64,000 bases of DNA from a virus. The stretch's first letter is position 1; the number at the start of each line of letters is the position of its first letter. Shown in pieces: positions 1 through 64,000 of the stretch. The stretch covers positions 16,058 to 80,057 of IMG/VR virus record IMGVR_UViG_3300032893_002193; one strand, given 5' to 3'. Both the position numbers and the translations under genes were made by a program. The notes under the pieces are model-generated. The model was given only the letters and a program-made list of their open reading frames with translations, was not told the DNA's origin and did no database searches.

Positions 1-1
1 C

Positions 2-310
2 CAACAGGTAACGGTCGTATTACAAACCCTTGATTCAAATGGAACTCGCGTAGATGGATATTCAACACCAATTGTTAATCGTATTATTATGCCTAATCTT
101 ACTTTATCGCCGGTATATCCTGTAGTTATGAGCAGACTTGACACCGGATTATATATTCATACATTTACATTACCGTCTGGAGCGTCATCTGTTGGTACAT
201 ATATTGTTGATATTTTTTGGACAGATGCTACCACAATGAAGACTAAAAATGAAATTTATCAGGTAATAGTAAAAGCGCCTTCTGGTCAGTTTAGCGCCTC
301 TCCTGCATAA
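2..310 (+). CDS. 5'-truncated virion structural protein (beta-sandwich, probably head/neck-associated)
   Basis: Frame is open from position 2 (QQVTVVLQTLDSNGTRVDGYSTP...) into the 89..310 ORF; the GxYxxxF...GxYxxxxxW pattern resembles the N-terminus of the next gene. Confidence 0.6.
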   Translation, partial: QQVTVVLQTLDSNGTRVDGYSTPIVNRIIMPNLTLSPVYPVVMSRLDTGLYIHTFTLPSGASSVGTYIVDIFWTDATTMKTKNEIYQVIVKAPSGQFSASPA

Positions 311-321
311 TATTTTTGTAT
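308..321 (+). promoter_or_regulatory. Variant of the putative late promoter motif (TAATATTTTTGTAT)
   Basis: Matches TAATA-N5-G(C/T)AT; 28 nt upstream of ATG 349. Confidence 0.4.
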
Positions 322-348
322 CTTATTATAGCGATATTGGAGATCTAA

Positions 349-1248
349 ATGGCCATAAAATCCAGGGGGCAGTTAATTGATGTGATGGATACAGTTCAAT
401 TAAGAATTGTTTTTAGGGATCAATTCGGCGCTCCTGCTAATTTAGATAGTTTTCCACAAATTACTATTACACAGCCATCAGGAAATATATTAACTGGGCC
501 AACAAGTGCGGGTGTATATCAGGTTTCCACTGGTACATATGGTTTTGATTATACTATCGGAATGGCTGGTCCTTATGGTGTTTGGGTAGATACTTGGGTA
601 GGATATCTCAATGGATTTAGAATGGAGGCGGCGTTTAATTTTGTCGTCTCGCATACAGATCAGCCTGCAATTAATTCTGATGGATATGTTTCAATTGGAG
701 ATGACCCCGGATTTAATTATTCTCAAACGGCAATTTTGAATTTAAATAAATTAATAAAAACACTAAAGGCCAGATTAAATAGCGGAGGAAAATCAAGAAG
801 TACTGATAAATACGGCAATGTGGATTATGTAGATTGTGATATTTATAGTGTTGAAATGTTAGCTACTTTTATAGCTGCATCATTATCGCAATTTAATGAA
901 GTCCCATATTTTACATTTTTTACTTTAGAAGACACGCAAATTATTAATCAGTTTCATAATATTTTTGTAGAAGGCGCTACACTAATGGCATTGGCTTCAC
1001 AATCATTAATAGAAAGAGGCAGAGAGTTTAACATAACTGATAACGGAATAACCTTTACTCCGCCTTCTATGAGCGAGCTCTTAAACACTCAATACGGCAC
1101 ACTATTAACTAATTATTATGATAAACTAAAATATATTAAGAACTCTATGCGCAGCAGTCCGCTTGGCCTTGGCACTCTTAAACCACTTACGGCAAATTCT
1201 CCATATATAATGAGATTGAGACATCTTAAAGAAAGACAGGTTATTTAA
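349..1248 (+). CDS. Putative head-tail adaptor/neck protein with N-terminal beta-sandwich domain
   Basis: Helical C-terminal half with adaptor-like layout (EGATLMALASQSLIE...FNITDNGITF); upstream of the tail module; GGAG RBS. Confidence 0.5.
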   Translation: MAIKSRGQLIDVMDTVQLRIVFRDQFGAPANLDSFPQITITQPSGNILTGPTSAGVYQVSTGTYGFDYTIGMAGPYGVWVDTWVGYLNGFRMEAAFNFVVSHTDQPAINSDGYVSIGDDPGFNYSQTAILNLNKLIKTLKARLNSGGKSRSTDKYGNVDYVDCDIYSVEMLATFIAASLSQFNEVPYFTFFTLEDTQIINQFHNIFVEGATLMALASQSLIERGREFNITDNGITFTPPSMSELLNTQYGTLLTNYYDKLKYIKNSMRSSPLGLGTLKPLTANSPYIMRLRHLKERQVI

Positions 1249-1250
1249 AA

Positions 1251-2174
1251 ATGAAGAAACAAGCCGGGATTATAGAACCTCCACATAAAATGCTGGATAC
1301 ATTATATCAATGGACGGCAAAGTACTTCGCCGGAATTATTTTATATAATTATCAAGAAAAATTAAAAACTGCTACAGAAAATGAAATTCCTTCTATAAGA
1401 GAGGTTATTCAAGAGGCATTAAGATTTACCAATGAAAAAATAAATACAAATTTTAATGAAGGCAAGAGGGGAACATCTCTGCGCTGGGAATTAGACGATT
1501 GGAAATATGCAGATGATAATAAGAAAAAAAGATTTAATGATTGGGTTAATGGTGGTTTGCTGAATAATTATGTTAAGGTAGTATTTATGACAAAAGACAT
1601 AAATGCTAGGGGAATTTATCAAGATGAGTTAAATGTCATTGTATTATTTTTTACTATACCGGAGTTATCGGGCGCGGCAAGTTTTCATTGGCATTTACTT
1701 CAGTGTTATAATACCGCAAAGCATGAATTAATCCATGCATCACAGTTTTTACTTTCCAGACTGCTTGGATTTGAGCCAACTGGTTCGAATATAATGGTTG
1801 GATTACCTGGGAAAAAGAACAAGGAATATGATCCATTAGGAAGACCATTCGGTGAAAATAAAGAAAGATTAAAACACGAATTGCACGATTTAGAGTTTTA
1901 TACCAACCTAACATCTTCTTTAGATGATTATAGGCAAGCGATAATTTTTGAGCCAACCACAGAATTGAAAAAAGAGTTAGCTAAAATGTGGGTTGGGGCT
2001 CCTAATAAATATTTAAAAATGAAAGAGGAAAGAAAAAAAGATCATCCAGGCGAAAGAAATCCGATTGTAATGAGAGCAATGCCTCCTTTTAAAACATTAA
2101 TATATTTAGATGATGATAAATATAAAAAAGCAGTCAAGTTGTTTATGATTGAAGTTGATAAGATGATATCCTAA
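1251..2174 (+). CDS. Zincin-like metallopeptidase domain protein
   Basis: HELIH (HExxH) with downstream Glu (HDLEFY) and preceding ARGIY strand. Confidence 0.6.
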   Translation: MKKQAGIIEPPHKMLDTLYQWTAKYFAGIILYNYQEKLKTATENEIPSIREVIQEALRFTNEKINTNFNEGKRGTSLRWELDDWKYADDNKKKRFNDWVNGGLLNNYVKVVFMTKDINARGIYQDELNVIVLFFTIPELSGAASFHWHLLQCYNTAKHELIHASQFLLSRLLGFEPTGSNIMVGLPGKKNKEYDPLGRPFGENKERLKHELHDLEFYTNLTSSLDDYRQAIIFEPTTELKKELAKMWVGAPNKYLKMKEERKKDHPGERNPIVMRAMPPFKTLIYLDDDKYKKAVKLFMIEVDKMIS

Positions 2175-2185
2175 TATTTTGGCAT
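2172..2185 (+). promoter_or_regulatory. Putative late promoter motif TAATATTTTGGCAT
   Basis: Identical 14-mer at 34887, one mismatch at 5621; 15 nt before ATG 2200. Confidence 0.6.
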
Positions 2186-2199
2186 AATTTTGAGTTATT

Positions 2200-2718
2200 A
2201 TGCATAAAAAATATACCATAGAGCAAGTGAAAAAGATTAGCCCCTCTGTCTTATTAAAACTAATACAGAAAGCTAAAGATTTTGTTAAAAAAACAGAAGC
2301 TTTTACAGAGATGTGCGAAGATTTTGATGTAAAGCCGGATATTATAGATTTGATACCGGTTAAATTTGATGATTTAGAGGTTTCTGCTAGAACAGAAAAA
2401 GGAATAATTATTTTAAATTATAAACTTTTATGTGATGGAGATTTTTTTAAAGATTATATGTATTTATGTCATGAGGCCAGACACTATTTGCAGCAATGTT
2501 ATAACGAAAAGCCTACAAGAGCTGCCACAGATGATGACTATCTTGATAATAAAGATGAGGTTGATGCATTTAAAACTCAGGTTGGATATATCGATGAAAT
2601 CTTTGGTGATGATGAGGCAGAAAAATATGTTGATCATCTAACCAAATATCACGGATTGAAGGGCAGTGAAAAAGAAGAAAAAGAAGAAGAGCTGTTGGAG
2701 AAAGTAAATGAAGATTAA
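2200..2718 (+). CDS. Small zincin-like metallopeptidase
   Basis: HEARH (HExxH) followed by YLDNKDEVDAF (third-ligand Glu, ExxA). Confidence 0.65.
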   Translation: MHKKYTIEQVKKISPSVLLKLIQKAKDFVKKTEAFTEMCEDFDVKPDIIDLIPVKFDDLEVSARTEKGIIILNYKLLCDGDFFKDYMYLCHEARHYLQQCYNEKPTRAATDDDYLDNKDEVDAFKTQVGYIDEIFGDDEAEKYVDHLTKYHGLKGSEKEEKEEELLEKVNED

Positions 2719-5623
2719 AATTGCTCAAAATACCCTTCTTGATGAGGCTCTTAATAGGCTATTAGATAGCTATCATAAACAATTATCTTTATTTCAAAAG
2801 GGATATGGGGGCAGACCGGCTCAAGAAAATATAGAACCTCCAAAAAAAGAACCGGAACCATATAAATTAGAATATCCAGAACTTTCACAAGAGCAGCTTA
2901 AAAGCAGAAAATTAACAACAGAAGAAATTGAGGAAAGTCAGAAAGAATTAGAAGAAATTAAAGATAGAAAATATTGGGAATTTGAAAGAAAAAAAGAAAT
3001 AGAAGAACAATTAGAATTAAACAAAAGATTAGGTGTAGAAGAAATTATTAAGAAAGAAATAATAAAAAAATATAATGAATTAAGAAATAAAAGCATAGAG
3101 TTTTATAAAGCCTATCAAGAAGCAAACGATCTGTGCGAAGAAGCCCCAGTAATTGACATTAATTTTGATACTGCAACATATATAGAAGTTTTTAAAACGC
3201 TTCCCGATGTAATAGAAACGGCTGCCAAAAATAATATAGGTTATTTATTTGGATTAATTAAAAGCCAAACAAGATCTGGAAGATATGGCGGAGGGTTTCC
3301 TAACGATAGATATAGGCTTGATAAATTAGTAAATTTTATTAATAAAGAAAAACTGAATATTTTTAATATTACTCCGGCTAATTTTAAAGATACGATTGAT
3401 AAGATGTCTCAAATCATATCTATAATGGATGGAATATTATTAGAATACAATAAAAGGAAAAAATTATTATTATATTTAAAAAAGAATGTAAAACAAAACA
3501 TTGATAATTTTTTGTCTGATCCAGAAACAATTAAATTTTTATCTTGGATGGATGAATATTATAAGGATGAAAAACAAGAGATATTTGAAACCTATTTAAA
3601 TAAATTTTCTTCTGGGGACACAGATGTTATTCTAAATTTAAAAACATATAAATCTATCTACGAATCCATATCTAATAAATTTAAATATTCTCTTAAAGAT
3701 CTAAGAGAAGAGAAAGAGTATGAGATAGAAAAAGTTATATTTGAAGAATTAGAATTAATAACCAATGAGTATTTAAAACATCTTCGATCAAATATACTTC
3801 CGATGTGTTCGGTTGACAATATCGATCCATTATTTAAATATTTGCAAAAAGAAAATATTATGGATTTAAAATCAATTTTTTATTTCATAAAAAATTGTGT
3901 TAATCGAGAAGTTTCTGATTTTTTAAAAGATAAGGATAATGAGAAAAAACAAGCAAGAATAAAAGAAGTAATTGATGACTTTATACTTCACTTTATTAAT
4001 GATATTTCGAAAAAAAAATTAAGTTTATATAAAAATACCCTTGTTTTATTGCTTCCTAAAAACATATCATTAATCGATCTTGCTTCAAAAATGACAAAAA
4101 AAGATATTTATGAAATGAGTAAGAAAGTAATTAGAGAATTTGTCTTAAAGTGTATACCGAGAATGGAGACTGGACATGGCTTTTCCTTGGAGGCAGATTA
4201 CACCGGATACTTACCACCAATATCTGCTATAAATAATCTTTTAAATAATACTGGAAAAATTTCTATAGAAGCTATTACCAATCATTGTTTAGAAAAAAAT
4301 CCAAGTATACCAAGAGATTTTTGCGCCGCTCTTGTTAAAAATATTATTAATAGTGGTAGAAATTTAGAAATTTTAGAAAAAATGGGCAACTATGAAGAGC
4401 CTGGTTTTAAATTTATATTAGAGTTTCTTAAAAAAAATAATAAATATGATACTAATAATTTTATTAACTTTGTCATAAATAATGGTTCTAAAGCTAATTA
4501 TTTATTATATAGTATTGTTAGAGAAATGGGATTAAGTTATGATGAGGCGGTTGAAGTGGCTGTCTCCGGCATCAGAAAAATAGAAACTTTTGATAAAGAT
4601 CAGTCAAATTTAATTGATGCCGTTCGAGAATTACACAATTCTGTTAGCGGTGTTGGAACAAAAGCAATAATTAATATATTGAAAAATAGAAATTTTAATA
4701 ATTTTAATAACACCGGAATAGTAAAAAAATTAATTATTGCATATGCTCAACTTATGAAAGAGGGGGGGATAAAAGGAATTGAACAAAAATTCGGATCGTT
4801 ATTATTAGAGTTTAAGCGAAGAGGATATATTAGCAAAGATTTTTCTAAAAATGCTAAATTAATTCAAAAATTTTTCGAATCAAATGAAGTAATTAATCCA
4901 TCAAGCACATTATTTTCAGAAATTTTTCAGGCGACAACCAAATTTGAAACAGATTTATCATTTTTACAAATGGGTGATGCTTTAATTGAATTAACCAAAG
5001 ATTATCAGGTTAAAGATAAAAATTTATTTAAATTAAATCATTCTATGTCAGATAATTTAAGATTTTCCGTATTAAAAGATAAAGATCCAAGAATTTTAAG
5101 GGTAGGAATAGAAACCAATTGTTGTCAGCGAATTGGTGGTGTTGGCGAAGCTGCAGCCAGAGACTCCTTTATGAACCCGCTTTCTAGCGTTTTAATATTA
5201 GAGTGGAAGGATAACGAGGGCAAATGGAGAATATTGACTCAAAGCTATTTTCATTATGTGCCAAAAGATAATGGATTTATTCTTGATAACATTGAATATA
5301 ATCGAGAAAATGTTCGAGAAAGCGGTGTAGATTTAGATAGGATTTATGCCGAATATGCAAATTCAATGAAAGATAAATTAAAATTATCTTATTTTTTGGC
5401 AGGAAAGGGATATTCAAAAATAAATCCTGACAATTTTAAAACATATGTAATTACCGGAGGAGATCCGAGATATTTTGATCCAAGGGCGACAAAAAATAAT
5501 GAATATACTGATTTTAACCCCAGAGGCTCCATAGATTTGCTTTCTCCTAAATTTGAAATTAAAAAGAAAGCATTTATTCAAAATTTAAGAATGGTGATTT
5601 TTGGCGCCCCGATTTTCACTTAA
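2708..5623 (+). CDS. Large Lys/Glu-rich protein with conserved-looking C-terminal enzymatic domain (possibly PcfJ/GNAT-like)
   Basis: 971-aa ORF; C-terminal GIETNCCQRIGGVG...ILTQSYF...FILDNIE; family assigned from memory only. Confidence 0.4.
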   Translation: MKIKIAQNTLLDEALNRLLDSYHKQLSLFQKGYGGRPAQENIEPPKKEPEPYKLEYPELSQEQLKSRKLTTEEIEESQKELEEIKDRKYWEFERKKEIEEQLELNKRLGVEEIIKKEIIKKYNELRNKSIEFYKAYQEANDLCEEAPVIDINFDTATYIEVFKTLPDVIETAAKNNIGYLFGLIKSQTRSGRYGGGFPNDRYRLDKLVNFINKEKLNIFNITPANFKDTIDKMSQIISIMDGILLEYNKRKKLLLYLKKNVKQNIDNFLSDPETIKFLSWMDEYYKDEKQEIFETYLNKFSSGDTDVILNLKTYKSIYESISNKFKYSLKDLREEKEYEIEKVIFEELELITNEYLKHLRSNILPMCSVDNIDPLFKYLQKENIMDLKSIFYFIKNCVNREVSDFLKDKDNEKKQARIKEVIDDFILHFINDISKKKLSLYKNTLVLLLPKNISLIDLASKMTKKDIYEMSKKVIREFVLKCIPRMETGHGFSLEADYTGYLPPISAINNLLNNTGKISIEAITNHCLEKNPSIPRDFCAALVKNIINSGRNLEILEKMGNYEEPGFKFILEFLKKNNKYDTNNFINFVINNGSKANYLLYSIVREMGLSYDEAVEVAVSGIRKIETFDKDQSNLIDAVRELHNSVSGVGTKAIINILKNRNFNNFNNTGIVKKLIIAYAQLMKEGGIKGIEQKFGSLLLEFKRRGYISKDFSKNAKLIQKFFESNEVINPSSTLFSEIFQATTKFETDLSFLQMGDALIELTKDYQVKDKNLFKLNHSMSDNLRFSVLKDKDPRILRVGIETNCCQRIGGVGEAAARDSFMNPLSSVLILEWKDNEGKWRILTQSYFHYVPKDNGFILDNIEYNRENVRESGVDLDRIYAEYANSMKDKLKLSYFLAGKGYSKINPDNFKTYVITGGDPRYFDPRATKNNEYTDFNPRGSIDLLSPKFEIKKKAFIQNLRMVIFGAPIFT

Positions 5624-5634
5624 TATTTCGGCAT
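5621..5634 (+). promoter_or_regulatory. Putative late promoter motif TAATATTTCGGCAT
   Basis: One mismatch to the copies at 2172 and 34887; 10 nt before ATG 5644. Confidence 0.6.
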
Positions 5635-5643
5635 TTTTAAGTA

Positions 5644-7254
5644 ATGCCATATTATTTAAATAATACCAACGAAGGCTTAAAAAAAACAACAAGTCTTGGG
5701 GACGGATCCTCAATTAAACTTGATTGGTATTCTGCTTATCCCAGTAATAGATCTAATAAAATTGCCTATAATATATATGTTGATACAAATCCAATTACCT
5801 TTGAAGATAATTTTTTTAATAAAACGCCAGTATTTATTTCTGTCGGAGGGGCAACAAGCGCAACTATAACCGGATTAACTCCAGGCGTTTTGTATCATTT
5901 TGGTGTAAGGGCAGTAGAATATGATCCGAGCAGCGTAGATTTTAGCAAGCTTCCTCAACAAAATGGAATATATATTTATCCATCATCATTATTGAGATCG
6001 AGTATTACCGCTACCAGTTCTATAATACCACTTGCCGATGCAGAGTTTTTTCCTAATCACGGTGTTATAAAAATAGGGGTTGAATTAATTTATTATTCTT
6101 CTGTTGATTATGTTAATAATAATTTGTTGCTAAATAATCCTACTATTCAAAGGGGATATAATGGCACAACTGCAACATTTCATACTACAGATGGATATGA
6201 TGGATACACATACTGGGACCCATCTGTAATATTTTATCCAATTGATTCTGAAGAGCAAAATACGGTTGTCTTTGAATGTCAGAATAGGTTTGATGTTGGC
6301 AATTATTCTTTTACTTTAATTGACGGATATCATCAAAAAACAAAAGATATATTAAATACTGATTTATCTGGAAGTGATGCTGGGAATGTGAATTTTCCAT
6401 CGTATGATTATAGCGGATATCATAGAACAGATCCGACGCTATTATTCTCTGGAGCTTGTGTTGGTAGCTATATCGGCGGAGAGTATTATTGTGCAGACGG
6501 ATATAGCGGCGTAGGTAGAAAGTTACGCGGACTCAATTTACAAAATATTAATGATCAAAGACAAGAGCAGTTATTATTGTTAACTGGAGAACCTTGTTGC
6601 ATTATAAGAAGAAATTTTACAGGCATAACTTGTGATTGTTATATTCCTGGACGAGAATATCCCGAAAGCAGGTGCGAAAGCTGCTTCGGCACAGGTCAGG
6701 TAGTGGGCTATATTCAGCTTTTTAATTTTGGACGACGAAGTGATTTAAGGTTTTTAATTAGATTTAGTCCGGCAGACGATCAGGTTAAAATGTTAGATAC
6801 CGGATTAGAGAGTGAATTAAATGTTTCTGCTTGGACCTTAACATATCCATCAATACATTCTCGTGATGTTATTTGTAGATTCGATGAAAATGGCAACGAT
6901 GAATTTAGATATGAAGTAATTTCTGTTAATAGAAATAAGATGATGTTTAGTCTTTCTGGCGGACAACATATGAGTTTGCAAAGAATTAGAAAAACAGATC
7001 CTATTTATCAGGTTCCAGTTTTACGAGATGGTTCTGACTTTCCACAATCTATTAATACTTCAGTTGGTTCTGCTATACCGGCAATTGCTCCACATATCCA
7101 TGAAATAGTTATTAATGAAAAATATCCACAGTTACTTCCGCAGCTCACATCTGTAAATGCCGGTCATAACCACGCAATATCTTATGATAAAAATAGCGGA
7201 ACAATAACCCTATTGCCAGAATTAGGACATTCGCATACTATTGTATATCCTTAA
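5644..7254 (+). CDS. Putative neck/head-closure protein with N-terminal FN3-like domain, Zn finger and His-rich tail
   Basis: FN3 signature (LDW...YNIY...ITGLTPGVLYHFGVRA); CDC...RCESCFGTG; C-terminal HIH/HNH/HSH. Confidence 0.55.
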   Translation: MPYYLNNTNEGLKKTTSLGDGSSIKLDWYSAYPSNRSNKIAYNIYVDTNPITFEDNFFNKTPVFISVGGATSATITGLTPGVLYHFGVRAVEYDPSSVDFSKLPQQNGIYIYPSSLLRSSITATSSIIPLADAEFFPNHGVIKIGVELIYYSSVDYVNNNLLLNNPTIQRGYNGTTATFHTTDGYDGYTYWDPSVIFYPIDSEEQNTVVFECQNRFDVGNYSFTLIDGYHQKTKDILNTDLSGSDAGNVNFPSYDYSGYHRTDPTLLFSGACVGSYIGGEYYCADGYSGVGRKLRGLNLQNINDQRQEQLLLLTGEPCCIIRRNFTGITCDCYIPGREYPESRCESCFGTGQVVGYIQLFNFGRRSDLRFLIRFSPADDQVKMLDTGLESELNVSAWTLTYPSIHSRDVICRFDENGNDEFRYEVISVNRNKMMFSLSGGQHMSLQRIRKTDPIYQVPVLRDGSDFPQSINTSVGSAIPAIAPHIHEIVINEKYPQLLPQLTSVNAGHNHAISYDKNSGTITLLPELGHSHTIVYP

Positions 7255-7263
7255 GGAGATTTT

Positions 7264-9729
7264 ATGTCGCTGAATTATAAACCCGGAGTAGGAAGAATAA
7301 CAACAAATAGATATGATTTTCAAGATCATATTACAGGCGCTAATTTTAGACATAATGCCAGCTCTATAGATATTATTCCGTCATTACAAATTTCTGGTAT
7401 TAGCTACACTACAGTTTATGATTTTTTAAATGCAGCCAGCCATGTAATATCATCGATGCCTTCATTGGTATATGTCAATGTTAAAGATTATGGTGCAGTT
7501 GGTAATGGTGTCGCAAATGATACCAGTGCTTTTAATTCGGCCTATTTAGCACTATCTTCTTCAGGCGGAACTATGTATGTTCCTCCGGGTACATATTATA
7601 TTTCTTCTTCACTGGCATTTACAAAACCAGTTCATATGATTTTAGATCATGCCAAATTGTCTTCTGTGGGTAGTGGTATTAATTATATAATTTCTACAAC
7701 TAAAAATCTAAAAATTGTTGGAAATGATTTTTATAGCTGTGGATTTTCTCCAGATACGGCAAAAACAGCTATTAAGTTAATTGATGGTTGGTTTAGCTCA
7801 GCTCCAGAAGGTGAGCCTTATGTTACTATAGATTCATGTGGTTTTAATTCGGGTTCAAATGTCATAGATTGTTCAACTGTATCGACATTTTCTGGCGGTC
7901 TTTTTAGAATTCATAATTGTTCGTTCTTTGAATCTGCGGGAATTTGTATAGTATTGCCTAATAGCTTTTTTTACTCTAAAATAGATGATACTCAATTTGT
8001 TTCTTGTTATAGTATAGCAACTATAGGCTCTAATACAGAAACTATTTTTTCACATTGCAGTATAGAAGGAAGTTCTTCGGCTCCGGGTATTACATTAAAC
8101 GGCCCTCATCATTTAATGTTTGATAGATGTGAATTTTATGGAAGCGTTAATGATGCATATCCAGATTTATTAATTTCTGCCACATCTAATTTGTCAACCG
8201 GATGGACATATATAGAAAACTGTAAATTTGGAGGAGAAAGAGAATATTGGTTGAATTCCTCTAGAAATAGAATTCAGGTATATAATGTTTCGTCTCCCTC
8301 TAATCTTGCTAACAGAATAGTAATAAAGAATAATGAATTTTTTGGACCAGCATTATTACAGTTAAATAGTATAGGAAGAAGTGCTGGTACAGCTACGGCT
8401 ACAGTTCAATGTAATAGTACTGCCGGTCATGGTCTTCAGGCCGGAGATAAAATAGTAATAGTTCAGGTATCAAACGGAACTTTCTGCGGAGAGCACGTTG
8501 TGACTGCAGTTGGCGCTCCAGGAATTACCCAAACTGTTAGCTGGGCAGATAGCGGATCTTCTGTATCACAAAGCAATCTCGGTGGATACATAGGGGTTTT
8601 GTCAAATTCAGCTATAAGTCTAAAAAGCGGAATAGCTAATAGTATTATTGAGGGAAATTATTTCTATAATTATGGATATGCTGTTGATGATTCTTTCGTA
8701 AATACGGCAGATGCTAGAGATGGTTCCGGTCAAAATATATGGAGAGACAATAGATTATTTGGACCAATAGGATTTAGATGCTATGATTTTACCAGTGGCG
8801 CCGGAAATTCTTTTCAAAGAGTCGAGTCAGAAACGACAAGCCCACTTAGAAGTATTTCTAGCAACTCTCTAAAAAATGAAAGCAGACAAATTCAAAATAG
8901 ACTTCCATATAGCGATGCATTTAATAGTTGGAGTAATGCGGGAATTACCGTAACTACTGGACAATCAGATCCTTTCGGTGGAACTGCGGCCTGTAAATTA
9001 GCAAGAAGTGGCACAAATTCAGTATTTACCTCCTATCCATATACAACAATCAATGAGGGTATTTATACTACTATAGATTTAACAAGCGTTGGAAATGTAT
9101 TATATTTTAGATTTTGGGCAAAATCAGGGTCCGCAACCAGTATGATGTTATTGGTAATAGATTCTGCCGGATATGCTAAAGAATCTACAAATATAAAACT
9201 GCATTCTACCTGGGAAGAATATGAATATCGAGTTCCAATTACCAGTTATACGGGTTCATTGACATTATTGCTTGTTCCTGGTGCCCTCGATGCACAGCTT
9301 GGCGATACATATATTTATCGTATTGGATGTCATGACTATCCAAATCAGCCGGTAGTTTATGCCAATGGAACCGGTTATTCTATCGATACTACTACTGGTA
9401 CCGTTTTAAATAGAAACGCGGTATTTAATGGTAAAATTAGTGTACTTGGTGGACAATTTGATTCATTTAAGAGCGTTTCAACAAGCTATTCTATAGATAG
9501 TGGGCCTCAACTTGATAAACAAATTCAGGTTACCTCCGGCGTTACTGTGACCCTTCCCAATCCACTAAATAATGCCGGAAGAGTGTTAGAGATTTGGGCA
9601 ACTTCAGCGGCTGCTACCTTGGCCAGATATGGGTCTGAACATATCAATGGAGCCTCTTCTAATCTTACATTAACTCAATATAAAGTATATGAAGTTAGGT
9701 GTAATGGAACAGACTGGTTTACGAATTAA
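7264..9729 (+). CDS. Tailspike/fibre with pectate-lyase-like beta-helix (putative depolymerase)
   Basis: VNVKDYGAVGNGVANDTSAF...YVPPGTY signature, beta-helix repeats (IHNCSF, IENCKF, IEGNYF), CBM-like region, typical C-terminal fibre domain (VTVTLP...CNGTDW). Confidence 0.8.
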   Translation: MSLNYKPGVGRITTNRYDFQDHITGANFRHNASSIDIIPSLQISGISYTTVYDFLNAASHVISSMPSLVYVNVKDYGAVGNGVANDTSAFNSAYLALSSSGGTMYVPPGTYYISSSLAFTKPVHMILDHAKLSSVGSGINYIISTTKNLKIVGNDFYSCGFSPDTAKTAIKLIDGWFSSAPEGEPYVTIDSCGFNSGSNVIDCSTVSTFSGGLFRIHNCSFFESAGICIVLPNSFFYSKIDDTQFVSCYSIATIGSNTETIFSHCSIEGSSSAPGITLNGPHHLMFDRCEFYGSVNDAYPDLLISATSNLSTGWTYIENCKFGGEREYWLNSSRNRIQVYNVSSPSNLANRIVIKNNEFFGPALLQLNSIGRSAGTATATVQCNSTAGHGLQAGDKIVIVQVSNGTFCGEHVVTAVGAPGITQTVSWADSGSSVSQSNLGGYIGVLSNSAISLKSGIANSIIEGNYFYNYGYAVDDSFVNTADARDGSGQNIWRDNRLFGPIGFRCYDFTSGAGNSFQRVESETTSPLRSISSNSLKNESRQIQNRLPYSDAFNSWSNAGITVTTGQSDPFGGTAACKLARSGTNSVFTSYPYTTINEGIYTTIDLTSVGNVLYFRFWAKSGSATSMMLLVIDSAGYAKESTNIKLHSTWEEYEYRVPITSYTGSLTLLLVPGALDAQLGDTYIYRIGCHDYPNQPVVYANGTGYSIDTTTGTVLNRNAVFNGKISVLGGQFDSFKSVSTSYSIDSGPQLDKQIQVTSGVTVTLPNPLNNAGRVLEIWATSAAATLARYGSEHINGASSNLTLTQYKVYEVRCNGTDWFTN

Positions 9730-9757
9730 TATTCGCTCATAAATTAGCTTATCTTGA

Positions 9758-9771
9758 GCATATATTTGCAT
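9758..9771 (+). promoter_or_regulatory. Putative late promoter motif (GCATATATTTGCAT)
   Basis: ATA-N5-GCAT core; 18 nt upstream of the holin ATG. Confidence 0.4.
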
Positions 9772-9788
9772 ATCTTAAGAGGTGCAAG

Positions 9789-10178
9789 ATGGATAACGCA
9801 TTATCTGCTTTACTGAGCACGGAATTTATCTTCTTTTGTTTAATGATTTCTGGTGTCACTTATGTTTTGAGAGTAGTGGTAGAATATTTTTCTCCAAAAC
9901 TATATAACTCAAAAGCTTGGAATGATTTGATTATGCCCATTATGCCAATTCTATTAGGCGCTACTGTTGGGGTTTTTGCAAAATTATATCCATATCCTAC
10001 TGGAGTTGGCAGCGCCCTGTCTTCTCGGGTTATATTTGGTTTTGCCGGTGGATTACTCGGATCTCAAATTTATCGTTTTATAAAGACTGCAATTAATTTG
10101 AGAATAGGAACAAAAGATGATTGCGATAATGATGAACGGCCGGCTCCATTACATCCTCCGTCTCCTCCAAATCCTTAA
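9789..10178 (+). CDS. Putative holin
   Basis: 129 aa, three hydrophobic segments, charged and Pro-rich C-terminus; GAGG RBS. Confidence 0.6.
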   Translation: MDNALSALLSTEFIFFCLMISGVTYVLRVVVEYFSPKLYNSKAWNDLIMPIMPILLGATVGVFAKLYPYPTGVGSALSSRVIFGFAGGLLGSQIYRFIKTAINLRIGTKDDCDNDERPAPLHPPSPPNP

Positions 10179-10232
10179 TAGCGATAAAAACGCATTAATA
10201 TGTAAATAAAAAGATGCCTTCCAAGGAAGAGA

Positions 10233-13200
10233 ATGACTAATTTTCCAACAAATATAGATGACGATACAACACTATATCCTGTTTTTGACAATATTACAGA
10301 AATAGGTGGAACTGCGATAAATCAACTTCGTTCTGCTATATTTGCAATAGAGAATAATATAGGTTTGGTGGCAAATGGCTCTACTGCCTCAATAGCGTCG
10401 AGGTTAAATGTATCAATAAATGCTGATGGAAGCTTAAAGGCATCTGCTTTAACTGCCGCTGGACTTGTATCACTTCCAATTTTTGACTTTCAGATCTCGG
10501 CAAATGCTCAAATTCAAGAAAGCAAGATTAAACTAAATTATACTACACAATATTTAAAGAATTTAATCGATCTTTTAAACAGCAGCGTACAAGTATTAGA
10601 TAATTGGTTATCGGTTACCGGAGTCAAGGTAGAGCCACATATTGCTGGAACTAATTATAGACATAAATTAAGTCATATCGATGTTGATAATCCTCCTGGC
10701 GCCTATAAAAATGCACCAATAGCTAACTTACCAACATCAGGCACATCTGTTGTTTCAAGAAATATTTTTAATGCAGATACTTTAGTTAAAGATATTAATG
10801 ATGATTTGGTTGTTCATGAAAAATCAGACGGAACACAAAATATAACCGTAACTTCGGGTGGAACAATACCCCCTATTAACTACGCCCACATGGCAGCCGG
10901 TGTATTTATAGATACATCGAGATTTTCAACAATTCCAACAACTATTAATGATGCCCAACAATTTGCTAATTTCGTAGATAATTCAAGTCTTCTATTATTA
11001 GGCGGAAGAACACAGACTTTATTTTCTAACGGTATATCAAGATCTTCAAGATCATCTGTTTTATGGAGTGATATAGGCGGACAACAAATAGTATCTCCAA
11101 CTCCATGCACGGCTTATTTGCTTTTCTCTGGAAGTAATAATCCAGTAGATGATATTTCTCACGGGGATGATATAATTTTATTCAATCCACCGTCATCTGT
11201 CTTAAGCAACAGTGTATTTGATGCACAGTTTGCCTTGGTGAAACCTGGAGATATTATAGTAATAAATTATAATAATGGAACCCCACAAGTTTCGTTCACT
11301 ATTGATGGCACAAGAGCAATAATAAATGGAAGCTCCAGAACATATGAAGTGAGAATAAATGGTAAAAATATTTATTCTTCAAGTACCGCCACAGCAAGTA
11401 TATATAAGACCTTCTATAATGAAAATAAATATGGTGAACTTGCATTAGGAGTTGCCCATAATTTTTTTGGCGTACAAGACACTCTCATTGCAGGACAGCC
11501 CAGAAGCGCAAGTGCTCTTGGATTAGGGTTTAGTCCAGATCAAATAGATTCTACTCACTATAATTTATATCTAATGTTTTATCCTACCGGAAATCCATTA
11601 GATGCTGCTGTAGCACTGCCTCCAATTGATATCACTGGAAACCAAGGAATTACTCCTGGACAATATACACTTGATTCACTAATCGCGGCAACAAATAAGG
11701 CATTTAGACAGCCAGGATATAACTATAGATTTATGGCATTCTCATATAAGGGAGAATTTGGCATTATGTTAGCCGATCCCTACAATGATGCCAGTTTCTC
11801 AATTATAAGCGGCGTGGTTAATTCTACCGGTTCATATGACAGCAGCTCATTATTAAGCTATCCTAATAACATTGTAGATAACTATAACAATATAGATCCT
11901 CTTGGATTTGGATTAAATGGAGCTGTAATTGCATCTCCTCCCTACTCGTCTTCATATACTAATCCAATAGCAGCCCAGGTTCCTACTCTATTTTTTGCAC
12001 CGTTAAAAAGAAAATATTATTATGTCAATGGTGCTGAAAGAGAAAGATTTAATCAGGAAGTATTTACGATTTTAGATGGATATGGAGATGGTTATTGGAT
12101 AGCCTCAATAACAAATCAACAATCTTTTGGAAGCAGAATAGAAACAACTTATACTGTAAATCTAGATCTTTCAACTTCATCACTAAAAGTTGGTAAGACA
12201 TTAGTTGTTCAGCCGGCAATTCCAGTTGGTAGTTCTGGATATAATCAAAACGATTATGGTAGATTTATAATTGATAATGTGGTATTTAATAACTGTCCTG
12301 GGCCATCTCCAACTACTTTAATCACCGTTTATGATGCTGTGGCGGGTGTAGGAATATCTCCCGCCCCAGTATCTCCATTAGGAACTCAGGTATTAATATA
12401 TTTCAATGATGATTCTGTTGCGTTTGATGCAGAAAATGTTTCGGATCCAAGTATATCTGCTTCGTTTAAGAGATATTTCGAGATATTAGGCAATCAATAC
12501 GGAAGAGTATTCTCGCATGAAAGAGCCAGATTAAATCTTAGCGGATCAAATTTAACAGTTGATGCTACTAATGGTTTTATACTCTATAGTACTTCAGAAA
12601 TGTCTTATGTTAACATATATGAAGTATCTCCAAAATTAAGAGGATATAAGTCTTTAGTTTATAGTAAGATACACCTATTCTTAACAAGTTATGATGGGGC
12701 CAGCGGTGTATTTACTGGATATCTTTGCAAATACGATGGTTCTACTTATTCTCATTTTGGAACTACTGTAACTGGCAAAAAGGGCGAGATAACAAGATTC
12801 TACGATGAATCTAATGTCGATTATATTGATGTTGTTTTTGATTTCTCTGATAGTATTAGCTCTTTTGTTAATAGAGGAATAGATATACAGCTCTTCCCGT
12901 CTTTGGCTCTAAATGAAGAAAAGATCTTTTTCGGAAGCTGTCAAGTAAATGATAGTTCGAAATCAGTAGATCATATAAGAGATGGAAGACAGTTTGGGAA
13001 TACCAGCGAGAAACAATTATCTACTTCTGCAATAGATTTTATTAACTCAGCAAATAGATTAACCAGAGAAAACGGTCTTGTTGTTGGATTTGATGTACAA
13101 ACTCCAAGCGGGGCACCATTAAATCAAATATTCTTAACAGGAGGAACCGCCTTAATAAACGGTAAGGTTGTAAATAGTAATGAAACTATCTCAATACTTC

Positions 13201-14720
13201 CGGCGGTTCAAGAAACACTATATCCATCATTCTCTACAACAACAAATACTATAAATTGGTTTGTTTGTTTAAATGATAAGGGTAAAATAGAGCTTGTGGC
13301 AAATGCTGACTATCTGCCAACGCTCTCGGCATTCTATGGTTCATTAGATCAAAATCGAGTATTCTATGTTCAAAATCCAAATGCCATATCTCCCTCTCCA
13401 TATGCGGTTAGATCTGGATATTTAGCGAAAATCATGACATCATATAAAGACTTATTGCCTCTTTATATGATTACATCGATTGTAGCTCAGGTCAGCGGTA
13501 AATATGTAGTTAATTCTATTAGAACATATGATTTAAGAAGATATGTTGCTAATGGTTATGGTGGGTTAAATAATCCATTTGTTCTCGGACCTAATGGAAG
13601 TTTTAGAAGCTTCGATACACTAAACACATATTTAAATCTGTTGAATAACTATGTTTCTGGTTCAACTAATTCTATAGGAAATAGGGTTTTAGTAAAAGGC
13701 ATTACCAACATAACTTCAACAGAAACTCTCAATTACTCCAACAAAGTTTCCTTTATAGGAGATTATGGCGGATTCAATGTAAGTGTTGCAACTGGTTTTG
13801 AAATAAGAAATAATGTTGAATTCGATGGAATTAACTTTACCTATAATTATGACGCAACATCGGATCCGTCATATTCATCTGCAAGTTTAATTAATTATGC
13901 TAATGGATGCATTCATTGTTTGGCAGATGCTGTAAATGGAAATCAAAATATAACAATTAAAAACTGTACATTTACATCATCTAATATTCTCAACAAATAT
14001 GCATTTATGGCCTTTAATTTGCAAACAAACACATGCCAGGTTCAAAATGTTGTTATAAAGGACAACATATTTAATATATCTTTGCCCCCAATAGGTCCTA
14101 CAGAAGATTATTCGGCAGTAATTGCATTTGTCGGACCGTCCACTTCTCCGTCCTCAACAAGTTCTGCGAGATTAATAAATTGTGTGATAGACGGAAATAT
14201 TACTAATAAAAATAATATGATAGCAGTAGCCGGATATTATTCTGCCGGACTTGGTAAGATTGTAGATGCAATTAATCCAATAAATGTTAAGATTACCAAT
14301 AATATTTGCGGATCCATTAACTTCTTAACCAGAAGAGGTGGAATTTCTACAGTTGCTAACTCAACATTCAATGATAATAAAGAATCTTCAATGTTAATAG
14401 CAAATAATAATTGCAAGCTAATATTCACCGGAACTCATACCGGTTCTGTGACAACAAGTAGCATAACAACAATATCTGGAGAGGCATTAAATACTGGTCT
14501 ATTTAGCGCTAATACAATTATAGAAAATAACTCTGCACACTGGATACAGTATGGCATTAGAGTTCCAAATATACCGAATTTAAGAAATGTCTCTCCAACA
14601 ATAGTTCTTAAAAATAATAAATTAACTGCCTATAATCCAGCCTATCTTAGCAGCTATTATCAATATAGTGCCGGTGGATATAATACAGCGATCATCTCTC
14701 ATAGAACGGTAGGTACATAA
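10233..14720 (+). CDS. Large virion fibre/appendage protein with C-terminal beta-helix
   Basis: N-terminal MTNFPTNIDD...AINQLRSAIFAIENNIG fibre-type motif; S/T/N/G-rich beta composition; C-terminal beta-helix repeats (IKNCTF, IKDNIF, ITNNIC). Confidence 0.6.
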   Translation: MTNFPTNIDDDTTLYPVFDNITEIGGTAINQLRSAIFAIENNIGLVANGSTASIASRLNVSINADGSLKASALTAAGLVSLPIFDFQISANAQIQESKIKLNYTTQYLKNLIDLLNSSVQVLDNWLSVTGVKVEPHIAGTNYRHKLSHIDVDNPPGAYKNAPIANLPTSGTSVVSRNIFNADTLVKDINDDLVVHEKSDGTQNITVTSGGTIPPINYAHMAAGVFIDTSRFSTIPTTINDAQQFANFVDNSSLLLLGGRTQTLFSNGISRSSRSSVLWSDIGGQQIVSPTPCTAYLLFSGSNNPVDDISHGDDIILFNPPSSVLSNSVFDAQFALVKPGDIIVINYNNGTPQVSFTIDGTRAIINGSSRTYEVRINGKNIYSSSTATASIYKTFYNENKYGELALGVAHNFFGVQDTLIAGQPRSASALGLGFSPDQIDSTHYNLYLMFYPTGNPLDAAVALPPIDITGNQGITPGQYTLDSLIAATNKAFRQPGYNYRFMAFSYKGEFGIMLADPYNDASFSIISGVVNSTGSYDSSSLLSYPNNIVDNYNNIDPLGFGLNGAVIASPPYSSSYTNPIAAQVPTLFFAPLKRKYYYVNGAERERFNQEVFTILDGYGDGYWIASITNQQSFGSRIETTYTVNLDLSTSSLKVGKTLVVQPAIPVGSSGYNQNDYGRFIIDNVVFNNCPGPSPTTLITVYDAVAGVGISPAPVSPLGTQVLIYFNDDSVAFDAENVSDPSISASFKRYFEILGNQYGRVFSHERARLNLSGSNLTVDATNGFILYSTSEMSYVNIYEVSPKLRGYKSLVYSKIHLFLTSYDGASGVFTGYLCKYDGSTYSHFGTTVTGKKGEITRFYDESNVDYIDVVFDFSDSISSFVNRGIDIQLFPSLALNEEKIFFGSCQVNDSSKSVDHIRDGRQFGNTSEKQLSTSAIDFINSANRLTRENGLVVGFDVQTPSGAPLNQIFLTGGTALINGKVVNSNETISILPAVQETLYPSFSTTTNTINWFVCLNDKGKIELVANADYLPTLSAFYGSLDQNRVFYVQNPNAISPSPYAVRSGYLAKIMTSYKDLLPLYMITSIVAQVSGKYVVNSIRTYDLRRYVANGYGGLNNPFVLGPNGSFRSFDTLNTYLNLLNNYVSGSTNSIGNRVLVKGITNITSTETLNYSNKVSFIGDYGGFNVSVATGFEIRNNVEFDGINFTYNYDATSDPSYSSASLINYANGCIHCLADAVNGNQNITIKNCTFTSSNILNKYAFMAFNLQTNTCQVQNVVIKDNIFNISLPPIGPTEDYSAVIAFVGPSTSPSSTSSARLINCVIDGNITNKNNMIAVAGYYSAGLGKIVDAINPINVKITNNICGSINFLTRRGGISTVANSTFNDNKESSMLIANNNCKLIFTGTHTGSVTTSSITTISGEALNTGLFSANTIIENNSAHWIQYGIRVPNIPNLRNVSPTIVLKNNKLTAYNPAYLSSYYQYSAGGYNTAIISHRTVGT

Positions 14721-15722
14721 ATGAGTAATACCCTAACACTCGGAAATACTCTTATCACTGGAAACATCATTACATCTGGTAGTGATACAAGTGGAACTAT
14801 GTACTATTATGATCAGTGCATAAATGCTTCCTCAGAGGCTACAATACAGGCAAATACAATTGGTGGTATAAATAGTTCTGGAACCGCCGTCATGATTAAG
14901 TTAGGAGATGAGTCGGCATCTAATGTTATAGTTAATAATACTTTCTATAGAGCCAATTCTGTTATAGGAGCATATATTGCAGATGCCTCGTTATCTACTA
15001 CTGATCATATTATAACAAATAATATTTTTGATCAGCCAACAGTAGATGGTACAAACGAAACGATATGTTCAAATTTATCGCAAGGAACGCTTTACAATAA
15101 TAATAAAAATCAAACAGGATATCTAACCATTCCTCTTGGTCCTAATTACACTAACTTATATAGTGGAGCAGATATACAAATATCCAATGTGTTGTTCTCC
15201 GTATCAACACCAATTAATATATATTCTGCATTAACTTTTACTAATAGTGGCGGAGCTAAAGAAGAGGCCGCAACTATGTATTTAGTTAATATATCTGATT
15301 ATTTACCTGCTGGAACCAAGGTATTAAACTCGGTTCTTGGTATAGCGTTTTCAAATAACGGAATTGATACTACCAGCACAAGTACTTTTAAGTGCGATCT
15401 GTTTGAGACCATAAATACAAATTATACCCTAAGTACATTATCGCAATCTATAGCAGATGTATACTATCATGTAAGTATTGCCGATTATGGAGCATTAATT
15501 GCAACACAGCGAACATCAAATATTTTAAGCATAGCGAGTCCATCTGATTTGACCGCTGCATTGGGTCATACAACATTCCTTTCGATTGATACCTCTTCTT
15601 TTAACTATTGTTCTTCAGAAAATAATAAGATATTTGTTAGAATATTATACGATGTTTGGACTGCTGCCTCTTCTCAGGTTCAAGTTGAGCAATCTCCTCT
15701 TATAATTAAATATAGGTGGTGA
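14721..15722 (+). CDS. Virion fibre-associated protein (beta-helix then beta-sandwich)
   Basis: Starts immediately after the previous stop in the same frame; IVNNTF and ITNNIF repeats. Confidence 0.5.
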   Translation: MSNTLTLGNTLITGNIITSGSDTSGTMYYYDQCINASSEATIQANTIGGINSSGTAVMIKLGDESASNVIVNNTFYRANSVIGAYIADASLSTTDHIITNNIFDQPTVDGTNETICSNLSQGTLYNNNKNQTGYLTIPLGPNYTNLYSGADIQISNVLFSVSTPINIYSALTFTNSGGAKEEAATMYLVNISDYLPAGTKVLNSVLGIAFSNNGIDTTSTSTFKCDLFETINTNYTLSTLSQSIADVYYHVSIADYGALIATQRTSNILSIASPSDLTAALGHTTFLSIDTSSFNYCSSENNKIFVRILYDVWTAASSQVQVEQSPLIIKYRW

Positions 15723-15723
15723 T

Positions 15724-16515
15724 ATGACCACTAATAATATCTGGAGAAGTGATTTACCATCTCTGTATAACTTGGTACAAAATTCGATGATTTTGTATCC
15801 AAAAGAAATTATTATAGCTACATTAAGAGATTATTATTCAAAAGACTCTTACTATCATTTTGCTACTGATAATTTTGGATTCCCGCAAACTCCAGATCAT
15901 ACTGATTTGCCAAGAGACTCCGGTTTTCATGATAATACAACTACCCGAGTGTTTATAGGAGAAAGTTATAGATATGATGTTATTTATTATCCGGCCATTA
16001 TAGTTAGATCTGGAGGTTCTAATTCAGTTCCTATATCAATGAACAGAGAGACAGGATCGGTCCAGTGGGAGTACATGACTTTCTCGGATGGATGTGGTAA
16101 TACGCTATCCTATAAATATCCGGCGAGTTTTATTTTTGCTGGCGCGTGGGAGGGTAGCATCAATATAGATATTTCTACAAGAGACTTGCGTTCGAGAGAC
16201 GATCTTGTTGACGCAACATCTATATTGTTTACTGATTTCGCAGTAAATGATTTAATAAAATCTGGAATTTTAATAAAAAATGTTTCGGCCGGATCTCCAA
16301 CAGAAGTTCCAGACAGAACCGACATGTTATTTAAGCAGACGGTGACCCTACAAATTAGATCCGAGTGGCGTAGAGAAATTCCAATATCAAATGTAATAGA
16401 TACCATAAAATTTGCCGTAGATATCGGTAGAGTTAATCCAGAAAGTTCTCCGGCAGCACCCAATATGAGGATAGATATAACCGAAACATTATCTGAAATT
16501 CTATCCAACATATAA
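15724..16515 (+). CDS. Putative tail terminator/completion protein
   Basis: Directly upstream of the sheath; YPAIIV...INIDISTRDLRSRDDLVD pattern typical of tail completion proteins. Confidence 0.55.
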   Translation: MTTNNIWRSDLPSLYNLVQNSMILYPKEIIIATLRDYYSKDSYYHFATDNFGFPQTPDHTDLPRDSGFHDNTTTRVFIGESYRYDVIYYPAIIVRSGGSNSVPISMNRETGSVQWEYMTFSDGCGNTLSYKYPASFIFAGAWEGSINIDISTRDLRSRDDLVDATSILFTDFAVNDLIKSGILIKNVSAGSPTEVPDRTDMLFKQTVTLQIRSEWRREIPISNVIDTIKFAVDIGRVNPESSPAAPNMRIDITETLSEILSNI

Positions 16516-16548
16516 TTAAAAATAAAACTTTTAAAAGGCTTGATAGTG

Positions 16549-16562
16549 GTATAATATGGCAT
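16549..16562 (+). promoter_or_regulatory. Putative late promoter motif upstream of sheath (GTATAATATGGCAT)
   Basis: ATA-N5-GCAT core in the intergenic gap; also contains TATAAT. Confidence 0.4.
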
Positions 16563-16631
16563 TTATAAAGAAGAAGTAGAAAATACGATGTTTTACACTA
16601 ATAATAGACTTTTTCAATATAGAGGATTAGT

Positions 16632-19433
16632 ATGAGTAATATACCCGGAGCACCTGGCGCACTTCCTGGAGTTTTTACAGATGTCGTAACCCAGAGTCGG
16701 GGCGTGGCAATAAACTCGGGAATTAGAGTTTCATGTATAGTTGGAGAGGGATTAAGAAGCGAAGTAATTGTTTCTTCTGCTAACGGTGGAGGAAATGATG
16801 GTTTTAATTCTTCATATACATCAACCAGTGGCAGCGATGGCAGACACTTTACGCTAACATATGCTCCAGTTATCTCAAATAGAACCACACTGTATAAAAA
16901 TGGCCTTCCGCTAGTTGGATTAGAGGCAAGCATAGATAATAATCCATTTAGCTTTGTTTATGATTATAGAATAGATATAAGTACAGGAAGAATTCAACTT
17001 CAGGCGTCACAATTAGTTGACCAAGGCGGAACATATTATTCTACAGGATCGACAAACGTTGGTGTTGGAGTTGTCGATGGTTACGGTGGGTCCGGAATTA
17101 AACTCATAGATACCAATGCTCCAACAGAAACATGGACAATTAAGTGCATTTCTGTACTGAGAAACAATCTTAATCAACCAATAGCGGGTACAGCAAAGTT
17201 TATAGCTTTTGGTTCGGTTTCAGGAAATGTTTTAGATGCAAATGGAAATGTAATTACCTGGATAGCAAACGGCCAAGAGGTAAATAACGGAATACTAAGC
17301 TTTAATATTACAGAAACAACTGTCGGTGGTAATGCAGTTTCTGTATTTAGAGAGGGCGATTACTTTACAATTCAGGTTAAAGGCGGAGTGTTGGTTAAAA
17401 ACGATACACTAACAGCCACTTATATCTCAGTTGCCGACATTAATGATCCTACTTTCTTTACCGATATGGCTTCATTAACAGCCAAACACGGATCAGTTAG
17501 TCTTACAAATAGACTTTCTCTCGGTGCACAATTAGCATTTGATAATGGTACTCCTGGAGTTTTGGCAATGCAAGCCGCTCCGCCATTACCGCGTAGAACA
17601 TCATATGTATTAGAAAGTACATTCAATTCTTTATCAACAAATCCAGATGATTATAAGCTTCCATTACCATATGGAGTGACACCTAATCTAACATCTGACA
17701 TACACTTCTTTGTTACCAATCCTGCTACTGGAGTTGAAACACAAATACTTCCCAATAAGTATTCTTTCTATACTCTTGATACAGCAGGCAATCCAACATC
17801 AAGTCAGTTCATATTTAGTGCGGTTAATCCTCCTTCAGGATATAACTATTCATATACCGTAACCTCCAGCTCTGCTACATTAAATTTTGCAACTGATGGT
17901 TATCTAAACAGAAACCTAACCTCACAAACTCTCGCTACGCTTAGCACTGGAACCGCAACCTTCGGGCTTTCGTATGTTGGTAAACAAGTTAAGATTATAG
18001 ATTCAAATAATCTTGCCAATATAGGAACATTCTCGATTGTGGGCGTTAGCAATGGAATGTTAAACATTTCTGCTACCGGTTCTCCTCCGTTCTCGGCATA
18101 TGTAAACGATGCTGCTTGTAGCTTTCAATTAATTAATCCGGTTACTGGCTTAACTGTTGGCGGAAGTTCAGGAACAGATGGTACTTTGGTTTCTATACCA
18201 TCCACAAGTACCGGAACATTACATAGCGTTGCCGTTAACTTCAATAGCTTCGCTGGTCTTGGTTTGCTTGGATTAAAGCTCAAGATTACCGCTTCAACTA
18301 CAGCTACAAACTTAGGCCTATTTGACATTACTGGATATAACAGTGGTACAAATACATTAACAATAGCCAAATCATTTGTTAGTGAATCAAATCTAAAATT
18401 TGAAGTTTTAGACCCAACTAATACAAGCAACTATGTTGTTGTAAATCAAAATGTTGTTCCAAATGGATATAGCGTTAGAGTTACAATCGTTGATTCAAGA
18501 GACTTCTCCTTCTATGATGCTGGATGGCTTACTGCATTAAGCACTCTTGAGGCCTTTGAACTTGATATATTGGTACCTCTACCAAGCTCAACAATCTCAG
18601 CTGTGTTTGAAAATTCACTAAACCACTGCATTACTATGAGCAATACACTTAATCGTAAAGAAAGAGTGTTGTTTATAGGAGCAATCAACGGTCTTACTCC
18701 GGATAATCTAACCGGAGCTAAATTAGCAGCTGTTGAAAACATAGGTATACTTGAAGGAATTCAAGGAGCTACAGTTAGCGATATTCTTGCAGGAAAGACT
18801 GAAGACCTCGCGAATTACTCTGTACCAAATGCTTATGGTAATACATATCGTTGTGTTTACTTCTATCCTGATCAGATCGTGGTTGAAGTCGGTGGAGACA
18901 ATCAGATTATTGATGGTTTCTATTTGGCGGCAGCAGCAGCTGGTTATTGCTCGGCGACATCGAACATTTCAATGCCGCTAACTAACAAGGTCCTATCTGG
19001 ATTTACTATACTTAAAAATAAAACCTTCTCAAATACTGTTTTGACCAATCTAGCAAATGCCGGAGTTTGTGTTCTTCAGCCGGTCAGTGGCGGAGGAAAG
19101 GTTGTCTGGGGCCTAACTACAACTCAAAGTGGTTATCCGGAAGAACAGGAAATCTCTATTGTTTTCATTAGAGATCGTGTAGCTAAGTCCCTTCGTGCTG
19201 GATTTGCCGGATATGTTGGTTTGCCAGAAGATATAGACACCATTTCTGTTCTTACTACAAGAGCAAAGGCACTATTAAATGGATTCGTGTCTCAAAAACT
19301 AATAACTGACTGGGCTGACTTAGTTGTTAGTAGAGATTCGGTAGATCCAAGACAGTGGGATATTAGTGTTAGAGTTCAGCCGACTTATCCAATAAACTGG
19401 ATTTACATAAGGGTTGGAATAGGACAAATATAA
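16632..19433 (+). CDS. Contractile tail sheath protein with large surface insertions
   Basis: N-terminal PGVFT motif; C-terminal sheath core (HCITMS...RKER, LTNKVLSGF, EISIVFIRD, VRVQPTYPINWIYI); followed by tube. Confidence 0.9.
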   Translation: MSNIPGAPGALPGVFTDVVTQSRGVAINSGIRVSCIVGEGLRSEVIVSSANGGGNDGFNSSYTSTSGSDGRHFTLTYAPVISNRTTLYKNGLPLVGLEASIDNNPFSFVYDYRIDISTGRIQLQASQLVDQGGTYYSTGSTNVGVGVVDGYGGSGIKLIDTNAPTETWTIKCISVLRNNLNQPIAGTAKFIAFGSVSGNVLDANGNVITWIANGQEVNNGILSFNITETTVGGNAVSVFREGDYFTIQVKGGVLVKNDTLTATYISVADINDPTFFTDMASLTAKHGSVSLTNRLSLGAQLAFDNGTPGVLAMQAAPPLPRRTSYVLESTFNSLSTNPDDYKLPLPYGVTPNLTSDIHFFVTNPATGVETQILPNKYSFYTLDTAGNPTSSQFIFSAVNPPSGYNYSYTVTSSSATLNFATDGYLNRNLTSQTLATLSTGTATFGLSYVGKQVKIIDSNNLANIGTFSIVGVSNGMLNISATGSPPFSAYVNDAACSFQLINPVTGLTVGGSSGTDGTLVSIPSTSTGTLHSVAVNFNSFAGLGLLGLKLKITASTTATNLGLFDITGYNSGTNTLTIAKSFVSESNLKFEVLDPTNTSNYVVVNQNVVPNGYSVRVTIVDSRDFSFYDAGWLTALSTLEAFELDILVPLPSSTISAVFENSLNHCITMSNTLNRKERVLFIGAINGLTPDNLTGAKLAAVENIGILEGIQGATVSDILAGKTEDLANYSVPNAYGNTYRCVYFYPDQIVVEVGGDNQIIDGFYLAAAAAGYCSATSNISMPLTNKVLSGFTILKNKTFSNTVLTNLANAGVCVLQPVSGGGKVVWGLTTTQSGYPEEQEISIVFIRDRVAKSLRAGFAGYVGLPEDIDTISVLTTRAKALLNGFVSQKLITDWADLVVSRDSVDPRQWDISVRVQPTYPINWIYIRVGIGQI

Positions 19434-19514
19434 TCAAATAATATAATATATGGTTATTTTTTAAAAACTTTTGTTATATAATATATGTAAGTAGACTTTT
19501 CTGGAGATTTCATC

Positions 19515-20141
19515 ATGGCTCTTTTAACACCACAAACCGGATCGATTATAGAAAATCCAAATGGATCTAATAGAACCGGCACAGCACTATCTACTAACAT
19601 AGTAATTAGAGTTGGACCTAACGCAGTAGGTGCGGTTCAAAGCTTAAGTGTAACCGAAGAAAGATCAATTATAATGATAGATGAAGTCGGCACAGATGGT
19701 CATATTGATTCCGCCCCACAAAGAAGTACAAATATAACCGGATCGTGCAACAGAATTCGTTTTGATAGACTTCGCGTTTCAGAGGCATTTTCTAGAGGAT
19801 TTTTACACGCACATGCTCAACGCATTCCTTTTGATATAGATATTTATGACAAATGGAATGGCGATGGCAATAGCATGATTGTCACTACGATTAAAAATGT
19901 ATGGATTTCTAATATATCATATGATTATAGATCGGAAAACTTCATCATAGCCGATACAATGCAGTGGCAAGCAGAAGCCATTTCTAGCTCAATTAATGGC
20001 GCCAGCGCTGCAGTTGGTGGTGCTAGAAACCTAGTTCTTCAAACAGATACTCTAGGAATTGAGCAGCAAGCAGATAGAGGACAGCGTAGAGGTTCGTTAG
20101 ACGCTCCTGGTTTAATTAATGCTGTTTTCGCAAATTTCTAA
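19515..20141 (+). CDS. Tail tube protein
   Basis: Follows the sheath; VGAVQSLSVTE...IDEVG...PFDIDI...IKNVWISNISYDY tube-like pattern; GGAG RBS. Confidence 0.8.
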   Translation: MALLTPQTGSIIENPNGSNRTGTALSTNIVIRVGPNAVGAVQSLSVTEERSIIMIDEVGTDGHIDSAPQRSTNITGSCNRIRFDRLRVSEAFSRGFLHAHAQRIPFDIDIYDKWNGDGNSMIVTTIKNVWISNISYDYRSENFIIADTMQWQAEAISSSINGASAAVGGARNLVLQTDTLGIEQQADRGQRRGSLDAPGLINAVFANF

Positions 20142-20217
20142 TTAGTATTTTCTCTGCAATATTTTAAAAACTTCGGATATAGTATAGGTGTAACCTAGTA
20201 ATTTATCTGGAGTTTTT

Positions 20218-20868
20218 ATGTCTATTAATGATCCTATAGCACGAAGAAATTTTGCCATTGGTAATCAACAGCGAACATTTGTTGTTGAGGACCCGACATT
20301 AGCGCAACCTCAAAATAGGCCGCCACAACCAAATGCGCCTCAAACTCAACCCCCTCCTGTTCAAAATTTTATTCAACAGGGAGAGCGATCATTGTCTCAA
20401 AAGGAAATAGAAGAATATCACAGAATGAGAAAAGAGCAACTTGAGTCTAATAGTATGATTAGCGATTATGCCAAAAAAAGAGTTGAAATTATAACAGGAA
20501 CCGGAAGTCTAACAAAAGATGTAGATTTAGATGGTCATAAATTTTCTTTAAGAACTTTAAAAAATAAAGAAACAAAAGAAGCAATGATGGAGTCAATAGG
20601 AGCTTCTAAAAATGATATGGAAGCGATGTATGAAACAAGAAGGCAGTTCTTAGCAAGGTCATTGTTTAGAATTGATGATGCTGACATTGCTCTTGTTCTT
20701 GGAAGTTCAGATTTATCCACCAGATTATATTTTATTGATGAATTAGAAGAATCAGTTGTCGATAAATTATATGTAGAGTTTAATAATTTAAGAAATGAAG
20801 TAAGAGACAAATATACTCCAAAAACAAGTCAAGAGGTTAAGGAGGTAATTGAAGATATAAAAAAATAG
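20218..20868 (+). CDS. Tail assembly chaperone (gpG-like)
   Basis: Between tube and tape measure; FSLRTL...KLYVEF; ends in slippery A AAA AAA TAG. Confidence 0.75.
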   Translation: MSINDPIARRNFAIGNQQRTFVVEDPTLAQPQNRPPQPNAPQTQPPPVQNFIQQGERSLSQKEIEEYHRMRKEQLESNSMISDYAKKRVEIITGTGSLTKDVDLDGHKFSLRTLKNKETKEAMMESIGASKNDMEAMYETRRQFLARSLFRIDDADIALVLGSSDLSTRLYFIDELEESVVDKLYVEFNNLRNEVRDKYTPKTSQEVKEVIEDIKK

Positions 20869-21221
20869 TTAAGGATCCATCACAGAGATTTTTATGGTTT
20901 TTAAGCAAAACATATAAAAAATTTCCAGATGATCCTGAATTTGAAGAGATGGATCCAAATCTTAAATTTCTAATGTTTAGTCATTGGATAGAAGACCAGT
21001 CAGAGAAAATTGATATTTTAAAAAATCACGGATATTTGATTGGTTCGTTTATTAATCCGGAAGCGGTTAGCAAGATACTTGGATCTGGTAGTAAGCACTT
21101 CGAATCTACAGAAGAAGATTTTGAAGAAACATCTCGCTTAATTTTTGAGCATAATAATATGGAAGAAAAAAAAGAACAATCTAAACGCAAGAAAAAGAAA
21201 AAAAAGTTAATAAGAGCGTAA
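20218..21221 (+). CDS. Tail assembly chaperone frameshift product (gpGT-like, -1 frameshift at 20859-20865)
   Basis: The -1 frame is open from 20865 (IVKDPSQRFLWFLSKTYKKFPDDPEFEE) into ORF 20949..21221. Confidence 0.75.
20859..20865 (+). other. -1 programmed ribosomal frameshift slippery heptamer A AAA AAA
   Basis: X XXY YYZ heptamer immediately before the TAG stop, at the canonical G/GT position. Confidence 0.75.
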
Positions 21222-21222
21222 T

Positions 21223-23202
21223 ATGGCCGATAGTATAGAAAATCTACTGCAAGCGTTTGTAAAAGCAAAATTAAATACCGATGATCTTACAAATAGCGTA
21301 AGTAAATTAGGAGATAGCATATCTGGTATGATGTCTTCATATACTAACTATGCCAATGAATATATTAACTCAATGAAAAATATGACGGCATCTACTACTG
21401 ATTTTTCTAATCAGGCAATAAGATCCTTTGAAACATTAAATAGAGTATATTCAACATTTAGCAAAATAGATCCTTTTGCCGGTCTTGAAAAAAGTGGAGG
21501 ACGAGCAATTACATCTATTACAGATCAAACGAAAAGACTACTTGAAGTCTCTGAAATGGCCGGACAATTAATTCCTGATAAACTAAAAAATGCCTTCGCT
21601 GATTTGCATCTTGATATTGGAACCAAGGCTTTTTCTGGATTTATTGATTCTGCAAACAGAATGCGAGAGGCCCAACAGTTTGTTCTGGGTATGGCTTCTG
21701 CTACCGGAAAACTTACCGATATATTAGGAAAATCAGGACCACAACTAGAAGGACTAAATGATTTAATTGGCGTCTATGGAGATAAGATTACCGTTGCAGC
21801 TGAGGCTAATAATATGGCCGATTCTGCTGTTAGAGATTTTTTGTCATCAGCATCTAATATTCCCGGTGTTTTTGAAGATAGTACATTACAAATAGGAAAG
21901 AATGGAGAACATCTTGATAGATTAACATCAATATTAAGAATATCTGCCGGCGCACAAATCAGTAATGCCGATACTACAAAAATATTACAAACCGCATATG
22001 AAAAATTAGGAAATGCTCAAGGAGAAGTGACTGATAGCATAGAAAAGGGAGAGCAAATCATTTCTCTAATGTCAGAATCATCTAATAAGTTTGGTGTTAG
22101 ATTGTCTGATATGGAAGATTTTCTAAGCAATACCGCAGAAACTTTTAAGGATGTCGGTGATAATACTGAATCTGCAACAAGAATATTAAATAATTATGTT
22201 GGAGCATTACGCCAAACTGGTCTTACAACAAAAGAATCAGTCTCTATAACAAATGATCTGGTATCGGGATTAAATCGATTATCTACTGGAACAAAGGCGG
22301 TAGTTTCTGCAAGAAGTGGAGGTCCCGGTGGCTTACAAGGCATGTTTAGAATTGAGCAGATGTTAAGAGAGGGTAAGGCCGATGAAGTTTTAGCCATGAC
22401 TCAAAGGACCTTAAGACAACAGTTTGGTGGAAGGATATATACGCAGGCAGAGGCAGCATCAAGTCCAGAGGCAGCTGCGCAATTCTATAGGCAGAGGGCA
22501 TTACTACAGAGCGGCGTCCTTGGTCCAAAAATAGAAGATCCTGAAAAGGCTACAAGATTACTAGAAGCTATGAAAAGCGGCATTGGTGGAGAAGATATTA
22601 TAAGCGGACAAGATGCTGTTAAAAATACCGCCGAAAGAGGCAATGAGATACTTTTAAAACAAGCAAATTATTTACAGCATATTGATAATGTATTGACTCA
22701 ACAGGCGCGCGAAGGAGATAAGAAAAATTTGCAGTTATTTGAAAAAATTGCAGGTTCTGGTGGTATTGAGAGCAGAGGGGCAATGATAGATGCTCAATCA
22801 AGATACGCTGGACAAACTGCAATGATATCTAGAGAAATAAATAAAAGGTCTTCTGATAGAAAAGATTTAAGTTTAAGTATGTTAGAGGCTAATATAAAAA
22901 CGCTATCTGATGGTTCAAAAATAACCGCCTCTGCGTTTAAAGAAATTAGTTCTGCCGCGCAAAGTTTTGCAAAAATAATTCAAGAGGGATCTTCTATTAT
23001 AAATAAGGCTACACAAGAAACAAGAGATAAGGTAAGCCTCAAAGAGGGGCAAGAAAGAACCGCGGCTTCACAAAAAATAACCCTGGATATTAAGATACAA
23101 GACGGTTTGGCTGTAAATGTAAGTACCGCTAAGGGGGCAAGCAGGGCCGTAGGAACTGGCGGGGTGACATCTAATACATATGAAGTAGAGTTTCAAAAAT
23201 AG
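21223..23202 (+). CDS. Tape measure protein
   Basis: Helical Ala/Ser/Gly-rich 659-aa ORF immediately after the chaperone pair. Confidence 0.75.
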   Translation: MADSIENLLQAFVKAKLNTDDLTNSVSKLGDSISGMMSSYTNYANEYINSMKNMTASTTDFSNQAIRSFETLNRVYSTFSKIDPFAGLEKSGGRAITSITDQTKRLLEVSEMAGQLIPDKLKNAFADLHLDIGTKAFSGFIDSANRMREAQQFVLGMASATGKLTDILGKSGPQLEGLNDLIGVYGDKITVAAEANNMADSAVRDFLSSASNIPGVFEDSTLQIGKNGEHLDRLTSILRISAGAQISNADTTKILQTAYEKLGNAQGEVTDSIEKGEQIISLMSESSNKFGVRLSDMEDFLSNTAETFKDVGDNTESATRILNNYVGALRQTGLTTKESVSITNDLVSGLNRLSTGTKAVVSARSGGPGGLQGMFRIEQMLREGKADEVLAMTQRTLRQQFGGRIYTQAEAASSPEAAAQFYRQRALLQSGVLGPKIEDPEKATRLLEAMKSGIGGEDIISGQDAVKNTAERGNEILLKQANYLQHIDNVLTQQAREGDKKNLQLFEKIAGSGGIESRGAMIDAQSRYAGQTAMISREINKRSSDRKDLSLSMLEANIKTLSDGSKITASAFKEISSAAQSFAKIIQEGSSIINKATQETRDKVSLKEGQERTAASQKITLDIKIQDGLAVNVSTAKGASRAVGTGGVTSNTYEVEFQK

Positions 23203-23211
23203 CGAGACATT

Positions 23212-24054
23212 ATGAGCTTAACTAACGATCCAACAAGTCAAATTAGTAATGCAATATCAGGAGTAAGCTCTTTAGATAGATATACTCTTGAATCACAAAA
23301 TGCATCCTCAAATAGTGGATTTTCTGCTCCACCGGTACCGTCCGCTGATAATAATGGTTTGCCATCAAGCAATGTTCCATACAATATAAGAAATTTTTCC
23401 CAACAAAGAAATATGGTTCATTTTTTTGTTCCAGAAGTTGGGACAGTATCAATGTATATAAATCCACAATCAATCAATTATTCCTTTGAGAAGGTTATTT
23501 CACAAGAGAGAACAAAGGGAGGATATTCATTACAATATTGGGGAGAAACATTACCTACCATTAGATTATCTGGACATACCGGAAGTTCTGGAGTAGAAGG
23601 AATAAATGTCTTATATGAGGTTTATAGATCCGAACAATATGTTTTTGATTCGATTGGTTTAACTATCGCTTCAAATAATTCGGTGTCTGGGTTATCGGAT
23701 TTATCAACTAATTTATTGGGAAATACTGTTGGTTCTTTAACAAATGGATTATTTGATTTAAATCCAATTTCTCAAAGTATTCTACCAAGAAATATACCGA
23801 CATTAGCTTCTATGGCCTTTACTGTGGAAATGTATTATTCTGGATGGGTTTTTAGAGGATATTTTAAATCATTCGGTTTTAATGAATCGGCCGATAGGTT
23901 GGGTATATTTAATTATGATATAGATTTTGTCGTAACCCAACGCAGAGGATATCGAACAAATTCTCTTCCATGGCAACACAGCGCAACATCTGGTCCTAGC
24001 AATAATGGTCAAGGAGGAATTCCTTATACATTTGATGGCACCACAACATATTAA
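23212..24054 (+). CDS. Baseplate tail-tube initiator (tube-fold, gp48/gp54-like)
   Basis: MYINPQSI...RTKGGYSLQYWGE...IRLSGHTG...FRGYFKSFGFNE...FNYDIDF; position after tape measure. Confidence 0.65.
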   Translation: MSLTNDPTSQISNAISGVSSLDRYTLESQNASSNSGFSAPPVPSADNNGLPSSNVPYNIRNFSQQRNMVHFFVPEVGTVSMYINPQSINYSFEKVISQERTKGGYSLQYWGETLPTIRLSGHTGSSGVEGINVLYEVYRSEQYVFDSIGLTIASNNSVSGLSDLSTNLLGNTVGSLTNGLFDLNPISQSILPRNIPTLASMAFTVEMYYSGWVFRGYFKSFGFNESADRLGIFNYDIDFVVTQRRGYRTNSLPWQHSATSGPSNNGQGGIPYTFDGTTTY

Positions 24055-24063
24055 GGTAAGTTA

Positions 24064-27000
24064 ATGGCTTTTTTTGATAATTTAGGATCCCAGTTAGAAC
24101 AGCAATTTGGATTAGGAGAGAATAAACTTTCTAATTTAGATATTGTTAGAGATGGAACCGCTCAAAAATATGGAAAGCTTGGGGATTTTGCAAAAAATAT
24201 AGATCAATCAGCAGAAAGAAAATGGGTAGAAGATGGTTTCTATCGTCCGGATCTTTATAATCAGCAGGCTAAAAATCTTGAAGTTTTGATGCAAGAGCCC
24301 GATATAACGGTTTTAATCAAAAAAAGAGCTTTCTCGTCCTTAGCAGAAAACTTTAGAAGAGATTTAGTAAGCGAGCAGGATACTTTATTTTTAAAAGCAA
24401 CTAAAATATTATTTCAAAATAAATGTAAACAAATAGCTGCCTTTGAAAGACTATCTAAAATAGAATCAATCTCAAAGGAATATGGAAGAATAGATTATCA
24501 CCTTTTACCAATTTTGTTTGCGTCTACCGATGCGCTGGATTCTTTATCCGGTTCATTAAGTACACCGTTGCAGCAATCATTATCTGGATTTAAAAAAACA
24601 GTAGATAAGGTAAGAGAAATTTTAACTCTAAACCGGGACACCAATTATACATCGTGGATAGTGGATCTTGATAGTATCTTTAAAACAGATTTTGGAGAAG
24701 GATCTGGCGTTATAGAATTAACTTCGATTACTGGAATATCAACAACCACAACAATTAGATTTAATGATGGTGGCGCTTCCTTAAATGTAGAAGATCCATA
24801 CAATATAATGCTAATTACTAATTTGGATATAGATAAGGCTTTATCAGATGCACAGAATGTAAATTATAATAGCTCTTTTTATCAACTCGGCATACAGGCA
24901 TTAAATCAAACAATTAGCGATAGTACTACCAAATTAAATCAAATAAGAGCAAACAGAGGGGCAAATCCAATTAGATTTATTGCCAATCCAGATACTTTTC
25001 TTGGTAAAAGATTGAGGGCCATTATAGATTATTCTGGAGATGAAATTAATTTTAATTACTCTCCTCTTGGAACTATCGAAAGCCAATCAAATTATTCCAA
25101 TGCAGTAAATAGTGTTATCGGAATTACTTCTAATGCAACAAGTGCGTCCACAGCATTAAGTTTAGACCCAAAAGATTTAATTAATGGGGTTCTCGGTATT
25201 AACGGTTTGACTCCGGAAGAAGTACAAATATTTGAGCAAATAGCGTCTCAATATTTTAATTTAATGCAGGAACAACAAAATGCAAGAAAGGAATATAAGA
25301 ATTATAACCAAGATCCAAAAATAGAATATGCAAGAAAAAAATTAAGATTACATTATGGTAATAAATTAATTTTTCAGCCAATGGATGTTGTCCATATTTA
25401 TATTGATTCTAAAAGACAGCTTGATTCAAAAATTACCGGAGGACTACAAACATCATTTAATGCAAATGGATTTTTGCAGAGCGCATCAAATACCGTTCAA
25501 GATATAAAAGACTTTTTTAATGTAGCCACCAATCAATCTATCGAAAAATCCATTATAGTTGGCAATGATTTTCCTAATTGGTTATGGATGATATTTAGAA
25601 ATCAAATAGTTAACGACACTTCCGGAACACATGTATTTGCCGGAATTGTTGGAGATTCATCCGTAAGTTATTCTAACGGAAAATATAATATAAGTGTTAA
25701 TATAAATAATCAAGCCAAATATTTCAATATGGGGGTGGTTAATTTTAAACCGGCCGCAGATGTATTTAACGGGGCTCTTTTTGATCCGCTAACTCCATTT
25801 GATATACAATTTGATAGCGTTACCGGCTTTCAAAAAGATAGCGTTCCAGACCTATTGCCAGAAAATAAAGAAATCATAAAATCTACCTTTATTAAATATA
25901 AAAATGGACCATATTCTGGCAGAAGACCAACGGAAAAAAATTATTTACAAGATGCAGATAGAATTAAAAATAATTCGGTTAGAAGAGTATTCTATGATCC
26001 CGATGGCTTTGTTTATAAATGGAAAGAGGGGATAGGAGCCATCACATTATTTGGGCAGTCTAATTTACCAAACGATGAAATCTCTCCCGCTTCACCCGCA
26101 CTAACAGCAGATCCATTTGCAGGACAAGATGTAATGAATGCCTTGTCTTTGCTTATTTGCGGAGAGCCTTATAATTTTGCAACTTTCTATAAGGCCGCAT
26201 CAAAAATAGATAATTATGCTCCAGATCCAATAACCGGAAAAAATTCTTCTACATCATATTTTAGATCTTTACAGTCAGATTTAAAATATAGAAATTTAAT
26301 ATATGGTGATTTTATTCCATTTAAAAAATTAACCGTTGATAATAATACATTTGCCAAAATGGTTTCCGGAGAAATCAGGGCTAACAACTTAAATAGTGAG
26401 CTTGCCGTTTTAAATAAGAGAAGGGCAGATCTTGCTGATAAGATAGCAACATTTCAATCAAGCGCAAAAACACAATATTTCGATGACACTGCTAAAAAAA
26501 TAGCCGCTGAAATTTTAGATTTGGACAAACAAATAAATGATAAGATAGAGGCAATAAATAGAGAGTTAGATACCGGAAATTCTACAAAAGGAAACAAAAA
26601 ACCATTTTCTGTTATTGGAAATGATATCTCTTATAATTATGATGAAAGTTTTTCTGTTGGCCCTGATGATAAAAATAATTTGAGCGAAGAACAGGCCGAT
26701 GAAATAAGAAAGAAAGTTAATTTTTTGACAAGAAGATTATCGTGGAAAGTAAGAGCCAATCAAGACGCAAATTTATTTATTGTTGACGATTCATATGATA
26801 AGGATTATGACATACAGGCATTTACTTATGATTTCGTTAATCCAGAATTATTTAAAAGCGAGTACACTACTCCAGGCGATAAAATACCAGATATAGCAAT
26901 GAAATTAGAACTTGAGGTATTTATAGATACTCAAGGCCATATTCAAGTAAGACCTCCAAAATATAATAGAATACCAAGTAGCGTTTTTTATAGAATGTTA

Positions 27001-29052
27001 AGATTAAAAAACGATTACGGAATACAATTATATCCACAATTTCTAGAAGAATTATTTGTTAATCAAATAAATAACGCATTATCTTTAGTTGAAACAAAAG
27101 AAGATGAAATTAGAATATTTTGTGCAGCTATAGGTAAGACTACCGATAAGGATGCTGAAGATTTTATTAATAAGAGCTCGGCATCGTATGGTTCTGGTGG
27201 CAATAAATTTAAGTTTTTATCGAGCAGAGTAACCGGAAAAATTCTTTCTGGTTATGAGGGATTATATAATTTATTTATTTCAAAAGATCCTGATGTTCAA
27301 AATGCATCTCAACAAGGAAAATTAGAGGCACAAAACGCAACACTTAATCGTGCATTAGGGGCAGTGGTTTCGCAAAATTCAATATCTCAACTTTTTGATT
27401 TTAAGACACAATCAGATATAGTTAATAGAAACTTCGTTATTCAACAAGATTCAAATAATAACTATAAGGTTTCTCCGGTTTATAGTGATGCTCCAAAACT
27501 AACAACTACAGAAGATGCGGCATATAATACTATTGATTCCATTAACAATAGATTAATGATATCTACCGGACAAAAGATCGATATTAAACAATTATTTTCC
27601 AATAGCACTAAATATTTAAGTGGCGCAGGGTTAAGTAGTGTTGACTTATTAAATATTACTCAAAACATAGCCGAAAGACTAAATGAAAGACAGAGATTAA
27701 TTAAAGTTGCCTCAAATGCTATTAAAAATGCTAAAGAGGGAGCGTCATTAGCAGAAAATAAAGATAACGAAGGTAATAAATTACTATATCCAAATCTTTA
27801 CGATACTAAAAATATTCCAGCAGCATTAAAATATATGATTGAAGATGAATCATATGATGATCTTGGTCCTGGATCTGGGAAAAGATATGTTATTGAAGAT
27901 TATGATATTATAAGTTTTACATATAACGAGAAGGCTCCTGAACATACGGTAATACAAGTATCAGGAGTAATAGATTTAGCGTTAGGCCAGAATAATGTAG
28001 ATGGGGTCTCTGCATTTGATGATAATGCGAATGGAATAACTACCGCCGCCGCAGTGGATTATGATATGTGGAGAATGTACGGAGTAAGATCTCCTCAAAC
28101 AATTACGGCTCCATTTTTAAATAATCCAGAAACACAATCTGCTCCATATGCAGTCTCTCTTTTAAATCAATCAAGAAAGAATATTTTAAGAGCATCAATG
28201 ACTGTTGTTGGAAATGAGTATTATCAGCCAGGAGAAGTTGTTTATGTAAAGAAATTAGATATGTTATTTTATGTAGAGGCAGTAAATCATAATTTTACAT
28301 ATGGATCGTCATTTACTACATCTCTAACACTATGTTATGGTCATAATCCGGGAGAATATATTCCGACCGCAGTTGATGTAATCGGAAAAATATTATATAA
28401 AAATAAAGACATAACAAATTTGGTTCATAATGGTCATGGGCAAGGCGATGTGTATAATCAACAACCACTAGGGGCTATAATTGGTAATGCTCAAAATATG
28501 AATGACGGCTCTCTTCTCACTAATTCAGATGCGGTTAGAGACTTGACTTATAATAGTAAGACTTTAGCAAATATATTACAACTTGCAAGACCGGCATTAG
28601 CAGGATCTACTAAAGATACAGAGGTAACGCTGGAATTAAGATATTTTTATGATAGCTCTACCACTTCTTTTGTCACCGCATCTTCTTATGCCACCAATTT
28701 AGCAACAGAAATTAAGAAGTTTCTAATAGGCGGAAATGAGTTGGAGGATACATTATTTAGCTCAACGGCAAAACAAAATAACTTAACATATCTAAAAGAA
28801 TTTGAACAACAAATAATAATTACTCCGGTCGATACGAATATAAAAAATAAAAGCATTAATGTCGGAACTACAAGTGCATCTGCTGATTTTAGATATCCAT
28901 CAAAAGAGGCTTATGCTCAGGCAAGAACGATGCTTTTGTCGCAATCACAAAACTCTAATACATTATCTTCATCTGATATAGATAATGTGATATATAATTA
29001 TGTTGTAGATTGTTGGTTATTCTTTAATAATAAAAATAATACGAGGCAATAG
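24064..29052 (+). CDS. Baseplate hub protein (gp27/gpD-like) with large insertions
   Basis: LEVFIDTQGHIQVRPPKY and C-terminal MTVVGNEYYQPGEVVY...FYVEAVNHNF...FTTSLTL hub motifs; precedes the spike. Confidence 0.65.
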   Translation: MAFFDNLGSQLEQQFGLGENKLSNLDIVRDGTAQKYGKLGDFAKNIDQSAERKWVEDGFYRPDLYNQQAKNLEVLMQEPDITVLIKKRAFSSLAENFRRDLVSEQDTLFLKATKILFQNKCKQIAAFERLSKIESISKEYGRIDYHLLPILFASTDALDSLSGSLSTPLQQSLSGFKKTVDKVREILTLNRDTNYTSWIVDLDSIFKTDFGEGSGVIELTSITGISTTTTIRFNDGGASLNVEDPYNIMLITNLDIDKALSDAQNVNYNSSFYQLGIQALNQTISDSTTKLNQIRANRGANPIRFIANPDTFLGKRLRAIIDYSGDEINFNYSPLGTIESQSNYSNAVNSVIGITSNATSASTALSLDPKDLINGVLGINGLTPEEVQIFEQIASQYFNLMQEQQNARKEYKNYNQDPKIEYARKKLRLHYGNKLIFQPMDVVHIYIDSKRQLDSKITGGLQTSFNANGFLQSASNTVQDIKDFFNVATNQSIEKSIIVGNDFPNWLWMIFRNQIVNDTSGTHVFAGIVGDSSVSYSNGKYNISVNINNQAKYFNMGVVNFKPAADVFNGALFDPLTPFDIQFDSVTGFQKDSVPDLLPENKEIIKSTFIKYKNGPYSGRRPTEKNYLQDADRIKNNSVRRVFYDPDGFVYKWKEGIGAITLFGQSNLPNDEISPASPALTADPFAGQDVMNALSLLICGEPYNFATFYKAASKIDNYAPDPITGKNSSTSYFRSLQSDLKYRNLIYGDFIPFKKLTVDNNTFAKMVSGEIRANNLNSELAVLNKRRADLADKIATFQSSAKTQYFDDTAKKIAAEILDLDKQINDKIEAINRELDTGNSTKGNKKPFSVIGNDISYNYDESFSVGPDDKNNLSEEQADEIRKKVNFLTRRLSWKVRANQDANLFIVDDSYDKDYDIQAFTYDFVNPELFKSEYTTPGDKIPDIAMKLELEVFIDTQGHIQVRPPKYNRIPSSVFYRMLRLKNDYGIQLYPQFLEELFVNQINNALSLVETKEDEIRIFCAAIGKTTDKDAEDFINKSSASYGSGGNKFKFLSSRVTGKILSGYEGLYNLFISKDPDVQNASQQGKLEAQNATLNRALGAVVSQNSISQLFDFKTQSDIVNRNFVIQQDSNNNYKVSPVYSDAPKLTTTEDAAYNTIDSINNRLMISTGQKIDIKQLFSNSTKYLSGAGLSSVDLLNITQNIAERLNERQRLIKVASNAIKNAKEGASLAENKDNEGNKLLYPNLYDTKNIPAALKYMIEDESYDDLGPGSGKRYVIEDYDIISFTYNEKAPEHTVIQVSGVIDLALGQNNVDGVSAFDDNANGITTAAAVDYDMWRMYGVRSPQTITAPFLNNPETQSAPYAVSLLNQSRKNILRASMTVVGNEYYQPGEVVYVKKLDMLFYVEAVNHNFTYGSSFTTSLTLCYGHNPGEYIPTAVDVIGKILYKNKDITNLVHNGHGQGDVYNQQPLGAIIGNAQNMNDGSLLTNSDAVRDLTYNSKTLANILQLARPALAGSTKDTEVTLELRYFYDSSTTSFVTASSYATNLATEIKKFLIGGNELEDTLFSSTAKQNNLTYLKEFEQQIIITPVDTNIKNKSINVGTTSASADFRYPSKEAYAQARTMLLSQSQNSNTLSSSDIDNVIYNYVVDCWLFFNNKNNTRQ

Positions 29053-31073
29053 TGGTTAAATTTAAAAATTCAGAAGAAATAACCATTCAAAGGTTGCAAG
29101 GACCGCTTCGTACTGGGACTATCGTAGGATTTAATCCAGATACAAGTATCGTTGATGTAGAGTTTGGTCAATCTATCTTTGGTCCTAAAAATTATAAAAG
29201 AGTGCAAGCACAATTGCCCGCTTCATTTTTGGGAACAAAGTCTGGCTCTTATATTGGTGGATATCCTGAATCTGGAACGCCTGTATTGATGGCGCCGGGA
29301 GATGGAAATATTTGGTTTATTGTTAGCTATTTACCGCAAGATCCATCAACGCAAAGTTCATTAAAGCCATCATCTGTTCCTGATTTAAAAAGTGGAACTA
29401 TAAATATAAGAAATAAAAATAATTATATTAATTTAGATTATAATGATGGTATATTTGCCGGAGATGATGTTAGCCAAAAAATTCTTGATACAAAAAGATC
29501 TATTGCCGCAAATACATTTAAAAACAATTATTCATTTTCTGAAGGCGGAAGATCTATAGATGGTATAATTTTTAGAGATGTTAAACCAAATGCATACCAA
29601 GCTGGGTCATTAAAAGAAACTGATTTAAAATATACAGATACATTAAAAATAATTGGTATGGATCCTGTTGTTAGAAATAGCAGCTCGAATGAGGGCAGCT
29701 ATATTAAAAATCCCAGCAGGGTAGAAAAAAGAGAAATAGTCTTCGAATATGCTAAAAGTTATAATGTCTCATCTAATGATGTAGAGTTAAATTCATACAA
29801 AGACTCTAAAAACATAACCATATCAAGTGCTATTACGAGAAGAAATAGCCGGGCAGATGCATTAAGTTTAAGTTTAGTTTCTCCTAATTTTTTAATGGAA
29901 ACTATTAAGGGGACAGTTGTAGACATATACGGAAATATACTTGATTTAAATAGAAATGTTATTCCAATTGGCAAAACCGATGATTTATCATTGTCTAAAA
30001 TTAAAGATACTGCAAGCAATGTTGATGATGGTAGTAATGTTTATTTAAATATCAAAAGATCTGAACGGCGAAGTGTTGCATTTCATTTCGAGTTAAATGC
30101 AAGAAAAGATTTACTATCTCCTCCAGAGGCCTCTAATCAATCAATTGCCACTCAAAATTATGGAAGAGATAGAAGTAGATTTTATTTCGATGTAGATAAG
30201 GAAGGGCAGTTCAAATTAAATGTTCCCGCCTCATCTGAATACGGAAATGTTGGATTGCTGGCAAGATATGAAAATTATTCTACAGTTTATCCAAATGATC
30301 AAACCAAAGATCCTAATGATTATTCTCCAAATGATGACAATATAGATGTGTTGTTAGATAGTTTTGCTAAAGGAGTTGTAGATATTGTTGATAAAAATGG
30401 AAGAATAGTATCTCCATTAGATAGATTTTCATCATCATCTAAACACCTTAAGCATGGAACGGTATATCATGATATCTCTAATACATGTATAGCATTTCAG
30501 AGCAGTCAAATATCTTCAAATGAATATCAACCTACGACAAGTTATGGTTTAGGAAGAATACCATTTGTGCAAAATATAGTTAGTAATAATATTATTTTTG
30601 GCAAAAATGCTGGCGGTAGATCTGGAAATATTAATTTTGACGGATCTATAGAGGTGAATATTGGCGCTAACACCATAGATAGACAATCTGTTTGGCTTGA
30701 CACTCAGGGCGGAATCATAGGAAATGTCGGAAGAGACCTAAATAACAATATAAGTGTTGCATTAAGTTGTGACGGTGAGATTTTAATTTCTTCTGGCGGA
30801 ACTACACCAAGCGAAGACACCAGATTTACTGGACAAAATAATGCTCATATGTCAGGCGTTATTGATATGAGAGTATTTAATTCCAATTCAAATGAGATAA
30901 CTATGATTAGAATAGATTCGGAAGGCGTTACTGTTAGCACTCCTGGACGAATTGTATTTTACTCTAATCAAGATATGCTTTTCCGTTCTAAGAGCAGAAT
31001 AGCTATGGAGGCGCCGGTTTTGGAGTTACAGGATAGAATAGTTAAGAGAGATCCGGGAGCAGGAAGTATATAG
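29052..31073 (+). CDS. Baseplate central spike protein (gp5/gpV-like)
   Basis: N-terminal OB-fold pattern (GTIVGFNP...VDVEF...GGYPESGTPVLM); C-terminal beta-strand repeats; GTG start overlaps the hub stop. Confidence 0.6.
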   Translation: MVKFKNSEEITIQRLQGPLRTGTIVGFNPDTSIVDVEFGQSIFGPKNYKRVQAQLPASFLGTKSGSYIGGYPESGTPVLMAPGDGNIWFIVSYLPQDPSTQSSLKPSSVPDLKSGTINIRNKNNYINLDYNDGIFAGDDVSQKILDTKRSIAANTFKNNYSFSEGGRSIDGIIFRDVKPNAYQAGSLKETDLKYTDTLKIIGMDPVVRNSSSNEGSYIKNPSRVEKREIVFEYAKSYNVSSNDVELNSYKDSKNITISSAITRRNSRADALSLSLVSPNFLMETIKGTVVDIYGNILDLNRNVIPIGKTDDLSLSKIKDTASNVDDGSNVYLNIKRSERRSVAFHFELNARKDLLSPPEASNQSIATQNYGRDRSRFYFDVDKEGQFKLNVPASSEYGNVGLLARYENYSTVYPNDQTKDPNDYSPNDDNIDVLLDSFAKGVVDIVDKNGRIVSPLDRFSSSSKHLKHGTVYHDISNTCIAFQSSQISSNEYQPTTSYGLGRIPFVQNIVSNNIIFGKNAGGRSGNINFDGSIEVNIGANTIDRQSVWLDTQGGIIGNVGRDLNNNISVALSCDGEILISSGGTTPSEDTRFTGQNNAHMSGVIDMRVFNSNSNEITMIRIDSEGVTVSTPGRIVFYSNQDMLFRSKSRIAMEAPVLELQDRIVKRDPGAGSI

Positions 31074-31076
31074 AAT

Positions 31077-31117
<41 letters not shown>

Positions 31118-31124
31118 GAATCTA

Positions 31125-33212
31125 ATGTCACCTTGTACGCCATTACAATCATCTGTTATAATTCCAGGGCCTTCTTCTGGAATATCTGGATTTGCCCCAC
31201 AAACTCCTTCATTACAATTTCCTTTTCCGACCCTTCCGTTTGAAGATTTAGGAGGAATATTTGATAGTCTTTCTTTAATCTTACCAAGCGGAACATTAAG
31301 GCCGGAGTTATCTGCTAATTTCTCAAGAGATATACTCGATGGTGTTTCTTCGTTGTTGTCAAAGTTTGCTCCATTCTTATCGATGTATACATTCTTTTTG
31401 CCGGTTTTAAATTTAATTTTATGTATTATTGAGGTTATATGTAGTATTCCTAATCCATTTAAATTGATTAGGGCGGTTATTAGATTATTTAGAAACTGTA
31501 TTCCAGAATTCTTAGCGCTATTCCCTATGTTTGCGCTTCCGATTATGATATTATCGTTATTATTATTGATATTAACTTTAATTATCTATTTATTAGAAAG
31601 AATATTAACCATTATACAATTAATTATAGATAATATTAATACTCTTGGTAAGGCATCGGCAAGACTTGATAATGATAGTATAATAGCAATAACAAGAAAA
31701 ATAGGTGATTTGATTTGTTTATTGCAGAATTTATTTGTTGTTTTAGGCGGAATAATTTTAATTATACAAGTCATAGAATCAATTATAAAGCTCTCATTTA
31801 AAATACCTCCGTGTGATGATGGTGATAGTAGTAATGATGGTTGCTGCACTCCAGATATATGTCCGTCATTCTTAAAAAATAATAATACAATTACCGGATC
31901 TTCTGGATTCTTGCAGTATTTTAATGAAGTTGGAAAAGATTCTGGATTATCTTTGCCTCCAGGATTTCCTCCAATATCATCTGCACTTAGAAATGAAAGC
32001 TGGCAGTTCTACGATCCAAATCTAACTGGATATAGTCAATTTAATAATATTACCCATGCAGTTGATTTACCGGCCGGCACAACAAAGATATTTTTCCCGA
32101 CAACAAAAACATTTACTGCAACAACACCTTCTGATCAGGCACCATATACCGTTGATTTAAGACTTTTCTACAATCCAACTTCATTTGGACGAGTCGATAT
32201 ACTTGGACCCAGATATTTAAGAGTAAACGGATGCGTGGTTACATCTCCTCCTGTTGATGGGGTATCAGACTATGAGAATAATCTACAGTCTCCAACCAAC
32301 GGAACCTTATTTTTAGCTGGTGGAATGGCATATGAGGATGACAATCAAACAGTTATGAAGATTAACCCTTCAGATACATCTCCGGCAACACTGAATACTC
32401 TGGTTCACACAGATGCCGTTATATCATCAAGCCCGTCCTTATCTCCTACTGATGGATATTTATTCCAAGATATAACATATACATTTAACATTAATCACTC
32501 AATTCTTCTTGGCGATGGACTAATTACTACCGGATGTGTTCCAGAAGTTAATCAGAATAAAAACATAATTAATAATGCTTTAAATTTGCCGGATCTTACA
32601 GGTATTATTTTGCCAGATGTAAATGCTGCAAAAGAATGTGTAATTAATGCGCTAACTACATTTAGACAAAGCGTTTCTATTGACTCTGCTAATAAACTAC
32701 AAGAAGATATTACAAATTGTCTAAATATATTAAAAAATGATACCTCTGCAGCTGCCATACAAGCAATTTTAGCCGCTTATAGTCAATATAAGAGTTATTG
32801 TGTGGTAGATCCAACAATTCAATTTACGACATATCCAATTAAGGTTTCTGTTCATCTAAATGATCAAAATGGAAACTCTATAATTAATAATTTGCCAGCA
32901 GACATAGCAAGCGCGCTGATTCCAAAATTGAAGGCAGATATTAATTTTGGAAATATCAGTCCCTTCACATATGATGGATATGGCTTATTCATTGCGGATA
33001 TAACAAGCAATGTTCCAGGAAACGGAACAATTCAAATGTCTTTTGATAATAAATATTTCAGTACATTCGTTAATCCTTCAGATATTACTCAGCTTCCAAG
33101 TGTATCAATTAATAAGGTTCCATATACATTCGTTCTTGCTGGTCCAATGAAAGATATTGCGAGAAGAGATGAAGGCGATGTATCAAGAGCCAATAGCGAT
33201 GGAAGTGGATAA
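31125..33212 (+). CDS. Tail/baseplate-associated protein with multiple transmembrane-like helices
   Basis: About three long hydrophobic segments in aa ~85-225, Cys cluster CDDGDSSNDGCCTPDIC, beta-rich C-terminal part. Confidence 0.55.
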   Translation: MSPCTPLQSSVIIPGPSSGISGFAPQTPSLQFPFPTLPFEDLGGIFDSLSLILPSGTLRPELSANFSRDILDGVSSLLSKFAPFLSMYTFFLPVLNLILCIIEVICSIPNPFKLIRAVIRLFRNCIPEFLALFPMFALPIMILSLLLLILTLIIYLLERILTIIQLIIDNINTLGKASARLDNDSIIAITRKIGDLICLLQNLFVVLGGIILIIQVIESIIKLSFKIPPCDDGDSSNDGCCTPDICPSFLKNNNTITGSSGFLQYFNEVGKDSGLSLPPGFPPISSALRNESWQFYDPNLTGYSQFNNITHAVDLPAGTTKIFFPTTKTFTATTPSDQAPYTVDLRLFYNPTSFGRVDILGPRYLRVNGCVVTSPPVDGVSDYENNLQSPTNGTLFLAGGMAYEDDNQTVMKINPSDTSPATLNTLVHTDAVISSSPSLSPTDGYLFQDITYTFNINHSILLGDGLITTGCVPEVNQNKNIINNALNLPDLTGIILPDVNAAKECVINALTTFRQSVSIDSANKLQEDITNCLNILKNDTSAAAIQAILAAYSQYKSYCVVDPTIQFTTYPIKVSVHLNDQNGNSIINNLPADIASALIPKLKADINFGNISPFTYDGYGLFIADITSNVPGNGTIQMSFDNKYFSTFVNPSDITQLPSVSINKVPYTFVLAGPMKDIARRDEGDVSRANSDGSG

Positions 33213-34861
33213 TGGTTTCTAATAATAAAAATATCAATTATTATAGCACCCAGGATTCGGTTAATGTCGATATCGATGATCTTTATAATAAGATCATAAA
33301 GCAAATAGATTTTTTCAGAAGCCACTGTTATGCCTTGATTCCAAAGTTAAATAATGCGTTATCAGTCTCTTCTATTGATGATATACTTTCCGACTCAGAT
33401 GTTATAACAACAGCCTATCAAGAAAGCAGGTGCAGCGCTTTTTATAGAATGGTTGGCTTTCCAGTAGTTGATAAAGATTTGAAATTTTATAGCCCAGGAT
33501 TTGATCCAACATTAAATAGAAATGAAGATTTGCTTGAAAATAATATAAAAATAGCTAATAATATGGCTCCAAACTTAAAAACAATTCTTAATCAAAGAGA
33601 AGCTATATTTGTAAAAAATAAAAATCTATTGGCTAAACAGGATATCAATTCTATTAGTGCATCTATAGCATCTATATATGTAAGACCGTTTGATCTTCAG
33701 ATTAAAAATCCAGATAAACCATTTGATATAGATTTCAAAGATCAGGTTTTTAAAATATCAAACAGAACCTTAATAAAAACAACATACTTTCAAGATCTTT
33801 CTAACGACATTACCTTTCCAATAGATCAAAGCGTTCATCCTATTGCTCCATTTATGGCCGATCCAAGAATAGATTTTACTGTTATGCCTACAAAAAACAG
33901 AATAACAGTTCCTTTTCCATTAGATGCGGCCGACACAAGAATAAATGGCGGCTCTAATCAAATAAATTTAAAAAGACCATACATAGAGAAGGTAATTACA
34001 ACTCGTCTAAATAATAGGAATGTATTTAATGACAGTACGATTGATCAGTCGGTGCAAAGTAATTTAGATTCCGTTCTTTCTGACATACAAGAGTTATCCG
34101 CAATAAAAGATCCTAAATTTGATGATATTAAATCGAATATAGCGAAAAATTTATATGGTTCTGAGGTTTTTACACTAACTAAATATCTCAATATGATGAC
34201 TGATATAATTGATATTTTGTGCAAATCAATAGAACTAATTAATAACACAAGAAATAAAATAAACTGGATGCCCGTTCCGTCTGATAGGTATGGTTTAGAG
34301 CAAGATATAACAAATAAAGAACCAACGATAGCAGATGATTTAAGAAATAGTCAGATAGACCGGGATATTATTGAGCTGACAAACAAAAAAATAGTTCACG
34401 AATTTAATTTAGTTGGAAATACCGATACCGATGTTGGTGGGTTTGCGTTTTCAAATTTAGATGACATAGTTCTTGGAGATTTTAAAAGCACCACCAGCTA
34501 TTTTGATAACCAGATTGACTCTCTTAATAATCAGAGGAAAAATCTATATAAAAAAGCAAATGATGCCTTGCGTACGGTAGAAATAATTACCGGAGAATTT
34601 AGTGGTTTAGGCTTAATAGATATATTAGCAATTCAAGCCGCTCTATGGTCTATTAGTATAGAATCGCTGGTCGGGCTAATAGATAAAAGAGCATTTGATA
34701 GAATGAGCAATATTCCTTATTTACAACAGGCCGTTCAAAGCACTGCAAGAAATGATATAACGACCTCTATGCAGGAATTTGGAAGAAAATTATCTGATAT
34801 TTATACCTTATTACAAAAGCAATTTAATGGAGAAATTGCCTATTTTTCAACAAATAGTTAA
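33212..34861 (+). CDS. Hypothetical baseplate-region protein
   Basis: 549-aa ORF translationally coupled (TAATG) to the previous gene. Confidence 0.6.
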   Translation: MVSNNKNINYYSTQDSVNVDIDDLYNKIIKQIDFFRSHCYALIPKLNNALSVSSIDDILSDSDVITTAYQESRCSAFYRMVGFPVVDKDLKFYSPGFDPTLNRNEDLLENNIKIANNMAPNLKTILNQREAIFVKNKNLLAKQDINSISASIASIYVRPFDLQIKNPDKPFDIDFKDQVFKISNRTLIKTTYFQDLSNDITFPIDQSVHPIAPFMADPRIDFTVMPTKNRITVPFPLDAADTRINGGSNQINLKRPYIEKVITTRLNNRNVFNDSTIDQSVQSNLDSVLSDIQELSAIKDPKFDDIKSNIAKNLYGSEVFTLTKYLNMMTDIIDILCKSIELINNTRNKINWMPVPSDRYGLEQDITNKEPTIADDLRNSQIDRDIIELTNKKIVHEFNLVGNTDTDVGGFAFSNLDDIVLGDFKSTTSYFDNQIDSLNNQRKNLYKKANDALRTVEIITGEFSGLGLIDILAIQAALWSISIESLVGLIDKRAFDRMSNIPYLQQAVQSTARNDITTSMQEFGRKLSDIYTLLQKQFNGEIAYFSTNS

Positions 34862-34886
34862 TAATTAGTATTGCGAAAATTGTCTC

Positions 34887-34900
34887 TAATATTTTGGCAT
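34887..34900 (+). promoter_or_regulatory. Putative late promoter motif TAATATTTTGGCAT
   Basis: Identical to 2172..2185; 11 nt before ATG 34911. Confidence 0.6.
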
Positions 34901-34910
34901 ATTCTTAAGA

Positions 34911-35345
34911 ATGTCATTCGATCTAAAAATATCAGCCGGAGATTTAGTTTTAAAGAATGGTCAGCTTGATGTAGTCACTGGCCAGCAAAAACTAATTCAG
35001 GATATATTAAAAATTTGTTTAACCAAGGCAGGAACGAATATCTATCAGCCGTGGTATGGTTCATTTTTAAGCAAGTCTGTAATAGGATCTGGATTAGATG
35101 CGTCTATAATGTTTGATGTTGCAAGAAGTCAATTACAAACAGCTATTGAAAATCTTAAAAAAGTTCAAGAATTACAGTCATCTAGTGGCCAAAAAATGAC
35201 TCCAGATGAACAAATATCATATATTAGTGATATATCTATTAATAGGAACCAGATCGATCCTAGATTAATAGAGGTTTATGTAAGCGTTTTAACAAGAGCA
35301 TTTACTAGAGCTAATGCCAGCTTCCAGATAAATAATCTAACATAA
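34911..35345 (+). CDS. Baseplate wedge/sheath initiator (gp25-like)
   Basis: DLKISAGDL...KLIQDILKICLT..G.NIYQPWYGS pattern; size; precedes the J-like gene. Confidence 0.75.
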   Translation: MSFDLKISAGDLVLKNGQLDVVTGQQKLIQDILKICLTKAGTNIYQPWYGSFLSKSVIGSGLDASIMFDVARSQLQTAIENLKKVQELQSSSGQKMTPDEQISYISDISINRNQIDPRLIEVYVSVLTRAFTRANASFQINNLT

Positions 35346-35359
35346 ATTAGTGGTTAAAA

Positions 35360-38300
35360 ATGGTAAAAATAAGATCCGCAAACGAGATTATACTAAATTT
35401 GTTAGATTTTTATCGAACATCTCAACCTGAAGCAAATATTAGCCCAGGAAGTGTTATTCGAGATCTTTTTATTGAGGCTCCGGCTGGACAAATATCTCTA
35501 TTATATGATGAATTGTCAAAGATATCTAATCTTCAGGCGTTAAGACTGGCGGTAGGGTCTGATCTTGATAAATTAGCTCAAAATTTTGGAGTATCAAGAA
35601 AGGCCGCCGCAAAATCATCTGGTGTTGCCATATTTACATTTAGTTCAATACCGGCTACTGTCAGTCTTTCTGCCGGAGAATTGGTTTTCTCATCAAACGG
35701 ATCCTCTTTCTCGATTGCAAATGGAGTTTCGGTCAATCCAAATTATTTAAATTTATATAAATCTGTAGCCGCCAAGTATGCTAATGATTTATCATTTTTA
35801 AATATCACAGATCAGTATGCAATAGAAGTAACGGTTCAGTGCACAACCCCCGGATCTTCTGGCAATATCGATAAATATGCAATAAATTCAACAAATATAG
35901 TTGGTGTTAGCAATGTAACAAATGTAATTCCCTTTACTGGCGGTACAGATCAAGAGGATGACGCTACCTTTAGAAATAGAGTATTAGCAATATTTAGCGG
36001 ATCTAATGTCGGAACTGCGCTTGGATATAAGAACACGGCTCTTTCAGATCCAAGCGTATTAGATGCTTTGGTTATTGAGCCAGGCGACCCTCTAATGACC
36101 AGAGACGGAAGCGTCGTAACATTAAATTCAGATGGTTCTTATACTATAGTTTCTGAAGGTCAGGGTGGCAAGGTAGATGTTATTATTTTGGGCACCAGAG
36201 AATCAGAATATATAGATACTTTTATTTACCAAGATAAAAGCAACAATAATGATCCAACAGATACAAAAAATATATATGTATTAGGACAAATTGCGGCAGA
36301 TGCTAATAAAACCGTTACAAGAAGAAGAATAGACGATATAAACAACTCAACCTTACCAGCCCAACCAGTAGATGAGGTATTAGAAGTAACCGGTTCTTTA
36401 AGCGGATCAAATTTCGTACCTAAAACTACAGATAGTCTTGGAAGAATTTCCGGAAATTATGAATTAATTAAGGATACAGGAATTTATGCAGGAAGTCCAT
36501 TTGGTTTTGATAAGTTTCATTGGGTTTCAAATAAAATATCTCTCTTTGAAGAAGACAGGGTTAAGGGAAAATTTTGTGGCCAGGATAATCTAACATTTAC
36601 TGATGTTTTAGAAATACCTCAGATACAACAAAATATATCTATAATTAACGAAAATAGCACCATATCTAACGGTGATAGATCTTATCTGCAGCTATTGCAC
36701 ACTCCTATTACAAATGTCACCAGAGTTTTCAATGTAAACACTGGAGAAAGATATACAATTGTTAATCAGAACCCGGATGGAAATGGGTCTGTTAATACAA
36801 CCGGAAGAATTCAAATAAGCGGAAATACTCTTCCAACAAGCAGCGATGTTTTACAAGTTGATTATACATGGATATTAAACTTCGATCCATATGTTGATTA
36901 CGATGGAAGATATCTTAATAATAATCCTAGATCAGTTCAGGATAGCATAGATTGGGGTATAGCTAATACAGTTAGAAAAGAATTTATATCATTTTCTCTT
37001 GATGGTTCCGGTGCCTTTTATTCTGGGCTATCAAAACATCCGGTAAATTACATTGTTTCTGCAAATGTTTTTAGCAGAATGGATGGATATGTTTCTACCG
37101 TTTCTTCTGGAAATTTTGCAGGAAGAATGGCCATCTATTTAAATGGAATTGCTCAGGATATTGCAAATATAGATAGCATTAGATTGCAGAATAGTAATCT
37201 TGAGGTATACAATACTGCTCAAAATGATGGAGTATTCTTTAGCCAGAGAGTGGTTCTTGGAGCAAACATAGTATACAACTATACTATCATACTTCCTAGC
37301 GATACTCCGGTAGTTCAAAATGAGCACGTAACTGTAATATACAATGTTTATGATTCATTTAGAGTTGGCAACATAAACGGAAACTTCTCTAATAATCAAA
37401 TTACTATACCGGCAGCCAATATAGTGTCGGCCGCTTCCTTAACTTCTCCGATAGCATCAATTGTTCTTGATGTCTCATATGTTTCAAATGTACAGAATGC
37501 TCTTGTAAACAGTATAACTAACTTCCCAATAAGTAGACTTGGTAATGGTTTCATCTCTTCTTCTAATGCCGGATTTTTAAATAATTTCGTAGATAATGTT
37601 TCAAAAATCGAAAATCAGGTTGTTCAAAAAAATTCACTAAATCAATTATATATTACCTTAAGCATAAATTCAAATGATTATTATTTATCGGCAAATAATG
37701 TATTGTCCGCGATTAGGCTTGGTGATGGAAAAGAATTATGGAACGCCGATAATCTTGGTACAGTATCTCAAGACAGCAATAGTAATTACCTGCTAATATT
37801 TAATGGATATAATTCTCCAGCTGTTGGCGACAAGGTTATGATTGTTTATTATCCATTAGATAATAATAGAAGTCAGCCATTTACTTTCTTAAATTCAACA
37901 ATTAGAAGAGATATATCTACTCTTCAATTTGATTATGTTAATAGTAATTTCTATGTTCCGTTTTATACATTAACAAGTCAGGCATCAGTACAATTTCAAT
38001 TAATAGACCCTACTACGGGCCTTGTTGTTTCAAGTGGTTCTGATGGGTATATTGTTCCTTCTTTAGATTTTTCACAGGCAGTTTTTGGAAGTCTCTCGTT
38101 TAATTTTGGAAGCATCATAAATATTCCATCTTTAAAATTAAGAGTAATGAACTCATCAATAGTAAATAATAATGCAATATATGATATTGATGGATACAAC
38201 TCTACAAATAATACGATTAATATTTTAAATGTATTAAGTAATTTGGATTTAAGTCAAATCAGTATTATAAGGGTTCTCGATGGAAAAGATCTGTGGAATT

Positions 38301-39460
38301 CGTCTTGTTCGATAGATTTTGTTAATAGAAGATTTATCATACCGAACGATGATGTTATGTCGGCCGGAGATGAGGTTCTTGTTGTTTACTTTGTATCAAG
38401 AAATTTAAGACAAACACCATCAAGATTAGCGATTACTACTACCGATCAAATAAATAATAGCGGCGTAATTACCGTTTACGGAGAGACAATTACGAAGGTA
38501 GCTGATGTTGTATTTACTGCAATTTATACTGGATTAAAGCAAAATATTTCAGAGGCAATAAGAACATTTTTATCAATAAATTCAAATACATCGATACCAT
38601 CTAATACTTCATTAATTAGAGTTGTTAAGCTTGAAAAAGTTAATGCCACCACAGATAATCAGGTTATATCGGTTATAAATTCATTTGATGTGCAGGGAAC
38701 GCAAATCAAAAATGGTATTTATTACTCAAATGAAATGATAGTTAATAATTCATTAGATGTTTTTGATTTGATTTTGCCGCCAACAGAAAATAATAACACT
38801 TATGTTCCACAAATAGGCGATAAATTAAGAATAACTTTTTATTACTCTACTGTTGGAGATAATGAGGCTCTCTTCTTTACTAGAAATGGAACCCTCTATA
38901 CTAATAAAATATTTGCCTTTATAGACAAGGCATATATTTCTAGCGGATTTACGGCCTCACAGTCAACTAAATTTACTATAAGTTATTTTAATCAACCCGC
39001 TAATGGATCGAGATATCAGGCTTTTTACGACTATCTGGCCCCAAAACAAAATGAAAGAATTACAATAAGATATAATTATAACAAATTAATAGGAGATACC
39101 ACTTTTAATATAGAGAGTTCAAGACCTATTACGGCAGATGTTTTAGTAAAGGCCGCAACTAAGGTTTTAGTTGATATTACTATGAATATAGTGGTTAAAA
39201 CCGAGTTCTCTTCATCTTCTGATGTTGTCGTTCAGGATGTAAAAGATAAGATAACCTCAGCAATCAATACAAATGTTCTTGGAGATGTATTAAACGGCTC
39301 TGATCTAATTAGTGTTGCTCAGGGAGTGAATGGCGTTGATAGAGTTAGAATAATTTATTTTAATAAGGACGGTGTTACTGGTCAGGTATTAACTATAACT
39401 GCTCAAAAAAATGAATATTTTTCCGCAAATAGTGTTATAATTAATACTGAGAGCAGATAA
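35360..39460 (+). CDS. Baseplate J-like wedge protein (gp6-like) with large insertions
   Basis: PGSVIRDLFIE, GSDLDKLAQNFGVSRK, GGTDQEDDATFRNR, GGKVDVIILG, C-terminal SDLISVAQGVNGVDRV. Confidence 0.85.
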   Translation: MVKIRSANEIILNLLDFYRTSQPEANISPGSVIRDLFIEAPAGQISLLYDELSKISNLQALRLAVGSDLDKLAQNFGVSRKAAAKSSGVAIFTFSSIPATVSLSAGELVFSSNGSSFSIANGVSVNPNYLNLYKSVAAKYANDLSFLNITDQYAIEVTVQCTTPGSSGNIDKYAINSTNIVGVSNVTNVIPFTGGTDQEDDATFRNRVLAIFSGSNVGTALGYKNTALSDPSVLDALVIEPGDPLMTRDGSVVTLNSDGSYTIVSEGQGGKVDVIILGTRESEYIDTFIYQDKSNNNDPTDTKNIYVLGQIAADANKTVTRRRIDDINNSTLPAQPVDEVLEVTGSLSGSNFVPKTTDSLGRISGNYELIKDTGIYAGSPFGFDKFHWVSNKISLFEEDRVKGKFCGQDNLTFTDVLEIPQIQQNISIINENSTISNGDRSYLQLLHTPITNVTRVFNVNTGERYTIVNQNPDGNGSVNTTGRIQISGNTLPTSSDVLQVDYTWILNFDPYVDYDGRYLNNNPRSVQDSIDWGIANTVRKEFISFSLDGSGAFYSGLSKHPVNYIVSANVFSRMDGYVSTVSSGNFAGRMAIYLNGIAQDIANIDSIRLQNSNLEVYNTAQNDGVFFSQRVVLGANIVYNYTIILPSDTPVVQNEHVTVIYNVYDSFRVGNINGNFSNNQITIPAANIVSAASLTSPIASIVLDVSYVSNVQNALVNSITNFPISRLGNGFISSSNAGFLNNFVDNVSKIENQVVQKNSLNQLYITLSINSNDYYLSANNVLSAIRLGDGKELWNADNLGTVSQDSNSNYLLIFNGYNSPAVGDKVMIVYYPLDNNRSQPFTFLNSTIRRDISTLQFDYVNSNFYVPFYTLTSQASVQFQLIDPTTGLVVSSGSDGYIVPSLDFSQAVFGSLSFNFGSIINIPSLKLRVMNSSIVNNNAIYDIDGYNSTNNTINILNVLSNLDLSQISIIRVLDGKDLWNSSCSIDFVNRRFIIPNDDVMSAGDEVLVVYFVSRNLRQTPSRLAITTTDQINNSGVITVYGETITKVADVVFTAIYTGLKQNISEAIRTFLSINSNTSIPSNTSLIRVVKLEKVNATTDNQVISVINSFDVQGTQIKNGIYYSNEMIVNNSLDVFDLILPPTENNNTYVPQIGDKLRITFYYSTVGDNEALFFTRNGTLYTNKIFAFIDKAYISSGFTASQSTKFTISYFNQPANGSRYQAFYDYLAPKQNERITIRYNYNKLIGDTTFNIESSRPITADVLVKAATKVLVDITMNIVVKTEFSSSSDVVVQDVKDKITSAINTNVLGDVLNGSDLISVAQGVNGVDRVRIIYFNKDGVTGQVLTITAQKNEYFSANSVIINTESR

Positions 39461-42400
39461 TGTCAAACCTTAGAATAATTTCTGTAAATGTTATAGATAG
39501 TACGCATATATCCGTAAAATTTACCGCTAATCTTATACAAAACTTATCAACACTAAATGTGTCTATAGCCTCTCAGGTTACAGGTATACCAGATTCGTCT
39601 GCTGTCGAAGTTTCTGTTTCTGGAGATACGCTAGAAATAACATGTTTGCCGTTAACTCCGGTTACTGCATATTTTTTAACATTACAATCGACCAGCTCAA
39701 ATCCATTTACCTCAATCAATGGCGACGCTATCTTACTTGAAGATGGTGTGGCCAATCAAAAATTAATATTTGGGCCGGTAGAGGCAGAAAATGATGTAAA
39801 AACAAATTTAGTAAATTATTTAAGAGATACTATTTATAATACTGACAATGGAACAATTATATCCAGCTATCTTGATGCCGTTGCCTTATTATTCTCTAAG
39901 GCGCTATATGATATTAAGCAGGTAAAAAACGAAAATTATATTTCTACCTTAATTACCGATGAACAGAAAACAAGATCTAGCGGCCCATTTGATAGACTTA
40001 ATGAAGAAGGCGCATACGAGATATTAAGAGTTAGCAAATACAAAACTGGTACGCAAAATCCATTTAGTTTTACATATTCTGATTTTCCGTCTAATCCCGT
40101 TTCTTTGCAGCAACTTGAAACAGAAGATAGTCTAACCGCAAATTCTATAGATGGAGATTTGTTATTTAATATCAATACATTTGTTCTTAATTTATCAAGA
40201 AGATTTGTTATTAAGGTTAACTCTATAACTTTTAATTATTCTAATGGAATGAATCCATATGTTTATAATATTTCTGAGTATGGATATCAAATACTTGATT
40301 CTACCTACGATCAAGACAATGCCTTTACATATTTATTGTTAAACGATAATCAGATCAAATTAAATGAAAAAATTCTTCAAGATAGCAATTTCTCAACACA
40401 AAATATTTCGAGCATAATTGTTGATTATTATTATAAAGACACAGGAAGGATAGTTTCTTCAGCCTCTGTTAATGTCTACGCAATAATGCCTTCGGGTAGG
40501 GAAGTGTTGCCTGCATTAGAAAATATATTTAATCTTCAACATGCTCCGCTAACCGATTTAAATGGTAATAGCGTATCCTTAAACGGAATTTCATTTATTA
40601 ATCCAAATAGCATACCGGAATTAAATTCTCCTCATCCCGCCTTTTTGTATGAGGTTCCCTTTAGATTAGATTATCTGCCATCAAGACCGGGAGAATATTC
40701 CGTTGATTATTCTACCGGTACGGTTTATGTATTTGGAGCAGATAATACTCAAGATGGAACCGGGCCAACTCCTCCTTTAGCAGTTTATTACTATAAATAT
40801 AGTTTCGTTTCAAATGTAGACTATATATATGATGAAGATCTTTGTGAGCTTGTTGCCCTACCTAATGGAAGCCTAACCGGCAATCCTGGAATAATAAATT
40901 TTACCGCAGAGCCTGGATTAGCCCTCGATATAGATTACAGGGCCAATATACATCAAGAATCGTTAAATGAAAGAATAAAAAATAATTTAACATCTCTTGG
41001 TTCTCTTCTTACATCTAATTCTCCAATAACAAATGTTTTTAGAATATATAATGAAACATCTGGAGAAATATATACGCCGACAAGATGGAATAATAATAAA
41101 GTTTATTTTTCATATAATAAACCACCAAGATTAATTGCCGCTACAAGAGAGCGCGCTACATTTGAGGTTGTTAGCAATGAAATATTATTTGTCAATAATA
41201 CTATTTCTACATCTAATCCATCTATAAATATTTTTAAAATATTATTAACTAACAATAATATCATATCTCAAAGCGAAGATTGTATAGGATCTTCATTAAA
41301 TACAAGCGTCTCATTTTCAAATAACAGCATATTTTCTCAAGAAGTATATTATGATAATACACAATCAGAAACTGCTAACCTAACAAGACTTGGACAAGTT
41401 GGATATTATCAAATAAATTATACCAATGGAATAGTATATGTCGCAGTTCAGTCAACTCAAGGGCTAAATATTGGATCTGTCTCATATAAGAAAGATAGTA
41501 TTTCTCCAAATAATCCGCATGTAACCAGCGTAGAAGATATTTATTATCAATTTAGTTCAATATCTCAAAAAGAAAAACACTTTGATTATATTAGTTTTTC
41601 TGATGGAAGTATAATACCAAGAACATTTGATGTATCAAACGAAAGATTTTTAAATAATAATGCAGCCTACCAATATATCCTGTCCTATGGAACAGTCGGT
41701 ACATTCTTAGATTCTATTTTTGTTGCTGGTGTTTCTCAAAATATTAAATTTATAAGAGGAGTTTATGAAATTACAGATGTATTAAATAATATATCTCCAA
41801 TAAACTTCTCTGCATCATCAACTTTCAATGGAACCACATTAAATGTCAATCCATTAATTTATAACGAGTATCATACTATTCAATATGATGGTGTCCACTA
41901 TTACATAACACTAAATACTCCACTTTACTTTCTATCACCAAATATTTCATTAAATATTAGTGTTATAAGAAGCTCGGATAGTGCGTCATTATGGAATAAT
42001 TCTGGCACAATTTCTTTAGGAAATCCATTAAAATTAATTTTACCAGGCATTAATTCCCCACATGCCGGAGATTTTGTGGATGTAACCTATACATTTACTA
42101 TTAATAATTTTTCAAGCGTTATAATAGATTATAATAAAGGTGATTATTATATTGACTATACATATCTTGCCGATGAGATATTGGTTAGTTATGAATATGG
42201 AGACAATGTTCTTGATTTTCGCCAATCACAAGCATTAGATATTGGAGATACCTACTATGTTTCTTATAGAGTTGGGGCTTTAAGAGACGCATTACTAAAA
42301 AATTTCGGAACATTAATAAATATACCATTATTAACAAATTTTTCTATTGATTTCGAAAGAGAAAGATACAGAGATGCAATTCAAGCCGCAATGCATTCTT

Positions 42401-45400
42401 TCGTTGATGGCCCTACCGTTTCTTCTATTAAAAATATAGTTTCAACAATCACTCATACTCCAACAGAAATTATAGAATCAGCCTTTAATAATTGGTCTCT
42501 TGGAAATAGTATATTGGTTCCTGAACAATTTTCTACTACCGGCTCATTTGCATTAGTTCCGGCAAAATTTGGATCTGGAGTAAAAATAGATCAACCAGAT
42601 CAAACCATAAAACTTCCAGTTGCAGGAAATTTAAGAATAGAGGAAGGAACGATTGAATCGTGGGTATTTCCTGAATGGAATGGATTAGATAATTTGTCCC
42701 AACTTACCTTACAAATTAATAAAAACGGTTCTCCATTACCAGAAAATATGATTTTTCTTGGTCCCAGTGAATATCATCCAGAATACACATATAATTTCGG
42801 AACCTATTCTATTACTATTGATAAAAATAGCAATGTACAGGGTAAACCAAATAAAAATAAAAATGGTGTATTTATTTATTATGATAAGGACCAGAGCGGA
42901 CTATTTTCTCGTTGGTATTTAGAGGTTATTGATGGCTATGATGATGGATATTCGTTAAAAAACTACAATATATCTATTAAAACAAACGGTAATTTCTACG
43001 ATTCAAAGTTTTTATATACATTTAAGCCAGCAACAGGATCAATATTTACCGGAACCAATTCTCTTACCTATAACATTACAAATGATGCTAATGTTGGTCA
43101 AGGAATAACTTTTATAGCCGATAATAGACATTATTTGTTTGATTATGGAGAGGCGGCAGATAAAAACAGAATATCTATTTATAAAGATGAGAGCGGGTAT
43201 TTAAATTTCAAAGTTTATGATAAAAACTCAAACTCATCCTCTATATCGGCCGATGTTTCTTCATGGGTTTCAGGAAATCCTCACTATATCTCTGCTTCAT
43301 GGAAAATTAACAATAGCACCAACAGAGATGAGCTGCATTTGTTTATTGATGGTTTAGAAGTTCCGAATATTATTAGATATGGAAATACTGTATATCCGTA
43401 TCTGCATGAAAAATTTAGGACGGTCAATCCAGAAGAAATTGTGGGTGTAATCGGATCTAATATAGTTGCCTCTAATGATCTTGTTGTAATTGCAGGATCT
43501 AATGTAGTATCATCATCATTAAATTTTTCGGCATACGGTATTGTGAACGGAAACACCATTTACATTGAAGAGTCTGGGTTTAGTCCATCTGGATATACAA
43601 TAACAAATGTTAATGGAAATAATTTAACACTGTCTACAACGATGCCGTCCTCAGCAACTGGCGCATCCTTCTCTGTGAATAAGACAACCTTTAATGTTAG
43701 CACAGAAGTAAGTATTTATGATAATATAGCCATATCATTACTTCATTCTGCCCTCACATCTAATGACATGCAGACATTTGCTGGTTCCTATACAGTAAAT
43801 ACTACTACTACAAATTTTACCACTCATAATATTCTTCCCGGTTATTATTTGAGAATTATCGGAGGTTCATTTACCTCTGTTTATACTATTTTAAGTGTTT
43901 CATCAAATATGTTGGTGTTAAATAACCCTATGCCAACTACAGCATCTAATTTAACATTTTTTGTCTACTCAAATCAGGATCAAGAAATACCCGGACAGCG
44001 CGCTCTTTATCCAGCATATACAATAAATTCAGTTAATAATATTTCTATTAGAGATAAGGCTCTTGCTAACGATATTGTTTTAATAAAAACTCTTGGTATC
44101 AATCATAGAAGAACAAGACAGCGATATTATTTATGGGGCAATTCATCTAATATTATAAAAACACAATTGCCACCACCATCATCATTAAGTCAAGTAAATA
44201 TATATAAGGTTTTATTAACAAAGACCGCGATAGGTCCGTTAAATTCAACATTAATGGCCGGAATTTTTCAATCCAACAATATATCTACCGATCAAACAAC
44301 CAATAATATTAGCGGAAGAAGTCTCTCTGTATCTATTAATGGAACTAATATAGATTTTTCTTATCCTGTAGCAGTTTCTATTAATGGAACAATCGTTAAC
44401 CAAATTACCGGAGCGCAGTCTACCGGAACAGAAACATTGTCATTTACTGGTGTCGGAAGTCTTGGAACACTAAATACCACCAATATGTTTGCATCTGTTA
44501 ACTACATTCAGGTAAATTGCAAACCAATTAATTCAACACAAAATTGTCTTTATGTTGAAGTTAAAGAAAGATACTCCTTAACCCAATTAGAAAATAACGC
44601 AGGCTATGTATCTAATATTGGTCCAATCGTTTATCCGTTAATTAGATTTAGTTATCAGGTATCATATGGAAATACATTAGATGGATATGGTAATGGATTT
44701 ACCGTTCACGATGCTAATAATTTATTCTCTAACACATTAATTGGAAATTACTTACATATTATGAGTCCGCCACAGGTTGCTGGATATTATAATATTTCCG
44801 GAGTCTCTTCTGATTTCAAGACTTTAACTCTAACACAATTATCAGGATCGCATAGTTTACCGCTACCGTCCTTCTCTAATGGAACATATGAGGTATTAAA
44901 TATCTCTACTTCTAATAGCGGTTTACAAAATGGTTTCTTCACATTTGAAAGCAATCAATATGCCGGGATACCATATTTATTAACTCAAGGGGCATATGAT
45001 TTTGATTATTACACCTACTTATCTATACCGTTTGAAATAAATAGTCCTTATTTTTATATTGGATCTAATCTCTTTGGAAATAACCAATTTGATGGGGTCA
45101 TAGATGAATTTAAAATAACAGATTCTATGCTCACAGATACAAGAACGGGAGAAATAGTTAGCTCTTCTCAAGAAACAATTACTAAAAACTATAATTCATT
45201 AAAGCCACTAAATATAAGTAAAAATACTTTGGTTATGGCCAGATTTGATGTATATCCATTTGTTAATGATGCAGATTTCTACATAACATCTAATACCAAT
45301 TACATTCAATCTGGATATAGCGTTAATAGTAATTTTAATAAAAGCATATCCATTAAAAATAATTTCATTAGAGTGGAAAATGATGGAATTTTAAATACAA

Positions 45401-46401
45401 AAACAGAAGGAACTATAGAGTTTTGGATCAATCCCATCTATGATACTTTTAATGACCCGAATTATAGGTTTTATTTTGATGCTACTTCAATAGTTAGTGA
45501 GAATATTGTAAGCACTAATAATGTTACCGCCGTTGTTTCTGGAAAAATTGGTAAGGTAGTTAGTGTTAAGATGCAATTTGGAGACAGCTCTATTGATTAT
45601 TTTGTCGGTGGAACAGTAGATAGTGATGGACAAACAATAAGGTTAAATAGAGATCTTCCTGCACAAAATACTCCGGTTATAGTTCAATATATACCATCTG
45701 GAACAAATGGAAATAGAATATCTATCTATAAAGATCCCTATGGTTATGTTAATTTTACTATAAACGCAGATAGTATAGAATATCAGGTTAGAGCCCCAAT
45801 TTTCTGGAGTGGCGGTAGCTGGCATAGAATAAAGGCCAGCTATAAGATGAATAAGGGAGTTGGAAGTGATGAATTGCGCCTATTCGTTGACGGCTACGAA
45901 AGAGGAAATATATTGTGGGGTAACGGATTAATATTTGGTCAGGGTCTAGTTTTCGGATCTTCCTATGTAGGATCTAATCAGGTTAATGCTAATCTGAAAT
46001 TTGCCGATACTATTAATGAGTTTTATATAGGCTCTGATTTCACTGGCAATAACTGCGCATATTCCTTATTTGATAATTTGAGAATTAGCAATATATCAAG
46101 GTCTATATATAAGCCTTTCGGTGAGTCTATAGATCCTAATTACAGCTCTAATTTAAATATTGTTTTGCCGGTTACCCAAGATCTATACACTACACTTTTG
46201 CTTGATTTTGAAACCGCCATACAGAAAAATACTGATTTTTCGGTTATTAGAAACGGTCAGGTCGGCCTGTTTGATTTCCAGGTTAATGTTTATGACTCTT
46301 TTGACCTAATAGGATCTAATCAAGCACTAAAAAATGTTCTAGAAACACTGGTTAATAGTCTTAAGCCAGCTAACTCTCGCGTTTTCTTTGTATATAAATG
46401 A
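39460..46401 (+). CDS. Giant baseplate wedge protein (gp7/gpI-like) carrying two LamG/ConA-like domains
   Basis: ERYRDAI...GPTVSSIK and terminal LKPANSRVFF wedge motifs; two GTIExW...NRISIYKD...LFxDG...FYIGS...DE/NxxI LamG-type units. Confidence 0.65.
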   Translation: MSNLRIISVNVIDSTHISVKFTANLIQNLSTLNVSIASQVTGIPDSSAVEVSVSGDTLEITCLPLTPVTAYFLTLQSTSSNPFTSINGDAILLEDGVANQKLIFGPVEAENDVKTNLVNYLRDTIYNTDNGTIISSYLDAVALLFSKALYDIKQVKNENYISTLITDEQKTRSSGPFDRLNEEGAYEILRVSKYKTGTQNPFSFTYSDFPSNPVSLQQLETEDSLTANSIDGDLLFNINTFVLNLSRRFVIKVNSITFNYSNGMNPYVYNISEYGYQILDSTYDQDNAFTYLLLNDNQIKLNEKILQDSNFSTQNISSIIVDYYYKDTGRIVSSASVNVYAIMPSGREVLPALENIFNLQHAPLTDLNGNSVSLNGISFINPNSIPELNSPHPAFLYEVPFRLDYLPSRPGEYSVDYSTGTVYVFGADNTQDGTGPTPPLAVYYYKYSFVSNVDYIYDEDLCELVALPNGSLTGNPGIINFTAEPGLALDIDYRANIHQESLNERIKNNLTSLGSLLTSNSPITNVFRIYNETSGEIYTPTRWNNNKVYFSYNKPPRLIAATRERATFEVVSNEILFVNNTISTSNPSINIFKILLTNNNIISQSEDCIGSSLNTSVSFSNNSIFSQEVYYDNTQSETANLTRLGQVGYYQINYTNGIVYVAVQSTQGLNIGSVSYKKDSISPNNPHVTSVEDIYYQFSSISQKEKHFDYISFSDGSIIPRTFDVSNERFLNNNAAYQYILSYGTVGTFLDSIFVAGVSQNIKFIRGVYEITDVLNNISPINFSASSTFNGTTLNVNPLIYNEYHTIQYDGVHYYITLNTPLYFLSPNISLNISVIRSSDSASLWNNSGTISLGNPLKLILPGINSPHAGDFVDVTYTFTINNFSSVIIDYNKGDYYIDYTYLADEILVSYEYGDNVLDFRQSQALDIGDTYYVSYRVGALRDALLKNFGTLINIPLLTNFSIDFERERYRDAIQAAMHSFVDGPTVSSIKNIVSTITHTPTEIIESAFNNWSLGNSILVPEQFSTTGSFALVPAKFGSGVKIDQPDQTIKLPVAGNLRIEEGTIESWVFPEWNGLDNLSQLTLQINKNGSPLPENMIFLGPSEYHPEYTYNFGTYSITIDKNSNVQGKPNKNKNGVFIYYDKDQSGLFSRWYLEVIDGYDDGYSLKNYNISIKTNGNFYDSKFLYTFKPATGSIFTGTNSLTYNITNDANVGQGITFIADNRHYLFDYGEAADKNRISIYKDESGYLNFKVYDKNSNSSSISADVSSWVSGNPHYISASWKINNSTNRDELHLFIDGLEVPNIIRYGNTVYPYLHEKFRTVNPEEIVGVIGSNIVASNDLVVIAGSNVVSSSLNFSAYGIVNGNTIYIEESGFSPSGYTITNVNGNNLTLSTTMPSSATGASFSVNKTTFNVSTEVSIYDNIAISLLHSALTSNDMQTFAGSYTVNTTTTNFTTHNILPGYYLRIIGGSFTSVYTILSVSSNMLVLNNPMPTTASNLTFFVYSNQDQEIPGQRALYPAYTINSVNNISIRDKALANDIVLIKTLGINHRRTRQRYYLWGNSSNIIKTQLPPPSSLSQVNIYKVLLTKTAIGPLNSTLMAGIFQSNNISTDQTTNNISGRSLSVSINGTNIDFSYPVAVSINGTIVNQITGAQSTGTETLSFTGVGSLGTLNTTNMFASVNYIQVNCKPINSTQNCLYVEVKERYSLTQLENNAGYVSNIGPIVYPLIRFSYQVSYGNTLDGYGNGFTVHDANNLFSNTLIGNYLHIMSPPQVAGYYNISGVSSDFKTLTLTQLSGSHSLPLPSFSNGTYEVLNISTSNSGLQNGFFTFESNQYAGIPYLLTQGAYDFDYYTYLSIPFEINSPYFYIGSNLFGNNQFDGVIDEFKITDSMLTDTRTGEIVSSSQETITKNYNSLKPLNISKNTLVMARFDVYPFVNDADFYITSNTNYIQSGYSVNSNFNKSISIKNNFIRVENDGILNTKTEGTIEFWINPIYDTFNDPNYRFYFDATSIVSENIVSTNNVTAVVSGKIGKVVSVKMQFGDSSIDYFVGGTVDSDGQTIRLNRDLPAQNTPVIVQYIPSGTNGNRISIYKDPYGYVNFTINADSIEYQVRAPIFWSGGSWHRIKASYKMNKGVGSDELRLFVDGYERGNILWGNGLIFGQGLVFGSSYVGSNQVNANLKFADTINEFYIGSDFTGNNCAYSLFDNLRISNISRSIYKPFGESIDPNYSSNLNIVLPVTQDLYTTLLLDFETAIQKNTDFSVIRNGQVGLFDFQVNVYDSFDLIGSNQALKNVLETLVNSLKPANSRVFFVYK

Positions 46402-46437
46402 TCTCATTTTTTTGATATATATAATAAGAAGGTATAA

Positions 46438-49400
46438 ATGACAAGGTTGCCAGTTTCCTCACAACAAAATAGATGGTTTAATACAGAGAATGTTGATGAT
46501 ACGGCATTAACTCTAGAGCAAAATTATAATAACCAAAAGTTTTCATCTATAATAAACAATCATTTTGGTTCGGGCGTTTTACTTGAATCCTTGGTGCCGA
46601 ATACTATCTTTGATTCATCTTTAGTATCTGGATTGCTTGATGGTAAGGGAGTAAGTGTTCAGTTTCAACCATCAGATCAAAATCTTGGAAATCAATTATC
46701 TGTCTCACTCACTAATTCATTAGCAAAAGGAAAGAGAACTGTTAAAATACTTATTGTTGGATTGGATTTTCAAAACTCGCTACAATATGACACATTAATA
46801 TTCTCTACAAATGAAGTTCAAATTACATCAAAGCATTATACCAAGGTTTTACAGTTATTTTTTAATGATTTTATAGGGGATCCGAAACAATCCTTTAATC
46901 TTGGTGGCAGAATTGTAATAACAGAAGCTCAAGCCATGACAATTTCTCGTGATTGCAAAATGGTAGCTCAGGATGTAGAACCTAATATTTTTATGAGAGA
47001 TTTTTATGTTACCGGCTCTAATACCCTATCGAATGTTCTTACAAATGCTCTGCCAAGCTATAATATCGATACATTAGATATAACTACTGGCTATAAACAG
47101 TTAAGAAGCATTATAGAAAACGATGTAACTTCACAAATAGGTCAGAAGTTTTTAGCTACCACAAATAATATTCAAAAAATTACATTATTAATGTCTGTAA
47201 CGAACGGTATAAATCCAAACGATCTTGCTTGGACCGGAGATTTAATTATTAGCATATATCCGCTTCAATCTTCTATAACTTGCCTTACTGATATAACTCC
47301 ATCGTTAGCAATAAACTTTCCACCATCAAATACTCCGGTAGCACAATTAAGCACTAACTATGCTACTCTTCTTGCTAGCGGCGTTCAATTAAATACGGTT
47401 CCACAGCCAGTTGACTTTATTTTCAGCAATACTCCGGTTGGCTCAGGATTATCTATTGTATCTGGCAATTACTATATTGTGACCGTAAAGAGGGCAGGAT
47501 CGGCTAATAAGTGCCAGATACAGCTTGCTAGCGGTAGTGATAGAGTAGCCAACTCTAATTTGGCGCTATATGATGGTAATTCATGGATTGATGTGCCCGA
47601 GGAAGATCTTTGGTTTCAGGTATGGACCGATGCTGCCAAGGTTTCTGATGGTCAGGCATATGATCAGGGAAATGGCATAATTATAGAAAAAACATATATA
47701 AGCCCATCTACAGGAGCAAATGCCGATTATTCATATAATCAGGTACAGCTCTCTAATAGCGACACTTATTATGCTGTAATGCAAGCCACTACGCTTCAAT
47801 CTGGACAGGTTCAAGATCAGAGAACCGGCAATCCAGTAAATTCCAAGCAACAGTTTGTGCCGACATTATCTTTGATTAACTCTTTTGCTCTATTATCTTT
47901 ACAAAATTCATCCAGTCCACTTATTCTTGGAACAATAGCAGATAAAAATGTAAATAATTACGATCCTTCATCTGCTACACTAATAGAATATTTGAGAGAA
48001 TATTGTATAGTAAAAAATGAAATTTTAATAAAAATTATTGACGATCCGACAGATGTAAGATATGATACGAATATCTTAAGCTTGGTTACGGAATTCTTAA
48101 ATGGCAATTTGAATGGTGCAAAATTTATACCTAATGCAGCAAATCAAAATACATTTTATAGAATATCAAAGGCCGAACTTGTTTCAATGATCTATGGCGA
48201 CATCAATGGAGATGGTGTTGTCGATGAGAATGATTTATTGGCGGCACAGCAATTCATCGGGGCAAATTTAGTTAATATACCAAGCAAATCTAATTATATC
48301 ACCCTAACTAATTATTTTGCTAACGATAACTTACTGACATATCAAATAATTAATCCGATTACCAGCACTGTTCTTGCAAGTGGAACCGATGGCGTTCTTG
48401 TAGTAAATCCACAAGATAATACACAGGCCATTTTTACAAGCTCTTCTGCATCGTTTACATCGATTGCTAATATCGGATCAATGAATATAGTTATTAGCAA
48501 CTCATTAAGTAATCCACAAAATGATGGTACTTTCATTATAAATGGATTGGTTGATGCTCATAACATATCAATTAAAAAGCTATATTATAGTCCTGATTCT
48601 TTAATGCAGATATATCGTGCTGATATTACGGGAGATATGATTATAGATAGTACCGATATAAATTATATTAGCAACTATGTATATAAAGCCAATCCATTTC
48701 CCGCGGTATCTGGACCTGGAACAAAAGTTGGTAAAAACTTCAATGTATTAAGAATATCATTAGAGCAATTTGTAGATAGAAAAGATAATTATACAACCAA
48801 CTATCTTACTCGTGGTTCTAATATACATGTTTTGCCAGATGTATTGGTTGATGGATATAATGCCGGATACAGTGTATATGGACAAAACTTATTATCCAAT
48901 CCATTACAATTTAACATTGTAAAACAGTTGCATTGGTATGAATCTGAAGTTGCTGTTTCGGCAAATCAAAAATTTGTTCCAGCGTCCTTTAATTATCAAA
49001 CAGGATATAATTTAAATAACTGCTCGCTTAATGGAATTACAAAAGAAGAATATCCTCCATCGTTGTCATTTGACCCAGGAAGAAATGACATATTTATCCC
49101 AAATAACCTTGTTGTTAATTATGGTGGAGAGCTAATTAGACCGGACGGATATTATCACAAGATTGATATGGAAGTCGGAAATGTTGTTCTTGAGCTTCCA
49201 CAATTATCAATAGTTGCCGAAAAGACCGTTAATATTTTTACAGATTTTATCGCCGATTATAGTGGAACCGGATATACAAGATTAGGTTATCCTGCTATGA
49301 AATTTGCTGACTGTTCTACTGTTGGCATGAATGCTTTGTTAAATAATCAGGTAATATTTAGCGTCTCTATGCAATCATCTTCGCCACAATTAGATGGTTA

Positions 49401-49674
49401 TGCCTGCAGTAATATTAGCGGAGTAATAGTTGATAATAGAATGGGAATCTATGTAGAGCAGACAACCGGAATATTGCACTTTAATTTCGCGAACTTATAT
49501 GATGACATTGTATTGCAGACATTAAGTTCAAAAATACAAATAACAGCCTATCTTAAGAAAGCAGGATGGAATAATAATCCAATATTTGTCTCATCTCAAA
49601 AAATGGCAAATATTCTACAATTAACGAGTAATACTATAGTATGCGGATTTGATACATTAGTCTTGCTATCTTGA
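46438..49674 (+). CDS. Baseplate/tail fibre-attachment protein with dockerin-like Ca-binding repeats
   Basis: N-terminal WF...VDDTALTLEQNY motif; GDINGDGVVDEND and ADITGDMIIDSTD loops. Confidence 0.55.
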   Translation: MTRLPVSSQQNRWFNTENVDDTALTLEQNYNNQKFSSIINNHFGSGVLLESLVPNTIFDSSLVSGLLDGKGVSVQFQPSDQNLGNQLSVSLTNSLAKGKRTVKILIVGLDFQNSLQYDTLIFSTNEVQITSKHYTKVLQLFFNDFIGDPKQSFNLGGRIVITEAQAMTISRDCKMVAQDVEPNIFMRDFYVTGSNTLSNVLTNALPSYNIDTLDITTGYKQLRSIIENDVTSQIGQKFLATTNNIQKITLLMSVTNGINPNDLAWTGDLIISIYPLQSSITCLTDITPSLAINFPPSNTPVAQLSTNYATLLASGVQLNTVPQPVDFIFSNTPVGSGLSIVSGNYYIVTVKRAGSANKCQIQLASGSDRVANSNLALYDGNSWIDVPEEDLWFQVWTDAAKVSDGQAYDQGNGIIIEKTYISPSTGANADYSYNQVQLSNSDTYYAVMQATTLQSGQVQDQRTGNPVNSKQQFVPTLSLINSFALLSLQNSSSPLILGTIADKNVNNYDPSSATLIEYLREYCIVKNEILIKIIDDPTDVRYDTNILSLVTEFLNGNLNGAKFIPNAANQNTFYRISKAELVSMIYGDINGDGVVDENDLLAAQQFIGANLVNIPSKSNYITLTNYFANDNLLTYQIINPITSTVLASGTDGVLVVNPQDNTQAIFTSSSASFTSIANIGSMNIVISNSLSNPQNDGTFIINGLVDAHNISIKKLYYSPDSLMQIYRADITGDMIIDSTDINYISNYVYKANPFPAVSGPGTKVGKNFNVLRISLEQFVDRKDNYTTNYLTRGSNIHVLPDVLVDGYNAGYSVYGQNLLSNPLQFNIVKQLHWYESEVAVSANQKFVPASFNYQTGYNLNNCSLNGITKEEYPPSLSFDPGRNDIFIPNNLVVNYGGELIRPDGYYHKIDMEVGNVVLELPQLSIVAEKTVNIFTDFIADYSGTGYTRLGYPAMKFADCSTVGMNALLNNQVIFSVSMQSSSPQLDGYACSNISGVIVDNRMGIYVEQTTGILHFNFANLYDDIVLQTLSSKIQITAYLKKAGWNNNPIFVSSQKMANILQLTSNTIVCGFDTLVLLS

Positions 49675-49683
49675 GGTTAATAT

Positions 49684-52302
49684 ATGGCAAGAAATGCTGC
49701 AAATCCAGGCGATTTAGTAAAGTTCACAGCCAAGGTATATTCCAGTCAAACCGGAATAATACCTTCAGGATTAATTGTCTTTAAAAATAACAATATTACC
49801 ATAGGCGTTGAGTCGCTGGATAATCAAGGAACGGCATCAATTCAGTTAATTTTACCACCAGGAGATAATCTGGTTACCGCAACCTATCTTGGTAGCGATA
49901 TATTTAATCCGGCAACATCATCTTCTGTCATTCAGGTTGTCTTATCTCCGACCATTCTTAATAATATTTTGGTTAGTCTTACAAGCTCGTCTAATATAGT
50001 ATCATATGGAAATAAAGTTTCAATTAAGGCAACTCTAACTACCACCGGATCAATGACAATTCCGAGTGGCAACATTCAATTTTATTCTGATGGAAATTTA
50101 TTATATACTCTACCAGTTCTATCAAATACAGTTTCTACTCCGCCTACTTTGCTTCAGGGCGGAAGTCATTTGTTAAAAGCAATATATCTTGGTGATAATA
50201 TTTATGGAAACTCTGTATCTAGCCCGATATCCCAATTGGTCACCCCGTTAAATACAACCACAACGCTTGCCTCTTCTGAAAATCCGGCATATACCTGGGA
50301 CAATATAAACATAACTGCTACAGTATCTGCCTCCTATGGCTTTCCTAACGGTAATGTTAATTTTTATGATAATGGTGCATTGGTAGCAGTTGTCGCTCTT
50401 AATAATGGTCGGGCAGTATTTACAACCAGTTATCCTTCTATAGGTAATCATTCAATATACGCTCAATATGTAGGAAATAGTAATTATAATACATCAACAT
50501 CTGCCGCCTATAATCAAAGCGTACTTCAGTCTTCAAATGCAAATACCACAACATCTCTGACATCATCATTAAATCCATCATCATTAGGCGCTCCGGTACA
50601 ATTAACCGCTACAGTGATCGCTGGTTTTGGCATTCCAGACGGTTTGGTAAATTTTTATGATGGTTATAATTTAGTTTCAACTAATGCTCTATCGTCCGGT
50701 TCAGCACAAATAACAATATTCCCTAGTGCAGGAGTTCATGTATTAAGTGCTCAATATCTTGGAAGCTCTTTATATAATGGTAGTGTTTCCGCAAATCTTT
50801 ATCAAACAGTAAATGCTGGCAACACCTCTGTAAATCTTTCATTAGTTGGAGGAACAAATCCATCTACCTATGGAAATGAATTAATTTTTTCTGCCGTAGT
50901 TTCGAGTCCATCAGGCACATCACCAACCGGCAATATATATTTATATGATGGATATACCAGCTTAATAGACACCAAACCTGTAGTTGGAAATAGTGCTATA
51001 TTTAATGAATCGTCTTTAATTTCTGGAACCCACTATCTAACCGCAGTATATTCTGGAGATGCTAATTTATCATCTTCTACCTCAAATGTCTTATCGGAAA
51101 CTATTACTAACAGAAATACTAATACGGCTATAGTATCTTCTACCGGATGGAATCACATTCATTCAGGCAATCCCATTTTATTTACAGCAACGGTATCTTC
51201 TACCTATGGAATTCCAACTGGAAATGTCGCGTTCTTTGATGGATATAGTCAAATAGGAACAACTCAAACAATAGGTGCATTAGGGCAAGCAAGCATCACA
51301 ACATCTTCATTATCTGTAGGAAATCACACCATATATGCCGTTTATTATGGTGATAGCAACTATAATACCTCCACCTCGTTATCACATACTCAATTGATAG
51401 ATGGTTATACTGTAGGAATAAATCTAACATCTAGCATTAATCCAACTGTTACCGATCAACAAACAACATTTACTGCAACTTTAACCGGATATTCAATTGC
51501 TCCGACAGGCACAATTTCTTTTTATAATAATGGAGTTTTGATTAGCACACAAAGTGTTTCTGGAGGAGGGGCATCTGTAGCAACCGGATTTGTTGCCGGT
51601 TCATATACGATAACTGCGGTTTATTCGGGAGATACAAATTATTCTCCAGTTACTTCTGGCAATCTAACACAAACAGTTAATAAAGAAACTGTTAGTATTT
51701 CTTTAGGAGAAAGTCCAAGTCCAGGATGCGATTCTCAAAATGTTGCATATACAGTAAGCGTGGCGTCTTCATTAGTAACCGCAACTACAGTGCCAACCGG
51801 AACCGTTACTCTTACAGCAACTCCGGTTCTTGGTGGATCGGCTATAACTCTAGGAAGCGGATCCCTAAGTTCAGGCAGCATAGTAATTAATAGTAATTCA
51901 CTTACGGTTGGTTCTTATAATACATCGGTTTCTTATTCTGGAGATAGTAATTTTACATCCGGAAGCTATTCTGGATCGTTCACCGTCAACTCTCCTGCAG
52001 CCACTACTACCGTAGTTTCCGCAAGTCCAAGCTCTATAGCGTTAGGAGGAAATACAACACTCAATGCTACCGTTTCATATGCTCTTGGTGGCGCTGTAAC
52101 GACCGGTTCTGTTTCATTTTATTATGGAAGTCCAACCAATCTATTAGGAACAGTAAATCTAACGATAGGTGGCGGCGGTCTTGCATCTCTAAGTATTACC
52201 GGATGGAGTCACGGCACCGGAAGCATCTTAATTACTGCGATATATAACCCAAGTGGCTGTATCGCTACTTCAAGCGGAACCACTCATTTGGTTGTTGGAT
52301 AA
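49684..52302 (+). CDS. Ig-like (Big_3-type) repeat protein, 9 domains; probable virion adhesin/decoration
   Basis: Nine ~90-aa repeats of TTTxLxSSxNP...TATV...PxGxVxFYDG...GxHxIxAxYxGDxNY. Confidence 0.85.
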   Translation: MARNAANPGDLVKFTAKVYSSQTGIIPSGLIVFKNNNITIGVESLDNQGTASIQLILPPGDNLVTATYLGSDIFNPATSSSVIQVVLSPTILNNILVSLTSSSNIVSYGNKVSIKATLTTTGSMTIPSGNIQFYSDGNLLYTLPVLSNTVSTPPTLLQGGSHLLKAIYLGDNIYGNSVSSPISQLVTPLNTTTTLASSENPAYTWDNINITATVSASYGFPNGNVNFYDNGALVAVVALNNGRAVFTTSYPSIGNHSIYAQYVGNSNYNTSTSAAYNQSVLQSSNANTTTSLTSSLNPSSLGAPVQLTATVIAGFGIPDGLVNFYDGYNLVSTNALSSGSAQITIFPSAGVHVLSAQYLGSSLYNGSVSANLYQTVNAGNTSVNLSLVGGTNPSTYGNELIFSAVVSSPSGTSPTGNIYLYDGYTSLIDTKPVVGNSAIFNESSLISGTHYLTAVYSGDANLSSSTSNVLSETITNRNTNTAIVSSTGWNHIHSGNPILFTATVSSTYGIPTGNVAFFDGYSQIGTTQTIGALGQASITTSSLSVGNHTIYAVYYGDSNYNTSTSLSHTQLIDGYTVGINLTSSINPTVTDQQTTFTATLTGYSIAPTGTISFYNNGVLISTQSVSGGGASVATGFVAGSYTITAVYSGDTNYSPVTSGNLTQTVNKETVSISLGESPSPGCDSQNVAYTVSVASSLVTATTVPTGTVTLTATPVLGGSAITLGSGSLSSGSIVINSNSLTVGSYNTSVSYSGDSNFTSGSYSGSFTVNSPAATTTVVSASPSSIALGGNTTLNATVSYALGGAVTTGSVSFYYGSPTNLLGTVNLTIGGGGLASLSITGWSHGTGSILITAIYNPSGCIATSSGTTHLVVG

Positions 52303-52345
52303 TTATTATATTTAATTCACCGATAACTCAAGATATATATTGCAT

Positions 52346-53464
52346 ATGAAAATATGTATCCAGCAATTTCTTGGTAAATCTCATTCTTGGTCAATTGTCG
52401 GACAGAACTATGCAAGATCGTTTCGTAATCTTGGCAATGAGGTTCATCTACAATCTACTAATGGTCTTGAGTATTTTCCTGATGATCTAAAATCTTTATT
52501 AAAAGAAAAGTTAGATGATGATTATGATTTAGAGTTAAGTTATACTTCAATGAAAAACTTTCCGGTTTATTTAAATCATAGCAAAAAATCCATAAAGTTT
52601 GGAATATGGTGTTTTGAATGGGCTGGTAAGAACGCTATTCCTACCGGATTTGCTAAACATTATAAATCATGCAATAAAATACTTCCGCCGTCTCAGTTTG
52701 CGAAGCAGGTTTTTTTAGATAGCGGTGTCCCAGAATCTTCTTTGCAGGTTGTACCCCATGGTTTCGATAAGACAGCATATGATAATTGTGAACCATTAAA
52801 TATAAATACTAAAAAAAGTATTAAAATTTTATTAAATATTGCGCAAAATCATATGAGAAAAAATTTCGCCGGCGCTCTTGATGCTTTTGGTAAGGCCTTC
52901 TCTAAAAAAGATGATGTTTGTCTTGTTTTAAAGATAGTTGATAAAGAGCCTCAACAAAATTTTGAGGTATCATTTAAAAAAATGTTTAATGTATTTAAAA
53001 CAAAGTATCCAAATCATGCCGAGGTAAAAATAATTACTGATTTTATTCCAAATATAGGTAGTTTATATAAGTCATGTGATATTTTATATAGCCTAACTCA
53101 CTGCGAGGCGTTCTATATGCCGGGATTAGAGGCGCTATCATTAGGCTTGGTTAATGTTGTTTCTGGATATGGTGGGCAGCTTGACTTTCTTAATAACGAT
53201 AACTCTTTACTGGTTAGTGGTAAGGTTTCTTTCTCTCCCCCGCAAGCATTATACTGGGATCAAAAGGCTGGCACCTACTGGTTTGAGCCAAGTATAGATG
53301 ATGCGGTTGAAAAATTAAGATATGCAGCAAACAATATCTTAAAATTAAAAAATCAGATAAAATTAAATAATCAAGTCATTGAAAAATATAGCTGGGACAA
53401 TGTTGCAAATAGTGTTTTAGATTTATATAAACAAGAAAAGCAATTATTAGGAGATAAGTCGTGA
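52346..53464 (+). CDS. Glycosyltransferase, GT-B/GT4 family
   Basis: PSQFAK, VVPHG, RKN, EAFYMPGLEALSLG (ExF...E motif), YSWDNVA; ATG at 52346 (TTG 52340 alternative). Confidence 0.85.
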   Translation: MKICIQQFLGKSHSWSIVGQNYARSFRNLGNEVHLQSTNGLEYFPDDLKSLLKEKLDDDYDLELSYTSMKNFPVYLNHSKKSIKFGIWCFEWAGKNAIPTGFAKHYKSCNKILPPSQFAKQVFLDSGVPESSLQVVPHGFDKTAYDNCEPLNINTKKSIKILLNIAQNHMRKNFAGALDAFGKAFSKKDDVCLVLKIVDKEPQQNFEVSFKKMFNVFKTKYPNHAEVKIITDFIPNIGSLYKSCDILYSLTHCEAFYMPGLEALSLGLVNVVSGYGGQLDFLNNDNSLLVSGKVSFSPPQALYWDQKAGTYWFEPSIDDAVEKLRYAANNILKLKNQIKLNNQVIEKYSWDNVANSVLDLYKQEKQLLGDKS

Positions 53465-54168
53465 GTTTAATATCTTTTATTATTCCAACATATGAAAAGG
53501 TGAATTTTACAAAAAGCTGCCTTAAAGATCTTTTTAGATTATCCATACCGTTCGAAGTTATAGTGGTTGATAATAGCCAAACAAACGAAACCTATGAAAT
53601 GTGCCTTGATTATAAAAAATACAATAATTTCAAGTATTTAAGAAGCTCAAAAAATACATTTTCCCATGCATGTAATACCGGATATAAGAATGCGTCCGGA
53701 GAGTATCTGTGTTTTTTAAATAACGATATAAGAGTCAAAGAAAATCACGATAGTTGGCCCAATTTATTGATATCTACTATTAAAGATTATGAAAAAAATG
53801 GGGAAAATATTATAATCGGACCAACCGGAGGAATGCTGGATAATAATTTTAATTTTTTATACGAAACAAGAGACGCCAATAAAAAAATTAATTATATTTC
53901 CGGATGGTGCTTGACATTATCCAAAGCGGTGGCTAAAATATTGGAAATATCAGAAGACGAGATGTGGGACGAAAGATTTAAGTTTTATTTTGAGGACGCT
54001 GATATTGGTTTTAGAGCACAACAAAAAAACATTAAATTAGTTTTAAAGGATATACCTGTTGTTCATTTTGGAAAAATTTCAACAGATAAAACTCAAATTA
54101 ATAAGCTATATAATGAAGGTAAAAAAATATTTACAAGTATTTATAAAAATAATACATTGAGTGGTTAA
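53461..54168 (+). CDS. Glycosyltransferase, GT-A/GT2 family
   Basis: SFIIPTY, EVIVVDNS, FSHACNTG, FLNND, YFEDADI. Confidence 0.85.
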   Translation: MSLISFIIPTYEKVNFTKSCLKDLFRLSIPFEVIVVDNSQTNETYEMCLDYKKYNNFKYLRSSKNTFSHACNTGYKNASGEYLCFLNNDIRVKENHDSWPNLLISTIKDYEKNGENIIIGPTGGMLDNNFNFLYETRDANKKINYISGWCLTLSKAVAKILEISEDEMWDERFKFYFEDADIGFRAQQKNIKLVLKDIPVVHFGKISTDKTQINKLYNEGKKIFTSIYKNNTLSG

Positions 54169-54244
54169 TGTATAAATTTGTTTGTGTAAAAAACCGTATG
54201 CAAGCTGATATATAATCAGCGAAGAAAATAAATGGAGAAGTAAT

Positions 54245-55231
54245 ATGTCATTATGGCAAAGAATATTAGTTGTTGTTGGAACGGTTCTTTTAATAGGGGC
54301 TCTTTTGTTTATTATTTACAAACAAAATCAAATTTCTCAACAGCAGGACGCAATTAACAAATCAATGGTATCTCAAAAAGAGCTTATAGACGGGATTGTA
54401 AGATCGCAATCTCAATTTGCATCTAAAGAGGATTTGCAGAAATTTGCATCTGATAATAATATTAATCTTGATGCCATAAATAAAGATCTCGCCGCCCTTC
54501 ATGCAGATTTATCATCAATTAACAAAATTACCGTTAATAGCAATGGTCAGTCTGTTAATGGTGTTCCATCGACAAACACCACTCCGGGAACAAATACGCC
54601 GGATCCTAATGCTGTGGCTCAAAATCCAGATCCTTATGGTTATATGAAAAATAAACAAAATTTAGAATTAAATGAAGATTTTAGTGGGACAAAAGTTCCA
54701 ATTGGCGTTGTGTCCTTTTCTGCCTGGAAGGATAAGCCGTGGGATTATAATATAAATGCTCGACAATATAATGTTGTTAATGTTATTGGTACAGATGAAG
54801 ATGGTAGAAATTATGTTTATAATAAATTTACTATAAACGATGGCAACAAGAACTATGATGTTAAAATTGCTACCGCCCAAACTGTTCAAGAATATCCTAC
54901 CGCCAAATTATCATTTAATCCAAGATTGTTTATGGGTGTAGATGGTGGAATATCAGTGTCGAGACTTCCGGTACAAGGAGAATTTACTCCAAGCGTCGGG
55001 ATGGGCTTTTTAAGCTATGGTAAAACAAAAGTTCAACCAGATTGGAGTTTTGCTCAGGTTGGAGTTGGATTTGATGTTGCTACAAGCAGGCCTCAGGTTT
55101 TAGTGACGCCGGTTGCATATAATTTGGGACAGAATATTCCTTTTGTAAAAAATACATATGTGGCACCATCTATTGGAGTTGAAACAGATGGCAGCGTCTA
55201 TGTTGGAGTTGGCGCAAGAGTTGGATTTTAA
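54245..55231 (+). CDS. Membrane protein: N-terminal TM anchor, coiled coil, C-terminal amphipathic beta-strands ending in Phe (candidate spanin-like)
   Basis: ILVVVGTVLLIGALLFIIY; heptad region; terminal VYVGVGARVGF; GGAG RBS. Confidence 0.5.
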   Translation: MSLWQRILVVVGTVLLIGALLFIIYKQNQISQQQDAINKSMVSQKELIDGIVRSQSQFASKEDLQKFASDNNINLDAINKDLAALHADLSSINKITVNSNGQSVNGVPSTNTTPGTNTPDPNAVAQNPDPYGYMKNKQNLELNEDFSGTKVPIGVVSFSAWKDKPWDYNINARQYNVVNVIGTDEDGRNYVYNKFTINDGNKNYDVKIATAQTVQEYPTAKLSFNPRLFMGVDGGISVSRLPVQGEFTPSVGMGFLSYGKTKVQPDWSFAQVGVGFDVATSRPQVLVTPVAYNLGQNIPFVKNTYVAPSIGVETDGSVYVGVGARVGF

Positions 55232-55234
55232 AAA

Positions 55235-56065
55235 ATGAAAAAAATACATATATTAACATTAAACTGGAACGGTGCGGAAAAATTATCAAGATTGTATCCT
55301 TCCTTAAAAGAAAATTTAAACAATTTTGATTATCATTGGTGGATAAAGGATAATGCCTCTGAAGATAAGTCGATGGAAGTTATACAATCCTGGAACGATG
55401 AGAGGGTCCACGCAATTAAGTATCCTCATAATAGAGATAGCTATTCTTATGGAATGAATTTCTTGTTTAAAGAGAGTGGCGCACAAAATGATGATCTTGT
55501 CTTATCATTAAATAATGACATTCAGTTTATAGATAATAAATCTATTTCTAATATGGCAAAAATTCTAAATGATAAGGAAGTTGGTCAAGTCGGAGCTAAA
55601 TTAAATTATTTTAATTCTAATAAAATTCAGCATGTTGGAGTTTTATTTTCTCTAAAGCATAGGGGGCTTCCATTTCATTATAGACAACATATGAATGAAG
55701 AAAGTAGAGATAAAGAAGATAGATTATTTCCTGCAATCACGGGTGCTGTAGCTCTAACCAGGGCCGATATTTTTAAGAGTTGCTGGAATAATAAATCTGG
55801 TCTCGGCGGATTCGATGAGGGGTATACTTTTGGATTTGAGGATATAGATATGTCATTGATGATTAATCTTGTACTTAAGAAAAAAGTAGTATGCGCCGGA
55901 AATGTCGGTATTTGTCATGAAGAATCTGCTTCCCTAAAAAAGAATCCAGTTCATAAATTACATTTCGTCAATAACGCAAAATTATTACTCAGCAAATGGA
56001 TTAATGGAATAGATTATGAGTTATATAAAAAATACGAAAATCCAAAATTTGCGATATACAGGTAA
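55235..56065 (+). CDS. Glycosyltransferase, GT-A/GT2 family
   Basis: ILTLNWNG, DNASED, LNND, VGAKL, TGAVAL, GGFDEGY..GFEDIDMS. Confidence 0.85.
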   Translation: MKKIHILTLNWNGAEKLSRLYPSLKENLNNFDYHWWIKDNASEDKSMEVIQSWNDERVHAIKYPHNRDSYSYGMNFLFKESGAQNDDLVLSLNNDIQFIDNKSISNMAKILNDKEVGQVGAKLNYFNSNKIQHVGVLFSLKHRGLPFHYRQHMNEESRDKEDRLFPAITGAVALTRADIFKSCWNNKSGLGGFDEGYTFGFEDIDMSLMINLVLKKKVVCAGNVGICHEESASLKKNPVHKLHFVNNAKLLLSKWINGIDYELYKKYENPKFAIYR

Positions 56066-56067
56066 AA

Positions 56068-57036
56068 ATGGCAAAAAAGAAAATATTAATAACTGGTAGT
56101 TGTGGATTTATTTATTCAAATTTTATTAGAAGAATTATTTTTAATAAACATCCATACGAAATTGTTAGTATAGATAAGCTAACAAATTCAAAATTAAAAA
56201 ATAATATTTATTTTAATAAAAATCATCAGTTCTATTTAGGAGATATATGTGATACTCATTTAATAGATAAGATTTTTGAATTCGAGAGGCCAGATATAGT
56301 CCTTCACACCGCAGCGGAAAGTGCAGTAGATTATTCGCTACAAAACCCAAATGCATTTATTAACTCAAATGTTCTTGGGACACAAATTGTTATAAATGCT
56401 TCTATTAAATATGGTGTTAAGAAATTCATATATCAATCTACCGATGAGGTATATGGCGCTCTAACATCTGAAAAGGATATGCCTTGGACAGAAAGTAGTT
56501 CAATTAATCCAAGAAATCCTTATAGCGCATCAAAGGCGGCAGGAGAAATGCTTGTTAATGCTGCTCACAATGCCCACGGACTACAGTATATTATTTTAAG
56601 AACATCTAATAATTATGGTCCAAGACAAATGCCTGATAAGTTAATTCCAAGAGTTATTAAATGTATATTAAATAATGAAAAAATACCAGTGTATGGACAA
56701 GGGTCCCAAATTAGAGATTGGACATATGTTGGAGATAACTGTGATGCGGTTCTTAAAATTATCGAGAGCGATAGAATTAATGAAGTTTTTAATATCTCTT
56801 CTAATCAAGAATACTCTAATATTGAAGTAGTTAATGAAATTTGTAATGTAATTGGTAAGGGGCATGATTTAATTACTTTTATAAAGGATCCTCGCGGAAA
56901 TGCTCATGATTTTAGATATTCTGTTGATTCTAAAAAAACCAGATTGCTTGGATGGAAGCCTGAAGTAAAATTTAAAGAAACTGGACTAAAAGATACTGTT
57001 GACTGGTACATAGCCAATTCATATTGGTTTAATTGA
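56068..57036 (+). CDS. rfbB: dTDP-glucose 4,6-dehydratase (RmlB/RfbB-like NDP-sugar dehydratase)
   Basis: ILITGSCGFI, DKLT, AAES.VD.S, STDEVYG, PYSASKA, NNYGPRQ, RDWTYV, HDFRY. Confidence 0.85.
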   Translation: MAKKKILITGSCGFIYSNFIRRIIFNKHPYEIVSIDKLTNSKLKNNIYFNKNHQFYLGDICDTHLIDKIFEFERPDIVLHTAAESAVDYSLQNPNAFINSNVLGTQIVINASIKYGVKKFIYQSTDEVYGALTSEKDMPWTESSSINPRNPYSASKAAGEMLVNAAHNAHGLQYIILRTSNNYGPRQMPDKLIPRVIKCILNNEKIPVYGQGSQIRDWTYVGDNCDAVLKIIESDRINEVFNISSNQEYSNIEVVNEICNVIGKGHDLITFIKDPRGNAHDFRYSVDSKKTRLLGWKPEVKFKETGLKDTVDWYIANSYWFN

Positions 57037-57048
57037 TTAGGTGATTTT

Positions 57049-57534
57049 ATGGAAAATGTTAAATATAATGAATGGATTAAGAATATAAACCCAAAATTTA
57101 GATATCCACATGGATTATTTTTATTGAATGGCAAAGATTGCTCTTATTATTATGTAAATGGAGTTATTTGTAAAATTGATAAAGATGGAATGGTTACGGC
57201 CTATTATTATTCAGATGCGAAGAAAATTCCTGGATTTAAATGTGCACATAAAATTGTATCAAAATTTTATCTTTATTTAGATTATAATTATTATCAAAAT
57301 CAAACACAAATGGTAGATAAATACCAACCATTAAGAACTGTAGATACTAATGGATGGAATTATACAAACTCTTCTAGCAGTATACCTGTTTATACTACGC
57401 CCGAACCTTTTTATTATAATTCGTCTGCCACTGCCACAACTTCATCGATATCTTTTACCAACCCATATTATTATAGTACTAATACATTTTTTTATACTTC
57501 TTTATTCGGTCCTGGGAATAACGGATCAAGATAA
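57049..57534 (+). CDS. Hypothetical Tyr-rich protein
   Basis: 161-aa ORF with AGGTG RBS; fills the gap between rfbB and the tubulin gene. Confidence 0.5.
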   Translation: MENVKYNEWIKNINPKFRYPHGLFLLNGKDCSYYYVNGVICKIDKDGMVTAYYYSDAKKIPGFKCAHKIVSKFYLYLDYNYYQNQTQMVDKYQPLRTVDTNGWNYTNSSSSIPVYTTPEPFYYNSSATATTSSISFTNPYYYSTNTFFYTSLFGPGNNGSR

Positions 57535-57589
57535 TAAAAAAATGTAATAATAAGTGTTATATAAGTGTTGAGTTAAGGAGACTTTGTTA

Positions 57590-58978
57590 ATGACTACAAA
57601 TAATTCTAATATAAAAATAGAGCAAGAAAAAATTATAGATGATATTTCGGAGAAACCGATGACTGAAGAAAAAAATAATGAAAGTCTTGATATAGATAAA
57701 TTAGCCAAATTAAAAGCAAAATTGGCCGCAAAACAGAATATAGAAGAAAATAAAGAGGATGAAATGCCGGCAAAAATAGTTATTAAGCCAGAAAGATCAA
57801 TAAATTTTGGTATTATAGGTTCAGGACAGGGCGGAAGCAGATTGGCCGAAGCTTTCTATAAACTTGGAATGGATGCCGTAGTAATGAATACTGCCCAACA
57901 AGATTTGAAGTTTATTGATGTTCCCGAATCAAATAAGCTTTTTCTGGAATATGGTCTTGGTGGAGCGAGTAGAGATCTTGCTATCGGATATAGTGCTGCA
58001 GATAGTCATAGAGAACAAATTTTAGATCTTGTTAATAAGCAACTTGCAGATTCACAAATCTTAATATTTACTGTATCACTTGGTGGCGGATCGGGAGCCG
58101 GTAGTTGCGATGTAATTATTGATATATTGTCTGCAACAGGTAAGCCAGTTATGGTGCTTGCCGTATTACCAATGGAAAGCGAAGATGCGCAAACAAAACA
58201 CAATGCATTAATAACTCTATCAAAACTTGCAAAATACACGCAATCAAAAAAGATAGCTAACTTAATGGTAGTTGATAACTCTAAAATAGAACTAATCTAT
58301 CATTCTGTATCGCCTGTAGATTTCTTTAATATTGCCAATAGAGCTATTGTAGAACCGCTTGATGCATTTAATCGATTATCAGCAATGCCATCTTCGGTGA
58401 AGCCATTGGACCCTACAGAATTTTCAAGAATATTAATCGATGGAGAGGGACTAACCATATATGGAGAATTAAAAGTCGATAATTATGAAAATAACGAAGC
58501 TGCCTTGGCTGAAGCAATAATTTCTAACCTTGATTCAAATTTACTTGCCGATGGTTTCGATATAAAACAATCAAAATATGTTGGCGTAATTATCTCGGCA
58601 AATTCCAATGTATGGAAGAAAATACATTCATCAAGCATTAACTATATGAAGGCAATACTTGAAGAAGCAACCGGAACACCAAGAGCATTATTCAGCGGAG
58701 TGTATACCACAGATGATCCAGAAGATATTGTTAAGATATATTTTATCATTTCTGGTTTAGGCATACCATCTGGCAGAATAGATGTGCTAAAGAAACAGGC
58801 CCAGGAGTTTGAGATCGCTGCAAAACAAAAAGATAATCAGAGAAATCTGACTTTGAATTTGGATACCGGTAAGGATCAAACTGTTTCAAAAATTCAAGAA
58901 ATTAAAAATAAAGTTGCAACTAAATCTTCGGCATTTGGTAAATTCACTACCGGAGTTGTAGATCGTAGGAAAGGTTGA
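57590..58978 (+). CDS. Tubulin/FtsZ-family GTPase (phage TubZ/PhuZ-like)
   Basis: GIIGSGQGGSRL, MNTAQQDL, signature SLGGGSGAG, VLP, VVDN, LDPTEF; AAGGAG RBS before ATG 57590. Confidence 0.85.
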   Translation: MTTNNSNIKIEQEKIIDDISEKPMTEEKNNESLDIDKLAKLKAKLAAKQNIEENKEDEMPAKIVIKPERSINFGIIGSGQGGSRLAEAFYKLGMDAVVMNTAQQDLKFIDVPESNKLFLEYGLGGASRDLAIGYSAADSHREQILDLVNKQLADSQILIFTVSLGGGSGAGSCDVIIDILSATGKPVMVLAVLPMESEDAQTKHNALITLSKLAKYTQSKKIANLMVVDNSKIELIYHSVSPVDFFNIANRAIVEPLDAFNRLSAMPSSVKPLDPTEFSRILIDGEGLTIYGELKVDNYENNEAALAEAIISNLDSNLLADGFDIKQSKYVGVIISANSNVWKKIHSSSINYMKAILEEATGTPRALFSGVYTTDDPEDIVKIYFIISGLGIPSGRIDVLKKQAQEFEIAAKQKDNQRNLTLNLDTGKDQTVSKIQEIKNKVATKSSAFGKFTTGVVDRRKG

Positions 58979-58980
58979 TT

Positions 58981-59823
58981 ATGATAAAAGGTCTCGATAT
59001 AAGTGCTGTTCAGGAAGGCGTTGATTTTGACTGGCTTGTAAACCAAGGATTTCAATTCGTTGTTATTAGATGCGGTGTTGGCAATGAGGGAGTTGATGGA
59101 TTATATAAGAAAAATGTAGCCGAAGCAAAGGCAGCCGGAATGAAGGTTATGGCATATCATTTCGTTTATCCATTACCATCGGATCCGTCGCATACCAGCA
59201 GAGATCCAGTTGCCCAAGCCCAAGCTCATTTTAAAGCAGCCAATGGAGAATTAGCTGCAATAGATGTCGAGTGGCCTGAACCGCAAGATTGGAAAAAATG
59301 GAATGTTGATGCAAATTTTATTAAGCAATGGATCAATTCATATCTTGATGAGTATACAAGATTAAGTGGAGGCAAGAAACCACTATTTTATACATATCCA
59401 AATTATGCCAAATTGATTAAATTTGATGTTAATGTTTCGCAATATCCTTTATGGATAGCTTCATATCTTCAAACTCCAGAAATACCGGCGCCATGGAGTG
59501 ATTATTATATGTGGCAAACTGGTGGAGGAGATAAGTTAACCCTACCGAACGGCATAAAAACAGATACAGATGTTGTTAAGGATTTTTCTTATTGGGAATC
59601 ATCATCAAATCAAGAAACGCCGCCGGTCAGCCCACCACAAGAGGTTGCCACAGCTGCCACTCAAACCAGTCAGACAGCAGATCTCCCAAGTGCCCAAGAT
59701 GTAGAACAGCATCTTAAGCAAGATTCAAATATAATTGTAAAGAAAGAATTTGAATCGGGAACATCTGGAATATTAGATGTATTATTTAGGCTTATTAAAA
59801 TCTTATTCCCGTTTATTAAATAA
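58981..59823 (+). CDS. Endolysin, glycoside hydrolase family 25 muramidase
   Basis: GLDISAVQ, AYHF, IDVE (DxE), FYT, LWIASY, MWQ, DTD; low-complexity linker and hydrophobic C-terminus. Confidence 0.85.
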   Translation: MIKGLDISAVQEGVDFDWLVNQGFQFVVIRCGVGNEGVDGLYKKNVAEAKAAGMKVMAYHFVYPLPSDPSHTSRDPVAQAQAHFKAANGELAAIDVEWPEPQDWKKWNVDANFIKQWINSYLDEYTRLSGGKKPLFYTYPNYAKLIKFDVNVSQYPLWIASYLQTPEIPAPWSDYYMWQTGGGDKLTLPNGIKTDTDVVKDFSYWESSSNQETPPVSPPQEVATAATQTSQTADLPSAQDVEQHLKQDSNIIVKKEFESGTSGILDVLFRLIKILFPFIK

Positions 59824-59829
59824 TTTTAA

Positions 59830-61311
59830 ATGACAACATTATTATACAATAACAAATATTGCAAAATTGTAGATGAGCAAGACAGTAATTTTATAAGACA
59901 AATAGATAAATTACTTTCATATAAATTAGCCGGAGCCGAATACATGCCATCTTATAGAGGATGGTATGATAAGAGCGGAAAGTTTGTTAGATGGGATGGA
60001 GTGTGTCATCTAATGAACAGTAAGCTTACATTTTTCGTCGGATTAATGCCAAAGGTTATTGAGTATTATAAGAGCAATGAAAAAAATATAAATGTTGTTT
60101 ATACCGGAAATAAAATATCCCAAAATAATCCAATAAATATAGATGAGCAATTAAAAAAACTTAATATGATTCCTCACGACTATCAAATGAGAATACTTGA
60201 TAGCGTAAAAGAAAATAATAGAGGAATAATTAGGGCTGCTACCGGTGCCGGGAAAACATTAATTGCCGCAATGATTTCTGCTTATTTTGGTAAAAAAACT
60301 ATCGTATATGTTATTGGAACAGAATTATTATACCAATTTTATAATTTATTTGTTAGTATCTTTGGAGAGGAAAAGGTTGGTATTATTGGTAATGGCGAGT
60401 GTAAGGTAAAAGATTTTAATATTGTTAGTATCTGGACAGCCGCTCAAGCATTAGGGATAGATAAAAAGAAAATATTACTTGATGCAGAAGAAGACGAAAA
60501 GGTAGATGTAAAAAAATATCAAGAAGTCAAGCAAATAATTAAAGAGGCAAAAGTTCAGATATGGGACGAATGCCATATGGTTGCGGCCGACACATCTCAA
60601 ACAATATATAAAAATTCAGATCCAGAACACATATATGGATTGTCTGGAACCCCTTGGAGAGATGATAATCAGGATTTACTAATTGAGGCTATACTGGGAA
60701 GATACATAGCCGATATTTCTGCTTCGGAATTAATTAGTAAGGGATTTTTAGCAAAGCCGATTATAAAGTTTGTTCCGGTACCAAAATATCCAGAGCCGCT
60801 TGGTAAAAACTATAAATCGGTATATTCTTCATATATAGTTGAAAATGAAACGAGAAATAAACTTGTTCTTGACTATGCTATTAAGTTAAAAGAAAAAGGA
60901 TATCAAACACTTATATTATTTAATACTATTAAACACGGAAATATACTTTATGACTTAATATCAAAACATCTTAATTGTGCCTTATTATCAGGAAAAGATG
61001 AAAAAGAAATAAGAGATGATGTTAGACATAAATTAGAAAATAAAGAAATAGATGTAATCATTGCCTCAAGAATATTTGATTTAGGAGTTAATGTTCCTTC
61101 CCTTTCTGGACTTATATTAGCAAGCGGCGGAAAATCATCTGTTAGAGCTTTGCAGCGTATAGGTAGGGTTATTAGAAAATATGAAGGCAAAAAAAATGCC
61201 GCAGTAATAGATTTTATAGATGATTGCACCTATCTAAAAAACCATTCAAGAACAAGATATAAAATATATTCCTCTGAACCAGAATTCAAAATATTTTATC
61301 CAAAAAAATAG
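59830..61311 (+). CDS. Superfamily 2 DNA helicase (UvsW-like)
   Basis: Q motif DYQ, Walker A ATGAGKT, DECH, SGT, GVNVP, QRIGRVIR. Confidence 0.85.
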   Translation: MTTLLYNNKYCKIVDEQDSNFIRQIDKLLSYKLAGAEYMPSYRGWYDKSGKFVRWDGVCHLMNSKLTFFVGLMPKVIEYYKSNEKNINVVYTGNKISQNNPINIDEQLKKLNMIPHDYQMRILDSVKENNRGIIRAATGAGKTLIAAMISAYFGKKTIVYVIGTELLYQFYNLFVSIFGEEKVGIIGNGECKVKDFNIVSIWTAAQALGIDKKKILLDAEEDEKVDVKKYQEVKQIIKEAKVQIWDECHMVAADTSQTIYKNSDPEHIYGLSGTPWRDDNQDLLIEAILGRYIADISASELISKGFLAKPIIKFVPVPKYPEPLGKNYKSVYSSYIVENETRNKLVLDYAIKLKEKGYQTLILFNTIKHGNILYDLISKHLNCALLSGKDEKEIRDDVRHKLENKEIDVIIASRIFDLGVNVPSLSGLILASGGKSSVRALQRIGRVIRKYEGKKNAAVIDFIDDCTYLKNHSRTRYKIYSSEPEFKIFYPKK

Positions 61312-61319
61312 AAAAGGGG

Positions 61320-61347
61320 TTGACATCTGTTAATCAGTTGTTATATT
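61320..61347 (+). promoter_or_regulatory. Sigma70-type promoter (TTGACA-N16-TATATT with extended -10 TG)
   Basis: Perfect -35 at 61320, TG at 61339, -10 at 61342, in an intergenic gap. Confidence 0.65.
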
Positions 61348-61354
61348 GGTTTCT

Positions 61355-61933
61355 ATGAAAGACCTTGAATCACCAGTATCTGCAGCATATCAGAAATTTT
61401 TCGATAGGTTTGCAGAAATAAAAACATTAAATATAGAAGATTGGGAAATAGTTCATATTATTGGATATTTTTGTCAAAAATACCAAGAGCATTATAATGT
61501 TAAGTTTTCTTTTAAATTTAATAATACCGCCCCATCTAAATCATATGAAGTATTTCAAATTAAAAGAATATCGCAAATGTTAAGTTCAGATCCAATTATA
61601 TTAAAAAAATATATAGATTGGATTTTTGAAAAGAAAGTTATTGAGAGAAAAAAAAGAATTACATCTTTAGGATATCTTGGAAATATGGATTTAATTAATG
61701 ATTTTAAATTTAAGTATATGATTAATGAGCCGGCAAAATTAGACAGGACGACACTATTATCAGAAAAGTTTTTAAATATAGTTAAAGAATATAATGATGA
61801 TGCTCTTACATACGGAGACCTGTCGTTTGTTAAAAAACTAAACGACTCCTCTCCCTCTGATAAAAATAATGAAATGTTTGATAATTTAAGAAAAAATGGA
61901 TTTAATTTAAATATTCTGGATGAGATAAAATGA
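61355..61933 (+). CDS. Hypothetical protein (replication region)
   Basis: ORF downstream of the sigma70-type promoter; ATGA overlap with the next gene. Confidence 0.6.
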   Translation: MKDLESPVSAAYQKFFDRFAEIKTLNIEDWEIVHIIGYFCQKYQEHYNVKFSFKFNNTAPSKSYEVFQIKRISQMLSSDPIILKKYIDWIFEKKVIERKKRITSLGYLGNMDLINDFKFKYMINEPAKLDRTTLLSEKFLNIVKEYNDDALTYGDLSFVKKLNDSSPSDKNNEMFDNLRKNGFNLNILDEIK

Positions 61934-62388
61934 TACCGCAAGAAGGTCAGCAAATAATAGTAATTTTTAGAAATGGGTTGCAAATTTCCGGAGAGGTGTT
62001 AAATTGGTCTGATGGAAAGTCAACGCTAAAAACTATGTCTGGTTCATCTGTCATGGTAATTAACGATACAAAGTCAGATGTAATGGTATATAAGATATTT
62101 AATAATACCAAAGAAACTTTTGAAGAGATTAAAGAAAAAGTACCGAAGCAACAAGAAGACATAAAACAATTAGCTGAATTAAGAAAAGAACTTAACGAAT
62201 TAGAAAAAGAAGAAATAAGGGAAAAATTAAATACTCACCAACCGACATTAACGAGGCAGAATTACTATGGACTACCACACTCAAATATTAAGATCGAGGG
62301 TAATCAGAAACATCCCGGAAAAAAAATTGAATCAAAAAATAATAGAATACATAGGGAATTGCAAAACCTGTTCAACAAAAAACATTAG
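61930..62388 (+). CDS. Hypothetical protein with small beta-barrel N-terminus and coiled coil
   Basis: 152-aa ORF with coupled start; overlaps the next gene by 122 bp. Confidence 0.5.
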   Translation: MIPQEGQQIIVIFRNGLQISGEVLNWSDGKSTLKTMSGSSVMVINDTKSDVMVYKIFNNTKETFEEIKEKVPKQQEDIKQLAELRKELNELEKEEIREKLNTHQPTLTRQNYYGLPHSNIKIEGNQKHPGKKIESKNNRIHRELQNLFNKKH

Positions 62389-63046
62389 AAATATCGCCGA
62401 TATTCATAAGGGACTTTGCAAGAATTGTTCTGTAATGTTAATTGCCTATAATAGATATTTTGAATCAAATATTCCGGTTGATTATTGGGATCTTGATATG
62501 CCTGATTCTTTGACCGGTGATAGGAAAAGTTTCTCGGGGTCAGAGGAGCTATTGAAAATATATTTGTCAATAACCAATGATATAGGCAAAATATATAGTA
62601 CCGGTAAATCAGCTTGTCTTGCCGGAAAAAATGGAACCGGTAAAACACTAACTCTTTCAAATGTTTTAAAAAAGGCAGCACAAAAAAATTATGGATGTCT
62701 ATATACTACATTAAGTGATATTGTTGCAGTCTTAACAGATGCTCCGCACGAAGAAAAATTTATAGCAAGACAAGAATTAATGCTGCAAGATTTTTTGGTG
62801 ATAGATGAATTTGATCCAAGATATAGTCCAACAGAAATTAGTGCCGATCTTTTTGGAAGAACTCTTGAGCATGTGATTAGAACAAGAATACAAAATGGTC
62901 TTCCTACTTTTCTGTGCACAAATTCTCCTAATCCAATAGAAACATTCAATGGAGCCGTAAAGCAGGCATTAGAGAGTTTAATGGCAAGAATTAAGATTAT
63001 TCCAGTTTTCGGAAAAGATTTTAGAAAAGAGCAGGGATCAAAATGA
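62267..63046 (+). CDS. DnaC/IstB-like AAA+ ATPase (helicase loader)
   Basis: CKTC...CKNC Zn site, Walker A GKNGTGKT, Walker B FLVIDEF, R...LPTFLCTN, GKDFR. Confidence 0.8.
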   Translation: MDYHTQILRSRVIRNIPEKKLNQKIIEYIGNCKTCSTKNIRNIADIHKGLCKNCSVMLIAYNRYFESNIPVDYWDLDMPDSLTGDRKSFSGSEELLKIYLSITNDIGKIYSTGKSACLAGKNGTGKTLTLSNVLKKAAQKNYGCLYTTLSDIVAVLTDAPHEEKFIARQELMLQDFLVIDEFDPRYSPTEISADLFGRTLEHVIRTRIQNGLPTFLCTNSPNPIETFNGAVKQALESLMARIKIIPVFGKDFRKEQGSK

Positions 63047-64000
63047 AAAATCTATTAATGTGTGGCGACAATCTGTTAATAATGAAAAAAATAATAAAAG
63101 AATATCAAAATAAAGTAGATTTAATTTACATAGACCCTCCATATAATACTGGTAAAATTATGGGTAAGTATAATGATAATTTTAAATCTCATAATGAATG
63201 GATTTCTTTCATGAAGCCGCGATTAGAACTGGCAAAAGATTTTTTATCAGAATCGGGCGTGATATTTATTAGTATAGGAGAAAAAGAAGAGGCTCATTTA
63301 AAACTATTATGTGATGATATTTTTGGAGAAAATAATAAACTATCCACAATTATATGGCAGTGTAAACACACTGTGTCAAATGACAAAAAAAGCGGTATTA
63401 GTTCTCAAACAGAATATATATTGCTTTATGCAAAGAATATTAAAGAGGCGAAAATAAATCCTGAACCATTAAATGAAGAATATGTCAAAAAAATGTATAA
63501 AAATATAGATAATGACCCTCGTGGCCCATGGAGGGGCGGGGTTCAATTATATAAAAAAAAGAATAAAGAAAAATATACTGTTATTTCCCCTACTGGCAAA
63601 AAATGGACAATGCCTTGGAATTATTCCAGAGAAAGCTGGAACAATAAGCTTGTCAAAAATGATTTAATTTACTGGGGTAAAGACGGGTATTCTTGCCCAG
63701 TAAAAAAAGTTTTTCTAAAAGATAATAAGGGCACAATAATTAAAAATTTATGGTTAGGAAAGGAAGCTGGGTATACGGCAGATGGCGGAGATCTGTTGGA
63801 AGAAATGCTTGGTAATAGGAATGATTTTTTATATCCCAAACCATTAAAATTAATGAAAAAAATTATAAAAATCGGTTCTAGTGATAATTCCTTAGTTATG
63901 GATTTTTTTGCCGGAAGCGGAACATTTGGACACGCAGTTTTAACAATAAATTACGAAGAAAAAACAAATAGGAGATTTATATTAATATCTAATAATGATA
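63043..64000 (+). CDS. Amino-DNA methyltransferase, beta class (type III Mod-like), 3'-truncated
   Basis: Not in the ORF track. ATG 63043 reads MKNLLMCGDNL...DLIYIDPPYNTG...WISFMKPRL...YPKPLKL...MDFFAGSGT and runs off the window. Confidence 0.9.
   Translation, partial: MKNLLMCGDNLLIMKKIIKEYQNKVDLIYIDPPYNTGKIMGKYNDNFKSHNEWISFMKPRLELAKDFLSESGVIFISIGEKEEAHLKLLCDDIFGENNKLSTIIWQCKHTVSNDKKSGISSQTEYILLYAKNIKEAKINPEPLNEEYVKKMYKNIDNDPRGPWRGGVQLYKKKNKEKYTVISPTGKKWTMPWNYSRESWNNKLVKNDLIYWGKDGYSCPVKKVFLKDNKGTIIKNLWLGKEAGYTADGGDLLEEMLGNRNDFLYPKPLKLMKKIIKIGSSDNSLVMDFFAGSGTFGHAVLTINYEEKTNRRFILISNND

Follow-up and report, generated by a model that had tools for sequence, protein, structure and literature searches.

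The tripeptide Asp-Gly-Tyr is concentrated in the outer tail proteins of a clade of giant phages and may be a surface tag read by a neighbouring glycosyltransferase block

The window, i.e. the whole 64,000-nucleotide stretch analysed here (positions 16,058 to 80,057 of the IMG/VR virus record IMGVR_UViG_3300032893_002193), carries a tail module followed by a block of glycosyltransferase (GT) genes; all genes whose ranges are given below lie on the plus strand. The first is a small, 5'-truncated virion ORF (2..310) with one Asp-Gly-Tyr (DGY) tripeptide at position 53 and a syntenic homologue beside the neck genes of the related genome G003, and it is followed by a neck-region protein of 299 aa (349..1248) with one DGY (679) that is kept as DGY in G003. 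Further copies are found in an fn3-containing protein of 536 aa (5644..7254; 6190, 6199, 6322 and 6496, including one DGYDGY doublet; 24-fold DGY excess in its family), a fibre-like protein of 1495 aa (10233..14720; 12075 and 12087, forming DGYGDGY; 13.5-fold in a family of 45 orthologues) and the 933-aa tail sheath (16632..19433), in which the site at 17076 is variable while that at 17895 is kept in 59 of 67 orthologues. The inner-tail block (19515..31073) comprises the tube, chaperone-like ORFs, proteins of 659 and 280 aa, a 1662-aa tape measure and a 673-aa hub-like protein; it is free of DGY, and our search bore out what the sequence-only reading of this DNA had said of its tube, chaperone, tape-measure and hub ORFs. 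Beyond it lie a baseplate-region protein of 695 aa (31125..33212; 32451 and 32973; family excess 18-fold), a baseplate J-like wedge protein of 1366 aa (35360..39460; 37082, 38042 and 38189), a distal baseplate/fibre protein of 2313 aa (39460..46401; 42931, 42943, 44680 and 45889, including DGYDDGY; 11-fold), a fibre protein of 1078 aa with a dockerin-like Ca loop at aa 586-610 (46438..49674; 48850, 49144 and 49393; 12.7-fold) and an 872-aa protein of nine Big_3_5 Ig-like repeats (49684..52302; 50659, 50947, 51238 and 51400), which has no homologue in G003. Altogether 26 copies, all in frame, are spread over ten virion ORFs between 53 and 51408, exactly at the positions listed earlier, and a 27th copy lies at position 63682, inside a DNA methylase ORF.

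The last tail gene is separated by a 37-nt gap, with no predicted terminator, from a gene for a GT4-family GT-B glycosyltransferase (52340..53464), which is conserved at the same spot across the superclade and is our candidate reader of the tripeptide. Downstream of it are a GT2 glycosyltransferase (53461..54168), a membrane-anchored protein of 328 aa and no known family (54245..55231), a weak GT2-like protein (55235..56065) and a dTDP-glucose 4,6-dehydratase-like SDR enzyme (56068..57036) that is present in 18 of 18 related records. The membrane-anchored protein also lies between the GT4 and dehydratase genes in G003 (52% identity), whereas the two GT2-type genes are accessory and absent from that genome.

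The enrichment of DGY was assessed on 26 structural ORFs of the window (17,166 aa). Against the 26 copies observed, 3.1 were expected from composition, in keeping with the handful estimated earlier, and 7.2 under a per-protein first-order Markov model; under both nulls DGY ranks first of 4916 tripeptides. The sequence-only reading had proposed shuffled proteins controlled for DG frequency as a check, and shuffles preserving either DG or GY gave a mean of about 7 copies and a maximum of 18-19, none of the 5000 in each series reaching 26. Tyr follows 27% of all DG, and Asp precedes 33% of all xGY. It had also been suggested that selection acts on the peptide, and this is supported at the sequence level by the fact that 27 of 31 matches to GAYGGNTAY are in frame on the coding strand and that DGY is encoded according to ordinary codon usage. 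A trivial origin of the excess, whether chance, a compositional artefact, a DNA-level motif or repeat paralogy, could draw on the paralogy of some copies (Ig repeats) and on the lack of independence in orthologue-pooled counts. However, the shuffles were run on a single genome, the excess remains when the Ig protein is left out (22 versus 6.9 expected), it holds from GC 28% to 56%, DGY occupies 135 distinct alignment column states, and the frame and codon data speak against a DNA motif, so that these explanations are already refuted by the tests run and are given almost no weight. The F-x-D-G strand-turn position of the Big_3_5 Ig-like domain (PF16640) was rejected as an explanation as well: as had been pointed out, the copies at 50659, 50947 and 51238 do occupy it, but they make up only 3 of the 26 sites, the copy at 51400 lies between repeats, and the other repeats of the Ig protein have no DGY there.

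Moreover, the excess extends over a clade. After de-duplication, the proteins of 91 related loci of giant phages (GC 28-48%) had 596 DGY versus 67 expected (8.9-fold), and the effect is specific for each position of the motif, as judged by the values for NGY (0.9-fold), EGY (1.3-fold), DAY (0.45-fold), DGF (2-fold), DGW (0.2-fold) and YGD (1.1-fold). The weakest excess (2.7- to 3.8-fold) was found in a sister lineage (G028, G029, G032 and G033). A complete 446-kb relative has 26 of its 33 copies in the tail module, and elsewhere in its genome there is no excess (7 versus 11.6 expected), a difference too small to indicate clear avoidance by non-virion proteins. The tail, baseplate and fibres of T4 have 5 copies versus 2.1 expected (a mild 2.3-fold), the tail of phage G has 1 versus 1.4 (0.7-fold), and outgroup myovirus loci are at about 0.6-fold. 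No cultured member of the clade was found in the phage collection searched, and a DGY tag is undescribed in the literature searched.

With regard to the location of the sites, the earlier proposal that DGY marks outer virion proteins is supported, specifically for the tail. The outer-protein families show an 8- to 24-fold excess, whereas the tube, chaperone, tape-measure and hub families together have 2 copies versus 21 expected at normal DG frequency; the tube family has none in 66 orthologues. It should be underlined that the avoidance is modest once redundancy is removed, the inner proteins then having 2 versus 7.4 DGY states (P = 0.02). The head module of G003 contains 2 copies and is not enriched, indicating that the tag is tail-specific rather than virion-wide. 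When the sheath family was mapped on a confident predicted sheath model, all 29 DGY columns fell in residues 59-611, which form extra outer domains, and none in the core (615-933). The excess is thus confined to proteins of the outer tail and, in the sheath, to its additional outer domains.

The sites also behave like a tag. Flanking positions at 245 non-redundant DGY sites hold at most 0.2 bit of information, and 79% of DGY columns are near indels compared to 49% of all columns. Individual sites are gained and lost among orthologues, yet their density is maintained: the window and G003 have 9 sites in common, 14 and 11 are lineage-specific, and those not in common frequently align with DGx or xGY. 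Among 554 distinct DG[x] column states (redundancy-reduced), Tyr occupies 135 versus 24 expected, compared to 12 for Phe (about 11-fold fewer) and none for Trp. As a replacement for the Tyr of DGY, Phe is under-represented (29 versus 50 expected), and where DG is kept and Tyr lost the replacements are mostly R, T, S, V, I or N. The proximity to indels, the positions in the sheath and these replacements are indirect signs that the sites may face the solvent. Taken together, the missing flanking consensus, the proximity to indels, the turnover at kept density and the strong preference for Tyr over Phe point to a tag read in trans and not to a fold motif, which agrees with the earlier idea of a tag read by a partner. 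Our main reading, to which we assign a probability of about 40%, is that DGY is a short, solvent-exposed and positively selected surface tag, carried by the outer neck, tail, baseplate and fibre proteins of a large group of uncultured giant myoviruses and read in trans by a clade-specific factor, most likely the GT block.

DGY might instead need no reader and be intrinsic to the structure: a turn at Gly, with Tyr exposed, would stabilise the beta-rich outer domains of this clade and would have spread by descent and domain shuffling. Where Asp or Tyr is lost the Gly mostly remains, which together with the DGx and xGY alignments would suit such a motif, as would the location of sites in loops and where strands end in the sheath model, the three copies at the Big_3_5 position and the mild excess in T4. 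Surfaces tolerate Tyr better than Phe, and this could account for the preference for Tyr. Nevertheless, NGY makes as good a turn and yet shows no enrichment, the sites share no flanking sequence or domain signature, and the excess occurs in folds as unrelated as sheath inserts, the fn3 protein, baseplate J, Ig repeats and fibres; the tails of phage G and the outgroup myoviruses have no excess, and inner beta-rich proteins with normal DG have almost no DGY. Protein physics would not be expected to be clade-specific either, and we regard a purely structural motif as unlikely. A generic Asx-Gly beta-turn was rejected on the NGY value and on those for T4, phage G and the outgroups.

The same tag-like statistics (no context, ordered residues, turnover at kept density, outer proteins only) also fit a motif for docking or recognition that involves no covalent bond, its partner being a clade-specific protein such as a decoration protein, an assembly chaperone or a tail-coating fibre, or else a host-surface ligand. 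Asp and Tyr are a typical sugar- or protein-contact pair, and the close doublets (DGYDGY and DGYGDGY), 52 versus about 10 at random (5-fold), would suit a multivalent binder, although one orthologous DGYGDGY site alone provides 19 of them and inflates the count. However, specific binding by a protein would have to rely on a small epitope, a bare tripeptide without flanking information; the analysis turned up no candidate binder, and the conserved neighbours are enzymes. In our judgement docking is rather improbable.

The hydroxyl-dependent selection seen in the Tyr, Phe and Trp states would also be met by other covalent chemistry at these sites, namely Tyr sulfation, phosphorylation or nucleotidylation, oxidative Tyr cross-linking, or Asp-Gly succinimide/isoaspartate formation. 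Asp-Gly is a classic succinimide-prone pair, and the genome is noted to carry methyltransferases upstream of the window. Against this, the DGY-rich G003 has no counterpart of that methyltransferase cassette, and NGY, the faster succinimide former, is not enriched. No sulfotransferase (PF13469, Sulfotransfer_3; PF00685, Sulfotransfer_1) or Pkinase (PF00069) match exceeded the cut-off in five complete relatives, a result that covers phage genes and leaves room for host enzymes. The isoaspartate and metal-site alternatives raised earlier gained no support, and we consider other covalent chemistry at these sites quite unlikely.

As to the GT block, a GT4 orthologue is present in 17 of 18 related records and in G003, and distant DGY-rich lineages have it in the same position, some 40 kb beyond the sheath. 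Relatives that lack the GTs and are equally DGY-rich had been named as evidence against glycosylation; for GT4 there are none among sufficiently complete records, the two DGY-rich records without it being fragments that end before its expected position. It is absent from four outgroup records without DGY excess. In every lineage examined the tail module is followed by several GT genes in a block; the largest block, with six GT1-family genes and a GT-methyltransferase fusion, is that of the sister lineage mentioned above, whose DGY excess is the weakest, and this counts against the link. Of the candidates proposed at the outset, GT4 and the RmlB-like dehydratase are conserved clade-wide; the GT2s are not, and since G003, which is complete and DGY-rich, has neither of them, nor the Ig protein, nor the upstream collagen/GT/methyltransferase cassette, none of these is required. 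The predicted GT4 model has a confident GT-B fold (pLDDT 93), and Foldseek returned generic GT4 enzymes acting on small molecules, lipids and glycans (GlgM, PglA, BshA, PimA), none suggesting a protein acceptor. Because the co-occurrence of GT4 and DGY compares one clade with outgroups, effectively a single evolutionary event, the glycosylation link is circumstantial; as far as gene content goes it is consistent but unproven, and the block may act on something else, for example fibres, DNA or the host envelope.

If the GT block is the reader of the tag, the GT4 enzyme would lead it, supplied by the dehydratase-like enzyme, and exposed D-G-Y turns would receive a 6-deoxyhexose-containing glycan on the hydroxyl of their Tyr in the cytoplasm, either ahead of tail assembly or in the course of it. 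This would coat the tail exterior with sugar and leave the tube, tape measure and hub free of sites. What the data show is the enrichment with its specificity, its confinement to outer proteins and domains, the turnover of sites and the conserved neighbourhood of GT4 and the dehydratase; we infer that a group is attached at all, that it is accepted by Tyr and that it is written by GT4. That the clade as a whole O-glycosylates Tyr in a D-G-Y sequon on the tail exterior through soluble cytoplasmic GT-B enzymes, its inner parts being kept sequon-free, is a possibility that we put forward tentatively.

A DGY tag that is read would amount to a simple peptide code for the outside versus the inside of a phage tail, present in hundreds of giant-phage genomes from many environments. 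It would bring a new post-translational chemistry to phages, possibly Tyr-linked glycans from cytoplasmic enzymes. If Tyr glycans are involved, tyrosine glycosylation would for the first time have a defined sequon, and phage virions their first modification system that acts on several proteins through a sequon. A tag that is read would also allow outward-facing domains of uncharacterised virion proteins to be predicted from sequence, and protein engineers would gain a tag of three residues whose writer is compact.

Three-residue glycosylation sequons are known, namely N-X-S/T and the D-(S/T)-(A/I/L/V/M/T) of general O-glycosylation in Bacteroidota. Like these, DGY is a short ordered motif, specific at each position and combining a possible acceptor residue with an Asp determinant, and it is context-free, may lie in exposed loops, and is gained and lost at kept density. 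Unlike them, the acceptor would be Tyr instead of Asn, Ser or Thr, and whereas the known systems act outside the cytoplasm via oligosaccharyltransferases, phage tails assemble in the cytoplasm. To our knowledge, Tyr O-glycosylation is carried out by membrane oligosaccharyltransferases and not by soluble GT-B enzymes, which counts against our proposal. Bacterial S-layer proteins are O-glycosylated on Tyr through beta-Glc-Tyr and beta-Gal-Tyr linkages with rhamnose-containing adaptors, at two to four sites per protein with variable surroundings and no known sequon, and transfer is co-secretional, by a membrane O-oligosaccharyltransferase (PMC2943079). The likeness to our proposal would lie in a surface array protein that is glycosylated at the hydroxyl of Tyr and in 6-deoxyhexose chemistry, to which the RmlB-type enzyme would correspond. 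Phage-encoded GTs glycosylate mycobacteriophage virions (Freeman et al. 2023, Cell Host Microbe, as cited in PMC12619734), and the glycans described in that account were demonstrated experimentally at the C-termini of capsid and tail-tube subunits (PMC12619734). Compared to what is described there, the sites proposed here are dispersed, non-C-terminal D-G-Y tripeptides in many outer tail proteins, with none in the tube and no enrichment in the head. In both cases phage GT genes adjoin structural genes, GT4 lying directly behind the last tail gene here, and if our proposal holds, the likeness would extend to exposed virion proteins that receive a coat of glycans in the cytoplasm.

All 26 DGY (Asp-Gly-Tyr) copies counted by hand in the sequence-only reading were recovered when the co-oriented ORFs of the window were translated. 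They are spread over ten ORFs from position 53 to 51408, and a 27th copy lies at 63682 within a DNA methylase. For the structural set used in the statistics (26 ORFs, 17,166 amino acids), the 26 observed copies compare with 3.1 expected from per-protein composition and 7.2 from a per-protein first-order Markov model, and both nulls rank DGY first for over-representation among 4916 tripeptides (P = 6e-16 and P = 5e-8, respectively). The excess also withstood the DG-controlled null that had been proposed for it: when DG or GY units were preserved during shuffling, the mean was near 7 and the maximum 18–19, and none of 5000 shuffles reached 26. DG is followed by Y in 27% of its occurrences in the structural ORFs, and DGY alone accounts for the slight surplus of DG and GY dipeptides there. 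Paralogous repeats in the protein with nine Big_3_5 Ig-like repeats (49684-52302) were rejected as the source, since they account for just three sites and the excess persists when this protein is removed (22 copies against 6.9 expected). Moreover, the claim that selection acts on the peptide was borne out, as 27 of the 31 GAYGGNTAY matches lie on the coding strand and in frame. GATGGATAT makes up 12 of 27, which agrees with the product of codon frequencies. A DNA-level motif or codon artefact is ruled out by the in-frame-only matches and the ordinary codon usage, and we exclude chance or artefact as the source of the excess.

Ninety-one loci from uncultured phages, many of them on contigs of 200–480 kb and with a GC content of 28–48%, were recovered with sheath and baseplate J proteins. 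The DGY excess was seen in all loci of more than 15 kb, and over all 91 loci 660 copies were found against 76 expected (596 against 67, or 8.9-fold, after removal of identical proteins), DGY being the top tripeptide here too. With regard to position specificity, the observed-to-expected ratio of 8.9 for DGY compares with 4.1 for DGH, 2.0 for DGF and 0.2 for DGW when the third residue differs, with 1.6 for DSY and 0.45 for DAY at the second, with 1.3 for EGY and 0.9 for NGY at the first, and with 1.1 for the reversed order YGD. The flanks of 245 non-redundant DGY sites carry at most 0.2 bit per position, which rules out that the sites are embedded in a common, unrecognised domain; since the flanks are nearly without information, the unit is the bare tripeptide.

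The enrichment in outer proteins (sheath, neck, baseplate and fibre proteins) is very robust. In pooled orthologues, with families named after the start coordinates of the window ORFs, it amounts to 24-fold in the 5644 family (an fn3-domain protein, 5644-7254), 18-fold in the 31125 family, 15.6-fold in the 15724 family (58 orthologues, about one DGY per protein), 14-fold in the tail sheath family (16632-19433), 13.5-fold in the 10233 family, 12.7-fold in the 46438 family (a fibre protein, 46438-49674, with a dockerin type I calcium-binding loop at residues 586-610; 27.6 bits, over the cut-off), 11-fold in the 39460 family and 7.8-fold in the family of the baseplate J wedge protein (35360-39460). 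The tube, chaperone-like, 21223, 23212, tape-measure and hub families together hold two DGY against 21 expected in pooled orthologues, while their DG frequency is normal. Because orthologues are not independent, we recounted the sites as distinct states of alignment column and next residue, and Y then followed DG in 135 of 554 states in outer proteins (24 expected, P = 1e-55) and in 2 of 232 states in inner proteins (7.4 expected). With this recount, the P value for avoidance in inner proteins rose from ~1e-7 (pooled orthologues) to 0.02, and the avoidance is only suggestive. The sheath, recognised by Pfam and PHROG matches to its C-terminal domain, gave an AlphaFold model (pLDDT 81) that matches the phi812, phiCD508, T4 gp18 and pyocin sheaths. 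Of 67 orthologues, 59 keep the DGY at its residue 422, and sporadic copies occur in about 28 further columns; all of these columns lie within residues 59-611, which form beta-rich extra domains, and none in the core at 615-933, which, going by published sheath structures, makes up the inner sheath layer.

In G003, a complete 446-kb DGY-rich relative, 26 of 33 DGY lie in the tail module (140-240 kb; 4.9 expected), against seven elsewhere in the genome, where 11.6 are expected; the head and packaging region (terminase, portal and protease protein; 225-258 kb) contains two. External controls were flat or nearly so: the tail, baseplate and fibre proteins of T4 hold five DGY against 2.1 expected, the tail of phage G one against 1.4, and outgroup myovirus loci reach about 0.6-fold. 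The lack of NGY enrichment and the flat controls rule out a generic turn motif, and the same two observations make it unlikely that DGY acts as an intrinsic turn motif.

A comparison of the window with its G003 orthologues (about 50% identity) yielded nine shared DGY sites, 14 found in the window only and 11 in G003 only. The non-shared sites frequently align to DGx or xGY (DGQ, DGN, NGV, TGY, AGY), and the tag therefore appears to be gained and lost mainly at pre-existing glycines while its density is maintained. An indel is found nearby for 79% of DGY columns against 49% of all columns. Where DG is kept and the tyrosine lost, the replacements are chiefly R, T, S, V, I and N. The distinct DG[x] states comprise 135 with Y, 12 with F and none with W, and F is under-represented as the alternative at the tyrosine columns (29 against 50 expected, P = 5e-4). 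Close doublets (DGYDGY, DGYGDGY, DGYDDGY) are about five times as common as at random, and many derive from one orthologous site. The 263-aa product of 15724-16515 carries DGC where its G003 orthologue carries DGY, as if the tag had recently been lost there.

The window is a portion of an 80-kb virus contig, and nucleotide and protein searches of cultured phages revealed no close relative; the sheath matched only the C-terminal domains of the sheaths of an Eggerthella phage and Bacillus phage G. Single-protein scans with P0055 and P0089 gave no matches. A pectate-lyase-type tailspike is encoded at 7264-9729. On the plus strand TAATATTNNNGCAT occurs three times (2172-2185, 5621-5634 and 34887-34900), each time shortly before an ORF start; the expected number is 0.29, and the finding supports a candidate late-promoter motif. 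Past the tail module follow the glycosyltransferase gene GT4 (52340-53464), a GT2 (53461), a 328-aa protein without a family match (54245-55231; N-terminal membrane helix, Pro/Thr/Asn-rich linker and beta-rich C-terminus with a terminal Phe), a weak GT2-like protein (55235) and a dTDP-glucose-4,6-dehydratase-like enzyme (56068-57036; 342 bits to TIGR01181, slightly below its cut-off). Directly past these sugar genes, a 161-aa ORF (57049-57534) with 13.7% tyrosine has neither a Pfam or NCBIfam match nor a homologue in G003. The TubZ/PhuZ-like tubulin at 57584-58978 (Pfam Tubulin and TubZ-like_C; 57% identity in G003), a typical giant-phage feature, precedes a GH25 lysozyme and then a helicase.

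When all proteins of the window's own genome record were mapped on G003 by tblastn, the tail module was syntenic, and GT4 (42% identity), the 54245 protein (52%) and the dehydratase (59%) lay past it in both genomes, the 54245-55231 protein being placed between the other two in each. The search gave no G003 homologue of either GT2 or of the Ig protein, nor of the upstream collagen-like fibre gene and GT/methyltransferase cassette (1-13262 of the record), except for its dehydratase gene (11476-12438), which matches G003 at the locus of the 56068 orthologue. This cassette is accessory cargo outside the clade core. Being absent from the DGY-rich G003, the GT2s and the cassette are ruled out as required writers. 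The suggested co-occurrence of DGY with the GT cluster thus stands for GT4 and the dehydratase, which are kept in relatives, but not for the two GT2s. Among 18 further related records, the dehydratase is present in all and GT4 in 17; the record without GT4 is 52% complete, and its contig breaks off at the baseplate genes. In several relatives (G002, G004, G007, G009, G015 and G016), the GT4 match is interrupted by a single in-frame stop (TAA in G015, TGA in five records) or falls into two parts, a 60-aa N-terminal piece and the rest; alignment overrun, a split gene or recoding could be the cause. GT4 of the window starts 37 nt past the last tail gene, with no predicted terminator between. Sulfotransferase and Pkinase families were found in none of five complete relatives; a phage-encoded sulfotransferase or kinase is accordingly ruled out as the reader, and another covalent chemistry at DGY is very improbable.

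More distant lineages were reached by a profile search over 1.84 billion representatives, after which a tree was made of 99 sheaths. Two clades in it are DGY-rich, the window's own and one with very large sheaths (1079–1474 aa), whereas a neighbouring trio (604–1364 aa) and the 38 outgroup sheaths have almost no DGY, and the loci recovered with the distant-sheath profiles are bimodal for DGY. As determined with a GT4 profile (A4), distant DGY-rich lineages have a GT4 orthologue at the same position. In two of them, G021 (L220:5905-8166) and G024, the orthologue consists of two GT4 units in tandem (about 750 aa) and matches the 'GT4-conflict' family, and the tail modules hold 32 and 33 DGY against 3.4 and 3.9 expected; a 1129-aa GT2-containing protein adjoins the tandem gene there. 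GT4 is missing from four outgroup records that lack the DGY excess, and the two DGY-rich records without it are fragments ending short of its expected position. A sister lineage (G028, G029, G032 and G033) has GT4, and DGY reaches just 2.7–3.8-fold over its whole tail module; most copies lie in the two largest distal fibre proteins, and DGY is still the top tripeptide in the pooled set (51 against 16). Every lineage examined has a multi-GT block past the tail module, the largest being that of the weakly enriched sister lineage, with six genes of the GT1 family plus a GT-methyltransferase fusion in G029 (L210:10574-18728). When a sister lineage with the tail module but without DGY was sought, the result was just this weaker, roughly 3-fold lineage with GT4 and distant outgroups without both; a clean dissociation of DGY and GT4 was not obtained among the lineages searched.

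Taken together, DGY is context-free, strictly ordered and specific at all three positions, and prefers a hydroxyl-bearing aromatic; it occupies, in unrelated folds, outer regions that are variable and rich in indels, it turns over with its density kept, and its excess is missing from the rest of G003 and missing or nearly so from other myoviruses. These six properties combined are hard to explain by protein physics and are consistent with a tag that a clade-specific factor reads, an interpretation to which we give a probability of about 0.75. Such reading might take the form of non-covalent docking, with DGY as the docking motif, although we consider this rather unlikely. The GT4/dehydratase block is the only enzyme set found to be both co-distributed with DGY and physically tied to the tail genes, and Tyr-O-glycosylation is therefore, tentatively, the best single mechanism for the tag: the block would O-glycosylate the tyrosine of exposed D-G-Y. 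The case is circumstantial because the co-distribution of GT4 and DGY is effectively one evolutionary event, because the lineage richest in GTs shows the weakest DGY excess, and because Tyr glycosylation, to our knowledge, relies on membrane oligosaccharyltransferases. The literature searched contained no mention of a DGY motif and nothing relevant on a glycosylated tail-sheath tyrosine. Compared with known enzymes, the confident GT-B fold of the GT4 model resembles generic GT4 enzymes (GlgM, PglA, a chlorovirus GT, BshA and PimA) with no hint of the acceptor, and a PDB sequence search likewise gave generic matches. Core GT genes were described in 2025 in another lineage of large aquatic phages, where virion glycosylation was raised as a known role of phage GTs (PMC12619734).
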